A stretch of DNA of 64,000 bases from Cetorhinus maximus (Eukaryota), in the NCBI RefSeq assembly GCF_964194155.1, contig NC_135884.1, forward strand, positions 112,654,001 through 112,718,000, in the 5' to 3' direction. Within the stretch, counting starts at the first letter, position 1. Every line of letters starts with the position of its first letter. The notes beneath the pieces were generated by a model. The model had not been told where the DNA came from, did not search any database, and saw only the letters and a program-made list of their open reading frames with translations. The position numbers and the translations under genes are program-made. This document shows positions 1-64,000 of the stretch, piece after piece.

Positions 1-1628
1 GAAGTCAGGAAAATTACAATCACCAGAATGGTGGTACTGAATGAATTGTTGGAGCTGTGGGCTGACAAGAGCCCGGGTCCTGATGGACTTCATCCTAGGA
101 TCTTAAAAGAAGTGTTTAGTGAGATAGTTGATGCATTGGTTTTAATTTTCCAAAATTCCCTAGATTGGAAGATAGCCAATGTAACTCCATTATTCAAAAA
201 GGGAGGGAGACAGAAAGCAGGAAACTACAGGCCAGTTAGCCTAACATCTGTCACAGGGAAAATGTTAGAAGCTATTATTAAAGATGTTATAGCAGGGCAC
301 TTAGAAAAATTCAAGGTAATCAGGCAGAGTCAACATGGTTTTGTGAAAGGGAAATCGTGTTTAACCAACTTATTGGAGTTCTTTGAAGAAGTTTCATGTG
401 CTGTGGATAAAGGGGAACTGGTGGATGTACTGTACTTAGATTTCCAGAAGGCATCTGATAAAGTGCCACATCAAAGGTTATTGCGGAAAATAAAAACTCA
501 TGGTATATGGGTAACATATTGGCACGGATAGGAGATTGGCTGGCTAACAGGAAGCAGAGAGTAGGCATAAATGGGTCTTTTTCAGGTTGGCAAGATGTAA
601 CGAGTGGTGTGCCACTCAGGGATTAGTTCTGGGACCTCAACTGTTTACAATTTATATAAATGACTTGGATGAAGGGATTGAAGGGATAGTTGCCAAATCT
701 GCTGATGACACAAAGGTAGGTAGGAAAGTAAGTTGTGAAGAAGACATAAGGAGGCTACAAAAAGAAATAGATAGGTTAAATCAATGGGCATTGATCTGCC
801 AAATGGAGTATAATGTGGGAAAATGTGAAATGATCCATTTTGGCAGAAAGAATAAAAGAGAAGCAAATTATCTAAATGGTGAGAGATTGCAGAGCTCTGA
901 GGTGCAGAGAGATCTGGATGTCCTAGTGCATGAATCACAAAAGATTAGTATGCAAGTACAGCAAATAATTAGGAAAGCTAATAGAATATTATCATATATT
1001 GTGAGGTGAATTGAATATGCAAGTAGGGAGGTTATGCTTCAGTTGTACAGGGTACCAGTGAGGCCACATTTGGAGTACTGTGTGCAGTATTGGTCACCTT
1101 ATTTAAAGAAGGATGTAAATATATTGGAAGCAGTTCAGGGAAGGTTTATCAGACTAGTACCTGGATTAGGCGGGTTGCCATATGAGGAAAGGTTGGACAG
1201 ACTAGGCCTGTATCCGCTGGAGTTTAGAAGAGTAAGAGGCGACTTGATTGAAACATATAAGATCCTGTGGGGTCTGACGGGGTGGATGTGGAGAGGATGT
1301 TTCCTCTTGTGGAAAAATCTAGAACTAGGGGTCATTGTTTAAAAATAAGGGGTCGCCCACTGAAAACAGAGATGAGGCAAAATTTTTTCACTCAGACGGT
1401 CGTGAGTCTTTGGAACTCTCTTCCTGAAAAGGTGGTGGAAGCAGAGTCTTTTGAATATATTTGAGGCAGAGGTGGATAGATTCTTGGTAAGCAGGGGGTT
1501 GATAGGTAATCGGGGGTAGGTGGGATGCAGATTTCAAGTTATTATCAGGTCAGCCACGACCTTATTGGATGGCTGAGCAGGCTTGAGGGGCTGAATGGCC
1601 TACTCCTGCTCCTTGTTTGTATGTCGTT
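1..1628 (+). mobile_element. CR1-clade LINE, degenerate 3' part of ORF2 (RT) plus 3' UTR
   Basis: Frameshifted ORFs 28-531, 587-1009 and 1034-1464 carry CR1 RT motifs (KSPGPDGLHPRILKE, NYRPVSLTS, QHGFVKGKSCLTNL, LDFQKA, ADDTK, RPHLEYCVQYWSP). Typical 3' end gaatggcctactcctgctcct. Confidence 0.93.
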
Positions 1629-1819
1629 CTTTTATTATTGGAGAGGATGTGGGACCAAAATTTTAGCTTGGGGTTGAATAGGATAGAGGGGTTGCGAAAT
1701 GCCTGATCTGGCTGAAGACAGTAGCTGGGGAGGAGGAGCTGGAATCGGTGGCCAGGGTGTGGAGTTAGAGGTGAGTTGGCGGTTGCCAAAAACTATTGCG
1801 TTGGTCTCTTGCACACCCC

Positions 1820-2073
1820 TGATTTTCTTTGCTCCACCATTGGCAGCCATGACTTCAGTTGTCTAAGCCTTGAACTCTGGAATTCCTTCCCTAAACTCTC
1901 CACTTCTCTTTCCTCCTTTAAGGCATTCCTTAAAACTTACCTCTGTGACTAACTTTTAGTCACCTGTTGTAATATTCCTTTATGTGGCTTGCTGTCAAAT
2001 TTTGTTTAAGACTGACTCCTGTGAAGTGCCTTTACTATGTAAATGCCACAATATAACTGCAAGTTGTTGTTGT
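1820..2073 (+). mobile_element. L2-type LINE 3' end with (GTT)n tail
   Basis: gctccaccattggc..tggaattcc..cctttaag..tgcaagttgttgttgt. A similar copy lies at 36940-37203. Confidence 0.6.
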
Positions 2074-2613
2074 GAAATGGAAAAAGATTGCAGCTTATCC
2101 AAGATTGTATGTCAAACAAGCAGACTAACAACATAGAGGAAATGTAAGAGTCAGAGAGGTGATGGAGAGTTATAGCTAGATATTGTTACCACACCTGTGG
2201 AAACTGACCCTATCTCTACAGATAATATCGCCAAGGAGCAGCATATAAATGAGGAAGATGAAGAGGTTGGGGGAAGGATAAATTGCCGCAACTGTCCAGA
2301 GGAAATGGGAAGGGGCAGTGGGTGTTTTGGAGAGAATGTTTAGGGGTCGGGGTGGATTTGGAGGGGAGATGAGGGAATAAAAGCCATTGCTTGAGATGGT
2401 CTAAGTTTGGATAAATAAGACTGGAAGCAAGCCAGGGCAACCCCAACCAGCAGAAGTGTTGGAGGGGGATGGTACAGTTGACCATTGCAAAGACTGCACA
2501 GAGGAATAACTTGCTATGGTCACAAAGGATATAACTTGTGCCTTTGGTTAGGGATAGTTTGGTGGTGTGATAGGGGCAGAAAACTGACTGTAGAAATTCA
2601 AACACAAAGTTAT

Positions 2614-2732
2614 GGAGCAGAATTTTACACCGGCGGGGTTTTACGGTCCTGCCGAAGTCAATGGACCTATGAATGGCTTGCTGCATTTTACAGCCCCCAC
2701 CACCACCACGACTGGGCAGTACAATTCCACCC
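2614..2732. mobile_element. Small MITE-like element
   Basis: Imperfect terminal inverted repeats ggagcagaattttac / gtacaattccaccc, inserted in the L2 remnant. Confidence 0.35.
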
Positions 2733-3016
2733 ATGGAAAAGTTGAGCATGGATTTGGGAGGCGCAAACATGGTCAAGGACTTTGGTGAGAAAAAGGTTGA
2801 AGTTTGCAATGACAAAGAGCTCGAAGATGTTTTTAAAGGGGAGCTGATACGATTCAGGTAATCCTCATAGTTAATAAGAGTTTCATTCTTGCTGTTTCTG
2901 TCATCTGAATCCCATTACCACAGCATTACTTACATCCATCTAACCCATATTGTATACTTTGCCTCCTTGCAAATTGAATACAGCACAAATGAGGGAGTAA
3001 TTTATTTTCTTTTGTT

Positions 3017-3853
3017 GTAATGTTATGAATGCAATATTTTATATGATGATTATGTTTTGGACTGTCTTTTTAATTCAAGATAAAATAAAATAGTGAAGAG
3101 AGTCACATAATCTGCTTCACATTCTGCCCGACAACAAGCCTGGGTGCCTGGTTACCATGGGGACAGGAGAGCACAGGTGAGACTTGCTGAGAGCAAGATG
3201 CAAAATATTCACACCAGAAAACAAAGGCAAGAGCAGCTTGGCTAACTGTGGACAGACTTTAGGTCTCTGAGTGGTTGGACAGAAAAAGAGAGCGTGCGAG
3301 GGAGGTCTCACAGAGACAAATGGTTGCAGCTGGTGTGGGCAGTACAGAAAAAGTTGAGAGTTCTCAAATAGATACCAGGCAGAATGCAGGAGGGAGAGGT
3401 GCATCCCATGCCAATCTAAAGGCTCAGAAAGATTTGTCCTGGTGAGGCTGGGAGAAGAAATCATTGGAGTGGTTCGTCGGTTCGGAAAGTCTCTGAAAAT
3501 TTTCGACAGTCACTCAACCTTACAACCTGACGAAATGGGGAGACGTGAATCCATTGGAAGCTGGGAGTGACTGTGGACAGTTTCCTATAAAGACTGTAAT
3601 CCAGTGGGGAGCACACTATGATGTTTATGTATGTGGTATGGGGTTATCAGTCACACTAAAACAATAATAATGGTTATCTTTTCTATATTTTAGAATATTA
3701 GTTGTCCACTTGGTAATATTTAGTCGATGTAGCTTTTAGTTTGCTTGTTACAGTAAATCTTAAAACGTGAAATCTTGTGCAATTCCTCAAAGTCAGTCAC
3801 TGGGAATCGAAATATCTTTTTAAAAGCTATCGATCTCTACAGGGATTGTAATA
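3017..3853 (+). mobile_element. Solo LTR-like element (degenerate)
   Basis: Begins tgtaa and has no coding capacity. Its last ~100 bp (3755-3853) match the reverse complement of 4060-4160. Confidence 0.45.
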
Positions 3854-4059
3854 GTAATCAATACATAAATAATTCTCAAGTAAACTGGCAGATCATTAAT
3901 TCAGATTTCAGTTCTGTGTTTTCACAAATTATTAACAGGATAGAGAGGCACTGGAGAAGGTACAAAAAAGATTCACAACTGAAAGGTTATATCTATTAGG
4001 AAAGGCTGAATAGACTGAGTGGCTTTTTTGTAGAGAGAGAAGATTGAGGGATGGCCTAC

Positions 4060-4790
4060 ATTACGATCTCCATAGAAACCAATAACTTTTAAAAAGAGAT
4101 CTGAACTTTCAATTACTAGTTGAAAGAATCATAATGCAAGATTTCACGTTTTAAAACTTTTACACATGACTAAAAGCACAATTGACTAAACACGAGTTTC
4201 TTTTTGTAGGCAACTTATACTTCAAACTACAGAAAGGAACATTCCCCTTTTATACTTATCATCTAACACTCTCTCCACAGAATTACAGTCCTTTTAGGAA
4301 ATGGTCCACAGTAGCACCCAGCTTCCAATGGGTTCCTGTATCCCCGTTTAATGTGACTGTCTCCAAATTCTTTCCCTAGTTCCAGGAGAGTTTCTTAAAT
4401 CCACCACCAGCAGTAAAGCCTGTTCCCATAATTCTTCTTTCCCCTGGTCAGGCCAAGAAGAATCTCCCGGAATCCTTAGATGGCTGCAGGATATGGCTCT
4501 TCGACTAGAGACGGTCTCCCTCCAGGATCCATCTGTGGTAGCTCACAAAATCAAACAGCCTCTTCTCTCTGCTGGCCATACAAACCTCTGTCTGTCTGTG
4601 ATATTCATTGATTTATAGGGAAGCCTGTGACCTGATCTCAAAAAATGGCTTCCTCTGCCCTCTTCCCCATGGCAACGTGAAACACATTAGCCTTGCATCC
4701 ATGTAGAACAGCTGATTAGCTATTCTTGATCCAACTCCCTTTCATCTTAGAAGTAAATGAACAGTTTACAGCATGACTATTTACAACCTG
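4060..4790 (-). mobile_element. Solo LTR-like element, reverse orientation
   Basis: Its terminus is related to the terminus of the 3017-3853 element, and it interrupts the CR1 fragment. Confidence 0.4.
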
Positions 4791-4815
4791 ATACCTACAA
4801 ATCTTTCTGGGACTT

Positions 4816-5787
4816 TGTATGAGAAATGGATGCCTTTTTTATATTTTGGGGGAATATTGTGTTATTCTGTGGAAAAGTCCATGTGTGTGTATGATTTAAT
4901 TAAGTTGGGCAGCGATTGATAGGAGACAAGTTGGCTGGGGAGGTTGAAACATGAAAAGGATAGAGGTGCTAGGTCTGATGTACAAGTAAATAGGTTAGAT
5001 CTAACATTTACGTTTTTATAAAAGTGGAGAGTTTGTTTGAATATCAAAGGGGAGTCAGGGGTGAAGAGAACATGTTTCCTCTTACAGGAGTTTCATAGGT
5101 AAACAGGAAGTAGGGATTTTATATTTTATTGACCCGAAAGCAAAGACAAAATAGAGACATGAAATATTTTATGTTTGGAAGGATTTGAGTTTCAAAGAGG
5201 TGTGAGAACAATGGAACCTGAGATGAAAGGGGGAAAATAAAGGTATTTTAGAATAATTGTTTGAGCTGTTGAGGTAGCAGCTGGAGCTGAGTGGGAGCTG
5301 TAAGCTCTGGGTTTAGAGGAGATGCCGTTTGAACTAGCCATTCAGTCAAGCCAGAAAAGTCTTGGGCTACAACAAGCAGTTTTATTCTGAAGTTTTGATT
5401 CCACAGCAGAGTGGGAGAGAGTTGAGAGGTCTTGTAGGTATGCCTCTATTAAAGCTACAGCAGTTTGCATTGGGTAATATTACTGGAGTTTTATAGTTAA
5501 ACATCTATAAAGGAATGTTGCCTGGAAGGTGACTTGAGGGTTCGATCAAGTAGAGCGTCTTTTTGGGGGAATGTTTTGTAAAACTAAGTTTAACTGTAAT
5601 TTTGTGTGCTTAAGTTTTCTTTTATTCTTGTTAATACAGCTTTTACTTTTAATTTTTAAAACCCCAAAAGTGGTACTGGACCTCTCACTGCTGAGATCAG
5701 TACGTCTTCTTCTCATTTTCAGAATACAAAAAAAGTAAGCCAAGTTCCCTCTGGGATTTACAATTAACATCATCTGTGGTCATAACA
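4816..5787 (+). mobile_element. Solo LTR-like element
   Basis: tgtatg...cataaca termini with ctt(t) on both flanks; about 970 bp, non-coding. Confidence 0.45.
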
Positions 5788-5824
5788 CTTTGGGACAGTC
5801 AGACTCTACTCACTGTACCATGGA

Positions 5825-7080
5825 TCCATAGAAAAGTTACGACATAGAAAGGGGCCAATCAGCTCATCGTATCTGCGCTGGCCGAAAAAATAATAAAAAA
5901 CTAGCTGCCCATTTTAATCCCATCTTCCAGCACCCAGTCCGTAGCCTTGCAGGTTACAGCATTTCAGCTGCAGATCCAGGTACCTTTTAAATGAGTTGAA
6001 GGTTTCTGCCTCCACCACCAAACCAGGCAGCGAATTCCAAATGCCCACCACTCTCAGGGTGAAGACGTTTTTCCTCATGTCCCCTCTAATCCTTCTACCA
6101 ATCGCCCTAAATCTGTGTCCCCTGGTAACTGACCTCTCCGCTAGGAGAAACAGGGCAACCCTGTCTATTCTATCTAGGCCTCTCATAATCTTGTACAACT
6201 CAATCAGGTCACCCCTCAGCCTCCTCTGTTCCAAAGAAAACAACCCCAGCCTATCCAATCTTTCCTCATAGCTGCAATTTTCAAGCCCTGGCAACGTTCT
6301 TGTAAATCTCCTCTGTACTCTCCCCAGGGCAATGATGTCCTTTCTGTTATGCGGTGACCAGAACTGTACACAAAATTCCAGCTGTGGCCAAACCATTGAT
6401 ATCATCCTACATACAACAGCTATCCTTTTACACTATCAACTACACGGCCAATTTTTGTGTCATCTGCAAATTTCCCAATCATGCCTCACAAGTCTGAATC
6501 ATTAATATATACAACAAACAACAAGGGACCCAACACTGAAGGCTGTGGAACATCACTTGAAACCGTTTTCCCTTCGCAAAAGCATCCATCAACCATTATC
6601 TTTTGTTTCCTGTTCCTGAGCCAATTTTGGATCCAACTCGCCACATTCCCCTGTTTTCCATGGGCTTTTACTTTTCTGGCCAGTCTTCCATGTGGGACCT
6701 TGTCAAATGCCTTACTAAAATCCATGTAGACAACATCCACTGCACTACCCTCATTAATCCTCCTTGTTGCTTGCTCAAAAAATTTGAGTTATAAAATTAA
6801 AGTTATAAGACGTGACCTTCCCCTCGCAAAACCATGCTGATTATCCCTGATCAGTCCGTGTCTTTCTAAGTGACACTTTATCCTGCCTTTCAAAATTGAT
6901 TCTAATAATTTGCCCACCACCGAAGTCGGAATGACCAGCCTATAATTATTTGGCCTATCCTTCACACCCTTTTGAAATAACGGTACAAGATTCGCAGACT
7001 TCCAATCCTCTGGTACCTCACCTGTGCCTAGTGAGGATTGGAAAATGATCCTCAGATAATCCGTTATTTCCTCCCCAGTT
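5825..7080 (-). mobile_element. CR1 LINE, 5'-truncated and degenerate
   Basis: ORFs 6789-7112, 6486-6740 and 5914-6405 carry CR1 RT motifs (VPEDWK, MDFSKAFDKVPH, LEFCVQFWSP). Confidence 0.9.
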
Positions 7081-7349
7081 TCAGAGACTGCTGCCATTTT
7101 CTCCAAGTGCAAACACCTTGCACCTTCTTCTCAGAAGAACAATCTCAGCCTTCCTTTGGTCTCTAACAGTCAAACCAGCCAGATGTAGAGTCAGGCAGAC
7201 TGCAAAACAAGTCACATGACCCCCTTCATTTACCCTAAATTTAAAGGTACAGTCCTAAACATAGTAATCTTATAAACCTCATAACTGCAACTTTAAAGAT
7301 CTCTTTTGGGTGTTACGAAGGGGTATTCATAAAGTAAATGTGGAGAAGA

Positions 7350-8265
7350 TCATAGAGGATACAGAGCCAAAGGAAGCAATTTGGTCCATCGTGTCTCTTT
7401 AGTAGAAATGTCCAATTAGTTCCATTCCTGTGCTCTTTCCACATAGTCCTGTAAATTTTCCCCTTCAAGTATTTATCTAATTTTATTTTCATTGGTACTA
7501 TTTGAATTGAATTTCATCACACTTTCAGACAGTGAGTTCCAGATCATGACAACTCACTGTATAAAAGAATGTTTCCTCATGTCGCCCCTGATCCATTAAT
7601 CTTAATCTATGTTCTCTGGTTACCGACCTGTCTGCCACTGGAGACAATTTCTCCTTCTTTGTTCTATCAAAACTATTCATGGTTTTAAGCATCTCTATCA
7701 AATCTCTTCTTAACTTTCCCTGCTCAAAGGAGAAAACACCAGCTTCTCCTGTCTCTCCTGACAACTGAAGTCTTTCATCCCTGGTACTGTTCCAGTAAAT
7801 CTCTTCTGCATCCACTCGAAGATCTTGACATTCTTTCTGAAGTGCAGCACCCTGAACAGTGTTTTATAGAAGGTTTAGTTCAACTTCTTTCCTTTTGTAC
7901 TCTATTCCTCTAGTAATGAAGCCCAGGATCCAATCTACATTTTTAACAGCCTTCTCAACTTGTCCTGCCACCAAAGATTTGTGTACAGACATCCCTAGCT
8001 CTTTATGTTCGCTCACCCCCTCTAAAATTGTACAATTTTACTCATACTGCCTCTCCTCATTCCTCCTAAAAAAAAGTATCACTTCATACCTCCCTGCAAT
8101 GGTTTTTATCTGCCATGTGTCTGCCCACTTCACCAATCTATGTCCTCCTGAAGTCAGTTACTACTATCCTCTTTGTTGTTTATTACATTTCTGATATTTG
8201 TGTCATCTGCAAACATCGACATTATGGCCTTTAACCCCAACTCCTGGCCATCAGTATATATTGAA
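7350..8265 (-). mobile_element. CR1 LINE 3' fragment
   Basis: Degenerate RT C-terminus (tgtgtcatctgcaaa = FADDT reversed) and CR1 3' UTR. Confidence 0.8.
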
Positions 8266-8405
8266 ATGATTTTTCCACTTGCGGGGGGACTAAAGCTAGG
8301 TGCCATCAATATAAAATACTCTTAATAAATCCAATAGGAAACTTAGGAGAAACTTCTTTACCCAAAGGATGGTGAAGCATGTGAAACCTGTTACCACATT
8401 GAGTA

Positions 8406-8574
8406 AAAGCAAAATACTGCGGATGCTGGAAATCTGAAACAAAAACAGAAAATGCTGGAAAAACTCAGCAGGTATGACAGCACCTGTGGAGAGAGTAGAT
8501 CAAAGTTAACATTTCGAGTCCGTATGGCCCTTCTTCAGAGCTCTGAAGAATGGTCATACAGACTCGAAACGTTA
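8406..8574. mobile_element. Solo Penelope terminal-repeat (pLTR) insertion with palindromic hammerhead-like end
   Basis: 13-bp TSD accacattgagta (8393-8405, 8575-8587). 36-bp inverted arms centred on 8540/8541. CTGAAGA..GAAACGTT motif. Matches the PLE 3' end at 22880-23015. Confidence 0.85.
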
Positions 8575-8759
8575 ACCACATTGAGTAGCTGAGGTCACTA
8601 GCATAGATGCATTTAAGGGAAGTTAGCTAAGCACAAGATGAAGAAAGGATTAGAAGAATTTGCTGATAGGATTAGGTGGAGAGGTGAGAGGGAACTCACG
8701 TGGAGCATAAACACCAGTCAGGCCAGATGGCCTGCGTCTATGCTGGAGGTTCAAGAAAA

Positions 8760-9175
8760 CAACATGGTTTCATGAGGAGTGATTTTGTCTGACCAACTTC
8801 ATTGACTTTCTGGAGCCGAGGGTGGCACATCGAGTGGACAATGATAAAATCTCAAGCCATGGTGTATCCAACCTTCCAGAAAGCACGTGACTAAACTGCT
8901 TATGAAAGGCTCCTGCAAAAGCTCAAAGCTGTGAAAACTCAAGGTAAAACTAGTTTTGTTTCAATTTTCTCCTTCAAAGGCAAATTAGGGGTCGTCCTTT
9001 TAGGACAGAGATGAGGAGGAATTTTTTTCTCTGAGGATTGTGCAACTTTGGAACCCTCTGCCTCAGAAGACGGTAGAGGTGGGGTCACTGAATATTTTTA
9101 AGGCGGAGGTAGATAGTTTCTTGTTAGGCAAGGTAATTAAAGGTTATTGGGGATAGATGGGAGTTGGACTATTCT
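8760..9175 (+). mobile_element. CR1 fragments
   Basis: Degenerate QHGF..SCLTN and GRPFRTEMRRNFF segments. Confidence 0.65.
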
Positions 9176-10890
9176 TAACTACTGACTGGGTGAACAATGT
9201 TAGAAGAGCTACAATCCTCTGAACATATGTTGCACAATTGGCTTCAAAGGAAAATTTAAAAAAATACACCTCAGATTTTGGTTTCATTGTTTAAAAGGCA
9301 ATGCATCCAAACAATCCTATGATTGTCTCTTAATTCAAAAATTGAATAGACAAAGATACCTTATATCCAAAAAAAATTACAATTAATAAAACACTCTTTA
9401 TGGTAGTCACAATGTTGAAGCCCAAAGGAATAACTCTTATTACATATCATGATACATGAGAAAGAAAAACATGTCTACAAAAGGAAAGAGGAAAATAATA
9501 TAGGAACATTAATGTGCCTCCTGGATTATATGAAAATGATGGACATGGAATTATGACTGACAACTAATTTATTCTCCCCATCCCAGAAACAGTTTTAATA
9601 TCATCTCATTGAAATAGTTGAGGTGGTCCTTGTTTTTTTGAATAGCTCCATACAAGCATGTCCTCCTTCAAGTTTGTAACAATTTAGTGCTAACTGTGAA
9701 TACAGGGCTGTAACAAACAAGAAAGCATTTAAATGTTGCATAAAACATGACGCTCCACAATTTCTGCCAGAGCAGGCAAAACGATTAAGAAAGTGAAATA
9801 CACAAGAATATTTAGATGGCTTTTTGACGAAAAGAAGTGGAATTGAGGTTTTTACTTTAAAGAATAAATGTCCCCCGATTACTTTCTTACTAAATAACTT
9901 AGTAATAAACTTTGACTTCTGAATGCAATAAACAATCTGTCCACTGGGGTGCAGTATTATTTCAGAATAAAAATAAGTAATAACATTTTGACTAAAACAC
10001 TATGACAAGAATGCTATCTAAATTCATGTTTACTGAATGACCATCCACTCTTCAAAGGCTGAACCAAGCAAAGTAATTTCACAGCGCAAATTCCTCGCGT
10101 TAACAATGTGATTTAGTGCTCAATAGCATTTTCTCTTTAGTGTTAAAGAAATACTTGAGTTAAAATTCAAAACTGGCTCACACATTTAAAAATGAAAGGC
10201 AATGTTTTTCTTGACTACAACGTTATTCAAAGCATTGAAATGCAGCAGCTACAATCATGATATTCGTTTTTTAAAAATATTTCCTTTTCTGTGATAATCC
10301 AGCAGGTTATCTGCTCTTCTCAATCTCCAGCTTGAAGATTTTTCTTCTCATGTCTGGCTCTCTGCCACAGGTCCCTATAATCTGAGATCTCCCTATATGT
10401 GCACTCACCTACACATTTTGGCTGGCACACCCTGCTTATGGATCCCTATTTTCCCAACTTTTTCATCCGCTTCCTGGCCCTGCAGTACTCTCTCTCCTCC
10501 TCTTGTACTACTCTGATGGTGCCCATGGCCATTCCCAGAGATACTATGCACTGCCTTTCACACTGGAGCAACATCAATTCCTCATGACTATCCGGCCAAG
10601 CTGACTCCTTATGGCACTGATGGGGGGTGTTGGGGTGTTGGGGTGAGGGAGGGAGAGAGAGAGGCGGATGGGGGAAATGGGGGGTGGTGGGGCTGAGGCA
10701 GGGGAGGGGCTGACTAATGTCTCAAACCTCCTTGTGTCCTTTTTATTTCTTCCAAAGCCCCTTACGCTGGCTCAATGGATCAGCAACCAGTGGACTTTTG
10801 AAACATTCTCCTTGATGACAGTTACGCTGTGAACAATGCCCTTCCTATCCATAATTATACCACTGATATCCCTGACTCAAGAGAAATCTT

Positions 10891-13820
10891 ACTTACACGA
10901 ACATACGAAATAGAAGTAAGCCATTCGGCCCCTCTAGCCTGCTCCACTGTTCAATAAGATCATGGCTGATCTGTTTGTGTTTTGAATTCCAACTCCCATC
11001 TATCCCCAATAACCTTTAATTCCCTTGCCTAACAAGAAACTATCTACCTCCACCTTAAAAATATTCAGTGACCCCCACCTCTACCGTCTTCTGAGGCAGA
11101 GGGTTCCAAAGTTGCAAAATCCTCAGAAAAAAGTTCCTCCTCATCTCTGTCCTAAAAGGGCGACTCCTAATTTTAAAACAGTGCCCCCTAGCTCTGGACT
11201 CACTCACAAAAGGAAACAACCTTTCCACGTCAACCTTGTCAAGGCTGTTCAGGATCTTATATACTTCAATCAAGTCATCCCTCACTCTTCTAAACCCCAG
11301 TGGAAACAAACCCAGTCTGTCCAACCTTTCCTCATAAGACAATCTGCTCATTCCAGGTATCAATCTAGTAAACTGCCTCTGAACCGTCTTCAATGCATTT
11401 ACATCCTTTCTTAAGTAAGGAGACCAAAACTGCAGACAGTATTCGAGCTGAGGTCTCACCAATGCCCTGTATAAATGAAGCATAACGTCCTTACTTATAT
11501 GTTCAATTCCTCTCGTAATAAAGGTTAGCATTCCATCAGCCTTCTTAATTACTTGCTGTACCTGCATACTAATTTTTTGTGACTCAAACTAGAACACCTG
11601 GATCAAAAACAAAAATACCTGGAAAAACTCAGCAGGTCTGACAGCATCTGCGGAGAGGGATACAGTTGACGTTTCGAGTCCGTATGACCCTTCATTAGAA
11701 CCTTTTAGAACACCTGGATCCCTCTGTGCCTCGGAATTCTGCAATCGTTCTCTGGTTAAGTAATACTCTGCTTTTTTAATCTTCCTGCCAAAGCGAACAA
11801 CTTCACATTTCCCACAATTAACTTCATCTGCCATATTTTTGTGCACTCACTCAATCTATCTATATATGTCTGCAACCTCTTTATGTCCTCTTCACAACAT
11901 AATTTGCTATCTATCTTTGTGTCATCTGCAAATTTAGCTACCATGCCTTTGGTCCCCTCATCTAAGTCATTCACATAAATTGTAAAAAGTTGAGGCCCCA
12001 GCACAGACCCCGGTGGGGCTCCACTTGTCACATCCTGCCAATCAGAAAAAGGCCAGCCAGCCAATCTTCTATCCACGCTAACATGTTACCCCCTGCACCA
12101 TGGGCTTTTATATTCCGCAATAATCTTTGATGTGGCGCCTTATCAAATGACTTCCGGAAATCCAAGTACAGCACGTTTACAGGCTCCCCTTTATCCACAG
12201 CACATGTTACTTCTTCAAAGAACTCCAATAAATTGGTTAAACACGATTTCCCTTTCACAAAACCATGCTGACTATTCCCAATTACCTTGAGTTTTTCTAA
12301 GTGCCCAGCTATAGCCTCTTTAATGATTGCTTCGAGCACCTTCCCCATGCTAACTGGCCTAGAGTTTCCTGTTTTCTGCCTCTTGTATACAGTAGTTATA
12401 TTTGCTAGTTTCCAGTCTGATGGAACTTATCCAGAATTAGCGAATTTTGGAAAATTAACACCAACACATTTACAACCTCATTAGCCACGTCGTTTAAGAC
12501 CCTAGGGGGAAGTCCATCAGGACCCAGAGATTTGTCAGCCCGCAGCTCCATCAGTTTCTCAGTACTGCTTCCTTAGTGATTATAATTTCATCAAGTTCCC
12601 CTCTCCCTTCCACCTCCTGTTTGACATCTATTATTGGAATGTTTTTTATATCTTCTATAGTGAAGAGAGAATTAAAATATTTGTTAATTTCATCCACCAT
12701 TTCCTTATTATCGACTATTAACTCCCATTCTCACTCTCTAGAGGACCAGCACTCTACTCTCTTCCTTTTTAAATACCTGTAGAAACTCTTGCTATCCGTT
12801 GTTACATTTCTAGCTAGCTTCCTCTCATACTCTAATTTCTTTCTCCTGATGAACCTTTTAGTCATTCTCTGCCGTTCCTTCTTTCTGACCAATCATCTGG
12901 CCTGCCTCTCATCTTTGCGCAGTTATATGCTTTTTTCTGAAGTGTGCTGCTTTCTTTAACTTCTTTAGTTGTCCACGGATGGTGAGTCCTCCCCTTAGAA
13001 TTTTTATTTATAGTAGGAATATACTTATTCTGAGTGTTTTGAAATATCCCGTTAAATGTCTCTCTCTACTGATCTATCCTCTAGCCTAATACCCTAGTTC
13101 ACTTTAGCTAGCTCAGCTTTCATACCTACATAGCTGTCCTTAACTAAGTTTAAAATACTAGTCTTAGACCCATTCTTCTCCCTTTCAAATTGTATATAAA
13201 ATTCAATCATATTGTGGTCGCTGCTACCTAGGGGTGTCTTTACTCTGTCATTAATTAATCCTGTCACATTACACAATACCAAGTCTAATATAACCTGCTC
13301 TCTGGTTGGTTCCAGAACACGCTGCTCTAAGAAATTAACTTGAAAGCATTCTATGAACTCCTCATTCAGGTTACCACTGCCAATTTGATTTTTCCAGTTT
13401 ACATGTAGATTAAAATCACCCATGATTATTACTGTCCAGAGATTATTACCTTTGAGGTTCTGCTTCTTAATTTGGTACCTAGCTCCTCATACTGACTATG
13501 CAGAACCTCTTTCCTTGTCCTGCCTATGTCATTGGTACCTAGATGGACCATGAAAACTGAATCCTCCCCCTGCAAGTTCCTCTCCAGCCCTGAGCAGATA
13601 TCCCAAGCCCTGGTACTGGGCAGGCATTACAGCTTTATGGACTCTTGCTCTCTGCTGCAGGGAACAGTGTCAATCCTCCTCACTATATTGTCCCCTACTA
13701 CCACTACATTCCTGTTTGTTCCCCCACTTGAAAGGCTTCCTGAACCAGGGTGCCATGGCCAGCCTGCTCATCCATCTTGCAGACCTCGCTTTCGTCCACG
13801 CAGCCTAAGCAGCAACCACT
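10891..13820 (-). mobile_element. CR1 LINE with internal deletions (esterase ORF1 remnant, endonuclease and RT fragments)
   Basis: ORFs 13094-13423 (MGDFN..SDHN), 12028-12348, 11756-12076 and 11055-11567. 13440-13800 resembles ORF1 of the 43.9-48.1 kb copy. Confidence 0.9.
11605..11705 (-). mobile_element. Solo Penelope pLTR insertion (101 bp) inside CR1
   Basis: Perfect 15-bp TSD tagaacacctggatc (11590-11604, 11706-11720). Minus strand reads CTAATGA-a-gggtc..gactc-GAAACGTC. Confidence 0.85.
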
Positions 13821-13998
13821 TCCCCATCAGTGAAATCTCTCTGATATTAACTCTTATGAAGAGCTCAGCTCTTGTGATTGGATGACAGACAGCAACTATT
13901 GCAGGAAGACAACACGAGATACACAAGATGGTCATCCCAAACATGAGAGAAATTGTAAATGAAAGCAACTTTGGAAACAGTGAGATTTCAATTCATAC

Positions 13999-14089
13999 CT
14001 TCTGAACAACACATGTTTACAATGATCTCTAAGGCAGTCTGTTGGGCAGCTAGCAGAGCAGTGGCATGCCTCAGCTCCTCACTCCGGAC
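13999..14089 (-). CDS. HEATR3: HEAT repeat-containing protein 3, coding exon 8 (91 bp); gene continues beyond the left edge
   Basis: [30 protein letters not shown] matches human ..[17 protein letters not shown]... AG/GT boundaries, phase consistent. Confidence 0.93.
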
Positions 14090-14663
14090 CTATATAAAAA
14101 TAATAATTTAAAAATCAAAATGTTACAAACACTTATAGATTTTCTACTGAAAACCAAATGAAACTGCACACTTTGCAACTATATAACATTAAGTTGGTTG
14201 AGGACAATTTCATCAACGTTCTGTGCAGCACATGTTTTTACGCAAGCATCAATAACAAATTTAGGTCTGCAGTTTCAAAATGAAAGTCGTCAGGTGGAAA
14301 TTGTCTGCACTAGAGAAGTAACTTAAAGTCATTCTGGTCTATAATTTCTCAGCCTGTAAATAATGCATTGCACCTGAGCAAATCTCAAGACAAATGAGTT
14401 TGGTCTTTTGCTTGCAATAGTCTGTGCCAAATTCACTCCCCAGTGCATTGGTAATTGCAACTATGCATACACTGTCATAAAGGTGTCAAGAGGAATTCGA
14501 TACAGACATTGTAGAAGACTCGATGAGCACCGTAGATTTATGTAAATATCTTATATTGTTTAAAATTGATTTAAAAACATCCATGCCTGGTTTACGTAGA
14601 AAAGTTAATGGCTTTGAATAGCTTGTGAAGATATAGCACAAACGAGTGGTTTTGTTAATGCCC

Positions 14664-14744
14664 TAACTGGGCAGATGTTGGAATCATCAGAAGTCAGCTG
14701 TTCTTCTTGACTGACTTCTGATAACTCGAGCATCTGTCCAGCTA
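14664..14744. repeat. Imperfect inverted repeat (34-bp arms, 13-nt loop) in HEATR3 intron 7
   Basis: taactgggcagatgttggaatcatcagaagtcag ... ctgacttctgataactcgagcatctgtccagcta; 28 of 34 positions complementary. Confidence 0.75.
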
Positions 14745-15779
14745 TGCAATATAATCACTATCAATTTCCTATCTGCTACAATACTTACTGTTTACAACTT
14801 AATACAAAAAAATAGTATATTAAGAATGGTTACTCCAGACGAACTACAACACGTGGCAACTAGAGGAGAAAATATAATTTGTGAGGTGAGTTAATGTCAG
14901 TCCAGGTTCTCAGCTTGCCATTGAGGGGTGAAGGGGGAGAAGACAAGAAGGGGGTTATAACAACAGAGTTATCATTCTGCTTTCTGCTTGTCTGAAAGAA
15001 TCAATATCCATGTTGAAATTTACCTTCTCTTCCACCAAAGACAGTGCTGAAGGAGATAACCAAAGGATACAATTATACTATAACACACTTCTAGTTAAAA
15101 CTAACTAGAATGACAATTATCTAATTCTACTTTAATTATTTCAGTATACATAGGAGGAATTGGCCAACTGACCTGAAAAGGATTCATATTTATGCAGCAT
15201 GGTAAAGGATAAATCCTATTTGAATTTACGAGACTCATTGTTTCCAGACCATGTTCTACTTGATCAGATATTCCACTATGTCTGCAGCACAAATTCTAAT
15301 TAACCTCCATAAAATATGTTCCATGATTTCAATATTTCGACAATTAGTAAAAATATAATAACTTATAAACACCAAAAGGTTAAAATTTTGGAAAACATTT
15401 AGGATGCAAAAAAAATGAGCCACAGTAACCTAAAACCAATAAAGAGGTGGAAATTTTTTTTTTAAGCAAGAGCAGATTGTGCTATACCCTTTGTGCCCTC
15501 CTTTTCCCAAAAGAAAATACAAGAAAAAATGAAGAAACCCAATAGGACTTCTGGGAATATAATCACCCTTAAATAAAAGCAAATATATTTTTCAGGCTTG
15601 TTTAGATTTTGTCCATGAGATGAGCTGAAGCTATGTAGGTTACCTCTCATGTTATTAAACAAAAAGGATGAGAGAAAAGGGGGCTGATGAACATCAGAGG
15701 GGCAGGGGCATAGCTGAGCTTGATTCTTAAGTAAAGTGTGGCTCAAATCATTTTAGAACGAACTTCACTATATGCTTAC

Positions 15780-16072
15780 TGGTAGAAGGTCTGAAATGTC
15801 ATCATTTTTCACATTATCTGCTTTTCCTTTGTGTGGAGCCTTCTGCATCCCATCCTCCGGGTTGGAAGTAACATCCTCGCCTGCGTCAATCATTTCCTCC
15901 TCCATTTCAGTCTCTGTCTCAACCTTGGGCATTGCACAGGCAGCCTCCCTGAGTCTCAGAATGATCTGGTTGGCATTCTTCTCCAAAGTTTCTGAAAGAA
16001 TTCTTATAACGGCATTTATTGTGTCTGCCTGACTGCTGGTAGGTACAACACTCTTCACATTCCATACGGTAC
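15780..16072 (-). CDS. HEATR3: HEATR3 coding exon 7 (293 bp)
   Basis: GTVWNVKSVVPTSSQADTINAVIRILSETLE...ISDLLP; tttag acceptor, gtaagc donor. Confidence 0.93.
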
Positions 16073-16907
16073 CTAAAGGCAAGTGTAATTTACAATCAAG
16101 AATATTTGTACATGATAAACCAAGGCACTCCAGTGGCTGCAGATTAGAAGCTTCTCAAACCACTAGATACCATTGTCCCTCACCACTCACAATTGGTGCA
16201 GCATAACACTACACTGCCTATAGCAATGTCCTATTGCACCTTGTTTACTTTCTTTATTAACAATTTACCATTTGTGGACCAGATTAACATCACCGCACTG
16301 AAACAAATCTTTGCAGAGAATGAAGTGCACAAATTTCTCAACCACTTAGCCACACTCAGCGATGAAGAAAAATAGAATTTTCCAGAAACTGTAATACCAA
16401 ATGCATTTCCACAAGATTTCCTGAAATGAAACAAAATATGTCTCTAGGAAATTTATAATTTCTGCACATATTTTAAATATTATATTAATCCACTACTGAA
16501 TTGTTGCTCATCATTATTTGTCTCTGCTTGGCTGAAATAAGGAAATGATTTTGCTAGGTTTTATTGAAAGTGATCCTTTGCTGAAAACGTTTTAGAATAA
16601 AAGATAAAACTCGGATCCAAATCAACTCCTGAGAAAAGATGCCACGTTGAAGCAGTCATATATTGTCTCACCTTCTCATACTCCACAGCCATTTACAGAT
16701 AGACCACTTCTCAACTATTGTACAAACTTATTTTGACCTTCAATATTTAAAAATGTATTTACACCTAGGCTTATTGCAGTAAATCTATATCCAAATATCA
16801 CATCATATACATAAAATGTATAATCAGATAAGCAAAATGAATGTTTTCTCATCTTGGATAGATGGCCCTGAGAGGATTTCAGTTTTCTTTTCCTTTACAC
16901 ATTATAC

Positions 16908-17048
16908 CTGCTATAAGTGTCCTCAGCAGCAAATGCTCTGTTGTATCTTCCGGAGACAGAAGCACCATTTCCAACACTTGGAGGGCTGAGGGGATTAAAG
17001 ATGGCAAAAGCTCGGCATTGTCTTCAGTGATCGTCTGTAAACAGTAAG
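16908..17048 (-). CDS. HEATR3: HEATR3 coding exon 6 (141 bp)
   Basis: AYCLQTITEDNAELL...LLLRTLIAG; cacag acceptor, gtataa donor. Confidence 0.93.
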
Positions 17049-17329
17049 CTGTGGATGGAAGCATCAAATCACCTCAGTCACATTCAGTGTCATGCACAAA
17101 AAGTTAACATATAAACAGAGAATAAAGTGCTGTGACTATGAGAGTCATCCTAATTTATGCATCATTACAGCTAGCTTATGTGAGTTGGAAGTGTGGTTTG
17201 TTACTGTCAGGTTCTGCATCTCGATGCACACACGCTGTTCCTTTAACACCAATCTTGACAGGTCATTGTATAAAATCAGAACTGCACCCAAAAGCTCAGC
17301 AAATGTATCCACATAGCCACACACACCAG

Positions 17330-17540
17330 TCAGGATCCAGGTTCAATCCCAGTCTGTGCTGGTATCAGGTAGGTAGCAATAGGAATGCTGCAATTAGCCT
17401 TAATGCTCTGGGATTAAGGAAGGGAATTGAGCTGAAGCTGCCTGCCATTCGGTGACTCCCTTGCTGCAAACACACTTGTGTGCAATGTGGCTGAGGACAG
17501 AATTGGGCTCATTGTGAAGTGAATATTTTACCAACTGCAT
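17330..17540 (+). mobile_element. Old tRNA-derived SINE fragment; related copies at about 55230-55490 (-), 58090-58280 (-) and 60850-61075 (+)
   Basis: B-box-like ggttcaatccc followed by a body shared among the four copies (acaattggcc..ctggg..aggacag). Confidence 0.4.
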
Positions 17541-20284
17541 CATTTGATCTAAATGAGGAAGTTATGCATAACCTACTTAAAAATGAGGTCAAAACTGGGA
17601 AAGGGAGCCTATTGTGTGCTAAGTCATTGGCAGCAGCTGTGGCAGATGTTGCTTACATTATACTTCATCAGAGATTTCCATCCACCTGAAGCCAGTGAGC
17701 CAGGCTGCCTCTAGGCAGGAATCTACTGTGCTTGTAGCTAGACCAGCAGAGGTGTGCAGAGCAGTGCTACACAGCCTGCTAAAAATCACAGTGTCTAGCT
17801 GTCCAAGCAGCTCATGCTGTGCAAACTAAGCAGGACTAGAAAGAATTCAGTTCAGTAGCCACTCCCATCCCCGCCAAGGGGGCCTTTGAAGAGGCAAACA
17901 GGGAGTGCACCCCTTCCAGCAATCTTCATGGGGAAATCACAGACAGTCAATGTTGTCGAATACCAGTTCCACACTGCACCTTGTCCATGCTAAGGTAGAC
18001 ATTTTGTGTCCAACCTACTCATAGAAGGGATATAAAGGGCCACAAAACTAGCACCACAAGTTAATACAATTAATTAGTACAATACACTTCCCACAGAGTG
18101 TGATTGCTTCAGTAAGGCAGCAGTCAAGTGGCGACAACTGTTGGCTAAGATCACATAAAGCACCAAGGAACTGGCACCAGATAGGGCAAACCATAGAAGG
18201 TGTTTATTTTGGGGGGGGGGGGGGAGCAAACCATAGGAGGTGTTTATTTGGGGGGGGAAGGGGTGGTGCTGCTGCTCAGGCAAAACTACCCAGGCAACAC
18301 CTGCAGCCTTTGCCACAAGCAGTATCTGAGGCTACAGCAAAAGCAAGATGTGCTGGAGCAGTACATCTTTCAGGCTGAAATACTAGAGCCATACCAGAAA
18401 GCTTGGTGGGATATTTGACCAAGAAAAACACAAGCACGATTCTCATTAGTTATAAATTAACCAAATGACAAGGACTTCTCAGGAGGGGTTTTGAGTCAAG
18501 TGAACAAAATCTATTATATTTCAAATTAGGATTAGACGCTATATGTTATTGTCCATTGATTGAATTTTGATGTTCATTTTAATTTGTTTACTGCTTGTTG
18601 GGCAGAATCTGGCAATTTGGAACGCTATATATTATCTGAACCTGGACAATTTCATAACCATGTAAGCTGTAGCTGGTGAATTCATTTTCTTCTCTGTTGC
18701 CATTAATTATATTCAAAAGGACATACAGGATCAAGACCAGACAGACAGATAGCCTGAAGGTGCATCATCCTATTGATCTGCAAGTGAGAAAAAGTAAAAT
18801 CTGGATCCCAGGAAGGTGACAAAGTTGGGAGCAGCTGATACACTGAAAGCAAAAGTCCACTGATACAAATAATCTATGTTTTAAACCCTAGTGATGACTT
18901 TGTCGAAATTTATGAGAAAATATCTTTTCAATGTCCTTCAAAAGGGAAAAGGAGACATATCTAACCCCCAGCCTGCAATGGGTCTTCACTGATTTTCTAC
19001 TTTGATTGAGCTGCAGCTGGTAGAAAGTGTTCCATTAACATGTACGTTCATGAAGAATATGCATAGTGGACACTTGAGCTGAATCAATGTTGTTACTTCT
19101 GAAATCTACTGGTTTAAAGTTAGTCACTTCTTTCGATAATGAAGCTACCCATTTAAAGGATTATAACTCTGGTTCAAGTAATGTAAATCACAAGAATGCA
19201 GCTTTAACTGTTTGTAAATGTCCTTTGTACCTACAGACTGAATTATATCATTGATCTCACTTCCAAATTCTCCTTTTACATTATATAGAGTCATTTTAAA
19301 TATCTACATAGGTGCTTCCATTTTTAATCTTTTTAACAGGCATAACTTGTAAAAATAATGTCAAACCAAAGTGTTATTGATAACAGCAATAGTGGGCCTG
19401 AAGGTTAATGGTACAACAACCAGTACTGGATATTTTTAAGTTTCTTTCAGAGGTTTATGCAACACATAACCAATTAACAAACTTGCAATTAAGATAGGAA
19501 GGTGGAACTTATTCTACCATGGGCCGCTGAAATTATTGTAATAAAAACACTGCAATGTATTTTAGATAGCTGCACTTGGGAATTCAGATTCAGGTCGACC
19601 TAGAAACGCAATCCAAACAACTGGTGGTTCATTAATCGTCATAACAACACATGAAAGCTATTAAATACACAACTGAGTTGAAACTGTATATAATTTATTA
19701 TTAGCTAAGCACTAATCCACAGATCAACCGCTTCCCCCCACCCACCATGCAATTTAAAACAAAACAGGAGCATCACTACGAAAATAAAGCATTCTCTACT
19801 TACTTTGGCAAACACAGTTGTAGATTCTTTCCACAACTCCAGCCCCCACCCCGAGAGTGTGCCTGCTTTTCTGTTTAAACACACAACCAGAAGCAATGCT
19901 CCTTCCACGCATTTATTTAAGATACAGCAAAAACCCAGCAGAGACCAAGCAAATAAACAGTCGCCAATTAGTGTCAAAATAGACAGATTTCACAGACACC
20001 AATGAAAACAGCAGATATGCTCTAAGTGGGTTACCTAGGCTAACATCACATCATCATGTCCACAATATCCAACATATCTTGCTGTGATGCCACAAACATG
20101 TAATTGAGTCCTGATAACATCAAACTGATATAGGATTGTCTTAATTTAAATAATCACCTGAACACAATTTATCAGGACTTATGCCATCATTCAAATTTTC
20201 TGTGCTTATTTTTTCTACTTTTTTTTACTGCTCTCCTAAGGTTTTCAAGTATAAACAACTTTCATAAATTTATTATGTTTCACA

Positions 20285-20299
20285 CCACTAGATGGCACC
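20285..20299 (+). promoter_or_regulatory. Candidate CTCF site
   Basis: ccactagatggcacc matches the CTCF core CCACYAGRKGGCR. Motif match only. Confidence 0.4.
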
Positions 20300-20773
20300 A
20301 AAGTTGATCAGGTTGAATTTCAATTTCTTAGCACTTCGTAAAACATTCCTAAATAAAACCAACTGTATCCAAGCAGAAACAGTTAATAAGATCTATAATG
20401 GAATTTTAAATTCCACATTAAGCGCTGAATGGTTTGTTTCACAGTTAGTTAAGTTTATAGAATCATAGACAAAAACAAAAATACCTGGAAAAACTCAGCA
20501 GATCTGACAGCATCTGCAGAGAGGAGCACAGTTAACGTTTCAAGTCCGTATGACTCTTCAACAGAACTAAGTAAAAATAGAAGAGAGGTGAAATATAAGC
20601 TGGTTAAAGGAGGGCGGTGGGACAGGTAGAGCTGGATAGAGGGCCAGTGATAGGTGGAGATAGCCAAAAGATGTCATAGACAAAAGGACAAAGAGGTGTT
20701 GAAGGTGGTGATATTATCTAAGGAATGTGCTAATTAAGGGTAGAAAGCAGGACAAGCAAGGTACAGATAGCTC

Positions 20774-22512
20774 GCGGAGGCTGAGCGTCAACTCGCAGAC
20801 ACTTCCTCCTACCTCTCCCTGGACCATGACCCCACCACTGAACATCAAGCCATTGTTTCCAGGACTGTCACTAACCTCATCTCCTCTGGAGATCTTCCTC
20901 CCACAGCTTCCAACCTGATAGTCGCCCAACCTCGGACGGCCCGCTTCTACCTCCTACCCAAAATCCACAAACAGAACTGCCCCGGCAGACCGATCGTGTC
21001 AGCCTGTTCCTGCCCCACGGAACTCATTTCTCGTTATCTTGACTCCCTTCTCTCTCTCCTTGTCCAGTCCCTTCCCACCTACATCTGTGATTCCTCTGAC
21101 ACCTTACGTCACATCAACAATTTCCAGTTCCCTGGCCCCAACCGCTTCCTCTTCACCATGGATGTCCAATCCCTCTACACCTCCATCCCCCACCAGGATG
21201 GTCTGAGGGCCCTTAGCTTCTTCAGGCCCGAACAATCCCCATCCACCACTACTCTCCTCCGTCTGGCTGAACTTGTTCTCACACTGAACAATTTCTCCTT
21301 TAACTCCTCTCACTTCCTCCAAATAAAAGGTGTGGCTATGGGTACCCGCATGGGTCCCAGCTATGCCTGTCTCTTTATGGGGTATGTGGAACATTCCTTG
21401 TTCCAGTCCTACTCCGGCCCCCTCCCACAACTCTTTCTCCGGTACATCGATGATTACTTCGGTGCTGCTTCGTGCTCTCGTCGGGACCTGGAAAAATTTA
21501 CTAATTTTGCTTCCAATCTCCACCCCTCCATCATTTTCACATGGTCCATCTCTGACACTTCCCTTCCCTTCCTTGACCTCTCAGTCTCAATTTCTGATGA
21601 TAGACTGCCCACCAATATCCATTACAAGCCTACCGACTCCCACAGCTACCTCGACTACAGCTCCTCACACCCCGCTTCCTGTAAGGACTCCATCCCATTC
21701 TCTCAGTTCCTTCACCTCTGTCGCATCTGTTCTGATGATGCTACCTTCAAAACAGTTCCTCTGACATGTCCTCCTTCTTCCTTAACCGAAGTATTCCACC
21801 CACGGTCGTTGACAGGGCCCTCAACCGTGTCCGGCCCATATCCCTCGCATCCGCCCTCACGCCTTCTCCTCCCTCCCAGAAACATGATAGGGTCCCCCTT
21901 GTAGTCACTTATCACCCCACCAGCCTCCGCATTCAAAGGATCATCCTCCGCCATTTCCGCCAACTCCAGCATGATGCCACCACCAAACACATCTTCCCTT
22001 CACCCCCCCTGGCGGCATTCCGTAGGGATCGTTCCCTCCGGGACACCCTGGCCCACTCCTCCATCACCCCCTACTCCTCAACCCCCACCTATGGCACCTC
22101 CCCATGCCCACGCAGAAGATGCAACACCTGCCCCTTCACTTCCTCTCTCCTCACCGTCCAAGGGCCCAAACACTCCTTTCAAGTGAAGCAGCATTTCACT
22201 TGCATTTCCCCTAACTTAGTCTACTGCATTCGTTGCTCCCAATGCGGTCTCCTCTACATTGGAGAGACCAAACGCAAACTGGGCGACCGCTTTGCAGAAC
22301 ACCTGCGGTCTGTCCGCAAGAAAGACCCAAACCTCCCTGTCGCTTGCCATTTTAACACTCCACCCTGTTCTCTTGCCCACATGTCTGTCCTTGGCTTGCT
22401 GCATTGTTCCAGTGAAGCCCAACGCAAACTGGAGGAACAGCACCTCATCTTCCGACTAGGCACTTTACAGCCTTCCGGGCTGAATATTGAATTCAACAAC
22501 TTTAGATCTTAA
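20774..22512 (+). pseudogene. PLE polyprotein: reverse transcriptase, Cys-rich linker and GIY-YIG endonuclease, with one frameshift near 21750
   Basis: FYLLPKIHK..PGRPIV, MDVQSLYTSIP, GVAMGTRMGPSYA, FLRYIDD, LPFLD; linker CPRRRCNTC; VYCIRCSQCGLLYIGET..RFAEH; PSGLN. Confidence 0.92.
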
Positions 22513-23015
22513 ACTCCCTCCCCCATCCCCACCCCCATTTCCGCTTCTTCCCCCTCCCTTTTGTTTTTCCAATAATTTATATAGATTTTTCTTTTCCCAC
22601 CTATTTCCATTATTTTTAAATCTATAACTGTAATACCCTGTCAGTCTCTCCACCCCACCCCCACTAGAGCTGTACCTTGAGTGTCCTGCCATCCATTCTT
22701 AATTAGCACATTCTCTTAGATATCACCACCTTTAACGCCCCTCTGTTCCTTTGTCTGTAACATCTTTTGATTATCTGCTCCTATCACTGTTTGCTTGTCC
22801 CTACAACCACCCCCCCCCGGCAACTTCTCCCCCCCCCTTAAACCAGCTTATATTTCACACCTCTCCTAACTTCACTCAGTTCTGCTGAAGGGTCATGAGG
22901 ACTCGAAATGTCAACTCTTTTCTTCTCCGCCGATGCTGCCAGACCTGCTGAGTTTTTCCAGGTAATTCTGTTTTTGTTTTGGATTTCCAGCATCCGCAGT
23001 AGTTTTTTGTTTTTA
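20774..23015 (+). mobile_element. Penelope-like element (Neptune-type), 5'-truncated, nested in the opposite orientation
   Basis: Probable TSD tacagatagctc / tacagatggccc (20762-20773, 23016-23027). ORF, 3' UTR and pLTR with hammerhead-like motif at 22878-22916. Confidence 0.9.
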
Positions 23016-24592
23016 TACAGATGGCCCTAGTGGGGTTGGGGTGAGGTGAAGGGAAGGGATCGAAATAGGCTAAAAGGTAGAGATAAAACAATGGATGGAA
23101 ATACATTTAAAAATAATGGAAATAGGTGGGAAAAGAAAAATCTATATAAATTATTGGGAATAAAAAGGGGCGGATCGGAAAGGGGGTGGGGATGGAGGAG
23201 AGAGTTCATGATCTAAAATTGTTGAACTCAATATTCAGTCCGGAAGGCTGTAAAGTGCCTAGTCGGAAGATAAGGTGCTGTTCCTCCAGTTTGCGTTGAG
23301 CTTCACTGGAACATTGCAGCAAGCCAAGGATGGACATGTGGGCATGAGAGCAGGGTGGAGTGTTGAAATGGCAAGTGACAGGGAGGTCTGGGTAATGCTT
23401 GCGGACAGACCAAAGGTGTTCCGCAAAGCGGACACCAAATCTGCGTTTGGTCTCTCCATTGTAGAGGAAACCACATTGGGAGCAACGAATGCAATGGACT
23501 AAATTGAGGGAAGTGCAAGTGAAATGCTGCTTCACTTGAAAGGAGTGTTTGGGCCCTTGGACGGTGAGGAGAGGGGAAGTAAAGGGGCAGGTGTTGCACC
23601 TTCTGCGGTTGCATGGGAAGGTGCTGTGGGAGGGGGTTGAGGTGTAGGGGGTGATGGAGGAGTGGACCAGGGTGTCCCGGAGGGAACGATCCCTACGGAA
23701 TGCCGCCGGGGGGGTGAAGGGAAGATGTGTTTGGTGGTGGCATCATGCTGGAGTTGGGGGAAATGGCGGAGGATGATCCTTTGAATGCGGAGGCTGGTGG
23801 GGAGATAAGTGAGGTCAAGGGGGACCCTATCATTGTTCTGGGAGGGAGAGGAAGGTGTGAGGGCGGATGCGCAGGAGATGGGCCAGACATGGTTGATGGC
23901 CCTGTCAACCACCGTGGGTGGAAAACCTCGGTTAAGGAAGACATGTCAGAAGAACTGTTTTTGAAAGTGGCATCATCAGAACAGATGCGACGGAGACGAA
24001 GGAACTGAGAGAATGGGATGGAGTCCTTACAGGAAGCGGGGTGTGAGGAGCTGTAGTCGAGGTAGCTGTGGGAGTCGGTAGGCTTGTAATGAATATTGGT
24101 GGACAGTCTATCACCAGAAATTGAGACTGAGAGGTCAAGGAAGGGAAGGGAAGTGTCAGAGATGGACCATGTGAAAATGATGGAGGGGAGGAAATTGGAA
24201 GCAAAATTAATAAATTTTTCCAGGTCCAGACGAGAGCATGAAGCAGCACCGAAGCAATCATCGATGTACCGGAGAAAGTGGGAGGGGGCCGGAGTAGGAC
24301 TGGAACAAGGAATGTTCCACATACCCCATAAAGAGACAGGCATAACTGGGGCCCATGTGGGTACCCATAGCCACACCTTTTATTTGGAGGAAGTGAGAGT
24401 TTAAGGAGAAATTGTTCAGTGTGAGCTTTTAGCTTATATTTCACCTCTTTTCTATTTTTCCTTAGTTCTGTTGAAGAGTCATAAGGACTCGAAACGTTAA
24501 CTGTGTTCCTTTCCACAGATGCTGTCAGACCTGCTGAGTTTTTCCAGGTATTTTTATTTTGGATATCCAGCATCCGCAGTTTTTTGCTTTTA

Positions 24593-25105
24593 TTATAGAA
24601 TCTTAGAATGGTTACATTTGACCCATCATGTCCATGCCAGCTCTCTGCAAGAGCAGTTTATTTAGTCCCACTCCTCCACCTTTTACCTGTGGCCCAGCAC
24701 ATTTTTCCTCTTCAGATAATGATTCAATTCTCTTTTGCAAACCACAACTGAATCTGCCTTCACCACAATGTCAAGCAATGCATTCCAAAGTCTAACCACT
24801 CATTGCGTAAAAAACATTTTCCTCATGTCGCCATTCCTTCTTTTGCCAATCCCTTAAAACCATGCCCTCTGGTTCCCAATTCTTCAACCAAGAGGAACAT
24901 GTATCTACTCTGTCCAGACCCCTCATGATTTTGAACACCTCTATCAAATCTCCTCTCAACTCTCTCATCTCGATGGGGAACAGCCCCAAATTTTCCAATC
25001 GATCTACATAACTGAAGTTCCTCATCCCTGGAACTATTCTCATGAATCTTTTCTGCACCCTCTCTAATGCCTTCACATCCTTCCTAAAATGTATCCAGAA
25101 CAAAT
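24593..25105 (-). mobile_element. CR1 3' fragment whose tail was the target of the PLE
   Basis: ORF 24792-25103 (ALERVQKRF..GDLIEVFKIM); atagaatc-type tail. Confidence 0.85.
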
Positions 25106-25914
25106 TGCGCCCTGTACACAGAAGTCTAGATCATTAATATGTATATGTGCTGAAATTGAAACAAATACACATCATATTTTACCTTGTGACGGGAGTGCAA
25201 AGGGCTGAGATAGAGAGTTATATTGTAGTACCATATACACTTAAAGATGCATGGCTACAGAGAGACAACAAGGGTAGGGGGGTTGGTTTTAGGATTGCTG
25301 TAGATAAGAGCTGTGGACACCAAGTGATTCCTTCTAGACTGTAAACTGTTATAATCATAACCACCACAAAAAGAGGAAGAACAGCAAACCATCTAAAATT
25401 ATATCAGAACTACGGTACCTTTCCAATTGGCTACCAGACATTTCATGAGGGAAAAAAGCCTTATCTGAGACACTGTCTGATTCCACAGGCAATTAATATT
25501 CTACCTGATAAATCAAGGCCCAAGAAAGAAAAATTGAAAATTTAATCCTGTGATTAAAATTTTTCAGAACTTTTCTATCCATCATTACTCTAGATCTTTC
25601 ATGGCTCTCATATTTATATATCGGGTTCCAAAGTTCACCCACTCGTCCTCGCCATGGAACCTGGGCAATGAGTAAGAAAGGTTTGATAAAAAGAGTGAAG
25701 TGCAGTGGGAATCCTTATGTCTTGGGTCCCATCGGTTACTGTGAAGGCCTGTTAGGAACTCTAGAAATGCTCAGTGGATGTGGTTTTGAGAAACAAATCC
25801 TCAGTAGCAGAACAGGCAGAGGAAAATGTGCCATCTGGAATATCTCAACGGCTGTTCTGGCAGACGAAGGCTGCAGCAGAACGAGACCTCCAATTATCTT
25901 GGTTTCCTTGCCAA

Positions 25915-27145
25915 TAGAACATAGGAACAGGAGTAGGCCATTCGGCTCTTCAAGTCTGCTCCACCATTCAGTTAGAACGTGGCTGATCATCTATTTCAGT
26001 GCCACTTTCCCACACTATCTCCATATCCCTTGATGTCATTAGTCTGCAGAAATCTATCAATTTCTGCCTTGAACATGCTCAATGATTGAGCTTCCGTAGC
26101 CGTCTGGGGTAGCGAATTCCAAATATTCACCACGCTCTGAGTGAAGAAATTGCTCCTCATCTCAGTCTTAAATGGCCTACCTCTTATCCTGAGATTATGT
26201 CCCCTGGTTTTAGACTCACCAGCCAGGGGAAACATCTTCTCTACATCCAGCCTGTCACGCCCTGTAAGAATTTTGTAAGTTTCACTGAGTTCACCTCTCA
26301 TTCCTCAAAACTGTAAGGAATACAGACCCGGTCTCCTCAATCTCTCCTCATATGACAATCCTGCCATCCCAGGGTTTAATCTGGCAAAACTCTGTTGCAC
26401 TCCCTCCATGGCAAGTATATCCTTCTTTAGATAAGGAGACCAAAACTGTACACAATACTCCAGTAAGTATCCAATACTTGGTGAGGTCTCACCAAGGCTC
26501 TATACAACTGCAGCTAGACATCTTTACTCCTATACTCAAATCTCCTTGCGATAAAGGCCAACATACCATTTGCCTTCCTCATTACTTGCTGCACCTACGT
26601 GCTAGCTTTTAATGACTCATAAACAAGGACACCCAGGTCCCTCTGGACGCCTTCACTTCCCAACCTCTCATCATTTAAGAAATATTTTGCCTTTCTGTTT
26701 TTTCTGCCAAAGTAAATAACTTCAGACTTATTCACATTGTATTCCATCTGCCATGTTCTTGCCCATTCACTTAGCCTGTCCAAATCTTCATGAAGCCTCC
26801 TTGCATCCTCCTCACAACTTACATTACCCACCCAGCAAATTTGGAAATATTACAAATGGTCCCCACATCCAAATCATTTATATAGATTGTGAACAGCTGT
26901 GGACCTAGCTCTGATCCTTGCGGTACCCCACTAGCAACAGCCTGCCATCCTGAGAATGATCCGTTTATTCCTATGCTCGGTATTCTGTCCGCTAACTAAT
27001 TCTCAATCCATACTAGTATATTTCCTCCAATCCGTGCACACTAATTTTATTTACTAACCTCCTGTGTGCGGCCTTCTGAAAATCACTACGTCAACTGGTC
27101 CTCCTTTATCTATGCTACAAGTAACATCCTCAAGAAACTCCAACA
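25915..27145 (-). mobile_element. CR1 LINE fragment
   Basis: ORFs 26595-26831 and 25996-26301 are CR1 RT C-terminus; atagaacatag tail. Confidence 0.88.
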
Positions 27146-27443
27146 TTGGATCAAGTTTTGTTCTGTAAAGACACATGTGGAAGCTGGTGTGCAATGGTTT
27201 CTCCAAACTAAAAGATGTCAACATAGTCGTCTTTCTTTCGCGCATATCTTCCAAGCCCTTTGGCAACCAGCAAATGGCGACAAGAACAGGATTGTGTTGT
27301 CTGGAAGTTCTAGTAATACACAACCAGACATTCCACATGACAAGAAATGCCCTATGTGCCATAAAGTCTGCAGATCCTGAATCAACCTCAACTCATGGAA
27401 GACAATCAGCCTCGTTTGCAATTGATAGCCAATAATAATAATG
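27146..27443 (+). mobile_element. RTE-type LINE 3' end
   Basis: C-terminal CPMCHKVCRS..L.SH zinc-finger-like remnant followed by an (ATA)n tail. Confidence 0.5.
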
Positions 27444-28080
27444 ATATTTATACATCGACTCCCTATTGCTTTCAGAATTATTTCACTAGCATTGTTATCT
27501 AAATAAAACATTTAGACAAACACTGGAAATATGATCAGAAACCCTTGACTTTTTTAAATTACTCTTAAACTACTGGGCTTATTCTTATGCCTCTACAGGA
27601 TCTCTCTTCGGCCCTTGAAAAGTGATAGAATCACATCAGACCCTATTCTCGTTTCAAACTGTTAAAGCAAATTTATCAAATTGTCAAAATGCAATAGAAT
27701 AGACATCGCAAAGCAACATAAATTACAAATTTTTGAACTTTATTAATGATAAGTTTTAAGACATTTTTTAAACAGCAAGCTGTGTCATTCACTGAATATG
27801 ATAGCACCTGATGCTTGTAAGCTGGGTCTCTGATCTTATTTCCAAATGATAGAAAATTGTACAACAAATAAAGAAATAATTCTATAGTTTTAAAGTTAAA
27901 AACAAATGTTTTCTAGCTTTGAAATATGAAAGCAATATAAAGCATGAATTCTAAAGAGATAACTTTTGATAGGAAAAACAATATTGGGAGAACATTCTTT
28001 CTATAATTTGTCTATTAATGCAACCATACATATAATTAACTATTCCACTGCAGTCCTTAATCAATAAACAAAAAGGTAAT

Positions 28081-28231
28081 AAAAACAGAAAATGCTGGAA
28101 AAACTCAGCAGCATCTGTGGAGAAAGAAACAGAGCTAACGTTTTGAGTCCATATGACTTCTTCAGAACTAACGAGAAGCATTTTCTGTTTTTATTTCAGA
28201 TTTTCAGCATTATCCGCAGTATTTAGCTTTT
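28081..28231. mobile_element. Solo Penelope pLTR insertion with inverted termini
   Basis: 14-bp TSD aacaaaaaggtaat (28067-28080, 28232-28245). aaaaacagaaaatgct and agcattttctgttttt are inverted. Degenerate CTGAAGA motif on the minus strand. Confidence 0.82.
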
Positions 28232-29974
28232 AACAAAAAGGTAATGCTCGATTTCTTTACTGGAATAATTTTCAAAATTACAAATTAGATCACGTTCAAG
28301 CATTTTAAAAACAACGTTAATTTAATAGCAGAATCTTCACATCTTGTAATTTACTCTGAATAGTTACAGCACCTACCTTTGTTCATGTACAATAAAAATT
28401 TGAAAATAAGCATGCAATACAGATTTACCCAGTCATCATCTGTCTACAGTGGGCAAGATAAACAATTTATTCATTTTCTAGGAACCAATCATAAAAAACA
28501 CTTGCTGTCACTGGACAGATTTCTTATGAACTTCTTTCCAAATTCTTTGATTGGAAATATACACCCCTCCCTCAGTTTCTCACCCCACCCACATCATAGC
28601 CTCTGACTGAGAGCACTATCACAGCAAACCTAGCGTGTATAGAAAAAGTCTTACATCTAGCATGCATCTGTGATACTTTGTTAGAGATACATAATAACTT
28701 TAGAGAGAGGAAGCAAATCCAATTAGACTGCTTGAAATTTGAAAAATATAATGACCTTAAGTGCACAAGAAGAATTTACAAGTGACTAAAATTATCTGGA
28801 TTTACACAGCAAGTATTTGAACAGTGGCCTTAAAAGCACAGGACAGGTTAGCAGTTACTGCAAATATTCTCCAGGGTCAGACTACCCAGGAGCAAAGTCA
28901 TGGAACATCTGCTGGTAACTTGATATTTTTGACCTGAATTTTACATCTTCAGTTCAAAAAGGATCCAATTTTCCAAAATGCCTAGCTCAAAATCTTAGAA
29001 GTGCAAGTCATTGAAGAGCAGGTTTGAAGGTATGCGAAGAACTAAAGTGGTTTGGGTAACATCTTGAACATTGCAGGAGCAACCCATTTTAAAAAGAAAC
29101 TGCCCCAGTTTTAAAAGAGGCCACTTAACTTCCTCTGAAATTTGCTCACAAAAGTAGCTAGCAGCCATCAATAGACAGAAGCCCCTGTAATCAATCGTGC
29201 AAGCTTCAGCAGTAAATATTTAAAAATAATCTATCCATTAATTAAACTACTTGCAAGCAATTCCAATAGTGAAAATATTTGAAATACAAATCATGTTGCT
29301 GATCTACCTGCAGGTCTGTTTGATAACATGGGTTCCAAATTGTTGGTTCCAAATTTAAGGTTCCAAATTTCCAGAATTCTTGCTAATCAATGTTCCTTCT
29401 TCAGTTTCTAGGTGCTCCCATTGATTACAAAGACAGAGCTCAACTCCCACTCTCTAGGATTGTGGGGATGGTTGCATGCTCAATGCAATGGTTGGTGCCA
29501 GATTTCTTTTTCCAATACTACAGTGCAGTTCCCATCAAGCCAAAGAGCAGCATGGACTCTGTGCTCACAAATTCATATCCTGCCCACCTAAGCCCTACCT
29601 GATACTAAGATTAGGCTAGAGGAGTGAAGAGACAAAATATAATATAAAATAAAATATCATATAAAATATAAAAAGGCTGATTTTGGAAAATCATTAAAGG
29701 CGTGATTTAACTGTTGTGTCAATGCTTCATTTTTAATCATGTTTGAGCTTAACATCATGTAAATTTAAGAACTGTAACTTGTAGCAATTATTAAAAATGC
29801 AATCTTATGGATTAGATTGGAATACTGGAAGAAAGTCTAAAGCACAACACTTCTCTGACCCCCTCAAATATTGAGTGTACATTTAGAGAGTGCTCTTAAC
29901 AAGACTAAATCTATAAGTCTAGTTTGAGTGCACATGTACAGTATGTCTAGGACAGAGTAAACTGTGAAAAAGGA

Positions 29975-30386
29975 ATACATGCATTTATATTGCGCCTTTC
30001 ATGATCTTATGATATCCCAAAGCATTTTACAGCCAATTAAGTACTTTTGTAATCACAGTAATGTTGGATACACTGCAGCTAAATGGCTCACAGCAAGGAT
30101 CCACGATCAGCACTGTGTTTATGATCAAATAATTGGTTTTGATGATGTTGGTTGAGGGATAAATGATGGCCCTGGTCTTCTTTGAATATTGCCATGAAAT
30201 CTTTTATGTCCAAGAGAGGGGAGATGGGACATCAGCCAAAAAATGGCACTTCTGACAACGCAGCACTGTCTCAGTCCTACACTGAAATGTTGGCCTGGAT
30301 TATGGCTCAAGCCTCTGGAGCAGAACTTGAACCCACGATCTTCCAATTCAGAGGTCAGAATACAACCATTGAGCCACAGTTGACAC
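29975..30386 (-). mobile_element. tRNA-derived Deu-domain SINE (SacSINE1/AmnSINE-like)
   Basis: Reverse strand shows a tRNA head (gtggctca..gggttcaagt), a Deu-like core (agtgctgc.ttgtcaga.gtgcc) and an L2-like tail (ggcgc.atataaatgca). Confidence 0.7.
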
Positions 30387-30896
30387 TAATAATTAATAAG
30401 TGCAACCAGTCAAGGTGCTTTAGAACTTAATTGGTTAGTGTATAGTATGAATCAATACACCCATAATACATTTTTCAACAAAGATCTTTGTCTATTTGAA
30501 CACAATCTCTCTTCTAGGTTCTACTGCTGCTAAAATAACTGAAGCAATAGGCAACTATATTGTCACTTATTAAACCAACCACCTCATTTTTCAAAATGGA
30601 CAATGCAGAAGATGTATTACTGCTGTCATCAGGCACTGACTATTCAGATGAGGCCATTTGGCACACTGTAATCAGGCAATCAAACAGATACCTAGGAAAA
30701 TACGTGAGTAATATTCCCCAGTGTAGTTTCAGTAAGGAGTTTTCCTCTTACAAATCATCCTAGAATTCATTCATCAAGCATTCAAATGCAAATTTGATTC
30801 AAGTACAGAAAAAAATAACAAACCCTATCTGCACATTTTGTGTAGGCAGTCCTGCCATTAGGGAAATTAAAATCTCTCTCCTTTGGATGTATTAAG

Positions 30897-31265
30897 TGTC
30901 AGTTTGACTCCATTGGGAGCATTTTTGCCTGAGTCGAAAGGTTGTGGGTTAACACTTGCACGCAGTACTGAGGGAGTGCTGCCCTGACACAAAGTTCTTT
31001 GAAGCAGAAATAAGACTGAAGCCACGTCTACCCATTCCAGTGGTTCGGGTGGTCAGCATTATTTGCATAACAGTGAGCTCACCCAAATGAGTGAGCCAAC
31101 AGTCTTCCCTCGACCATCAAAAACGGATTAACTAGCCATTCATCTCACTGCTGTGTTGGGGATCTTTTGCCACCTTCATTTGTCTACATAATAAGTGTTT
31201 TTCAAAGTTGAATGCAGAATGCTTCGAGATGTTTCTACGAGACATTATATAAATGCTAGTCTTTC
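30897..31265 (+). mobile_element. Deu-domain SINE
   Basis: cagtactgagggagtgctgc core; tail tatataaatgctagtctttc. Confidence 0.6.
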
Positions 31266-31639
31266 CTGTCACTTAGTACAATTAAATATAACTACACTAA
31301 TGTGGCAAGTTACTAATGTCAACACTGTTCCAAAGAAGCTATGGAGTGTTGCACTAAGGCCTAATATGACTACATGCAGAACACCGAAACATATGTTGTG
31401 ACTTCACAACGATTATTCTATCAACAGCCTTGACTTATAGCTTCCTGGTCTCAATTAAACAAAACAAGCATGTGCAGGTAGTTAAGAGCATGAATAGAAC
31501 TGTCATTAGAATAGAATAGAATTGAATAGCATGAAGAACAAAAGAGATGGTTACATGAGCTTACACAATAAGATAACATACAGACCGTGGTCTTTAATTT
31601 TAGACAATGTAAAGCACAGTGTAAATGCTGACACACACA

Positions 31640-32100
31640 ACTGCCCTCCTATGCAGTTCTTGTCATTGTATTGCAGGAGCAAATCCTAAGACTTGAAAGG
31701 ATGCAGCAAAAAGCTACCCATCTGATACATGGTAACAGATACGGAGCTACAAGCAGAGACTGCAAAAGCTGAGTTTGTTCATGATAAAGAATGAGAATGG
31801 ATCTTACTGACGTAGTCAAGATCCTTAAGAGTATTGACAAGTTGATGGTTGACAGAAAGTGGGGAAGGATGAAGTTCAGAAAGAAGAAAGAATGAATAGA
31901 TTAGTTACAATAGCATTGTCGTGTTTAGAATGGACTCCCCAGGCAAAAAAATAAGGTTGATAACGTAAGCTTCAAGAAGAAGTTGGTGAGAAAATCAATG
32001 GAGGGACTTAAGTAGTGAAAGTATATTCTAATTTTGAAGACTAAGGCTTGCAAGATGGACTGAACTTATCTTTTCCAGTCCTAGACACTCCTATGTTTTT
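31640..32100 (+). mobile_element. Highly decayed CR1 3' fragment
   Basis: Residual LERMQ../DLT..KILK similarity and a 3' UTR ending ctcctatgtt. Confidence 0.4.
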
Positions 32101-32405
32101 AAACTTATGTCCCACTCAGATTTGAGTCAATGATGGTGCCAACCAATGATTAAACTGTCATTGTCTATGCTTCTAAAGCAGTCACCTGGATCCACCATTG
32201 AAACATTTGGAAAAAAAAAGGCAGAAAACAATTAAACCAGGGTTCAACATTAAAACACTTCAAATTTTACAAGACATTGCTGATGGAACTCACCCCAAGA
32301 ATTCTTTTTGTTTAAACTATGGTATGAACGAGTCATATTTTACAATTTTACCATAAATCCAACACAAGCACCACACTATGAATAATTTTAATTGCGATTA
32401 CTCAC

Positions 32406-32515
32406 CTGCAGAAATGGCTAGTTCGATATTAATACTAAACCGTCTCAAGCACTGAATGCAGACGTCCAATAAACCTTCTTTGTTAAAGACAGACACTGCC
32501 GTGCTGCTGCTCTCA
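32406..32515 (-). CDS. HEATR3: HEATR3 coding exon 5 (110 bp)
   Basis: CESSSTAVSVFNKEGLLDVCIQCLRRFSINIELAISA; cttag acceptor, gtgagt donor. Confidence 0.94.
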
Positions 32516-33348
32516 CTAAGCAAATGAGAAAGAAGCTAATCAACCCTTCTCTTCAACAATTACTGTGCACACTTTTAGTTTAGTTTACAGTGCTGCGACA
32601 TTCATGTCTGTATACAAACTACTCACCTTTTCAATCTAAGCTTACAGAAGTAGACACCTAATCATCAGGCATATTTCTCTGGGAAACAGTGCACAAGCAC
32701 TAACAAAATATCAGTGCAGTCAGTGGAAATTATATTAATTTGCAAAAATGAAAGTCACTTTGACAGCAACTATCCTAGCAGAAGCAGCAATTTCTAGCTG
32801 ATGCGAGCAGGACAATTACATTAGTTAGTAACCTGAAAAGAATTAACAATTTTTGTGACAGCTGTGTGAGAACTGCATTCATTGATGTCTAAATTTAGGT
32901 ATTACTCTATTCCAATAGGTTGTTTTGAGCAGAACCAATGACAGAATCCAAAATTCCTGAGGTAGACGTTCCAAGTCTTCACTGATCAAGGTGCCTAGTC
33001 TGTGAGTGGGAAGCTGAAAACTACAGGTGTGCTCCCCACAACCTTCTACCTGTTGAAATCAATGAACAGAAATAATAACAAGGGCTCAGTAATTCTATCT
33101 GCAGTATTTTGCCAAGAACTATTGAAGAATTTATTAGAGGAGCTGCAGGAGGTGAAATGAGGACTTATGCTTGATTTCTTACCAAATGCCATCATGGACA
33201 TTTTCCATAACATAAACTGTTCATCTTAAAAGCCATTAAAAGCCTGATTCTGCAGTGCATATAAGAGTTATCAAGAAAATATTGCAGATTCATGAAAACC
33301 TACAGTTAGTTACTCAAAGTTTTTGTGCTTGAAGAAAAATGAACTTAC

Positions 33349-33461
33349 CATAAATTCCAGAGTAGGTTGATGGCCTCATTGGCTATGTCTTCCACATAGG
33401 TTTTATCTGCACCTTTCTGTTTTTGTGGAATGACCACATTTGCATCTAATTCTGTACAACA
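33349..33461 (-). CDS. HEATR3: HEATR3 coding exon 4 (113 bp)
   Basis: CCTELDANVVIPQKQKGADKTYVEDIANEAINLLWNL; tacag acceptor, gtaagt donor. Confidence 0.93.
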
Positions 33462-33759
33462 CTGTAATCAAGGAACAACAGAAATTGAGATTGAAGTTAG
33501 CAATGTTTTTCTCAGCATGTACTTAAAGAACATCAATTTAAAAAGTAGCATGCCATGCAATTCAAACATCTGAGCCATAGAGTGCTATAATCTAACAATT
33601 CCCCATAAGGAGAGTTCCCATTCTCAACTGTGCCAATGTTTGTGATACCAGTTTCTTTTACCCCAACTGCTTCCCCTCCTCTCTGAACAGTTGGCAATTT
33701 GACAGAATTGGTAGAGGTTAAAGAGCAAAGTTCCACACATCCTCAGATACAACACACCG

Positions 33760-34640
33760 CATGCGGTAACTCAGTGTAATGCATCCAAGTTTGCTGACAA
33801 TACAAAATTAGGTGGACGAGTAAACTGAGGGTGCAAAGAGGCTGCAAAATGATTTAGATAGATTAAATGAGTGAGCATAAATGTAGCAGAATGAATATAG
33901 TATGAAGAAATGTGAAGTTATCCACTTTGGTAGGAAAATTTGAAAATTGAGAGGGACTGGCATGTCCTTCGATACATAAACCACAAAGTTAACATGTAGG
34001 TACAGCAAACAATTAGGGAAGTAAATAGTATGTTAGCCTTTATTACAAACAATTTGGAGGATAAGAATTACGCAGTTTTACTGCAATTGTATTTGTATAG
34101 GTCCTTGGTGAGAGCGCACCAGGAGTGATGTGTATAGTTTTGTTCTCCTTACCCAAGGAAGGATGTGACTGCCTTATAGGGAGAGCAACAAAGGTTTACT
34201 GAAGTGATTCCTGGGATGAGGGGATTGACCTCTGAGGGGAGATTGAGTAGACGAGGCCTTTATACTCTAGAGTTTAGAAGAATGAGAACTGACCTCACTG
34301 AAACATATAAAAAGGGACTTGACAGGGTAGACAACAGGAGGATATTTTGTGGCTGGGGAGTCAAAAACTAAGGGTCACAGTCTCAGAATAAAGAGTCAGC
34401 CACTTAGGACTAAGATGTTGAGAAATTTCTTCACTCAAAGGGTTGTGAATATTTGGAATTCTCGACTCCGGAGAGCTGGTCAAGTAAGGGACTAATAAAT
34501 TTTTGGATACTAAGGAAATCAAGGGATATGGGGGTTGTGCGGAAAAGTGTAGTTGAGATAGATGATTAGCCATGATTTATTAAATGGCAGAGCAGCTCAA
34601 GGGATCGAATGACCTACTATTGCTCCTATTTATGTTTTTA
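33760..34640 (+). mobile_element. CR1 3' fragment (degenerate)
   Basis: aagtttgctgacaatacaaaa (KFAD.TK), RNFFTQRVVNIWNS and 3' UTR. Confidence 0.8.
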
Positions 34641-34721
34641 TGGATGAAAAGGCCAAAGGGAGGAAGTTACAGAAAAATGAAACAAGAGCAGATGGATTTG
34701 CATTTTACACAAAGAGCTTAC

Positions 34722-34809
34722 CTGCTGCAGCAATGCAGTAAGGGGAGTCATAATGTCTTGCTTCACCATCTCATCACAAACATCATACCCACCACAAGCA
34801 CTAAGGTTT
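34722..34809 (-). CDS. HEATR3: HEATR3 coding exon 3 (88 bp)
   Basis: [30 protein letters not shown]; aacag acceptor, gtaagc donor. Confidence 0.95.
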
Positions 34810-34919
34810 CTGTTATAAACAAACAATTTGTATTGGACACTTGCATATTTACAAACCTCTCTTCCAAGCATATCATAGAATGGTTACAGCACAGGGGAAG
34901 GCCAGTCATGCGACAAGTC

Positions 34920-35820
34920 AAGTGGATTTTACGGGACGCCGTACTCTAACCTCCACCCTCCCCAACACCTCACCGACCGAAAAGTCGGTCGTGAGCTCGA
35001 CCACCTAAAAGCCGGCTGCTTCACCGTCATTTTAACCTGGGAGGAGTGTTCATTGGCTCAGGATGAGACTCCTGCCCCCATCTAGGGAGGAAGGCACCCT
35101 GCTTAAAGAGCTGCTGGCCGACCTGACTGGTCAGCAGCTCTGTTGTCCCAGCACTTGGCTATCACTTGAACCTGACGCTGCTGGGACTACAGGCAATCCC
35201 AAAGAAACAGAGCAAAATACTGTGGATGCTGGAAATCTAAAATAAAAACAGAAAATGCTGGGAAAATCTCAGCAGGTCTGGCAGCATCTGTGGAGAGAGA
35301 AACAGAGTTAACATTTGGAGTCTGTACGACTCTTCTTCAGAGGTCCGAAGAGTCATAAGGTCCCAAAGCCGAGGAAGAGGTTATGGAGGACAGACCGACA
35401 GGGAAGTCCAGGATAGCAGCTGGTGAGGGAGATTTGGGGGTGGGATGGGGTACCGAATTCAAGACAGCGGGTGGGGGAAAGTTAAAGGGGGGGGAATTAT
35501 GGCCTTGTTTACAGAGGGAGATGGTGTGCCCCCAATAGTCACAGGGCTCCCCCCAAAGGAGGTGCACCCCTCCTTCTTGTCCAACAACAGCCTTCACAGT
35601 GAAAGCTGTCGGGCTATGCACTTGCCTGGGCCTTCCCCTGCTGTGGGTAAAATAGCAGCAGATGCAGAATGAGACACTTAGGTGGCCTTTAATTGGCCAC
35701 TTAAGGGCCTCAATAGGCTCAAGGGCAGGTGGGTTGCCTGATGCCTCCCTTGACCACCAGAAAATGGAAGCCAGGTCAGGGGTAGGCAGGAAAGCGATGG
35801 GAAGGCCAGACACCCAAGTC
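34920..35820. mobile_element. GC-rich MITE-like non-autonomous element
   Basis: GC-rich block starting gtggattttac, like the terminus of the 2614 element. Boundaries approximate. Confidence 0.35.
35205..35360 (-). mobile_element. Solo Penelope pLTR insertion
   Basis: 8-bp TSD tcccaaag (35197-35204, 35361-35368); short fold-back gactcttc..gaagagtc. Confidence 0.78.
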
Positions 35821-36158
35821 TAAGTCATTAACACATAAAAAAAACTGATATTCAATAAAATAAAAATATTTCTACCCTCAAGAAAGTCTTCCACCAGATC
35901 CTAGTGTATTTGGCATAATCATTATTCCTAAAGATTTATATATACTATAAAAAGGCAACCATTATTAAAAAGTTGACAGTTACCAATAGTTTTATAGGAA
36001 AATGGTTATTTATAACTTTATTATTTTGAAATCTAGATATTCTAATCCTTGTTTGGATAAAACTCACATTCAAGTACATATCCTATTCAAACACCATTGA
36101 TCTGATCTCCAGATCTGATTTGACATATGTAACAACATTTAAAACATTTAACGCAAAC

Positions 36159-36331
36159 CTGAGTGCACCAGCAGCTGTCTCCCTGACACCAACACTTGAG
36201 TCAAGCAGCATCGGTCCCAAACACCGAACAGCATCTTTCTGCAGGAATGAAGGGATCACCTTTTTCTCCTGGACAAGTTTTGAAATATTGGCACATGCAA
36301 ATTCTCGGACATCAGGAGACACACTCTGTAA
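36159..36331 (-). CDS. HEATR3: HEATR3 coding exon 2 (173 bp)
   Basis: LQSVSPDVREFACANISKLVQ..DAVRCLGPMLLDSSVGVRETAAGALR; gatag acceptor, gtttgc donor. Confidence 0.95.
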
Positions 36332-36934
36332 CTATCAGAGAACAGGATTTTAGTTAATCACAGGGAGCAATCATGTACTATGCTCACACATGCTTGTAAA
36401 GTCGATTTTCATTTGCTACAACCCGTGGAAATGCTGCGACATTTTGGTCTAGTTTCTTTCTGATCCAATACTCTAAGAGTGTGCAGGATTAGATGGGAAC
36501 CTTCCTTTACATTGATGCAAGCCCTTTGTGGTACAGAGTATTCCACATTCCTTTACTTCTAGTAGCAATTACAAATCAAAATGAGCATACTGCTATCAAC
36601 AAGTTCATATAATTAAGGTTTAATGCTGTTTAAAGTTTTAGACAAAGAGTAGAGCGCCTTTCACATTGTATCGGTCGGTACACTTTTAGTTTCTGAAGTA
36701 ACTTCAACATAATGTGCATCAAAAGACAAAGTTAAAAATTTCCCTGTAATTATTTTTCACAAGTGACGAATTCTCAATTTTCAATATGATTGGTGGAAAT
36801 GTCAGGACAACAACTAAGACCTGGACATAGATAAGGATTACGTTAACATCGCCAATTCTATTGGATAGATTACCATCCAGGCTTCTTCAATTTGCTGATG
36901 CACATCGTTTTTGTCCTCTTGTTTTCTTTATGGT

Positions 36935-37203
36935 TTACAACAGCTCCACCATTGGTGGCTGTGCCTTCAGTTGCCTAAGCGCCAAGTTCTGGAATGTCCT
37001 TCCTATACCTCTCTGCTTCTCAAACTCGCATTCCTCCTTTAAGACACTCCTTTAAACCCAGCTCTTTGACCAAGATTTTATCATTCAACCTTATATCCCC
37101 TTATGTGGCTTGGTGTCATACCTTGTTTGGTATTACCCCTGTGCATCGCTTTGGGATGTTTTCTTATGTTACAGGTGCTATATAAATGTAAGTTATTGTT
37201 GTC
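36935..37203 (+). mobile_element. L2-type LINE 3' end
   Basis: Same family as 1820-2073; ends gctatataaatgtaagttattgttgt. Confidence 0.6.
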
Positions 37204-38346
37204 ATTTAGACACAGTCTGGTAAGCTCTTTAGAGTCGAAGTGGCTAAAGGATGAAATAATTAGTGAAGTAATCTCAGAACCATGTCAATCTTCCGTAACA
37301 GATGCTTAAGTCAGACAGGTCCCAGTGCTTCAGTGGGTCAGTTGGCTCACTACTCCAAACTTGGGGGGCGGGGGGGGGCGTAGATCTCTTACCAGGAGAT
37401 CTTCACTCAGCTCCAGGTAACCATCAAAGCCAATGCCTTATTGGGTAGGATGGCACTGGCTGGGCAAACATACCAATGCTCTGCAGTTTTAGCAGGCTAA
37501 AATCCAGGAGTGCCCTCTACACAATCAAGGGTTCCTAAAACATGCCTATGCCAATCTGCACCTATGCCCTTTAAACTTGGGTAAATGAGTGTGTCCATTA
37601 CCAGTTTGAGCCTGCCATTGATACCTTGGTAGGCTCAGTGGCATCAGCCGCTCCTGTAACTGGATATTGCAAATTTTTTCACTTGCTCTCACATGTGCTT
37701 CTATCTTAATGTATGCAAACTGCTTATACTTAAGACAAGGCCAGAACAAAAAATGAAGCTGTCTCACTATACAGACAGTAAATGATCAGAAAATAATTTT
37801 GGTACTGAAGACTAAATTAAATAACTTCCCTCAGCTCAGAAAAATCTGGACTAGGAGTAACAAAAATGAGTTCTACTTAGCAGGTATTAGACAGCTAGAA
37901 ATGTTTTGAGAAAGAATTACGGCAGACGAGAACAATTTTGAGCATTATTTCAGCATCATTTACACACCATGATGGTTTGTCTCAGCAGCATGAACACATA
38001 CAAATGGAAAATTTTGTCTGTGGCCCATAGACCTCCATTGTAGGGTTACAGAGCAATTGGTGATTAAAATGTTCCTGAGGTACGCATTGAAGGATTTTCC
38101 CTAAAGATCGAAAACCATAATGAATTTGTTCACCAGTTTCAATAATGGATAATCACATCACACACAGCCATTTTGTTGGGAACTCGCTGGTGTCAGGTGC
38201 TTTTTAGGGGAGTCTGGCATTGGCCCTCCTCTCTGGTGAACACAGAAAGATAAACAGAAACAGAGATGCATAGCACCAATCAGGTCTTTAAACAGAAACT
38301 TTCTCTGATTCATAATATTACGATGCAGGAGGGTAATTAGGAATTA

Positions 38347-38445
38347 AGAAAGTGCTGGAAAAACTCAACAGGTCTGGGAGCACCTGTGGAGACAGAAACC
38401 AAGTTAATGTTTTGAGTCAGATATGTCCCTTCTTCAGAGCCAAAG
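38347..38445 (-). mobile_element. Solo Penelope pLTR insertion (older)
   Basis: 10-bp TSD ttaggaatta (38337-38346, 38446-38455); tgctggaaaaactca.caggtctg core. Confidence 0.75.
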
Positions 38446-38871
38446 TTAGGAATTATCTTGTTTAAGTTTAGACAGACAACTAATATGGCAAAGCATAACG
38501 TTCTTTATTTTGTATTATTATGCAAAGAAAAATTGTATTAATTTAACACAAATAAGTCCAATAATAACAGTTGCTCTGTAATAGAGGTCCTCATCTCCCT
38601 CTGACGTTCCTCAGACCCTTTGAGTATCGCCAATCCTTCTTCAAAATTTCATAGCTATTTCCTTGTAGAAACTCCCCTCACTGTACTCTCTGGCTAGCAG
38701 CAATTTGTCTTTGATGATTTCAATTTAAACTGGTCCAGCCCCCTCTCCTCCAATTTGTCTGCATCCTCTTCACACAAACTTAAGACTATAGATGAACTCT
38801 TACAACCACTTATGCCACCCTGCAGGACCCTGCCACCTCTCATTTTTCTACTATTGACAAAGTCTTCAAGT

Positions 38872-39280
38872 TGTCAATTATTGTTCAGTTGGTAGCACTC
38901 TTGCTTGAATTACAAGGTTGTGGGTTCAAGTCCCACTCCAGAAACTTGAGTGCAAAAACCTAGTCTGACACTCCAGTGCAGAATAGTGAGCACCGTCAAG
39001 ATGTCATCTTTCAGATGAGATGTTATACTGAGAATGTCTGTTCTCTCTGGTGGAGTTATCCCTGCTGACCTGGCTAATGTTTATCCCTCAATCACCATCA
39101 CCTAAAAAACAGATATTCCAGTCATTAGCACATTCCAGTTTCTGGGAGCATACTGTGTTCTAATTGGCTGGCACATTTCCTACATTATAACAGTGACTAG
39201 GCTTCAAAAGTACTCCATGGACAGTAAGGTGCTTTGCAACATCCTGAGCTTGGGAGAGGCAACATATAAATACAAGTTTT
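38872..39280 (+). mobile_element. Deu-domain tRNA SINE
   Basis: A/B-box head (tcagttggtagcactct..gggttcaagtccc), tcagatgagatgtta core and L2-like tail. Confidence 0.7.
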
Positions 39281-41671
39281 TTCCCCCCAAATTACTTATT
39301 TTTTGCTTCAACATCTGCATCTCCCTACCCACTTCCAAAGCTTTGCTCTGAAAAAGCTATCCAGCATCCTTTTGTCTAGCCCTCTACATACCAGCTTCTG
39401 TTAATCTCCCTAACAGCTCCCTCACAGTTCCACCTTGTGCAATTCTATCCTTGTATTCCTAAATTTGAGGACTGCAGGCTTATAAGCACACCTAGTGCAC
39501 AACTGGCCTAGTGATTCACTATCAGGTCTGGCTAGATGATCTTAAGTGACACTGGCCGAGGTCGTCTGGTCTCCGGACCGTCAGAGACCAGCCGTACCCT
39601 GCAAGATGCGCTACAGGACCCCTTGGAAGTCCCAACACACTAACTCCATGTGAATTGCCCAGGAAGTTTGAACTTGCAATGGACAATTCCCCTGGTCCCT
39701 GTGACCTTCCGAGAATGTTTCCTACTCTGAGTTAGAGTGAGAGACTTTGGATCGTTCCAACTTACTTACCTGAATACTCACCCAGGAAATGTTAGGCAGA
39801 AAAATCCTAGTCTAACTCCTGGGTAACTATACAACTGACTCCCCCTCGACTGCCTTCCTACCACCCCCCCAACCATCACCACCACCCTTCACAAATTGAC
39901 CGGACTAACCTCCACCTCTCAACTCCCCTGACACCCTGTTCACCACCCTCCCCGCCCATCCCCGGCCGGCTCCCTGAATCCCCACTCAACCCAACCTCAC
40001 CACCCTACCCGCATACCTCACCCATCCTACCACACATTCGCTAACACACTGAAAAACTGTTTAAATGTCCCAAAGCTTTTCAGTGTGTTAGTGAACACTT
40101 ACCAGGATATCACAGCTGCTGCCGTTAGAAAAGGGATGGGGTTCTGCATGGATTCCCTTTGCTGATGTCTCTAGAGTTTCCTACACTGACTGAGTTCTGT
40201 AGGATCCTCCATCGGAAAATTGGCTAGAAAAATCAGAGGACAGTAAGCGGGTACTTTTTTGTCTGATGAGGGTCAGAAACAGTTGTGCTGACTCTGATCG
40301 GAAGATTTGAGCCAATGTACCTTCTGCTCAAAGGCCAAATAATCCTAGCACTCCCGCAATACCCTGCAAAGCAAGAATAACAAAAGATTCCTGTTCCTGG
40401 CAACAACAAAAAAAAATCACCTACCCCATCTCCTTTCTGCTGCTAATATGCATCTTAATTTCAATTGCAAGTGTGTGAAGCTCATGGGTGTTTTTTCAAC
40501 TTGAAGTTTAAGGATATCCAGTTGGCTGCTTCAGCTTCCCCTTCCCAATCTGCCCTAATACTCCTGATCCAATCCCATATCATCGTAACTTCCAGTCTGT
40601 GGACCCACCATCCTTATCTCCCCCACCTGTGACTCAGCTCTGCACACTGTTCCCTTCACTCCTAAATGCCAACATCGTCACCACATTTCTGATAATGGCA
40701 TCTCCTCCTGTCCCCACGTGGTCAACTTGGGTGTGCCCAAGATTTCATCCTTAACACTCTTTCCGCATCTAAGTGGTGCAATTCTGGCCTGGTTGTTAGT
40801 GATACCATCTATAAACAGGGGTGAGCTTCAATGTAAATGGCATCCAGTTCTCTCCGCTACCACCCTGGACTGTTCTACCAATTGCTTGATCAGCATCAAG
40901 TAGCAGAAAAGAAAGTGTTTTCTCCAATTCAGCACGAGTAAAACAAACATCAAATTCCTATTAATATCCCAGGAAAAGGGGCACACTCGTTATTGATTCA
41001 TTCTTCATGTCTTGCCAGTTCAGTTAGGCATAACTGATGATGCTCAGTTTTAGTGGTCAGTTTGAAACAGTGCATACCTTTAAGGCAGTTTACCCCATCA
41101 TCACAACAGTCCATAGCCACTGAATGGTGCATACTATATCCAGGCTTGAGAACCCTAATGCTATCCTTGTCAGGTTACCAAGTTCTACTCTACGTAATCA
41201 GTAACTCATCCAAACTCTGCCACCATATCCTACACTATCCTCCTTTAATTCTCTTTGGCTCCCTGTCCCCAACCCACCAAATTTTTACCAAGTTATTACA
41301 CAACCTTACTCAGACCTCATGATGGCTTGCTCTGTCTGAATGCCTGTAACCCCACCACCCCCCATCTCCCTTCACAAAACTTTTGGATTATGCCTTCAGG
41401 AGACTGACTACATCTATATAACTCCTCTTCCATCAGCACTGGGTGTCTTATTCACCCTGTGAAACTTCTTGTAAAAGGTATTCTATCTGGTGACGCCTGC
41501 TTCCCTCGGAGAGCATGAGGGAGACAGAATTCAATACACTGAACTTAAAAGAGGAATAGAGCCTAACGGGCGCCCAAACGAATGGAGAAATAGTTAGTCC
41601 CACATTTTAAGTCCCACGCGCGAGCAGCTGGTATAAGAACACAGCCCAGGAGAAACTGTTCCCAAATTTAC

Positions 41672-41806
41672 TTTCTCAAGTAAATCCCGGGCCGGCGAGC
41701 AAACTTCTCCAGCCTCCTGCTCCTCCTCCTCCTCCTTCATGTTATTCAATGGCCCGATTGGGGAGAACTGCGGCCGTGCGAATTTGCTGGTTTTCTTCTT
41801 GCCCAT
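41672..41806 (-). CDS. HEATR3: HEATR3 first coding exon (135 bp)
   Basis: MGKKKTSKFARPQFSPIG...DLLEK, compare human MGKSRTKRFKRPQFSPTG...ELLEK. Strong Kozak gcgccATGG; gtaaat donor. Confidence 0.95.
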
Positions 41807-42210
41807 GGCGCGGCCGGCCGGCCTGAGCTGGGAGCCGGGAGAGCACTAGACTGGGGCAGCCGGGCCGAGCCGCTCGCTACACCATGTGGGCACCGCAGTC
41901 CATGTTCTGTGCCGGCAGCTCGCGGAGCCGCACGAACGTCACGACCGGGGGAGGAGACAGCGGGAGACGGGAGCGAGTGGCTTTGCGGAAAGAAGCTGCT
42001 TACCGGGCTGGTGTTAATCTTAATGCAAAAGCAACTTGGCCGGGAGAGCGGAAGCTCCGCTCTCACTCGGTGGGGGGGGGGGGGGGGGGACACAAAACTG
42101 ATCACTGGCATTGTTTGTACAACCAGGAGTGGGAACTGCGTTTCACGCAAATGGTTAACACGATCCGGATGTGATGTTACAGGGAGGATATTCCCAACGT
42201 GAACTGGTCC
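41750..42210 (-). promoter_or_regulatory. HEATR3 CpG-rich promoter and 5' UTR region
   Basis: High CpG density, ETS-like gcggaag motifs, possible 5' UTR intron 41823-42002. Confidence 0.65.
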
Positions 42211-42296
42211 CATTAAACACTCTGCACTGTGGAAAGGAAGCTAGCGTGTATTCAAATTGGATACCCTATCACCTTACCGCGTGAATGCACAACCTC

Positions 42297-42425
42297 ACAG
42301 AATCACAGTGGTTACAGCACAGAAGGAGGCCATTGGGCCCTTCGCGTCTGTGCTGGCTCTCTGAAGGAGCAATTCACCGAGTGCCACCACTCCCCCGACT
42401 TCTTTCCATCGCCCTGCACGTTTTT
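42297..42425 (-). mobile_element. Short CR1 3' end
   Basis: acagaatc..ggttacagcacagaaggaggccatt is the reverse of a CR1 3' terminus. Confidence 0.6.
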
Positions 42426-43039
42426 AGGACCTCTAGGTTATTATCCCAAGGCTAAAGAGGACTAAAGCCGCAAAGTTAATTTTGAGAATCATAAATAAAA
42501 GCTGGGATTTTTCCAAATTCAAACCCTTGTAGCCATTTGAGCAGTGGTGCACCAAGAAACTGGTTTTCTGATCCACTCTGAATCTTCACCGGTTGAAAGG
42601 TATTTTGTGACACCCTGCTCCATGATATCCAAGAGACACAGACTTGAACAGATATGGCATACAACTGGCTTAACCACATAAACCACTACCAGGCCCTGCT
42701 CTTGGCTGGCAAGGCTGTTCACTATTTCAGGATTATCGTGAATGCAGAAAAAATCCCTGACTTTTCTTCATTGCAAACTGCCCTCTCCCGTCTCCTCCAC
42801 TCTCACCTCCAACCACCAAGCGCATGGAGCTTATAGACAGATCATCCAATCAGCAGATTTCCAGGGTTTGCAGTATTTTTCTTCTGTATATCAGCTGTTG
42901 TTGTTCTCAATCTGTGTACAGCTTTTGTCATGGTTATCCATACCATTTTCTTCTAACACCTCTCTACCGTCATCCAGTTGGGAGGACCTGCACTCACCTA
43001 GATTCATTATCTATCCAATCGCAACCAGAGAATCACCCG

Positions 43040-43700
43040 CAATGGCTTCTCTTCCCATTTCTGCACCATTACCTCTGGTGTCCCCCTGGGATCTATCTGT
43101 GGCTCCCTCCCATTCCTTATCTACATGCTGCTCCTCGGCGACATCTCCTGAAAGCACAGCACTAGTTTCCACTTGTACACCGATGATAACTAGCTCTATC
43201 TCACCTCTCTCCACCCATGCTCTAAGTTGTCAGATTTCTTGTCCAACATCCAGTACTGGAAGAGCAGAAATTTGCTTCAATTAAATTTTGGGAAGACTGA
43301 AGTCATTGTGTTCAGTCCCTGCAACAAACTATTCACTAGCCATTGACTTCATCCCTCTATCTGACAATTGCCTGAGGCCGAACTGGACTGTTCACAACCT
43401 TGGTGTCATATTTGACAAAGATGAGGTTCATACTATATGTCTGTGTCTTCATTAAGATGGCCTATATTTTCACCTCTGTAACACTGCCAGACTCCGCTCA
43501 TGTTGCCGAGACCCTTATCCATATCTCTGTTACCTCTAGACTTTACTATTCCAAAGCACTCCTGGCCAGTCTCCCACATTCTAGCCTGCAAACCTTAGTC
43601 ATCCAAAGCTCTACTGCCCTTGTCCTTACTGATCAAATCCCAATCACCCATCACCACTGTGCTTAATGATCTACATTGGCTCCCAGTAAATTCTAAATTT
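43040..43700 (+). mobile_element. L2-type LINE RT fragment
   Basis: Degenerate GVP.GS..P..FLIYML.LGDI..H..SFHLY.DD and NLGVIFD..TSRL motifs. Confidence 0.65.
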
Positions 43701-43937
43701 TGGTCTCCCTCGCCATTAGAGCTTCAACTGGATGCAGCAAGTGGTAATCTACTGATCATGCTCTGCAGCACAGGACCAGTAACAACTTCCAATTTGCTAT
43801 GACCTTAATTCTCAACACAGTGTGGATTGAAGCAATGCCTTTCTTTTCTAAATTTGTGCCATATGGTCTTTAAAATTATAGTGTTGATTATTTTATGTTA
43901 ATGACAAACTAGGAAGGGTGGAGTGTGTTCCTGGAAG

Positions 43938-46900
43938 ACCATAAGACATAGGAGCAGAAATTAGGCCAATCGGCCCATCGAGTCTGCTCCGCCATTCAAT
44001 CATGGCTGATAGGTTTCTCAACCCCATTCTCCCGCCTTGTCCCCGTAACCTTTGATCCCCTTACCAATCAAGAACCTAACTATCTCGGTCTTAAATACAC
44101 TCAATGACCTGGCCTCCAGAGCCTTCTGTGGCAATGAATTCCATAGATTCACCACTCTCTGGCTAAAGAAGTTTCTCCTCATCTCTGTTCTAAAAGGTCT
44201 TCCCTTTACTCTGAGGCTGTGCCCTCGGGTCCTAGTCTCTCCTACTAATGGAAACATCTTCCCCACGTCCACTCTATCCGGGCCTTTCAGTATTCTGTAA
44301 GTTTCAATCAGATCCTCCCTCATCCTTCTAAACTCCATCGAGTATAGACCCAGAGTCCTCAAACGTTCCTCAGATGTTAAGCCTTTCATTCCTGGGATCA
44401 TTCTCGTGAACCTCCTCTGGACCCTCTCCAGGGCCAGCACATCCTTCCTGAGATACGGGGCCCAAAATTGCTCACAATATTCTAAATGGGGTCTGACCAG
44501 AGCCTTATAAAGCCTCAGCAGCACATCCCTTCTTTTATATTCTAGTCCTCTCGAAATAAATGCCAACATTGCATTTGCCTTTCTAACTACTGACTCAACC
44601 TGAAAGTTAACCTTAAGAGAATCCTGGACTAGGACTCCCAAGTCCCTTTGCACTCCAGATTTCTGAATTCTCTCCCCATTTAGAAAATAGTCCATGCCTC
44701 TATTCTTCGTACCAATGTGCATGACCTCACACTTCCCCACGTTGTATTCCATCTGCCACTTCTTTGCCCATTCTCCTAACCTGTCTAAATCCTTCTGCAG
44801 CCTCCCCACCTCCTCAATACTACCTGTCCCTCCACCTATCTTTGATTCATCTGCAAACTTAGCCAGGATGCCCTCAGTTCCTTCATCTAGATCATTAATG
44901 TATAAAGTGAAAAGTTGTGGTCCCAACACTGACCACTGCGGAACTCACTAGTCACCGGCCGCCATCCTGAGAAGGACCCCCTTATCCCCACTCTCTGCCT
45001 CCTACCAGATAGCCAATCTTCTATCCATGCTAATACCTTGCCTCTAACGCCATGGGCTCTTATCTTACTGAGCAGCCTCCTGTGCGGCACCTTGTCAAAG
45101 GCCTTCTGGAAGTCCAAGTAGATAACATCCATTGGCAAAAACAAAAAACTACTGCGGATGCTGGAAATCCAAAACAAAAACAGAATTACCTGGAAAAACT
45201 CAGCAGGTCTGGCAGCATCGGTGGAGAAGAAAAGAGTTGACGTTTCGAGTCCAATGACCCTTCAACAGAACAGTTCTGTTGAAGGGTCATTAGACTCGAA
45301 ACGTCAATTCTTTTCTTCTCCACCGATGCTGCCAGACCTGCTGAGTTTTTCCAGGTAATTCTGTTTTTGTTAACATCCATTGGCTCTCCTTTGTCTAACC
45401 TACTTGTTACCTCCTCAAAGAATTCTAACAGATTTGTCAGGCATGACCTCCCCTTGATGAAACCATACTGACTTTGCCCGATTTTACCATGCACTTCCAA
45501 GTATTCTGAAATCTCATACTTAATAATGGACTCTAAAATCTTACCAATGACCGAGGTCAGGCTAATCAGCCTGTAATTTCCTGTCTTTTGCCTCACTCCC
45601 TTCTTAAACAGGGGGGTTACATTAGCAATTTTCCAGTCCTCCGGGACCCTCCCTGACTCCAGTGATTCCTGAAAGATCACCACTAACGCCTCCACTATCT
45701 CTTCAGCTATCTCCTTCAGAACTCTGGGGTGTAATCCATCTGGTCCAGGTGATTTATCCACCTTCAGACCTTTCAGTTTTCCTAGCACCTTCTCCTTGGT
45801 AATGGCCACCATACTCACCTCTGCCCCCCGACTCACTTGAACTTTGGGGATGTCACTCGTGTCTTCCACTGTGAAGACTGACGCAAAGTACCTATTCAGT
45901 TCCTCCGCCATTTCTTTGTTCCCCACTTCTACTTCTCCAGCGTCATTTTCCAGCGGCCCAATGTCCACTTTTGCCTCTCTCTTACCTTTTATATATCTAA
46001 AAAAACTCTTGCAATCTTCTTTAATATTACTGGCTAGTTTACCCTCATATTTAATCTTCTCCCTCCTTAGTTCTTTTTTAGTTGTCCTCTGTTGATCTTT
46101 GTAGGCTTCCCAATCCCCTGATTTCCCACTGCTCTTCGCCGCATTGTATGCTTTCTCTTTAGCTTTTGTGCTGTCCCTGACTTCTCTTGTCAGCCATGGT
46201 TGCCTCGTCCTCCCTTTAGTATGCTTCTTCTTCCTAGGGATGAATTTTTGCTGTGTCTCCCAAATTACTCCCAGAAACTCCTGCCATTGCTGTTCCACTG
46301 TCTTTCCTGCTAGGCTCATCTCCCAGTCAATTCTGGCCAGCTCTTCCTCATGCCTCTGTAGTTGCCTTTATTCAACTGTAATACCGTTACATCTGATTCC
46401 AGCTTTTTCCTCTCAAATTGCAGGGTAAATTCTATCATATTATGGTCACTTCTTCCTAAGGGTTCCTTCGCTTTAAGCTCCCTTATCAAATCTGCCTCAT
46501 TACACATCACTAAATCTGGAATTGCCTCTTCCCTAGTGGGTTCCACCACAAGCTGCTCCAAAAAACCATCTCATAGACATTCCACAAATTCCTTTTCTTG
46601 GGATCCACTACCAACCTGATTTTCCCAGTCTACCTGCATATTGAAATCCCCCATGATCACTGTAACCTTGCCTTTCTTACACACCTTTTCTACCTCCTAG
46701 TGTATCTTGTGCCCCACATCCTGACTACTGTTCGGAGGCCTGTATATAACTCCCATTATGGTTTTTTTACCTTTGCGGTTCCTCAACTCTACCCACACAG
46801 ATTCTACATCATCTGACCCTACATCATTTCTTGCTATCGATTTAATTTCATTTCTTACTAATAAAGCAACCCCACCCCCTCTGCCAACCAGCCTATTTTT

Positions 46901-48080
46901 TCGATAGGATGTATATCCTTGGATATTTAGCTCCCAGTCCTGATCCCCTTGCAGCCATGTCTCCGTAATGCCCACCACATCATACCTGCCAATTTCAATC
47001 TGCGCCACAAGCTCATTTACCTTATTCCGTACACTGCGTGCATTCAGATACAACACCTTCAGTCCTGTATTTCCCGTCCCCTTTCTCATTGTCATCCCTT
47101 TGTCTGATGTGCTTGAAGTTAGATTCCTAGCCCTTTCCAAACACTCTGTCCTATTTTGTGTTCTAGAGACTTTAATAGCCTCTCCTGGGTTCTCCTCTTT
47201 TCAGTTTTTTCATAATTTTCCATGAAGTTGAATCCACCCCCACACACACTAACCTGCTGCTTTGTTTCCCATTAGTCATGCTTCTTGGAGTTTTACCCTT
47301 CCCTCCACCCCCCCCACCCCCCCCACTTTCTAGTTTAAAGTCCTGTTGACCACACTATTTACCCTTTTCGCTAGAACATTGGTCCCGGATCGGTTCAGGT
47401 GGAGACCGTCCCAACGGTACAGATCCCTCCTGTTCCAATACTGATGCCAGTGCCCCAAGAAATGGAACCCGTCTTTCCCGCACCACTCCTTTAGCCACGT
47501 GTTTACTCCCCTTATTCTCGTGTCCCTATGCCAATTTGCACGTGGCTCGGGTAGTAATCCGGAGATTATAATCCTTGAGGACCTGTTCTTTAATTTAGTT
47601 CCTAGTTCCTGATAATCCCCAAACAGGTCCTCTTTCCTAGTCTTACCTATGTTATTTGTCCCGACGTGGACCACAACAACTGGATCCTCCCCTTCCCTCT
47701 CCAATATCCTTTCAAGCCGGTCAAAGATGTCCGTCACCCTGGCACCGGGCAGGCAACATACCATGCGGACTCTCGATTCTGCTTACAAAGGATGCTATCA
47801 ATTCCCCTAATTTTAGAATCCCCTACAACTACCACTTGTCTTTTTGCTCCCCCCTCTTGAATGGCCCCCTGTGCCACGGTGCCGTGATCAGCTGGCTCAT
47901 CCTCCCTGCAGACCTCTTCCTCATCCACACAGGGAGCAAGTACCTCGTACCTGTTGGACAAGGTAAAGAGCTGAGGCTCCTCTGTTCCTGAACACAGGAT
48001 CCCTCTACTTGCCTCACTTGCAGTCACAACCTGCTGACCCTGACCACTGACTGGACTTGACGTACTTAATCTACCGGGTG
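43938..48080 (-). mobile_element. Near full-length young CR1 LINE: ORF1 SGNH esterase plus ORF2 APE endonuclease and RT, with few frameshifts
   Basis: ORF1 47330-48027 has VVVGDS, VHVGTN and DGLHL motifs. ORF2 44018-47140 has YLNARS, ITETW, YRPP, SDHN, RT motifs and FADE. Ends in a cataaga tail. Confidence 0.95.
45137..45370. mobile_element. Palindromic double Penelope pLTR insertion (234 bp)
   Basis: Perfect 14-bp TSD taacatccattggc (45123-45136, 45371-45384). 98-bp arms 45174-45271 and 45273-45370 with 2 mismatches. 37-bp one-sided tail. Confidence 0.92.
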
Positions 48081-48840
48081 AGAAAGAGGGAGATATGAGA
48101 TTTCAGACAACATTTAAAGATGGGAGTGTTAACAGAAACGTTGGGGAAGATATCCCATCAGATGGGGCTGGGCAGCAAAAAACTCGGCTACTAATAGTGG
48201 ATCGAAGGGAGGGATTTGCTTTGAAGTGCAGAGTCAGAGAACGAGATGTCACAGGAGGGAATGGAAGCTTAGAAAACGTTACTGAGGTATCAGTAGGGCA
48301 AGTCTGCAACAAGGTTTGAACAGAAGGTTGAGAATTTCAACTTAGTGCTTTAGAAACAAAGAGTCACTGTGGATCAATGAACACAGAGTGATGGCTCAAC
48401 AGAAAAGAAACAGGCTGTGAAGCTTTGGGTGAGTTGGAGTTTAAGGAGAATGGAAGTCAGACAGCTGGCAAGAGCACTGGTGAAACTGAGTTAATAGGTG
48501 ACAAATGCATCAATATGTATTTTGACAGCAGTGTGTTGGAGACAAACAATGGTGTGAAATGGAAGGAGATAGTCTTGGTGAAGAATGGATGATATATAAT
48601 TTGAAGTTCAGCTTTTTAAAATATATTGAGGTTTCACACAGCCTGGATGAACAGCCAAGTGAGGAGGTACCAAGCTGCCAGAGCTTTTGGTAATGGCTTA
48701 AAACATTTCCTTTGGTCTTCCTGGTGTTCAATTGGATTGATTCTAGCTCATGCACAGCAGCATCAGACAACCTACTTGGCTTTAAATCATAACTCAAATA
48801 TGCAAATCCCATTCTTGGTTATCCAGTGCATTGAACCGTG
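48080..48840 (-). mobile_element. Old L2-type LINE fragment
   Basis: Reverse-strand similarity to the other L2 remnants (purine-rich; HISP/LHWL-like region). Confidence 0.4.
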
Positions 48841-48898
48841 AGATTGATTCAACAACAATTGCATTATGATCACTTCTCCATCTTTTCCATATAAATTG

Positions 48899-48904
48899 TT
48901 TATT
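48899..48904 (-). terminator. Candidate poly(A) signal of CNEP1R1
   Basis: AATAAA on the minus strand about 1 kb after the stop, at the end of an AT-rich repeat-free segment. Confidence 0.4.
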
Positions 48905-49885
48905 GCTATGTACACAGGCCTACAAAATTCAAGTGCCTGAAACACATTTACAAAGTCATGATGCTTTTAAAATTTAAAAGTTTAAATCATTCAAGTCATT
49001 AAAATACAAAGAGGCGAAAGTAGAACTGCAATAGGTCCTAGAATTGCAATGCAAGTGAACATAACTGTGAGATTGTAAAGTTCATTTCTACATGGTTATA
49101 CAAGGCTGCATAATTGAGAAGTAAAATTAGAATCTTTATATGCAATAGTTTGCAATGCAAATGAAACAAGTTATCTCTTCCTATAAATAGATTTGTACAC
49201 AACACAATTTGGCAGATTGAAGGGTTCAAGTTCTCACCCAAAGCACTGGTGATCCATTTCTAATTCATCTCCAGTCTAAATGGAATAAGGATACAAATGC
49301 CTCATAAATCGAATTGGTGAACAGTAAAAATAACTCAGCAGAACATTCTCATAACTTTATATATATATAAAAAAAAGCATCTGTATGGAGGAAAAGTAAT
49401 GGATTAGAAGAATAAAGGCATGCAATAATGGTTTAGCAATCTTGTTGGATCAGTCCTGATACAGTTCAGCCCAATTCACAATGAGAATCGGTCACAGTTT
49501 TTAAATCCTTGATGTTGTACTTTTTGAGTCAGAGTCACAAAATAGTTACAAAAGCTTATCAATAATAAAATGAGTGGTCCAACCCAGAAGTTAAAATATA
49601 AGAACCCAAACTTTCTAATAAATTAAATTCACCTGGCAAGATTTAAATACAAGTTCAATATTGTATTTTATACCAAGTTATCCAAAATCCCGTTGGTTGC
49701 AACATTAGATTTCTCATAAAATGCACTTCTGTTGCTGAAGATTTTTCTGCTTTAGGGAGCTTTAGCTAGCTGAAAATAACGATGTTGACACCAAAAGGAA
49801 CGTTGCATCAGTGCATTTGTGAAGTGTTGCATTTGAAGTTACTTCTACTTTTTCCAAAGAGCCACAGAACTGGCATGTAGATTCA

Positions 49886-49927
49886 TCATTGGACATGGGG
49901 CCTGGGTTTTAATATTAGTTTTCCAGT
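49886..49927 (-). CDS. CNEP1R1: CTD nuclear envelope phosphatase 1 regulatory subunit 1, last coding exon
   Basis: TGKLILKPRPHVQ* matches the human C-terminus; ttctag acceptor. Confidence 0.96.
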   Translation of the reverse strand, partial: TGKLILKPRPHVQ

Positions 49928-50926
49928 CTAGAAAAGGTGAAACATATTTTTTTTAATTGAAGTTACAAAAAGTATTTTCCAAAGATTTATAAAAATAAAA
50001 CAGAGTTACAGTTCAAAATACTTACAACTTTTAACATGCAACATGATATAAATCCATTTTAATTAGCTGTTCAGTTCATGAGTCAGGCTAACAGTAATAT
50101 CCTATAAGTGAAAACTAAAAGGAGTGAAACCATAGATGCAGCACTCAAAATGAGGCACATCAGAGGCATACCCACTGACCTTCCCTCAAGCCCCATTTAT
50201 TCTTGACAAATTTAAACAAAACTGTCAGGTTAATTGGTTCTCAACTTTTTTGGATGAAACCCAACAACTCTCAAAATCTTAAGCTCATCAAGCTAAGGAG
50301 TTGGGTAGTGGTAAATCCGCTAAAATCCTCTTCCCTTTTCTACTGTGTTCTGCTCTGTCTTTTCCTCCATCCACAACTACTACTGTTTCACTCATTCCCC
50401 ACCATTTCTCTCATTCTCTTTAGTGTCAGTTCAGGGCTGGCCCCGACTCCAGAATGAGGTTCCATTTACATTTTAATTGCAGTAGAGGGTGAAATTGCTT
50501 TGCACTACAATTGGTTATAATATAAATTTACCCAAAAATTGACAGGCCAGCTATTGTTAAATGTTGGTTGGCACTTTCCTGGATGGTAGTTCCAAACAAA
50601 CAATGGAACAAATCAATTTAAAAAGTACTACCACTAACATAGACAACAATAAATGTGTGAAGAATGAAATTCCTTTCCTTCTTGAAGTGTTGTTGAGAGC
50701 TAGGGACCACAGATGCAATCTTCCAACAGTAGCAGAAGACAATTAGTCTTAACTCCTAACCAAAGATGAATTGAGTCAAGTAAACCACATTAGTAACTGC
50801 TAGACTACAATCAGATTTCACCAATTTTCAGCAACAGGGAGATCTTTTTAAAAAAGCATAAATTCTGGAAAAGAAAAAATGAATTTAAAATTAAAATTTA
50901 CTTATTAAATTTGATTTCTTTTCCAC

Positions 50927-51921
50927 TGTCATGATAATGAAAGAAAAACACCGGATTGCAACCTGAAATTTTGGGCTTTAAAAAAAGACTCAAGTTTTTA
51001 AAAATGCACATAAGCCACTGTCTGGAATGCTGCAGGGTGACTCCCTAAGAAGTAATGGAACACCACCCTGTTGCCAGACAAGGTACTTCTAAAGACATCC
51101 AGAAACTAATTGCTCCCTCCGGTAGTGACAATGGGACATAATGAGAGATGAGCATCATCTCATCGAGAAATCCTGTGCGCAATGCCCAGACAGATTTGTG
51201 AATTTGCTTCCCACTTGGAATATACAAAGAGGGGCTTAAAAGTGAGCTGAAAAGCTGCCCTGGTGTCTGTCTGTTGGTGGGTGCTCTGAGAGAGAGCAAG
51301 TGCTGGAAGTTTGACTCCGAAGTAACAGCCGCACACAGTACCCCTACAAATCGCCATTTTACAGGTATCCCGAGCTCTCTCCCTCTCCACCAAATTCAAC
51401 ACTACTGGAACCTCGAAACCGACTACCCTCTACCAAATTCAACACTACTAGAACCTCAAAACTGACTATTTGCCTACTGGAGTAAATTTTACTGGAATCT
51501 TGAATCGCAATAGCTGCAATGCTCAATCACCTACTCCCCATAAGTCAAGGACTGTTCGTATACCTTTTAAAATTTTTTTACTCTTAACCTGTATGACCGT
51601 GTATGCAATGTTTTATTCTTTCTTGCCTTTAGTATAATAAGCTTACTCTTACCTTGAACTCAAGAAAGTCTGATTAAATTGGCTCCTTCAAAACCGGAAC
51701 GATTGGGTCTGAGAAAAAGATATCCGTGAAAGGGATCCTTTTTAGATTAAATCTTGTTGCGACCAATAGAAAGGGGGGTGCTGAATAAAGACAGGGAGCC
51801 AGTTCATCCCATCTCACCCGGAGCATAACAATTTGGGTTGTCCCAGCCAGACATGACAAATTGAGGGGTCTCACCTGGATCAACAACTTGGGGGAACCTC
51901 ACCTGGGGATGGGTCGTAACA
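50927..51921 (+). mobile_element. Solo LTR in CNEP1R1 intron 5
   Basis: tgtcatg...cgtaaca termini, ccac/ccag flanks, internal 43-bp tandem duplication. Confidence 0.55.
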
Positions 51922-52789
51922 CCAGTAACAATTGTAGTAACCCACTGACAAACAACAATTGTGACACTGCTCCTTTCCTATTTTGGCACATTGGACAAGG
52001 TATGTGTAAAACGCAAATGAAGAGATCTCTTCCTCTGCAATTTACAAAAAAAGGGGAGATTCATATTGTTTTGTGTACTAAGCTAACCAAAATACCAAGC
52101 TCTAAATTAAGACTATTCCCCGACAGCTATTGATCTGGGCTTGGACCAATATGAAAGATAAAAGTTGTAGCGTTGCTTATAGCTAGCCTGGAGTCAACTA
52201 CAGCTATCTTTAATAATAAATGCACTGCTGAAGCTCGCCCTGAGTGAAAGTGATGGAGTTCAACAAATCTAAGTAACTGTAGTTGCTTATAAAATCAAAG
52301 TCGGAGGGGACTTTTAACTCTTTGTAAATTTCTGACTTCCGCTTAGAAGAATGCTTCACAAAATGACCAGAATTTTCCAAAATTTTGTTTTGCCTTTGTA
52401 GGTAAAGGGTGTTAACTGGGCACCAAACTCAAGACACACAAAAACAGCACGTTTCCAAATCCGTAGCAATTCTCACACACAAACTATTCACTAGTTCCTC
52501 ACCTCCTTGTCCCCCTTAATTTGTCTACTATTTGTGCACCTGGAGAAATTTTAAAACAACTTTAAAAAAAAAAAAATTACACAAAGAAGAAAATACATGC
52601 AATGCTCCTAAATCACAAAACAGGGCCTTTTTAAAAAAAAACGGTAGAAGAAAATTCAAAACATTTGTGCTCTATATTGAAAAAGCATATGATAGCTGAT
52701 TTGAGTCAGGCTAGGACTTCAACTTTAAAACCCATGCAATTTTTAATGTACAATTCCGAGTTACTCTAGCTTTGGAAACAAATACTTAC

Positions 52790-52844
52790 ATCATCACAAG
52801 ACATATTGTACTCTGCCAAAACAGTTCGACATCTTGCAGCTATA
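52790..52844 (-). CDS. CNEP1R1: CNEP1R1 coding exon 5 (55 bp)
   Basis: IAARCRTVLAEYNMSCDD; preceded by U12 branch site TTCCTTAAC; gtaagt donor. Confidence 0.96.
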
Positions 52845-54240
52845 CTATAAGAAACATGTTAAGGAAAGCCAGTTATTCATCAATTAAAATTGGAGTTACA
52901 TGATATTGGTCCTGTTCTATGGGACACACTGCATAAGAAATTATAGATTCATTAACTCTACAAGAATAATAAATTAATCAACAGAATGCAGTAAAGAAAA
53001 CTGTACTGTAGAACTATTACAAAGTTAAAGAATGTTGGCTGTTAATAGTCTTTGTTCTAGCTAAACATATGCAATCTTGAGTTTAATAGTAAATAATAGA
53101 CTAAACATTACAAAGTATTAGTGCAGAGTGAGGACAAGATTCATCTCATCAGAAGGTAACTAAATTAATTTAAAAATGCATAGTTAGCATTTTCAAAGGC
53201 ATTATGACAATGATCACCCTTCTAATTCTGCAAATCACATTGATGACAATTTGAAGGACACACCTGTCATGCCCCAGTATATTATGAACTTTCAGTAAAT
53301 ACTTTTAAAAACTGGACAAACTATTAAAATGGCCACTGCAAATCATCTGACCATTGGCATTTGAGCTTCAGTCTTAAAGCTCAAGTGAATACCTGATCTA
53401 ATATGAACATTCACAGCCATCTGGGAATTCATATATCCCTTTGAGGATGGATCAACACAAAAGGATTTTGGAATTCCAGCCGACCTGACTCTGTTTCACC
53501 CTGGCCAAAAGGAGACTTCAAAACTCCATGTGTGTAAGACAGATATGAATAGATCCTATCAACTTTCCATTGTATTATGATAGTTTTCCCCATCCAATCT
53601 AGGCTGGGTGAATCTCAAGGTGTCAAATGACAACTCTGGATGATTGGAATCAAAATACACACCACCCATTGTTTGGGAAAAGGACTTTGAGCTTGTGGAA
53701 GTCACATGACGAGGAAGCCATTTTGTTGCCTGCTTTTAAAATCAGCTTCTTGCAGAGGGTTCCACCGAAAGCCACTGAACTAACTGCAAGTCACCCACGT
53801 AGCCAAGGTAATAAACAGCAACACCTCAAAAGTGGCAGATCCTACCAGAGAGAAAGATTCTTCAACCTATTCCAGTTAAAGTTCACCTGAGAACCAACCT
53901 CAGAAATTCGAAAAGAAAACTCACAGCCTGCTGAGAATCCCTCACTTTACGGGACCTTCACTTCAACTTTAAGGCATCACCTGCATCTAGGAAACTACTG
54001 GGCTGCTGATCTTTGTGTGTGAGAGAACGTGCATGAGATGAATGAGTGAAACATTGTGTTAAATTTGGGATTGTGAGAGATAATAAATAACCTCTATTTT
54101 TTAACTCTCAAAAAGCTTGCTGCTGGAATTATTTAATTATTTCCTACCCTCACTCACTCACTCTTACATACAAACATACTGATCACGGGCAGTAAAAGGA
54201 AAGCCATAAATTCTATCCACGACACACCAAAAAAGGATAC
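52845..54240 (-). other. U12-type (minor spliceosome) GT-AG intron of CNEP1R1
   Basis: 5' splice site GTATCCTTT (54240-54232). Branch site TTCCTTAAC (52866-52858), 13 nt before the exon. Confidence 0.92.
53265..54224 (+). mobile_element. Solo LTR (960 bp)
   Basis: TG..CA termini tgtcatg/cacgaca, perfect 4-bp TSD cacc, AATAAA near 54082. Confidence 0.8.
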
Positions 54241-54350
54241 ATTGATGGTGCAACCACTCTTTTATGTATTCCAGCAAAGAATAAACCAATAAGGGTTATA
54301 CAGCTGATGGTGAAGAATGGATGATTCCATAGCGATGTGAAAAAAGATAC
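54241..54350 (-). CDS. CNEP1R1: CNEP1R1 coding exon 4 (110 bp)
   Basis: [36 protein letters not shown]. Confidence 0.97.
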
Positions 54351-54367
54351 CTAAAAAGATTTAAAAT

Positions 54368-54930
54368 GTATTGCTGAGAAGAGAGACATGTTGCTGATGC
54401 TTTTCATCTTGCACTCATCAGGACAAATACAAGAATGCTTAATTTCAAATGATCACAATTTACATGACAGGAGAAAATGGTGCTGATTAGTTGGCAAGTC
54501 AACTCTAATTGGCTGAGCCATTGCCATGGGGAAAGCAACGGGGAACTACAGGCTCTCCAAGCTCTCAGGTAATTCCAAAAAGGTACAAGGCTTTACATAT
54601 TCCTTTTGTTCGCAGAAAATAGAGAATAGGTCCCTGCATACGAATGTATGTCATTTCTAACAAGCATAAATGAGCCACGTTATGCGATCGACTGATTATC
54701 GTAAATTGGTTGTTAGTGTAGCTATTAGCACACTCAGGATTGCTCAACAAGTACTTCCCAATTGCGGAATTACATCTTACAGTACACATTTTGTGTTGGG
54801 TTTTGCAAGCGCAGAATGGTTGAGCACAATCTATACTCTGCCTGTTGTGAACAACCGAAGGAACATGCTGTTTGATTCAATCAGCCAATCATTGACCATA
54901 TTTCAGCAAGTTACAGAAACACACCTACTT
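54368..54930 (-). mobile_element. Second-family PLE 3' end (GIY-YIG C-terminus plus pLTR with hammerhead motif)
   Basis: SAIGKYLLSNPECA..F.II.R..HL.LLE..YI....P resembles a PLE endonuclease tail. Minus strand 54426-54391 reads ttgtc-CTGATGA-gtgcaagat-GAAA-agca-TC. Confidence 0.78.
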
Positions 54931-56852
54931 TAAAATTTGCAACAATCTGACCTTTATTTATCTTACAATTCCCCTGTATTAGAAATAAATTTTTAATTTT
55001 GCAAAGTTATTAAAATAACATTTTCAAAAATTAGGCAGGAGTGCATCAAATATTCCTTAGAGTGCCTGACCATTGACATCTTTCCGTATTACTGCCAATT
55101 TCATCCCTCCACACCCCCTGCAATTTTTTTATTTTGCTGTATTGTGAAGGTGTCAACTTCTTGTTGCAATATGGTTTTATAATATCAAGCACACTACAGT
55201 ATCTCATTCAAATGACACTGTTGGGGTTTGAGTCACAAAAACCTATTAACGACGAGCTCAGCCCAGCTGATATTGATCACATCCTCCACATTCACACACT
55301 TCTAACAAGGGTTGCTGGGTAGTCATCAGAAGCAGGAATTCTGGCCAATTATTTTCTGTCCACTGGCACTGTAACCCATTGTAACATTAAAACCACCCAA
55401 GTCAGCACAGCTCAACACAGGAATGAAACCTATGATCTTCCTCATCTGTGTGTCTCAGTTGTTCACTGCTTAACCAGCCAAGATGCTCCACCAGACATAT
55501 ATAAAAGCATAAGTAAGGGTATAATGCTAGCTAAAAGTTTCCCCTTACCAAAATTGCCAGAGGGCTCAAAGCTGTGGGATTATCTCAGTTTACTGCACGT
55601 AGAAAATATTGTTCTAGAAGTTCTTACACATTTTTTTCCAACTGAGGACATTCACAAGTAACTGACCTTGTGCATTTCTCAAAGGCATCATTTGTACCAG
55701 CTATAATGGTGAGCTGGAAGTACTTACAGTAGATCCAGTACCGAACAACCTTTTCCAGATGGCTATACATGGGTGTAACATATTTCCAGGACCATCTTTA
55801 TATTAAAGGATGATTTATAGACAACATACTAATCTAAATCACTGAACTTAGTGCGTTGAGGCAAAATCTAAACTCAAATCACGAGAATACATTAGGCCTG
55901 ATGTTGGACCTTGCCACAGAACTATACGGTCTTCTGTTCATACAGCATTAGAAACTTGACCCGAGACAGAAATATGTTTAAGCTACAAAACTTTATAGGC
56001 AGCTACTGCATGTTACTTTAGCTTACTGTGTTTTGTTTTTCTGGTGCCCAGCCAAGCTGAGTATCTCCCAGAACTGTTTTAATGTTTTCACATGGAGCAT
56101 GGAATGAGCAAAAGAAAAGGGAATAATGTCTCTTCACACTATTTTAACCGAAGGAAGCAACAGAAACAATTGATACAAAGGCAGCCTTAATTGTTTAATG
56201 CATAACCTAAATAAGAAGCCACGGTCATCAAGCCAATTGAAACAAAAGTCAGATTTCAAGCAGAGAAAATCTGAAGATTTGCTCATTTCCTTCATTCTGG
56301 AAGACTACATTATAATTTCAAATAAATCATCAAAAGCTGACTGTTATTTTTCCATTAACCTGATCGTGAATTCATAATTCAAAAGTTGGAAGATTTAGAT
56401 CTTTAATAAAAAGAAATATGAGGCAACATCTATACTCAGGCCACGTGAATACAACATGCCTGGTTTTGGGCACTTTGAACCTTGCCATAACAAATGCTCA
56501 AACAAGTCAGTAATTTCTCATGAGACATTTACAAGATGTTAATAGCACTTTGTGTTCTTTAGGATCATTACCTGGCATACAAAGTGCCAGACAATTAAGT
56601 GAATTCTAATCCCTTATTTTAGGATAGGCTGATGTTACATTTTTTTGAAAACATTTCTCCTAATAAAGCTCGTTTCTGAAACTTGTGGGAATGTGAAAGA
56701 AAATGTGGTCTGAGCTGTTGTTAAACAGAAAAGTTCCACTGAACATTTTGAAAGTGAACCTCCACCGTCACTACCAAAAAGCAAACACACAATTATTTGT
56801 TCTGAACAAAATATTTTGACAATTTTAAATAAGTATAAAAGCTTCAAATTAC

Positions 56853-56926
56853 CTTTTGTGTTTCAGGATCTATTAACCAATTCCAGGCACCTGTGGCAGT
56901 ACATACCGAAACAACTATAAGAATCA
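56853..56926 (-). CDS. CNEP1R1: CNEP1R1 coding exon 3 (74 bp)
   Basis: [25 protein letters not shown]; tgcag acceptor, gtaatt donor. Confidence 0.96.
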
Positions 56927-57084
56927 CTGCAAACAAAAAGTTGAACTTCAGTTACCAATTTTTTTTAATGGATGTGGTTCACTAAGACAACAGGGATTTG
57001 TATTCCAAGGGAAGTAAAATTCTAAATGTACTTACCATAGTTACTTTAAGAAATCTACTTTTAATTGGAAGTTAGCTTTGTCTA

Positions 57085-57265
57085 TGTTCCTTCACTGTTG
57101 CTGGGTCAAAATCTGGAACTCCCTAACAGCACTGCGGATGTTCCTACAGCACATGGGCTACAGCAGTTCAAGGCAGCAGCTCACCACCACCTTCGCAACG
57201 GCAATTCGGAATGATAATAAATGCTGGCCTAGCCAGCGGCATCTACATCCCATAAACGAATAAAC
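57085..57265 (+). mobile_element. LINE (CR1-group) 3' terminus
   Basis: tggaactccc..ttcaagg..gctcaccaccacctt..aataaatgctggcc..gaataaa 3' end pattern. Confidence 0.5.
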
Positions 57266-59094
57266 AAACTACCATTATAATAATTTAAAATATAGTTTCT
57301 GTGGCTGCTTTCTGGCAAGTTGTTTTTGTGAAGGATAGATCCAAGGTGCTATGATGTGAAACTTCAGAGTACAATGGCACACGTTCATCAATAAGCATAT
57401 CAAAAGATATTTATTTCAGGAAAAAATGTTTTGAAGTAGAAAATTAAGCCTGTATTTTTAAATAATTCTGCTTAATGCTTGCAGTGTAGTTGTTTTCTTC
57501 ATGATCCAGATTAATAGTTTTTAACCTGAGCTACACAAACTGCCATCCTGGTATTTTCTACCAGCTCTAAGCACACAGTAGGCCAGCCATATTATTTCTA
57601 ATGCGTAACCCAATAGTAGAGGGGTGCATTGTTCGCCCTAAAACATTGTCTGAAATATTTTACACATTAAGATCAAGTTTTGATTTATACAGCGCATGGG
57701 CATATCTATTTGTGTATTATTAATATTAAACTCCTTGTCAGAGTATGTTTCTCTGTGGAAGACATAGTTGCAATAAGTACATCATCAACATATATTGGGA
57801 CACACTGGTTGTCCTGTCCACCCCCCCTCCCCCATTACAAACCTGGTTTTGTTTTTCAAAAAGTGGCAATTCACAGGTTCAGAGGTGATTAATAAGATTT
57901 CATGGATTGTTCCAAACAATTCCTTTTCTAAATTCTTTCTGAAACCCTGATCTTGTGATGGTTTGGATTCTTGTTAGGGTTGAGTCCCATGGCACTGCTG
58001 AACCTTGTTATTTTGTCCCAGTGGCCATGAATCATTAATCAATCTCGAAAGGATGTTTTGATCAAAAATAGGCTTTTCAAGCACTTCAGGACAGCGGGAA
58101 ATTACAGTCAAACCTAATCCTGCCATCATGCAAAGTTTACAACATTATACTTTTGCAAGTGTCACTGAATACTGCTAAGCAACAGAAATCTTAGCTGATT
58201 TTCCCCATCCATAACTAGAGACACAAATTCCAGGGATTGAACCTTAGATCTTCCTTGTCCGAATGGCTCATTTTGGATATTCACACCAACTTAAACACTT
58301 GCTTATATCTTAAACACTGAAATGAAATCCAGCCATTGCACAGTTTAGCAATTATAAAAATTCTTAATTTGTTTGTGGCTCTGATGGAAAGAGGAAGCCA
58401 AGGATAATCTACTGAATTGCTACATAATCCAAGATATTCTAGACCCTTCGTTGCCATCATTACACTTTTTAAATTGCAGGTCACAGGGAGACTGGAGACA
58501 GACTTTGTCCTTGTTCATTCTGCCAATGAAGAACTGTAAGCAGCACTTAAAAGTCAGAATGCCAAACAAAATGTCTGCTGAGAACCTCTGACCATCTATT
58601 TACTAATTTAGAACCCAGAAACTGAGAGGAGTGAGGCACAAATCTACAAAAAGTAAGGATTATAAAAATGAAATGCATTGGGGGCAGCTTGTAGATTTAA
58701 TTGCAGCTTTCTCTCCATTTCTACAACAATAAAGCTTGCATTCCATAATTTTTTTTTAAACTTGCAATTGTCTTGGGGCAACTTTGTTATGCCAATCTCT
58801 GATTACTCTTCTTGCTGCAATGATTATGCAAGTTAGTTTAGAAAATGCAAATTTGATTGAGACCAAGTCCAAATCATTGAATTAAATTCTTTGATTGTGG
58901 TTTCAACACTTGACTGTACAATATAGATGCCCAAAGTTAGGGTTACCAGATCCTAGCTGTCATTGTTGCCTTAATAGTACATTATTTCAGTAGCTGCGCA
59001 TGAAGAAAAACAATATGCTGTACCGGATCAATGTACCTTTTCAATCAATCACATTTCCCCAGATATTGAGCAGCCTACAGGTTGTTTAATGGGA

Positions 59095-59232
59095 ATAAAA
59101 ACAGAAAACGCTGGAAACACTCAGCAACTCTGGTAGCATCTGTGAGAACAGAAACATAGGTAACGTTTCAGGTTAAACCAACATCTTCTGTTTTTATTTC
59201 AGATTTCCAGCATCCACAATATCTTTCTTTTG
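59095..59232. mobile_element. Solo Penelope pLTR remnant with inverted termini in CNEP1R1 intron 2
   Basis: ataaaaacagaa..gctggaaa.actcagca / ttctgtttttatttcagatttccagcatcc; same architecture as 28081-28231. Confidence 0.7.
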
Positions 59233-59362
59233 TATGAATGTTTAACAGACCAGTTGATACTGCTCTGGCGATATCCCCACCACTAAATATACATGTGGAA
59301 GTGCAACTCTCACAACTACCTCCCCCACCCCGTGAGAGCGGACACACACCCCGGATACTCAC

Positions 59363-59434
59363 TTCGCCACCGTCCCGTCGCCGGCTGTAAACAGGAGATG
59401 TACTCGGTCAGCCTCCTCTCGAAAGCCTTGAGAT
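59363..59434 (-). CDS. CNEP1R1: CNEP1R1 coding exon 2 (72 bp)
   Basis: [24 protein letters not shown]; tgcag acceptor, gtgagt donor. Confidence 0.97.
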
Positions 59435-59544
59435 CTGCAACACAAAACAACACATTCGCCGTCTGACAAGCCGCTGCGGAGGATGACCGGCTCCGGACCC
59501 CCCACACACTCACTCACTCACCACCTCCACTAACCCCCATGTAC

Positions 59545-59569
59545 CTTCAGCTTGTTCCAGAGAATTCAT
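59545..59569 (-). CDS. CNEP1R1: CNEP1R1 coding exon 1 (25 bp); an adjacent in-frame ATG lies at 59572
   Basis: MNSLEQAE, gtacat donor. The six exons total 378 nt, i.e. 125 aa plus stop. Confidence 0.95.
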
Positions 59570-59579
59570 CATCACAAAT

Positions 59580-59800
59580 CTCCAGCCACTTCCCCCACGG
59601 CGTCCGGTCACCGTGTGAGCCTCCCGTTTCTTCCCCTCCCAAAGGCCACGGCTGATTGGCCCTTCGCGGCGGCCATGTAAGCAGCGATCGGATTGGTGGA
59701 GACGAAGCGAAGGGGCGGGGTCAGGTGCCGCTTCTGGTTGTGTTTCCGGCTCCGGTTCAGGTTGGCGGCTGAGGCGATCGAGAGCAGCAGGAGGTGAATC
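59580..59800. promoter_or_regulatory. Bidirectional CpG-island promoter
   Basis: CpG-rich 59330-60330. ATTGG (CCAAT) boxes at 59655 and 59692, GC box 59712-59720, ETS ttccgg at 59744, YY1-like gcggccat. Confidence 0.72.
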
Positions 59801-62800
59801 GAGGTTTCATTTTAATCTGAGGGGGTCCCCTCCTCCCCCGCAGGATCGCCGTCACCCGGGCCACTAACTCTGCGTTTTATTTTCTTTTTGCATCGCTGCC
59901 CCTGCTCAGGTTTTACTTTAGCTGATTTTTTCCCCCCCCTTTGTTTAGTTTTGGATGGCGGTGAGGCCCAGGCTCGGCCCAGCTGCCGCCGCTGCTCCTC
60001 CTGCCGCAAGCGGAGGCCTTGCGACCGTTCGCTCAGTCTGGGCCCGGCCGGCCTTTTCTCTCCTCCTCACTCCGCGCCGTTGGCGGTTTCGCTAGGCCCA
60101 TGTTCCGATTTGTTTCAGTCTCCCTCACCGATGGAGACATCCCAAACTTTTATTCAGCCCAGAGTCGGTGGCCATGTTGTGAGGTCGCCCGTTTTACCGA
60201 GTCTCTTGTTTTTTAAACCCAGCGAGAAACAGTCGCCAAAAGCAGCGCCGATATTCTCAGCGTGTCTTGGATGGGTTATTTTTAGTTTTCTTAATGCATT
60301 CGCACACGCAGTTATCAACGATTTTTCTTCATTCCGCACTTCTCTTTGAAAAAATATAACGTAATGTAACTTATAGCAAATTATTCAGGCATTACATCTC
60401 ACAAACAAAATTGCAAATGTTGGTAGTCTAAAATAAAAATACAAATATAGCTTGTCGGTCAAATCTATGAAGCGAAAAGGTATATTAACATTTATGTTTA
60501 ACACTCCCCTCTGTTACCACTTTAATCTCTGTCTTTAGTTTCCACTGTTAAAGCTTGAAGGTTCAACAGTAAATTGAGAAGTCTCCTTATTTATAATTAT
60601 AATTCAGAAGGTGAGTTATGTTGGTTATAGTTTTAATCCTTTGCGTTCTGTGCATTTTTTTCTGGAGGGGTATATATATGTTTGACAATCTTTAAAGTTG
60701 TACTGGTAAATTAAAATTCATGTAGCATGAAATGTACCTGATTTGGTTATGATGGGCACTTGTCTGGGCATCATTCCAACTTTGGTTGTCAAGACATTTA
60801 TAAGTCATTCATTAGTGAAGAGAAACTACTTTTAAAACGAGACATATGGGGCCTTGAGTGGCTTAGTTGGTAATAGCAATAGATCTTTACACACAAACGA
60901 GTCCAAGTTCCTGGGCAGTGTGGTGAGTTAGCTGTAGAGCAGTTACAATTGGTCTAGGTATTTCTTGGGCAGGGAGTTGAGTGAGGGTATGACTAGACTG
61001 GCATTTGTTTCCTTGTTACCTAGGCACATGAAAATTAGCCATTTGGGAGAGAGCGTAACTAGTATTTCTGTATCGGTGCTTGAAACAGACTTCCTGACAA
61101 TTCCAATGTATGCACATTTATTTTACAGGAGTTAAGCTTTTAAAAAGGAATACTTCACCTAGTTTCAAACCATACTTCACATTTGAAGAATTGTGTTTGC
61201 CAAAGTTTTTCATTATAGTTCACATTTCTCTAAAGAGAAAAGACAGGTCATGGTGTTACCAGTGTGAATGCTTAATCAGAACTGAAGACTCAATCTTTTA
61301 GTTTGTTGCGGACAAAACTTAAAGGCTGCCTGGAGTCAGAATTTGAAGCATTTTAATTAGAGTCTGGGGGGACAAAAAAGAGAGAAGGGAAGGGGTGGAG
61401 AATTGGATACATCAATCGCAAAGGAATTAGTGGATTAACAGACTGATTGATTGATAGATATACGCAAATTGTAGGAGTGTGCTGGATAAAACACACAAGT
61501 CACCACAAACGAAAGCAATAGGCAAAATATGAGAAATAAGCTGCAAATGCATCCAATCTAAAATTAACACAGCACATTCAAGTGACCTGAAAATGAGAGG
61601 TTGCTCTTAATCTGGAACACCATTGATTATACATAATTCTTGCTATGATGTACTGTTAAAAAAGACAGCATGATGTTGTAACACCCTTGGTTTATAGTAG
61701 GCTGCCAGCTCCTTTGAGTTGCTTTTTTCCCTCTATTGTCTTATCACCACCTTAGTGCACAGATGCAGCTAGGATTTGAGAGAAGTCCTTCCATGCAAAA
61801 AGGGAATCTGCACTTCTGTGGATTTCCTAGATTCCCTTGATGTATGAATCAGTAAAATATTGGCAAAAGCTTGTCATTTGGGAAATTATTTGAGGGGTTA
61901 GCAAGAAAAGTATCTTTCAATATGAGAATATAACCTACAAAACTCTAAGCAGCAAGTAGGAAAACAGAATTAAGCGGGATTACAATTTTGGGTGTATTGG
62001 TAACATTTAATTAGAGTTAATGCAATGTTTCTGTTTCAGAAATTGAAGCAAAATATGATTCCATGATACCACTAATGATTGAATTTGTACATTTCAATTT
62101 TACTAAACAGTAGGAACTCAGTATTGAAGCAATCCTCCACCTGACCAAATATTAAAAATTTCCAGTGATTTGGTGTTTCAAAGTTCGAATTGTACAACAA
62201 TGTCCTTGCTAGGGGAATTCAAGACAAATACAGTACAAACTAATTGGAATTAAATTGTCAAGCACAAGAAACTTTAGTGGCCTGTGTACTATAATGACAG
62301 CTGCAATTATCTAGTACGAGGCTTTAACATTTGAAAAATGTGAAAATGGAGACAATCAGTGTACCAAGACACTTGAATTTGTTACTTGTCAAAAAGTTTG
62401 GGGCCACTTCAAAGATATATGCGCCATGATCTGGATGTCATCCTGTCTAGAATTATAAATGGATACCAGTTTGCAGTTGGAAAACCCTGCATGATGCAAT
62501 AATAGTTTTAGGTTAGTAGATTGAGTTAGTCACTGAAGTTGCTGAATATCAGAAAAACATGTTGGATTGGGAAGATTTTACTGGTGTCTTAAAGATGTTG
62601 CAAAATCAACAATTTTGTTTTAAGCTCCAGAGTTGAAGTAACACCCTATTGCCAGTATAATGCAAGTAGAAGTATTTGTGACAACTGATATTACCAATTT
62701 TTTGAAGGATTGTAAACTTTTTATGTATCTAATTGTAAGTGTGTATTTGGAACCTGCAAATCTCTGGGTGTTTATTGCAAGGTTTAGCATCCTCCTCTCG

Positions 62801-62978
62801 GCTAGACTTCATTTTGATATTACACAGTTCCTTTACAATTGAACTGTCGCTAGACATAAGCACAATAAAAAGAATTGAGGGCATTGGATGAATTCCAAAT
62901 GGAGTATGTGCCATTAGACCATTTACTTTGAAGCAATGCAACATTTTCTTAACCAGTTTTCTATTTTTGCAGGTTAAG

Positions 62979-63037
62979 ATGTCTGCTTGGATAAAGCCTA
63001 GGGGAGGTCCATCACACAGACCCAGCCCAGATGGAAG
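62979..63037 (+). CDS. Putative first coding exon of an unidentified divergent gene (exon 62973-63037)
   Basis: Polypyrimidine tract plus tgcag acceptor, aagATG, MSAWIKPRGGPSHRPSPDG, strong AG/gtaaga donor. GC-richer than its flanks. Confidence 0.55.
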
Positions 63038-63314
63038 GTAAGAAGTGTTTTTTTAATATGCCTCTTATCCCAGAAAAGTCCATTAAGATGCCTAGTTTAC
63101 AGTTTTTGAGCATTGCTTCATTCAGGTATTTGTGAATATTCTAAAGTTTAATTAAACTTATGTTTGATAGCTTAATAATCTAATAGTCAATCATTACAAT
63201 ATTGCTAACTGATGCTGAAAAAGTTCTTATAATGAAAATAGGTTGGTCTGATTGAGAATTCAAAACCTCTAAACTATTTAGTAAGCACAAACAAATGAAA
63301 TTGGATTATTTTAT

Positions 63315-63882
63315 GTATTGCTGAAAAGAGACATTTTGTCAAAGTTTTTCATCTTGCACTCATCAGGACAATTCACAAGAATACCAGTGAGGGAAAACAA
63401 CAAATTTATACTCAGAAGAGAGTGTTGATAGTTAGGGGCGTTTCCATTGAAAATGCACCATTTGATTTGTGTGTACTGGAAACTACATATATTAATACAC
63501 AGGGCCCTGTTCTTTGCAGACAGAACATGTACACACATTGCATCTATTTCAGCTAAATAAAATAAGTGACAGCCATTTGCTGAATCATTCCTGAGATTGA
63601 TGCCTTGACCAATCAGAGTAAAGCTGCCTGGTTTAAATTTCAAACAATGCTTGGCAGTTCACTGTCAGTCACCATCAATTGGTGCATTCTCCATGGCAGT
63701 GCCTCTACCAATCAGAGTCCACTTGCCAACCAATCAGCAGTCTCTTCTCATAGAGTATAAATTTGTTGTTTTCCCTCACATTGGTATCCTTGCGAATTGT
63801 CCCGATGAGTGCAAGTCGAAAAGCTTCGATTAAATTTTTTTTTCAGCAATACTCAAGTTCTGTACAACCTAACAACTATTAT
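63315..63882 (+). mobile_element. Second-family PLE, extremely 5'-truncated, with inverted 5' pLTR (fold-back element)
   Basis: 63315-63460 is the inverse of about 63680-63852. The centre encodes LCVLETTYINTQGPVLCRQ (PLE C-terminus). Hammerhead motifs on both strands, and a one-sided tail of about 30 bp. Confidence 0.82.
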
Positions 63883-64000
63883 CATATGTCCTGAAAAATG
63901 AACCCATACTGCCTATTTTCTTCAACTTTTGAACTTTTTGGTAAACTGTATCATGTTCTGTGTCTCTACATTTCTAATCAAACTCTACCCTCTGGTAGTG

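What the first reader, a model, noticed from the sequence alone, without database searches (positions are those of the whole stretch)
8406..59232. Dense family of 100-235 bp solo pLTR insertions, each with its own TSD, all truncating or folding back at the hammerhead
Seen: seven short insertions (8406, 11605, 28081, 35205, 38347, 45137, 59095). Six have clear 8-15 bp TSDs. Six end or invert within about 10 nt 5' of the CTGNNGA core; 59095 inverts within the motif. The ~35-bp tail (aaaatactgcggatgctggaaatc) is never on more than one end. Inference: the ribozyme structure or its cleavage product sets the template end or triggers RT strand switching. The unit mobilised may be a short processed RNA, making a SINE-like family with no tRNA head.
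Basis: partly seen in the sequence, partly recalled or inferred. Interest (0 to 1): 0.7.

Follow-up and report, generated by a model that had tools for sequence, protein, structure and literature searches.

The report
Penelope leader stubs mark RNA start
These short insertions are real, but they are leftover copies of the first 100-140 bases of a known kind of jumping gene, and they pile up at one sharp end just in front of its ribozyme motif, likely because that is where the copied RNA begins rather than because the ribozyme cuts or blocks the copying.

Summary
The seven insertions are real; six have 8-15 bp TSDs. They are antisense pieces of the hammerhead-bearing leader (+1 to about +140) of a Neptune-type Penelope-like element. 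'All' is wrong: two ORF-bearing copies at 20470-24592 run through the hammerhead, and so do 41 of 109 arms in an unselected 1.6 Mb sample. The breakpoint peak is real: 35 of 109 arms end at -6..+5, at least fourfold the per-base rate of any other uncensored bin. But it lies 35 nt upstream of the cut site, at the front edge of helix I, 29-31 nt behind a TATA-like box. Ends at the cut site are rare. Head-to-head pairs carry one tail (63 of 74 tail/no-tail, no no-tail pair). Best reading: internal priming on both target strands, with run-off at the transcription start (inferred; no RNA ends mapped). Stubs lack the promoter, hold T runs and show no stub-only alleles, so a SINE-like family is not supported. 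The scan reached this reading before on other DNA, in this genome too.

The parts
8406..8542 (-). Leader arm +1..+136 with tail (subfamily C, core CTGAAGA)
8539..8574 (+). Short inverted arm +1..about +37, joined through the 4-nt palindrome at +1..+4; TSD 8393-8405 / 8575-8587
11605..11705 (-). Tail-less arm +2..+99 plus 4 extra bases (possibly a tiny tail-end arm); TSD 11590-11604 / 11706-11720
28081..28177 (-). Tail-less arm -8/-9..+101 with a small internal deletion
28178..28231 (+). Tail arm +87..+136; TSD 28067-28080 / 28232-28245
35205..35343 (-). Tail arm +3/+4..+140, followed by a short inverted piece (about +7..+20, 35345-35358); TSD 35197-35204 / 35361-35368
38347..38445 (-). Tail-less single arm from about +2 to about +93; TSD 38337-38346 / 38446-38455
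45137..45271 (-). Tail arm +2..+135 (subfamily A, core CTGTTGA), inserted in a CR1-like RT reading frame
45272..45370 (+). Tail-less arm +1..+101; the recurrent 1-nt-spacer head-to-head junction; TSD 45123-45136 / 45371-45384
59095..59173 (-). Old tail-less arm +24/+28..+101, broken inside helix II
59177..59235 (+). Old tail arm from +85/+89; TSD not clear (7-bp offset match)
20470..24592 (.).
20771..23015 (+).
22847..22855 (+). TATA-like box about 29-31 nt before +1 (predicted promoter; absent from stubs)
22878..22916 (+). Reference minimal type I hammerhead motif: +1 (predicted RNA start) = first base of helix I; core +5..+11; predicted cut after +35 (22912)
   Evidence: motif layout as in PMC4209133

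Best explanation
The insertions are leader-only pieces of a Neptune-type Penelope-like element whose 5' ends pile up at the first base of the hammerhead, likely because reverse transcription starts inside the leader and runs off the capped 5' end of the RNA there. Shown: the unit +1..+140 is the start of the full element and is followed by the ORF (ATG at +173..+177); 3' ends fall in two clusters (about +99..+107 and +128..+132 on the profile); head-to-head pairs have one tail arm and one tail-less arm; 5' ends peak at -6..+5. Inferred: a TATA/initiator promoter in an upstream pLTR starts the RNA at +1; the GIY-YIG nuclease nicks both target strands; each nick primes a cDNA, one from each internal start site; when the leader used is the one at the RNA's 5' end both cDNAs stop at +1 and are joined head to head through 1-4 nt overlaps, or one stays tiny; when it is the leader repeated at the RNA's 3' end the cDNAs run on into the 3' UTR and ORF and truncate at random. 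Stubs lose the promoter and are predicted to be dead ends.
For: Peak: 35 of 109 resolved arms end at -6..+5, hazard 0.042 per nt against 0.001-0.004 upstream and 0.005-0.011 inside the hammerhead; 41 of the 76 arms that reach +5 go on. Genome-wide, 1,009 head-to-head junctions have both arms at +1/+2 against 59 at a control position near +54. 18 of 20 fetched loci with a purine before +1 are true 5' ends. TATA-like hexamer at -29/-30 in 56 of 65 (A) and 36 of 47 (B) long arms, and TATAAA-type at -31 to -28 in 11 of 17 (C). Leader continues into the ORF in L066, L126 and L090. Pairs: 63 tail/no-tail, 7 tail/short, 3 tail/tail (413-875 nt apart, probably neighbours), 1 short/short, 0 no-tail/no-tail of 74. 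In 14 of 41 abutting pairs the tail-less arm reaches more than 10 nt further 5', so neither arm can be a copy of the other (2 of the 14 are censored at the 450-nt limit). Of 27 pairs with both arms reaching +8, 0 are mixed wall/past (13 expected). Frangieh 2024 (PMC11167929) shows two internal RT starts that define the tail, nicking and extension of both strands, and no need for hammerhead cleavage in vitro.
Against: No RNA 5' end was mapped; only assembled contigs were available. The extra G expected from cap copying is weak: 24 of 45 G against A in the AGTT-type rows, p 0.06, and several G's are explained by microhomology or a tiny tail arm. The peak is about 11 nt wide with a shoulder to +17. 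+1 is also the hammerhead boundary and a YAG after a pyrimidine tract, so position alone does not single out a start site. The arm-coupling result is also expected from a fold-back. 27 of 136 arms were dropped (3 at a stretch edge, 24 where BLAST stopped short of the profile start, many from an older subfamily without a long reference). The in vitro precedent is a Poseidon element, in which the hammerhead overlaps the ORF start. D. virilis Penelope has a TATA-less internal promoter (PMC2377424).
Confidence: 0.7

Rival explanations
1. The ribozyme sets the end: self-cleavage makes the template 5' end, or the folded hammerhead stalls RT and triggers strand switching.
For: The peak coincides with the 5' boundary of helix I. 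The hazard inside the motif (0.005-0.011) is higher than upstream. Some junctions use its palindromes (pairs at +33/+35). A small excess sits at the cut site, 129 against 78, p 5e-4.
Against: The cut is after +35, the peak is at +1. The cut-site excess is about 50 copies in a subfamily of more than 13,803 and may partly reflect different mutation rates of C and T. Helices are unwound before RT reaches +1. The leader folds no better than shuffles (z 0.58 to -1.43, 4 of 4 copies). The peak holds in subfamilies with A6U/A6C cores.
Confidence: 0.08
2. +1/+2 is a 3' splice site; the ends reflect a spliced RNA or a splicing intermediate.
For: Invariant YAG after a pyrimidine tract in all three subfamilies. 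In D. virilis Penelope the intron's 3' end maps to the 5' end of helix I (PMC4209133).
Against: 0 of 53 stubs have a 7-mer before +3 that matches a 7-mer before a GTR within 450 nt upstream; no shared upstream exon sequence. Head-to-head junctions sit directly at +1/+2 with no exon between. No GT..AG joint to +3 among the joints shown (2 and 29 joints not shown).
Confidence: 0.08
3. The stub is a self-propagating, SINE-like non-autonomous family with no tRNA head.
For: About a quarter of insertions are wall stubs (29 of 111). Within subfamily clusters a stub's nearest neighbour is a stub more often than in shuffles (0.49 against 0.35, p 0.03, n 45). One junction recurs in 30 of the first 50 listed. 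Non-autonomous PLEs and PLE-derived retrozymes are known (PMC8557442; bioRxiv 10.64898/2026.07.22.740005).
Against: Stubs occur in every subfamily beside long copies, with no allele held by 4 or more stubs and no long arm. The recurrent junction appears in different subfamilies and in both orientations relative to the tail (45137 against L141 and L191). The promoter-like box lies outside the stub; T runs would end Pol III transcription; no tRNA gene in the window.
Confidence: 0.07
4. One cDNA is made and then folds back on itself (or an antisense RNA self-primes, as proposed in PMC3846280); the second arm is a DNA copy and the tail asymmetry comes from nuclease resolution.
For: 21 of 41 abutting pairs are symmetric within 10 nt. 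Arms of a pair nearly always share a subfamily. Short second arms with scattered 3' ends (8406, 35205, 7 tail/short pairs) look like aborted copies.
Against: In 14 of 41 pairs neither arm contains the other. The perfect TA-centred palindrome expected from a hairpin at +1 is absent from 50 of 50 listed junctions. It does not by itself explain why the end is at +1.
Confidence: 0.07

Closest known systems
Insertion units of endonuclease-positive Penelope-like elements (pLTR, inverted 5'-truncated copy, 30-40 bp tail at one end, solo pLTRs): PMC8557442, PMC3846280 (passages read)
   Same: Head-to-head inverted arms, one-sided tail of about 35 nt, 8-15 bp TSDs, heavy 5' truncation, TATA/Inr-like motif in the pLTR (noted for Adineta Pen2a).
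   Different: Those passages treat 5' truncation as unfixed and some solo pLTRs as recombination products; here about a third of resolved arms end in one 11-nt window and carry their own TSDs.
Poseidon element of Anolis (PAc), Frangieh et al. 2024, PMC11167929 (parts 1-2 of 4 read)
   Same: Two internal RT start sites that bound the tail, both strands nicked and extended, hammerhead cleavage not needed, start sites about 100-140 nt downstream of the hammerhead.
   Different: PAc is Poseidon clade with the ATG inside helix II; here the linker is Neptune/Nematis type and the ATG is about 174 nt downstream. A 5' wall was not reported in the parts read.
Minimal hammerheads of metazoan PLEs, Cervera and de la Pena 2014, PMC4209133 (parts 1-2 of 4 read)
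   Same: Type I motif, short helix I, extra base before helix II, palindromic 15.2-16.2, mostly single dispersed motifs from truncated PLEs.
   Different: Young subfamilies here have C or U at core position 6; the motif starts exactly at the stub wall.
Non-LTR retrozymes (bioRxiv 10.64898/2026.07.22.740005, parts 1-3 of 5 read)
   Same: Short, non-coding, hammerhead-bearing, derived from pLTRs.
   Different: Retrozymes are head-to-tail tandem units thought to move as circles; these are single or head-to-head, begin at a fixed point 35 nt before the cut site and show no lineage of their own.
L1 twin priming and retroviral minus-strand strong-stop DNA (recalled, not from a call)
   Same: Two primers from the two target strands; a short cDNA that runs from an internal primer to the RNA 5' end.
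   Different: L1's two cDNAs copy different parts of the RNA, while these overlap; strong-stop DNA is transferred, not integrated.

Membership tests
EN+ Penelope-like element | RT followed by C-terminal GIY-YIG endonuclease in the parent element | tested here: met
   PF00078 E 1e-7 and PF01541 E 8e-5 at 20771-22512; homologues in rays and sharks
EN+ Penelope-like element | CCHH motif with two cysteines between GIY and YIG | tested here: met
   C-x2-C motifs before YIG and two later histidines in the translation; feature from PMC8557442
EN+ Penelope-like element | pLTR from partial tandem; inverted 5'-truncated copy; 30-40 bp tail at one end; TSD | tested here: met
   L066, L126, L090 tandem junctions; 63 of 74 pairs tail/no-tail; TSDs
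Neptune/Nematis type | CX2-5CxxC motif in the RT-EN linker | tested here: met
   C-x4-C-x2-C in the linker; absent from Penelope/Poseidon according to PMC8557442
Neptune clade | Placement in the RT phylogeny | not tested
   No tree with reference PLEs was built; Neptune against Nematis is not separated here
Minimal type I hammerhead of PLEs | Helix I, helix II, extra base after A9, GAAA, palindromic 15.2-16.2 | tested here: met
   Layout in 152 arms; cut position after +35 in 142 of 152. Rfam gave no hammerhead hit at E<=5
Minimal type I hammerhead of PLEs | Canonical CUGANGA core | tested here: inconclusive
   Met in subfamily C (23 of 25) and 9 of 55 B arms; among the listed cores, C or U at position 6 in at least 69 of 72 A and 42 of 55 B arms
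Minimal type I hammerhead of PLEs | Self-cleavage | not testable with these tools
   Needs an in vitro assay
SINE (Pol III, non-autonomous) | Internal promoter and no early T-run terminator | tested here: not met
   4-6 runs of >=4 T in 3 of 3 units; TATA-like box outside the stub; no tRNA gene
SINE (Pol III, non-autonomous) | Own lineage of copies distinct from the partner element | tested here: not met
   No stub-only alleles among 197 arms; weak nearest-neighbour excess, p 0.03
Non-LTR retrozyme | Head-to-tail tandem units each with a hammerhead | tested here: not met
   Window copies are single or head-to-head; one short head-to-tail duplication seen in L292
Non-LTR retrozyme | Circular RNA intermediate | not testable with these tools
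   Only contigs were available

The most novel reading that the evidence does not exclude
Tens of thousands of stubs are integrated 'strong-stop' cDNAs: a fossil 5' RACE showing that this retroelement's RNA starts on the first base of its hammerhead, and that a dimeric enzyme makes two cDNAs, one from each target strand and each internal start site, and joins them end to end. Promoter-bearing truncated copies could feed this route without an ORF, giving a one-generation non-autonomous class unlike SINEs or retrozymes.
Probability: 0.4. Interest if true: 0.62.

Novelty: new variant of a known kind. Interest (0 to 1): 0.42.

Why it matters
How Penelope-like elements make inverted pLTRs, one-sided tails and solo ends is an open question, and the role of their hammerheads is unknown. 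The stub ends give in vivo, genome-scale support for the internal, two-site, two-strand priming seen so far in one in vitro system, predict a transcription start to within a few bases, and say that uncleaved RNA is the usual template. They also explain about a quarter of roughly 280,000 insertions (extrapolated from 111 in 1.6 Mb) that a repeat annotation could misfile as a SINE or MITE. It is not a new class of element.

Tried and rejected
Rfam scan: no hammerhead hit, 3 chance hits. One own-genome DNA search returned nothing, probably because its words are too common. RNA runs: only assembled contigs; neither starts nor levels can be read, and contig depth steps at +1 were not used. Cap-derived G: weak and confounded; in subfamily C a G at -1 follows from the +1..+4 palindrome, and the T excess before +2 is the other strand of head-to-head junctions. 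Shared rare variants between the arms of a pair: too few (0-2) to tell one template from two. First label 'Poseidon' dropped after the linker check. Splice-acceptor model: 0 of 53. In the pair-coupling test 24 of 74 pairs were dropped (6 selected by an upstream query, 18 not abutting or over-extended by BLAST). Literature searches found no paper that reports a 5'-end peak at the hammerhead's front edge; the library lacks most subscription journals, Lunse 2017 was not held, and no supplements were read (Frangieh Fig. S2, on genomic ends, may bear on this).
Full report
Observation. Six have exact TSDs of 8-15 bp; 59095 has only a 7-bp offset match (chance 26 of 1500 for >=8 bp). All are pieces of one repeat, read antisense on the + strand. 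The same repeat ends an ORF-bearing copy at 20771-23015 with RT and GIY-YIG domains and a C-x4-C-x2-C linker, the mark of Neptune/Nematis-type PLEs in PMC8557442 (passages). Its homologues are from rays and sharks. That copy is nested in a second insertion, 20470-24592, with a long tail-less arm and a short tail arm.

Anatomy. I number from +1 = the A at window 22878. In 152 arms helix I is +1..+4 paired with +36..+39, the core is +5..+11 and the cut falls after +35 in 142. Three loci show what follows the tail in an intact tandem junction: the element body, with an ATG at +173..+177 in frame with the N-terminal coding region in L066. So the stub is at once the 3' end of genomic copies and the 5' leader of the transcription unit. 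Long arms carry a TATA-like hexamer at a fixed distance before +1 in all three subfamilies: -29/-30 in 56 of 65 A and 36 of 47 B arms, -31 to -28 in 11 of 17 C arms.

Breakpoints. I fetched 160 stretches of 10 kb at round-number positions. They hold 136 arms with the first profile (139 with the second, 0 in the reversed decoy), about 111 insertions. 27 arms were dropped (3 at an edge, 24 without an adequate reference). Of 109, 35 end at -6..+5, 41 run further upstream (19 beyond -400), and 33 end downstream of +5. The hazard is 0.042 per nt at the peak, 0.001-0.004 upstream and 0.005-0.011 within the hammerhead; p 2e-33 against a uniform spread and 2e-12 against +6..+65 alone. The peak is strongest in the set fetched with a subfamily C query (18 of 33 at risk) and weaker in the sets for young A (6 of 31) and B (5 of 41). 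Genome-wide exact patterns agree: 62,379 copies keep a pyrimidine before +1, 6,446 have a purine there and 9,658 lose +1 itself; 18 of 20 fetched purine loci are true 5' ends (the 20 were AGTT-type rows taken from the top of the list). Head-to-head junctions with both arms at +1/+2 number 1,009, against 59 near +54.

The ribozyme is not the likely cause. The cleavage product would begin at +36. Only 5 of 31 ends in +6..+65 lie at +33..+39 (p 0.29). RT reaches +1 after it has unwound the whole motif, the leader folds no better than shuffles, and 40 of the first 50 junctions have non-canonical cores on both arms (my count). In vitro, hammerhead mutants of the Anolis element insert normally (PMC11167929).

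Two arms. Of 74 opposite-strand pairs, 63 are tail/no-tail, 7 tail/short, 3 tail/tail (far apart) and none no-tail/no-tail. 3' ends form two clusters about 30-35 nt apart. In 14 of 41 abutting pairs the tail-less arm reaches further 5' than the tail arm (6 the reverse, 21 within 10 nt), so in those neither is a copy of the other. Many apparently single stubs carry a few bases that match the reversed tail end (L071, L048, 11605). Among 27 pairs with both arms reaching +8, 15 both stop at the wall, 12 both pass it, and none is mixed; a fold-back would also give this. The recurrent junctions (1-nt spacer in 30 of 50; a 3-nt overlap in 3 of 20; the 4-nt palindrome in subfamily C) all fit two cDNAs that end at +1 and anneal through 1-4 nt (inference).

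Mechanism. Frangieh 2024 showed two internal RT starts that bound the tail and extension of both strands. PLE transcripts start in the upstream pLTR (PMC6765202 passage; PMC2377424 passages). If the RNA starts at +1, priming in its first leader gives cDNAs of 100-140 nt that run off the end; priming in the leader repeated at its 3' end gives long copies. This accounts for the wall, for the near-even split at it (35 stop, 41 pass), the one-sided tail and the TSDs. The start site, the cap and the use of two leaders are inferred. The extra G expected from a cap is only suggestive (p 0.06). RNA contigs could not test it. A splice acceptor at the same YAG has a precedent in D. virilis (PMC4209133) but no support here (0 of 53).

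SINE-like family? Stubs lack the TATA-like box, hold T runs and occur in every subfamily with no stub-only allele; against this, stubs are slightly more often each other's nearest neighbours (0.49 against 0.35, p 0.03), which may reflect source elements with different stub rates.

Novelty. Inverted arms, one-sided tails, solo pLTRs and minimal hammerheads are all described (PMC8557442, PMC3846280, PMC4209133). Searches found no report of the fixed 5' wall. The scan's own notes reached the same reading in other genomes and elsewhere in this one; my reading was written before I saw them, they are not independent evidence, and they prompted the Neptune check and the cut-site test. Papers seen: PMC11167929 parts 1-2 of 4; PMC4209133 parts 1-2 of 4; bioRxiv 10.64898/2026.07.22.740005 parts 1-3 of 5; passages of PMC8557442, PMC3846280, PMC2377424 and PMC6765202; no supplements. 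The L1 twin-priming and strong-stop comparisons are recalled. Verdict: a real feature, a by-product of a known kind of element, with a useful mechanistic clue; interest 0.42.

Noticed in passing
window 22882-22888, 24468-24474, 45273-45282; genome-wide: Young subfamilies have C or U at hammerhead core position 6 (CTGCTGA 40, CTGCCGA 16, CTGTTGA 13 of 72 A arms; CTGTTGA 38 of 55 B arms) yet are abundant; whether they cleave is untested.
   Followed up: partly
window 45260-45284; G000 list: One head-to-head junction with a single central base makes up 30 of the first 50 listed, in several subfamilies and both orientations; the perfect 2-nt palindrome centre was not seen.
   Followed up: partly
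window 20470-24592: A subfamily A copy is nested in the 3' UTR of a subfamily B insertion, which itself sits in a short TAGAAT-type repeat like the 3' tails of CR1 elements (likeness recalled).
   Followed up: partly
window 22958-22966; L066:1674-1684: Subfamilies A and B have a donor-like CAG/GTA at about +87, absent from C, and full-length junctions have an acceptor-like pyrimidine tract plus AG at about +213; a leader intron is possible but no such joint was among those shown.
   Followed up: partly
window 8539-8574, 35345-35358; L184, L239, L148, L041, L113: Short second arms that start near +1 and stop at scattered points (+12 to +77) rather than at the two usual 3' ends; the one at 8406 stops at +36..+38, next to the cut site.
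   Followed up: partly
G000 lists: Small excess of subfamily A copies that mismatch at +35 (129) over +34 (78): possibly rare copies of cleaved RNA.
   Followed up: partly
window 44018-46367: The 45137 palindrome interrupts a fairly intact CR1-like RT reading frame on the minus strand.
   Followed up: no
L292: A leader copy followed directly by a second head-to-tail copy from about +4, a retrozyme-like mini-tandem.
   Followed up: no
L165, L185, L141, L119 and others: An older subfamily with a CTGATGA core, a shorter helix II and a different upstream box was present but lacked long references and was mostly dropped from the counts.
   Followed up: no
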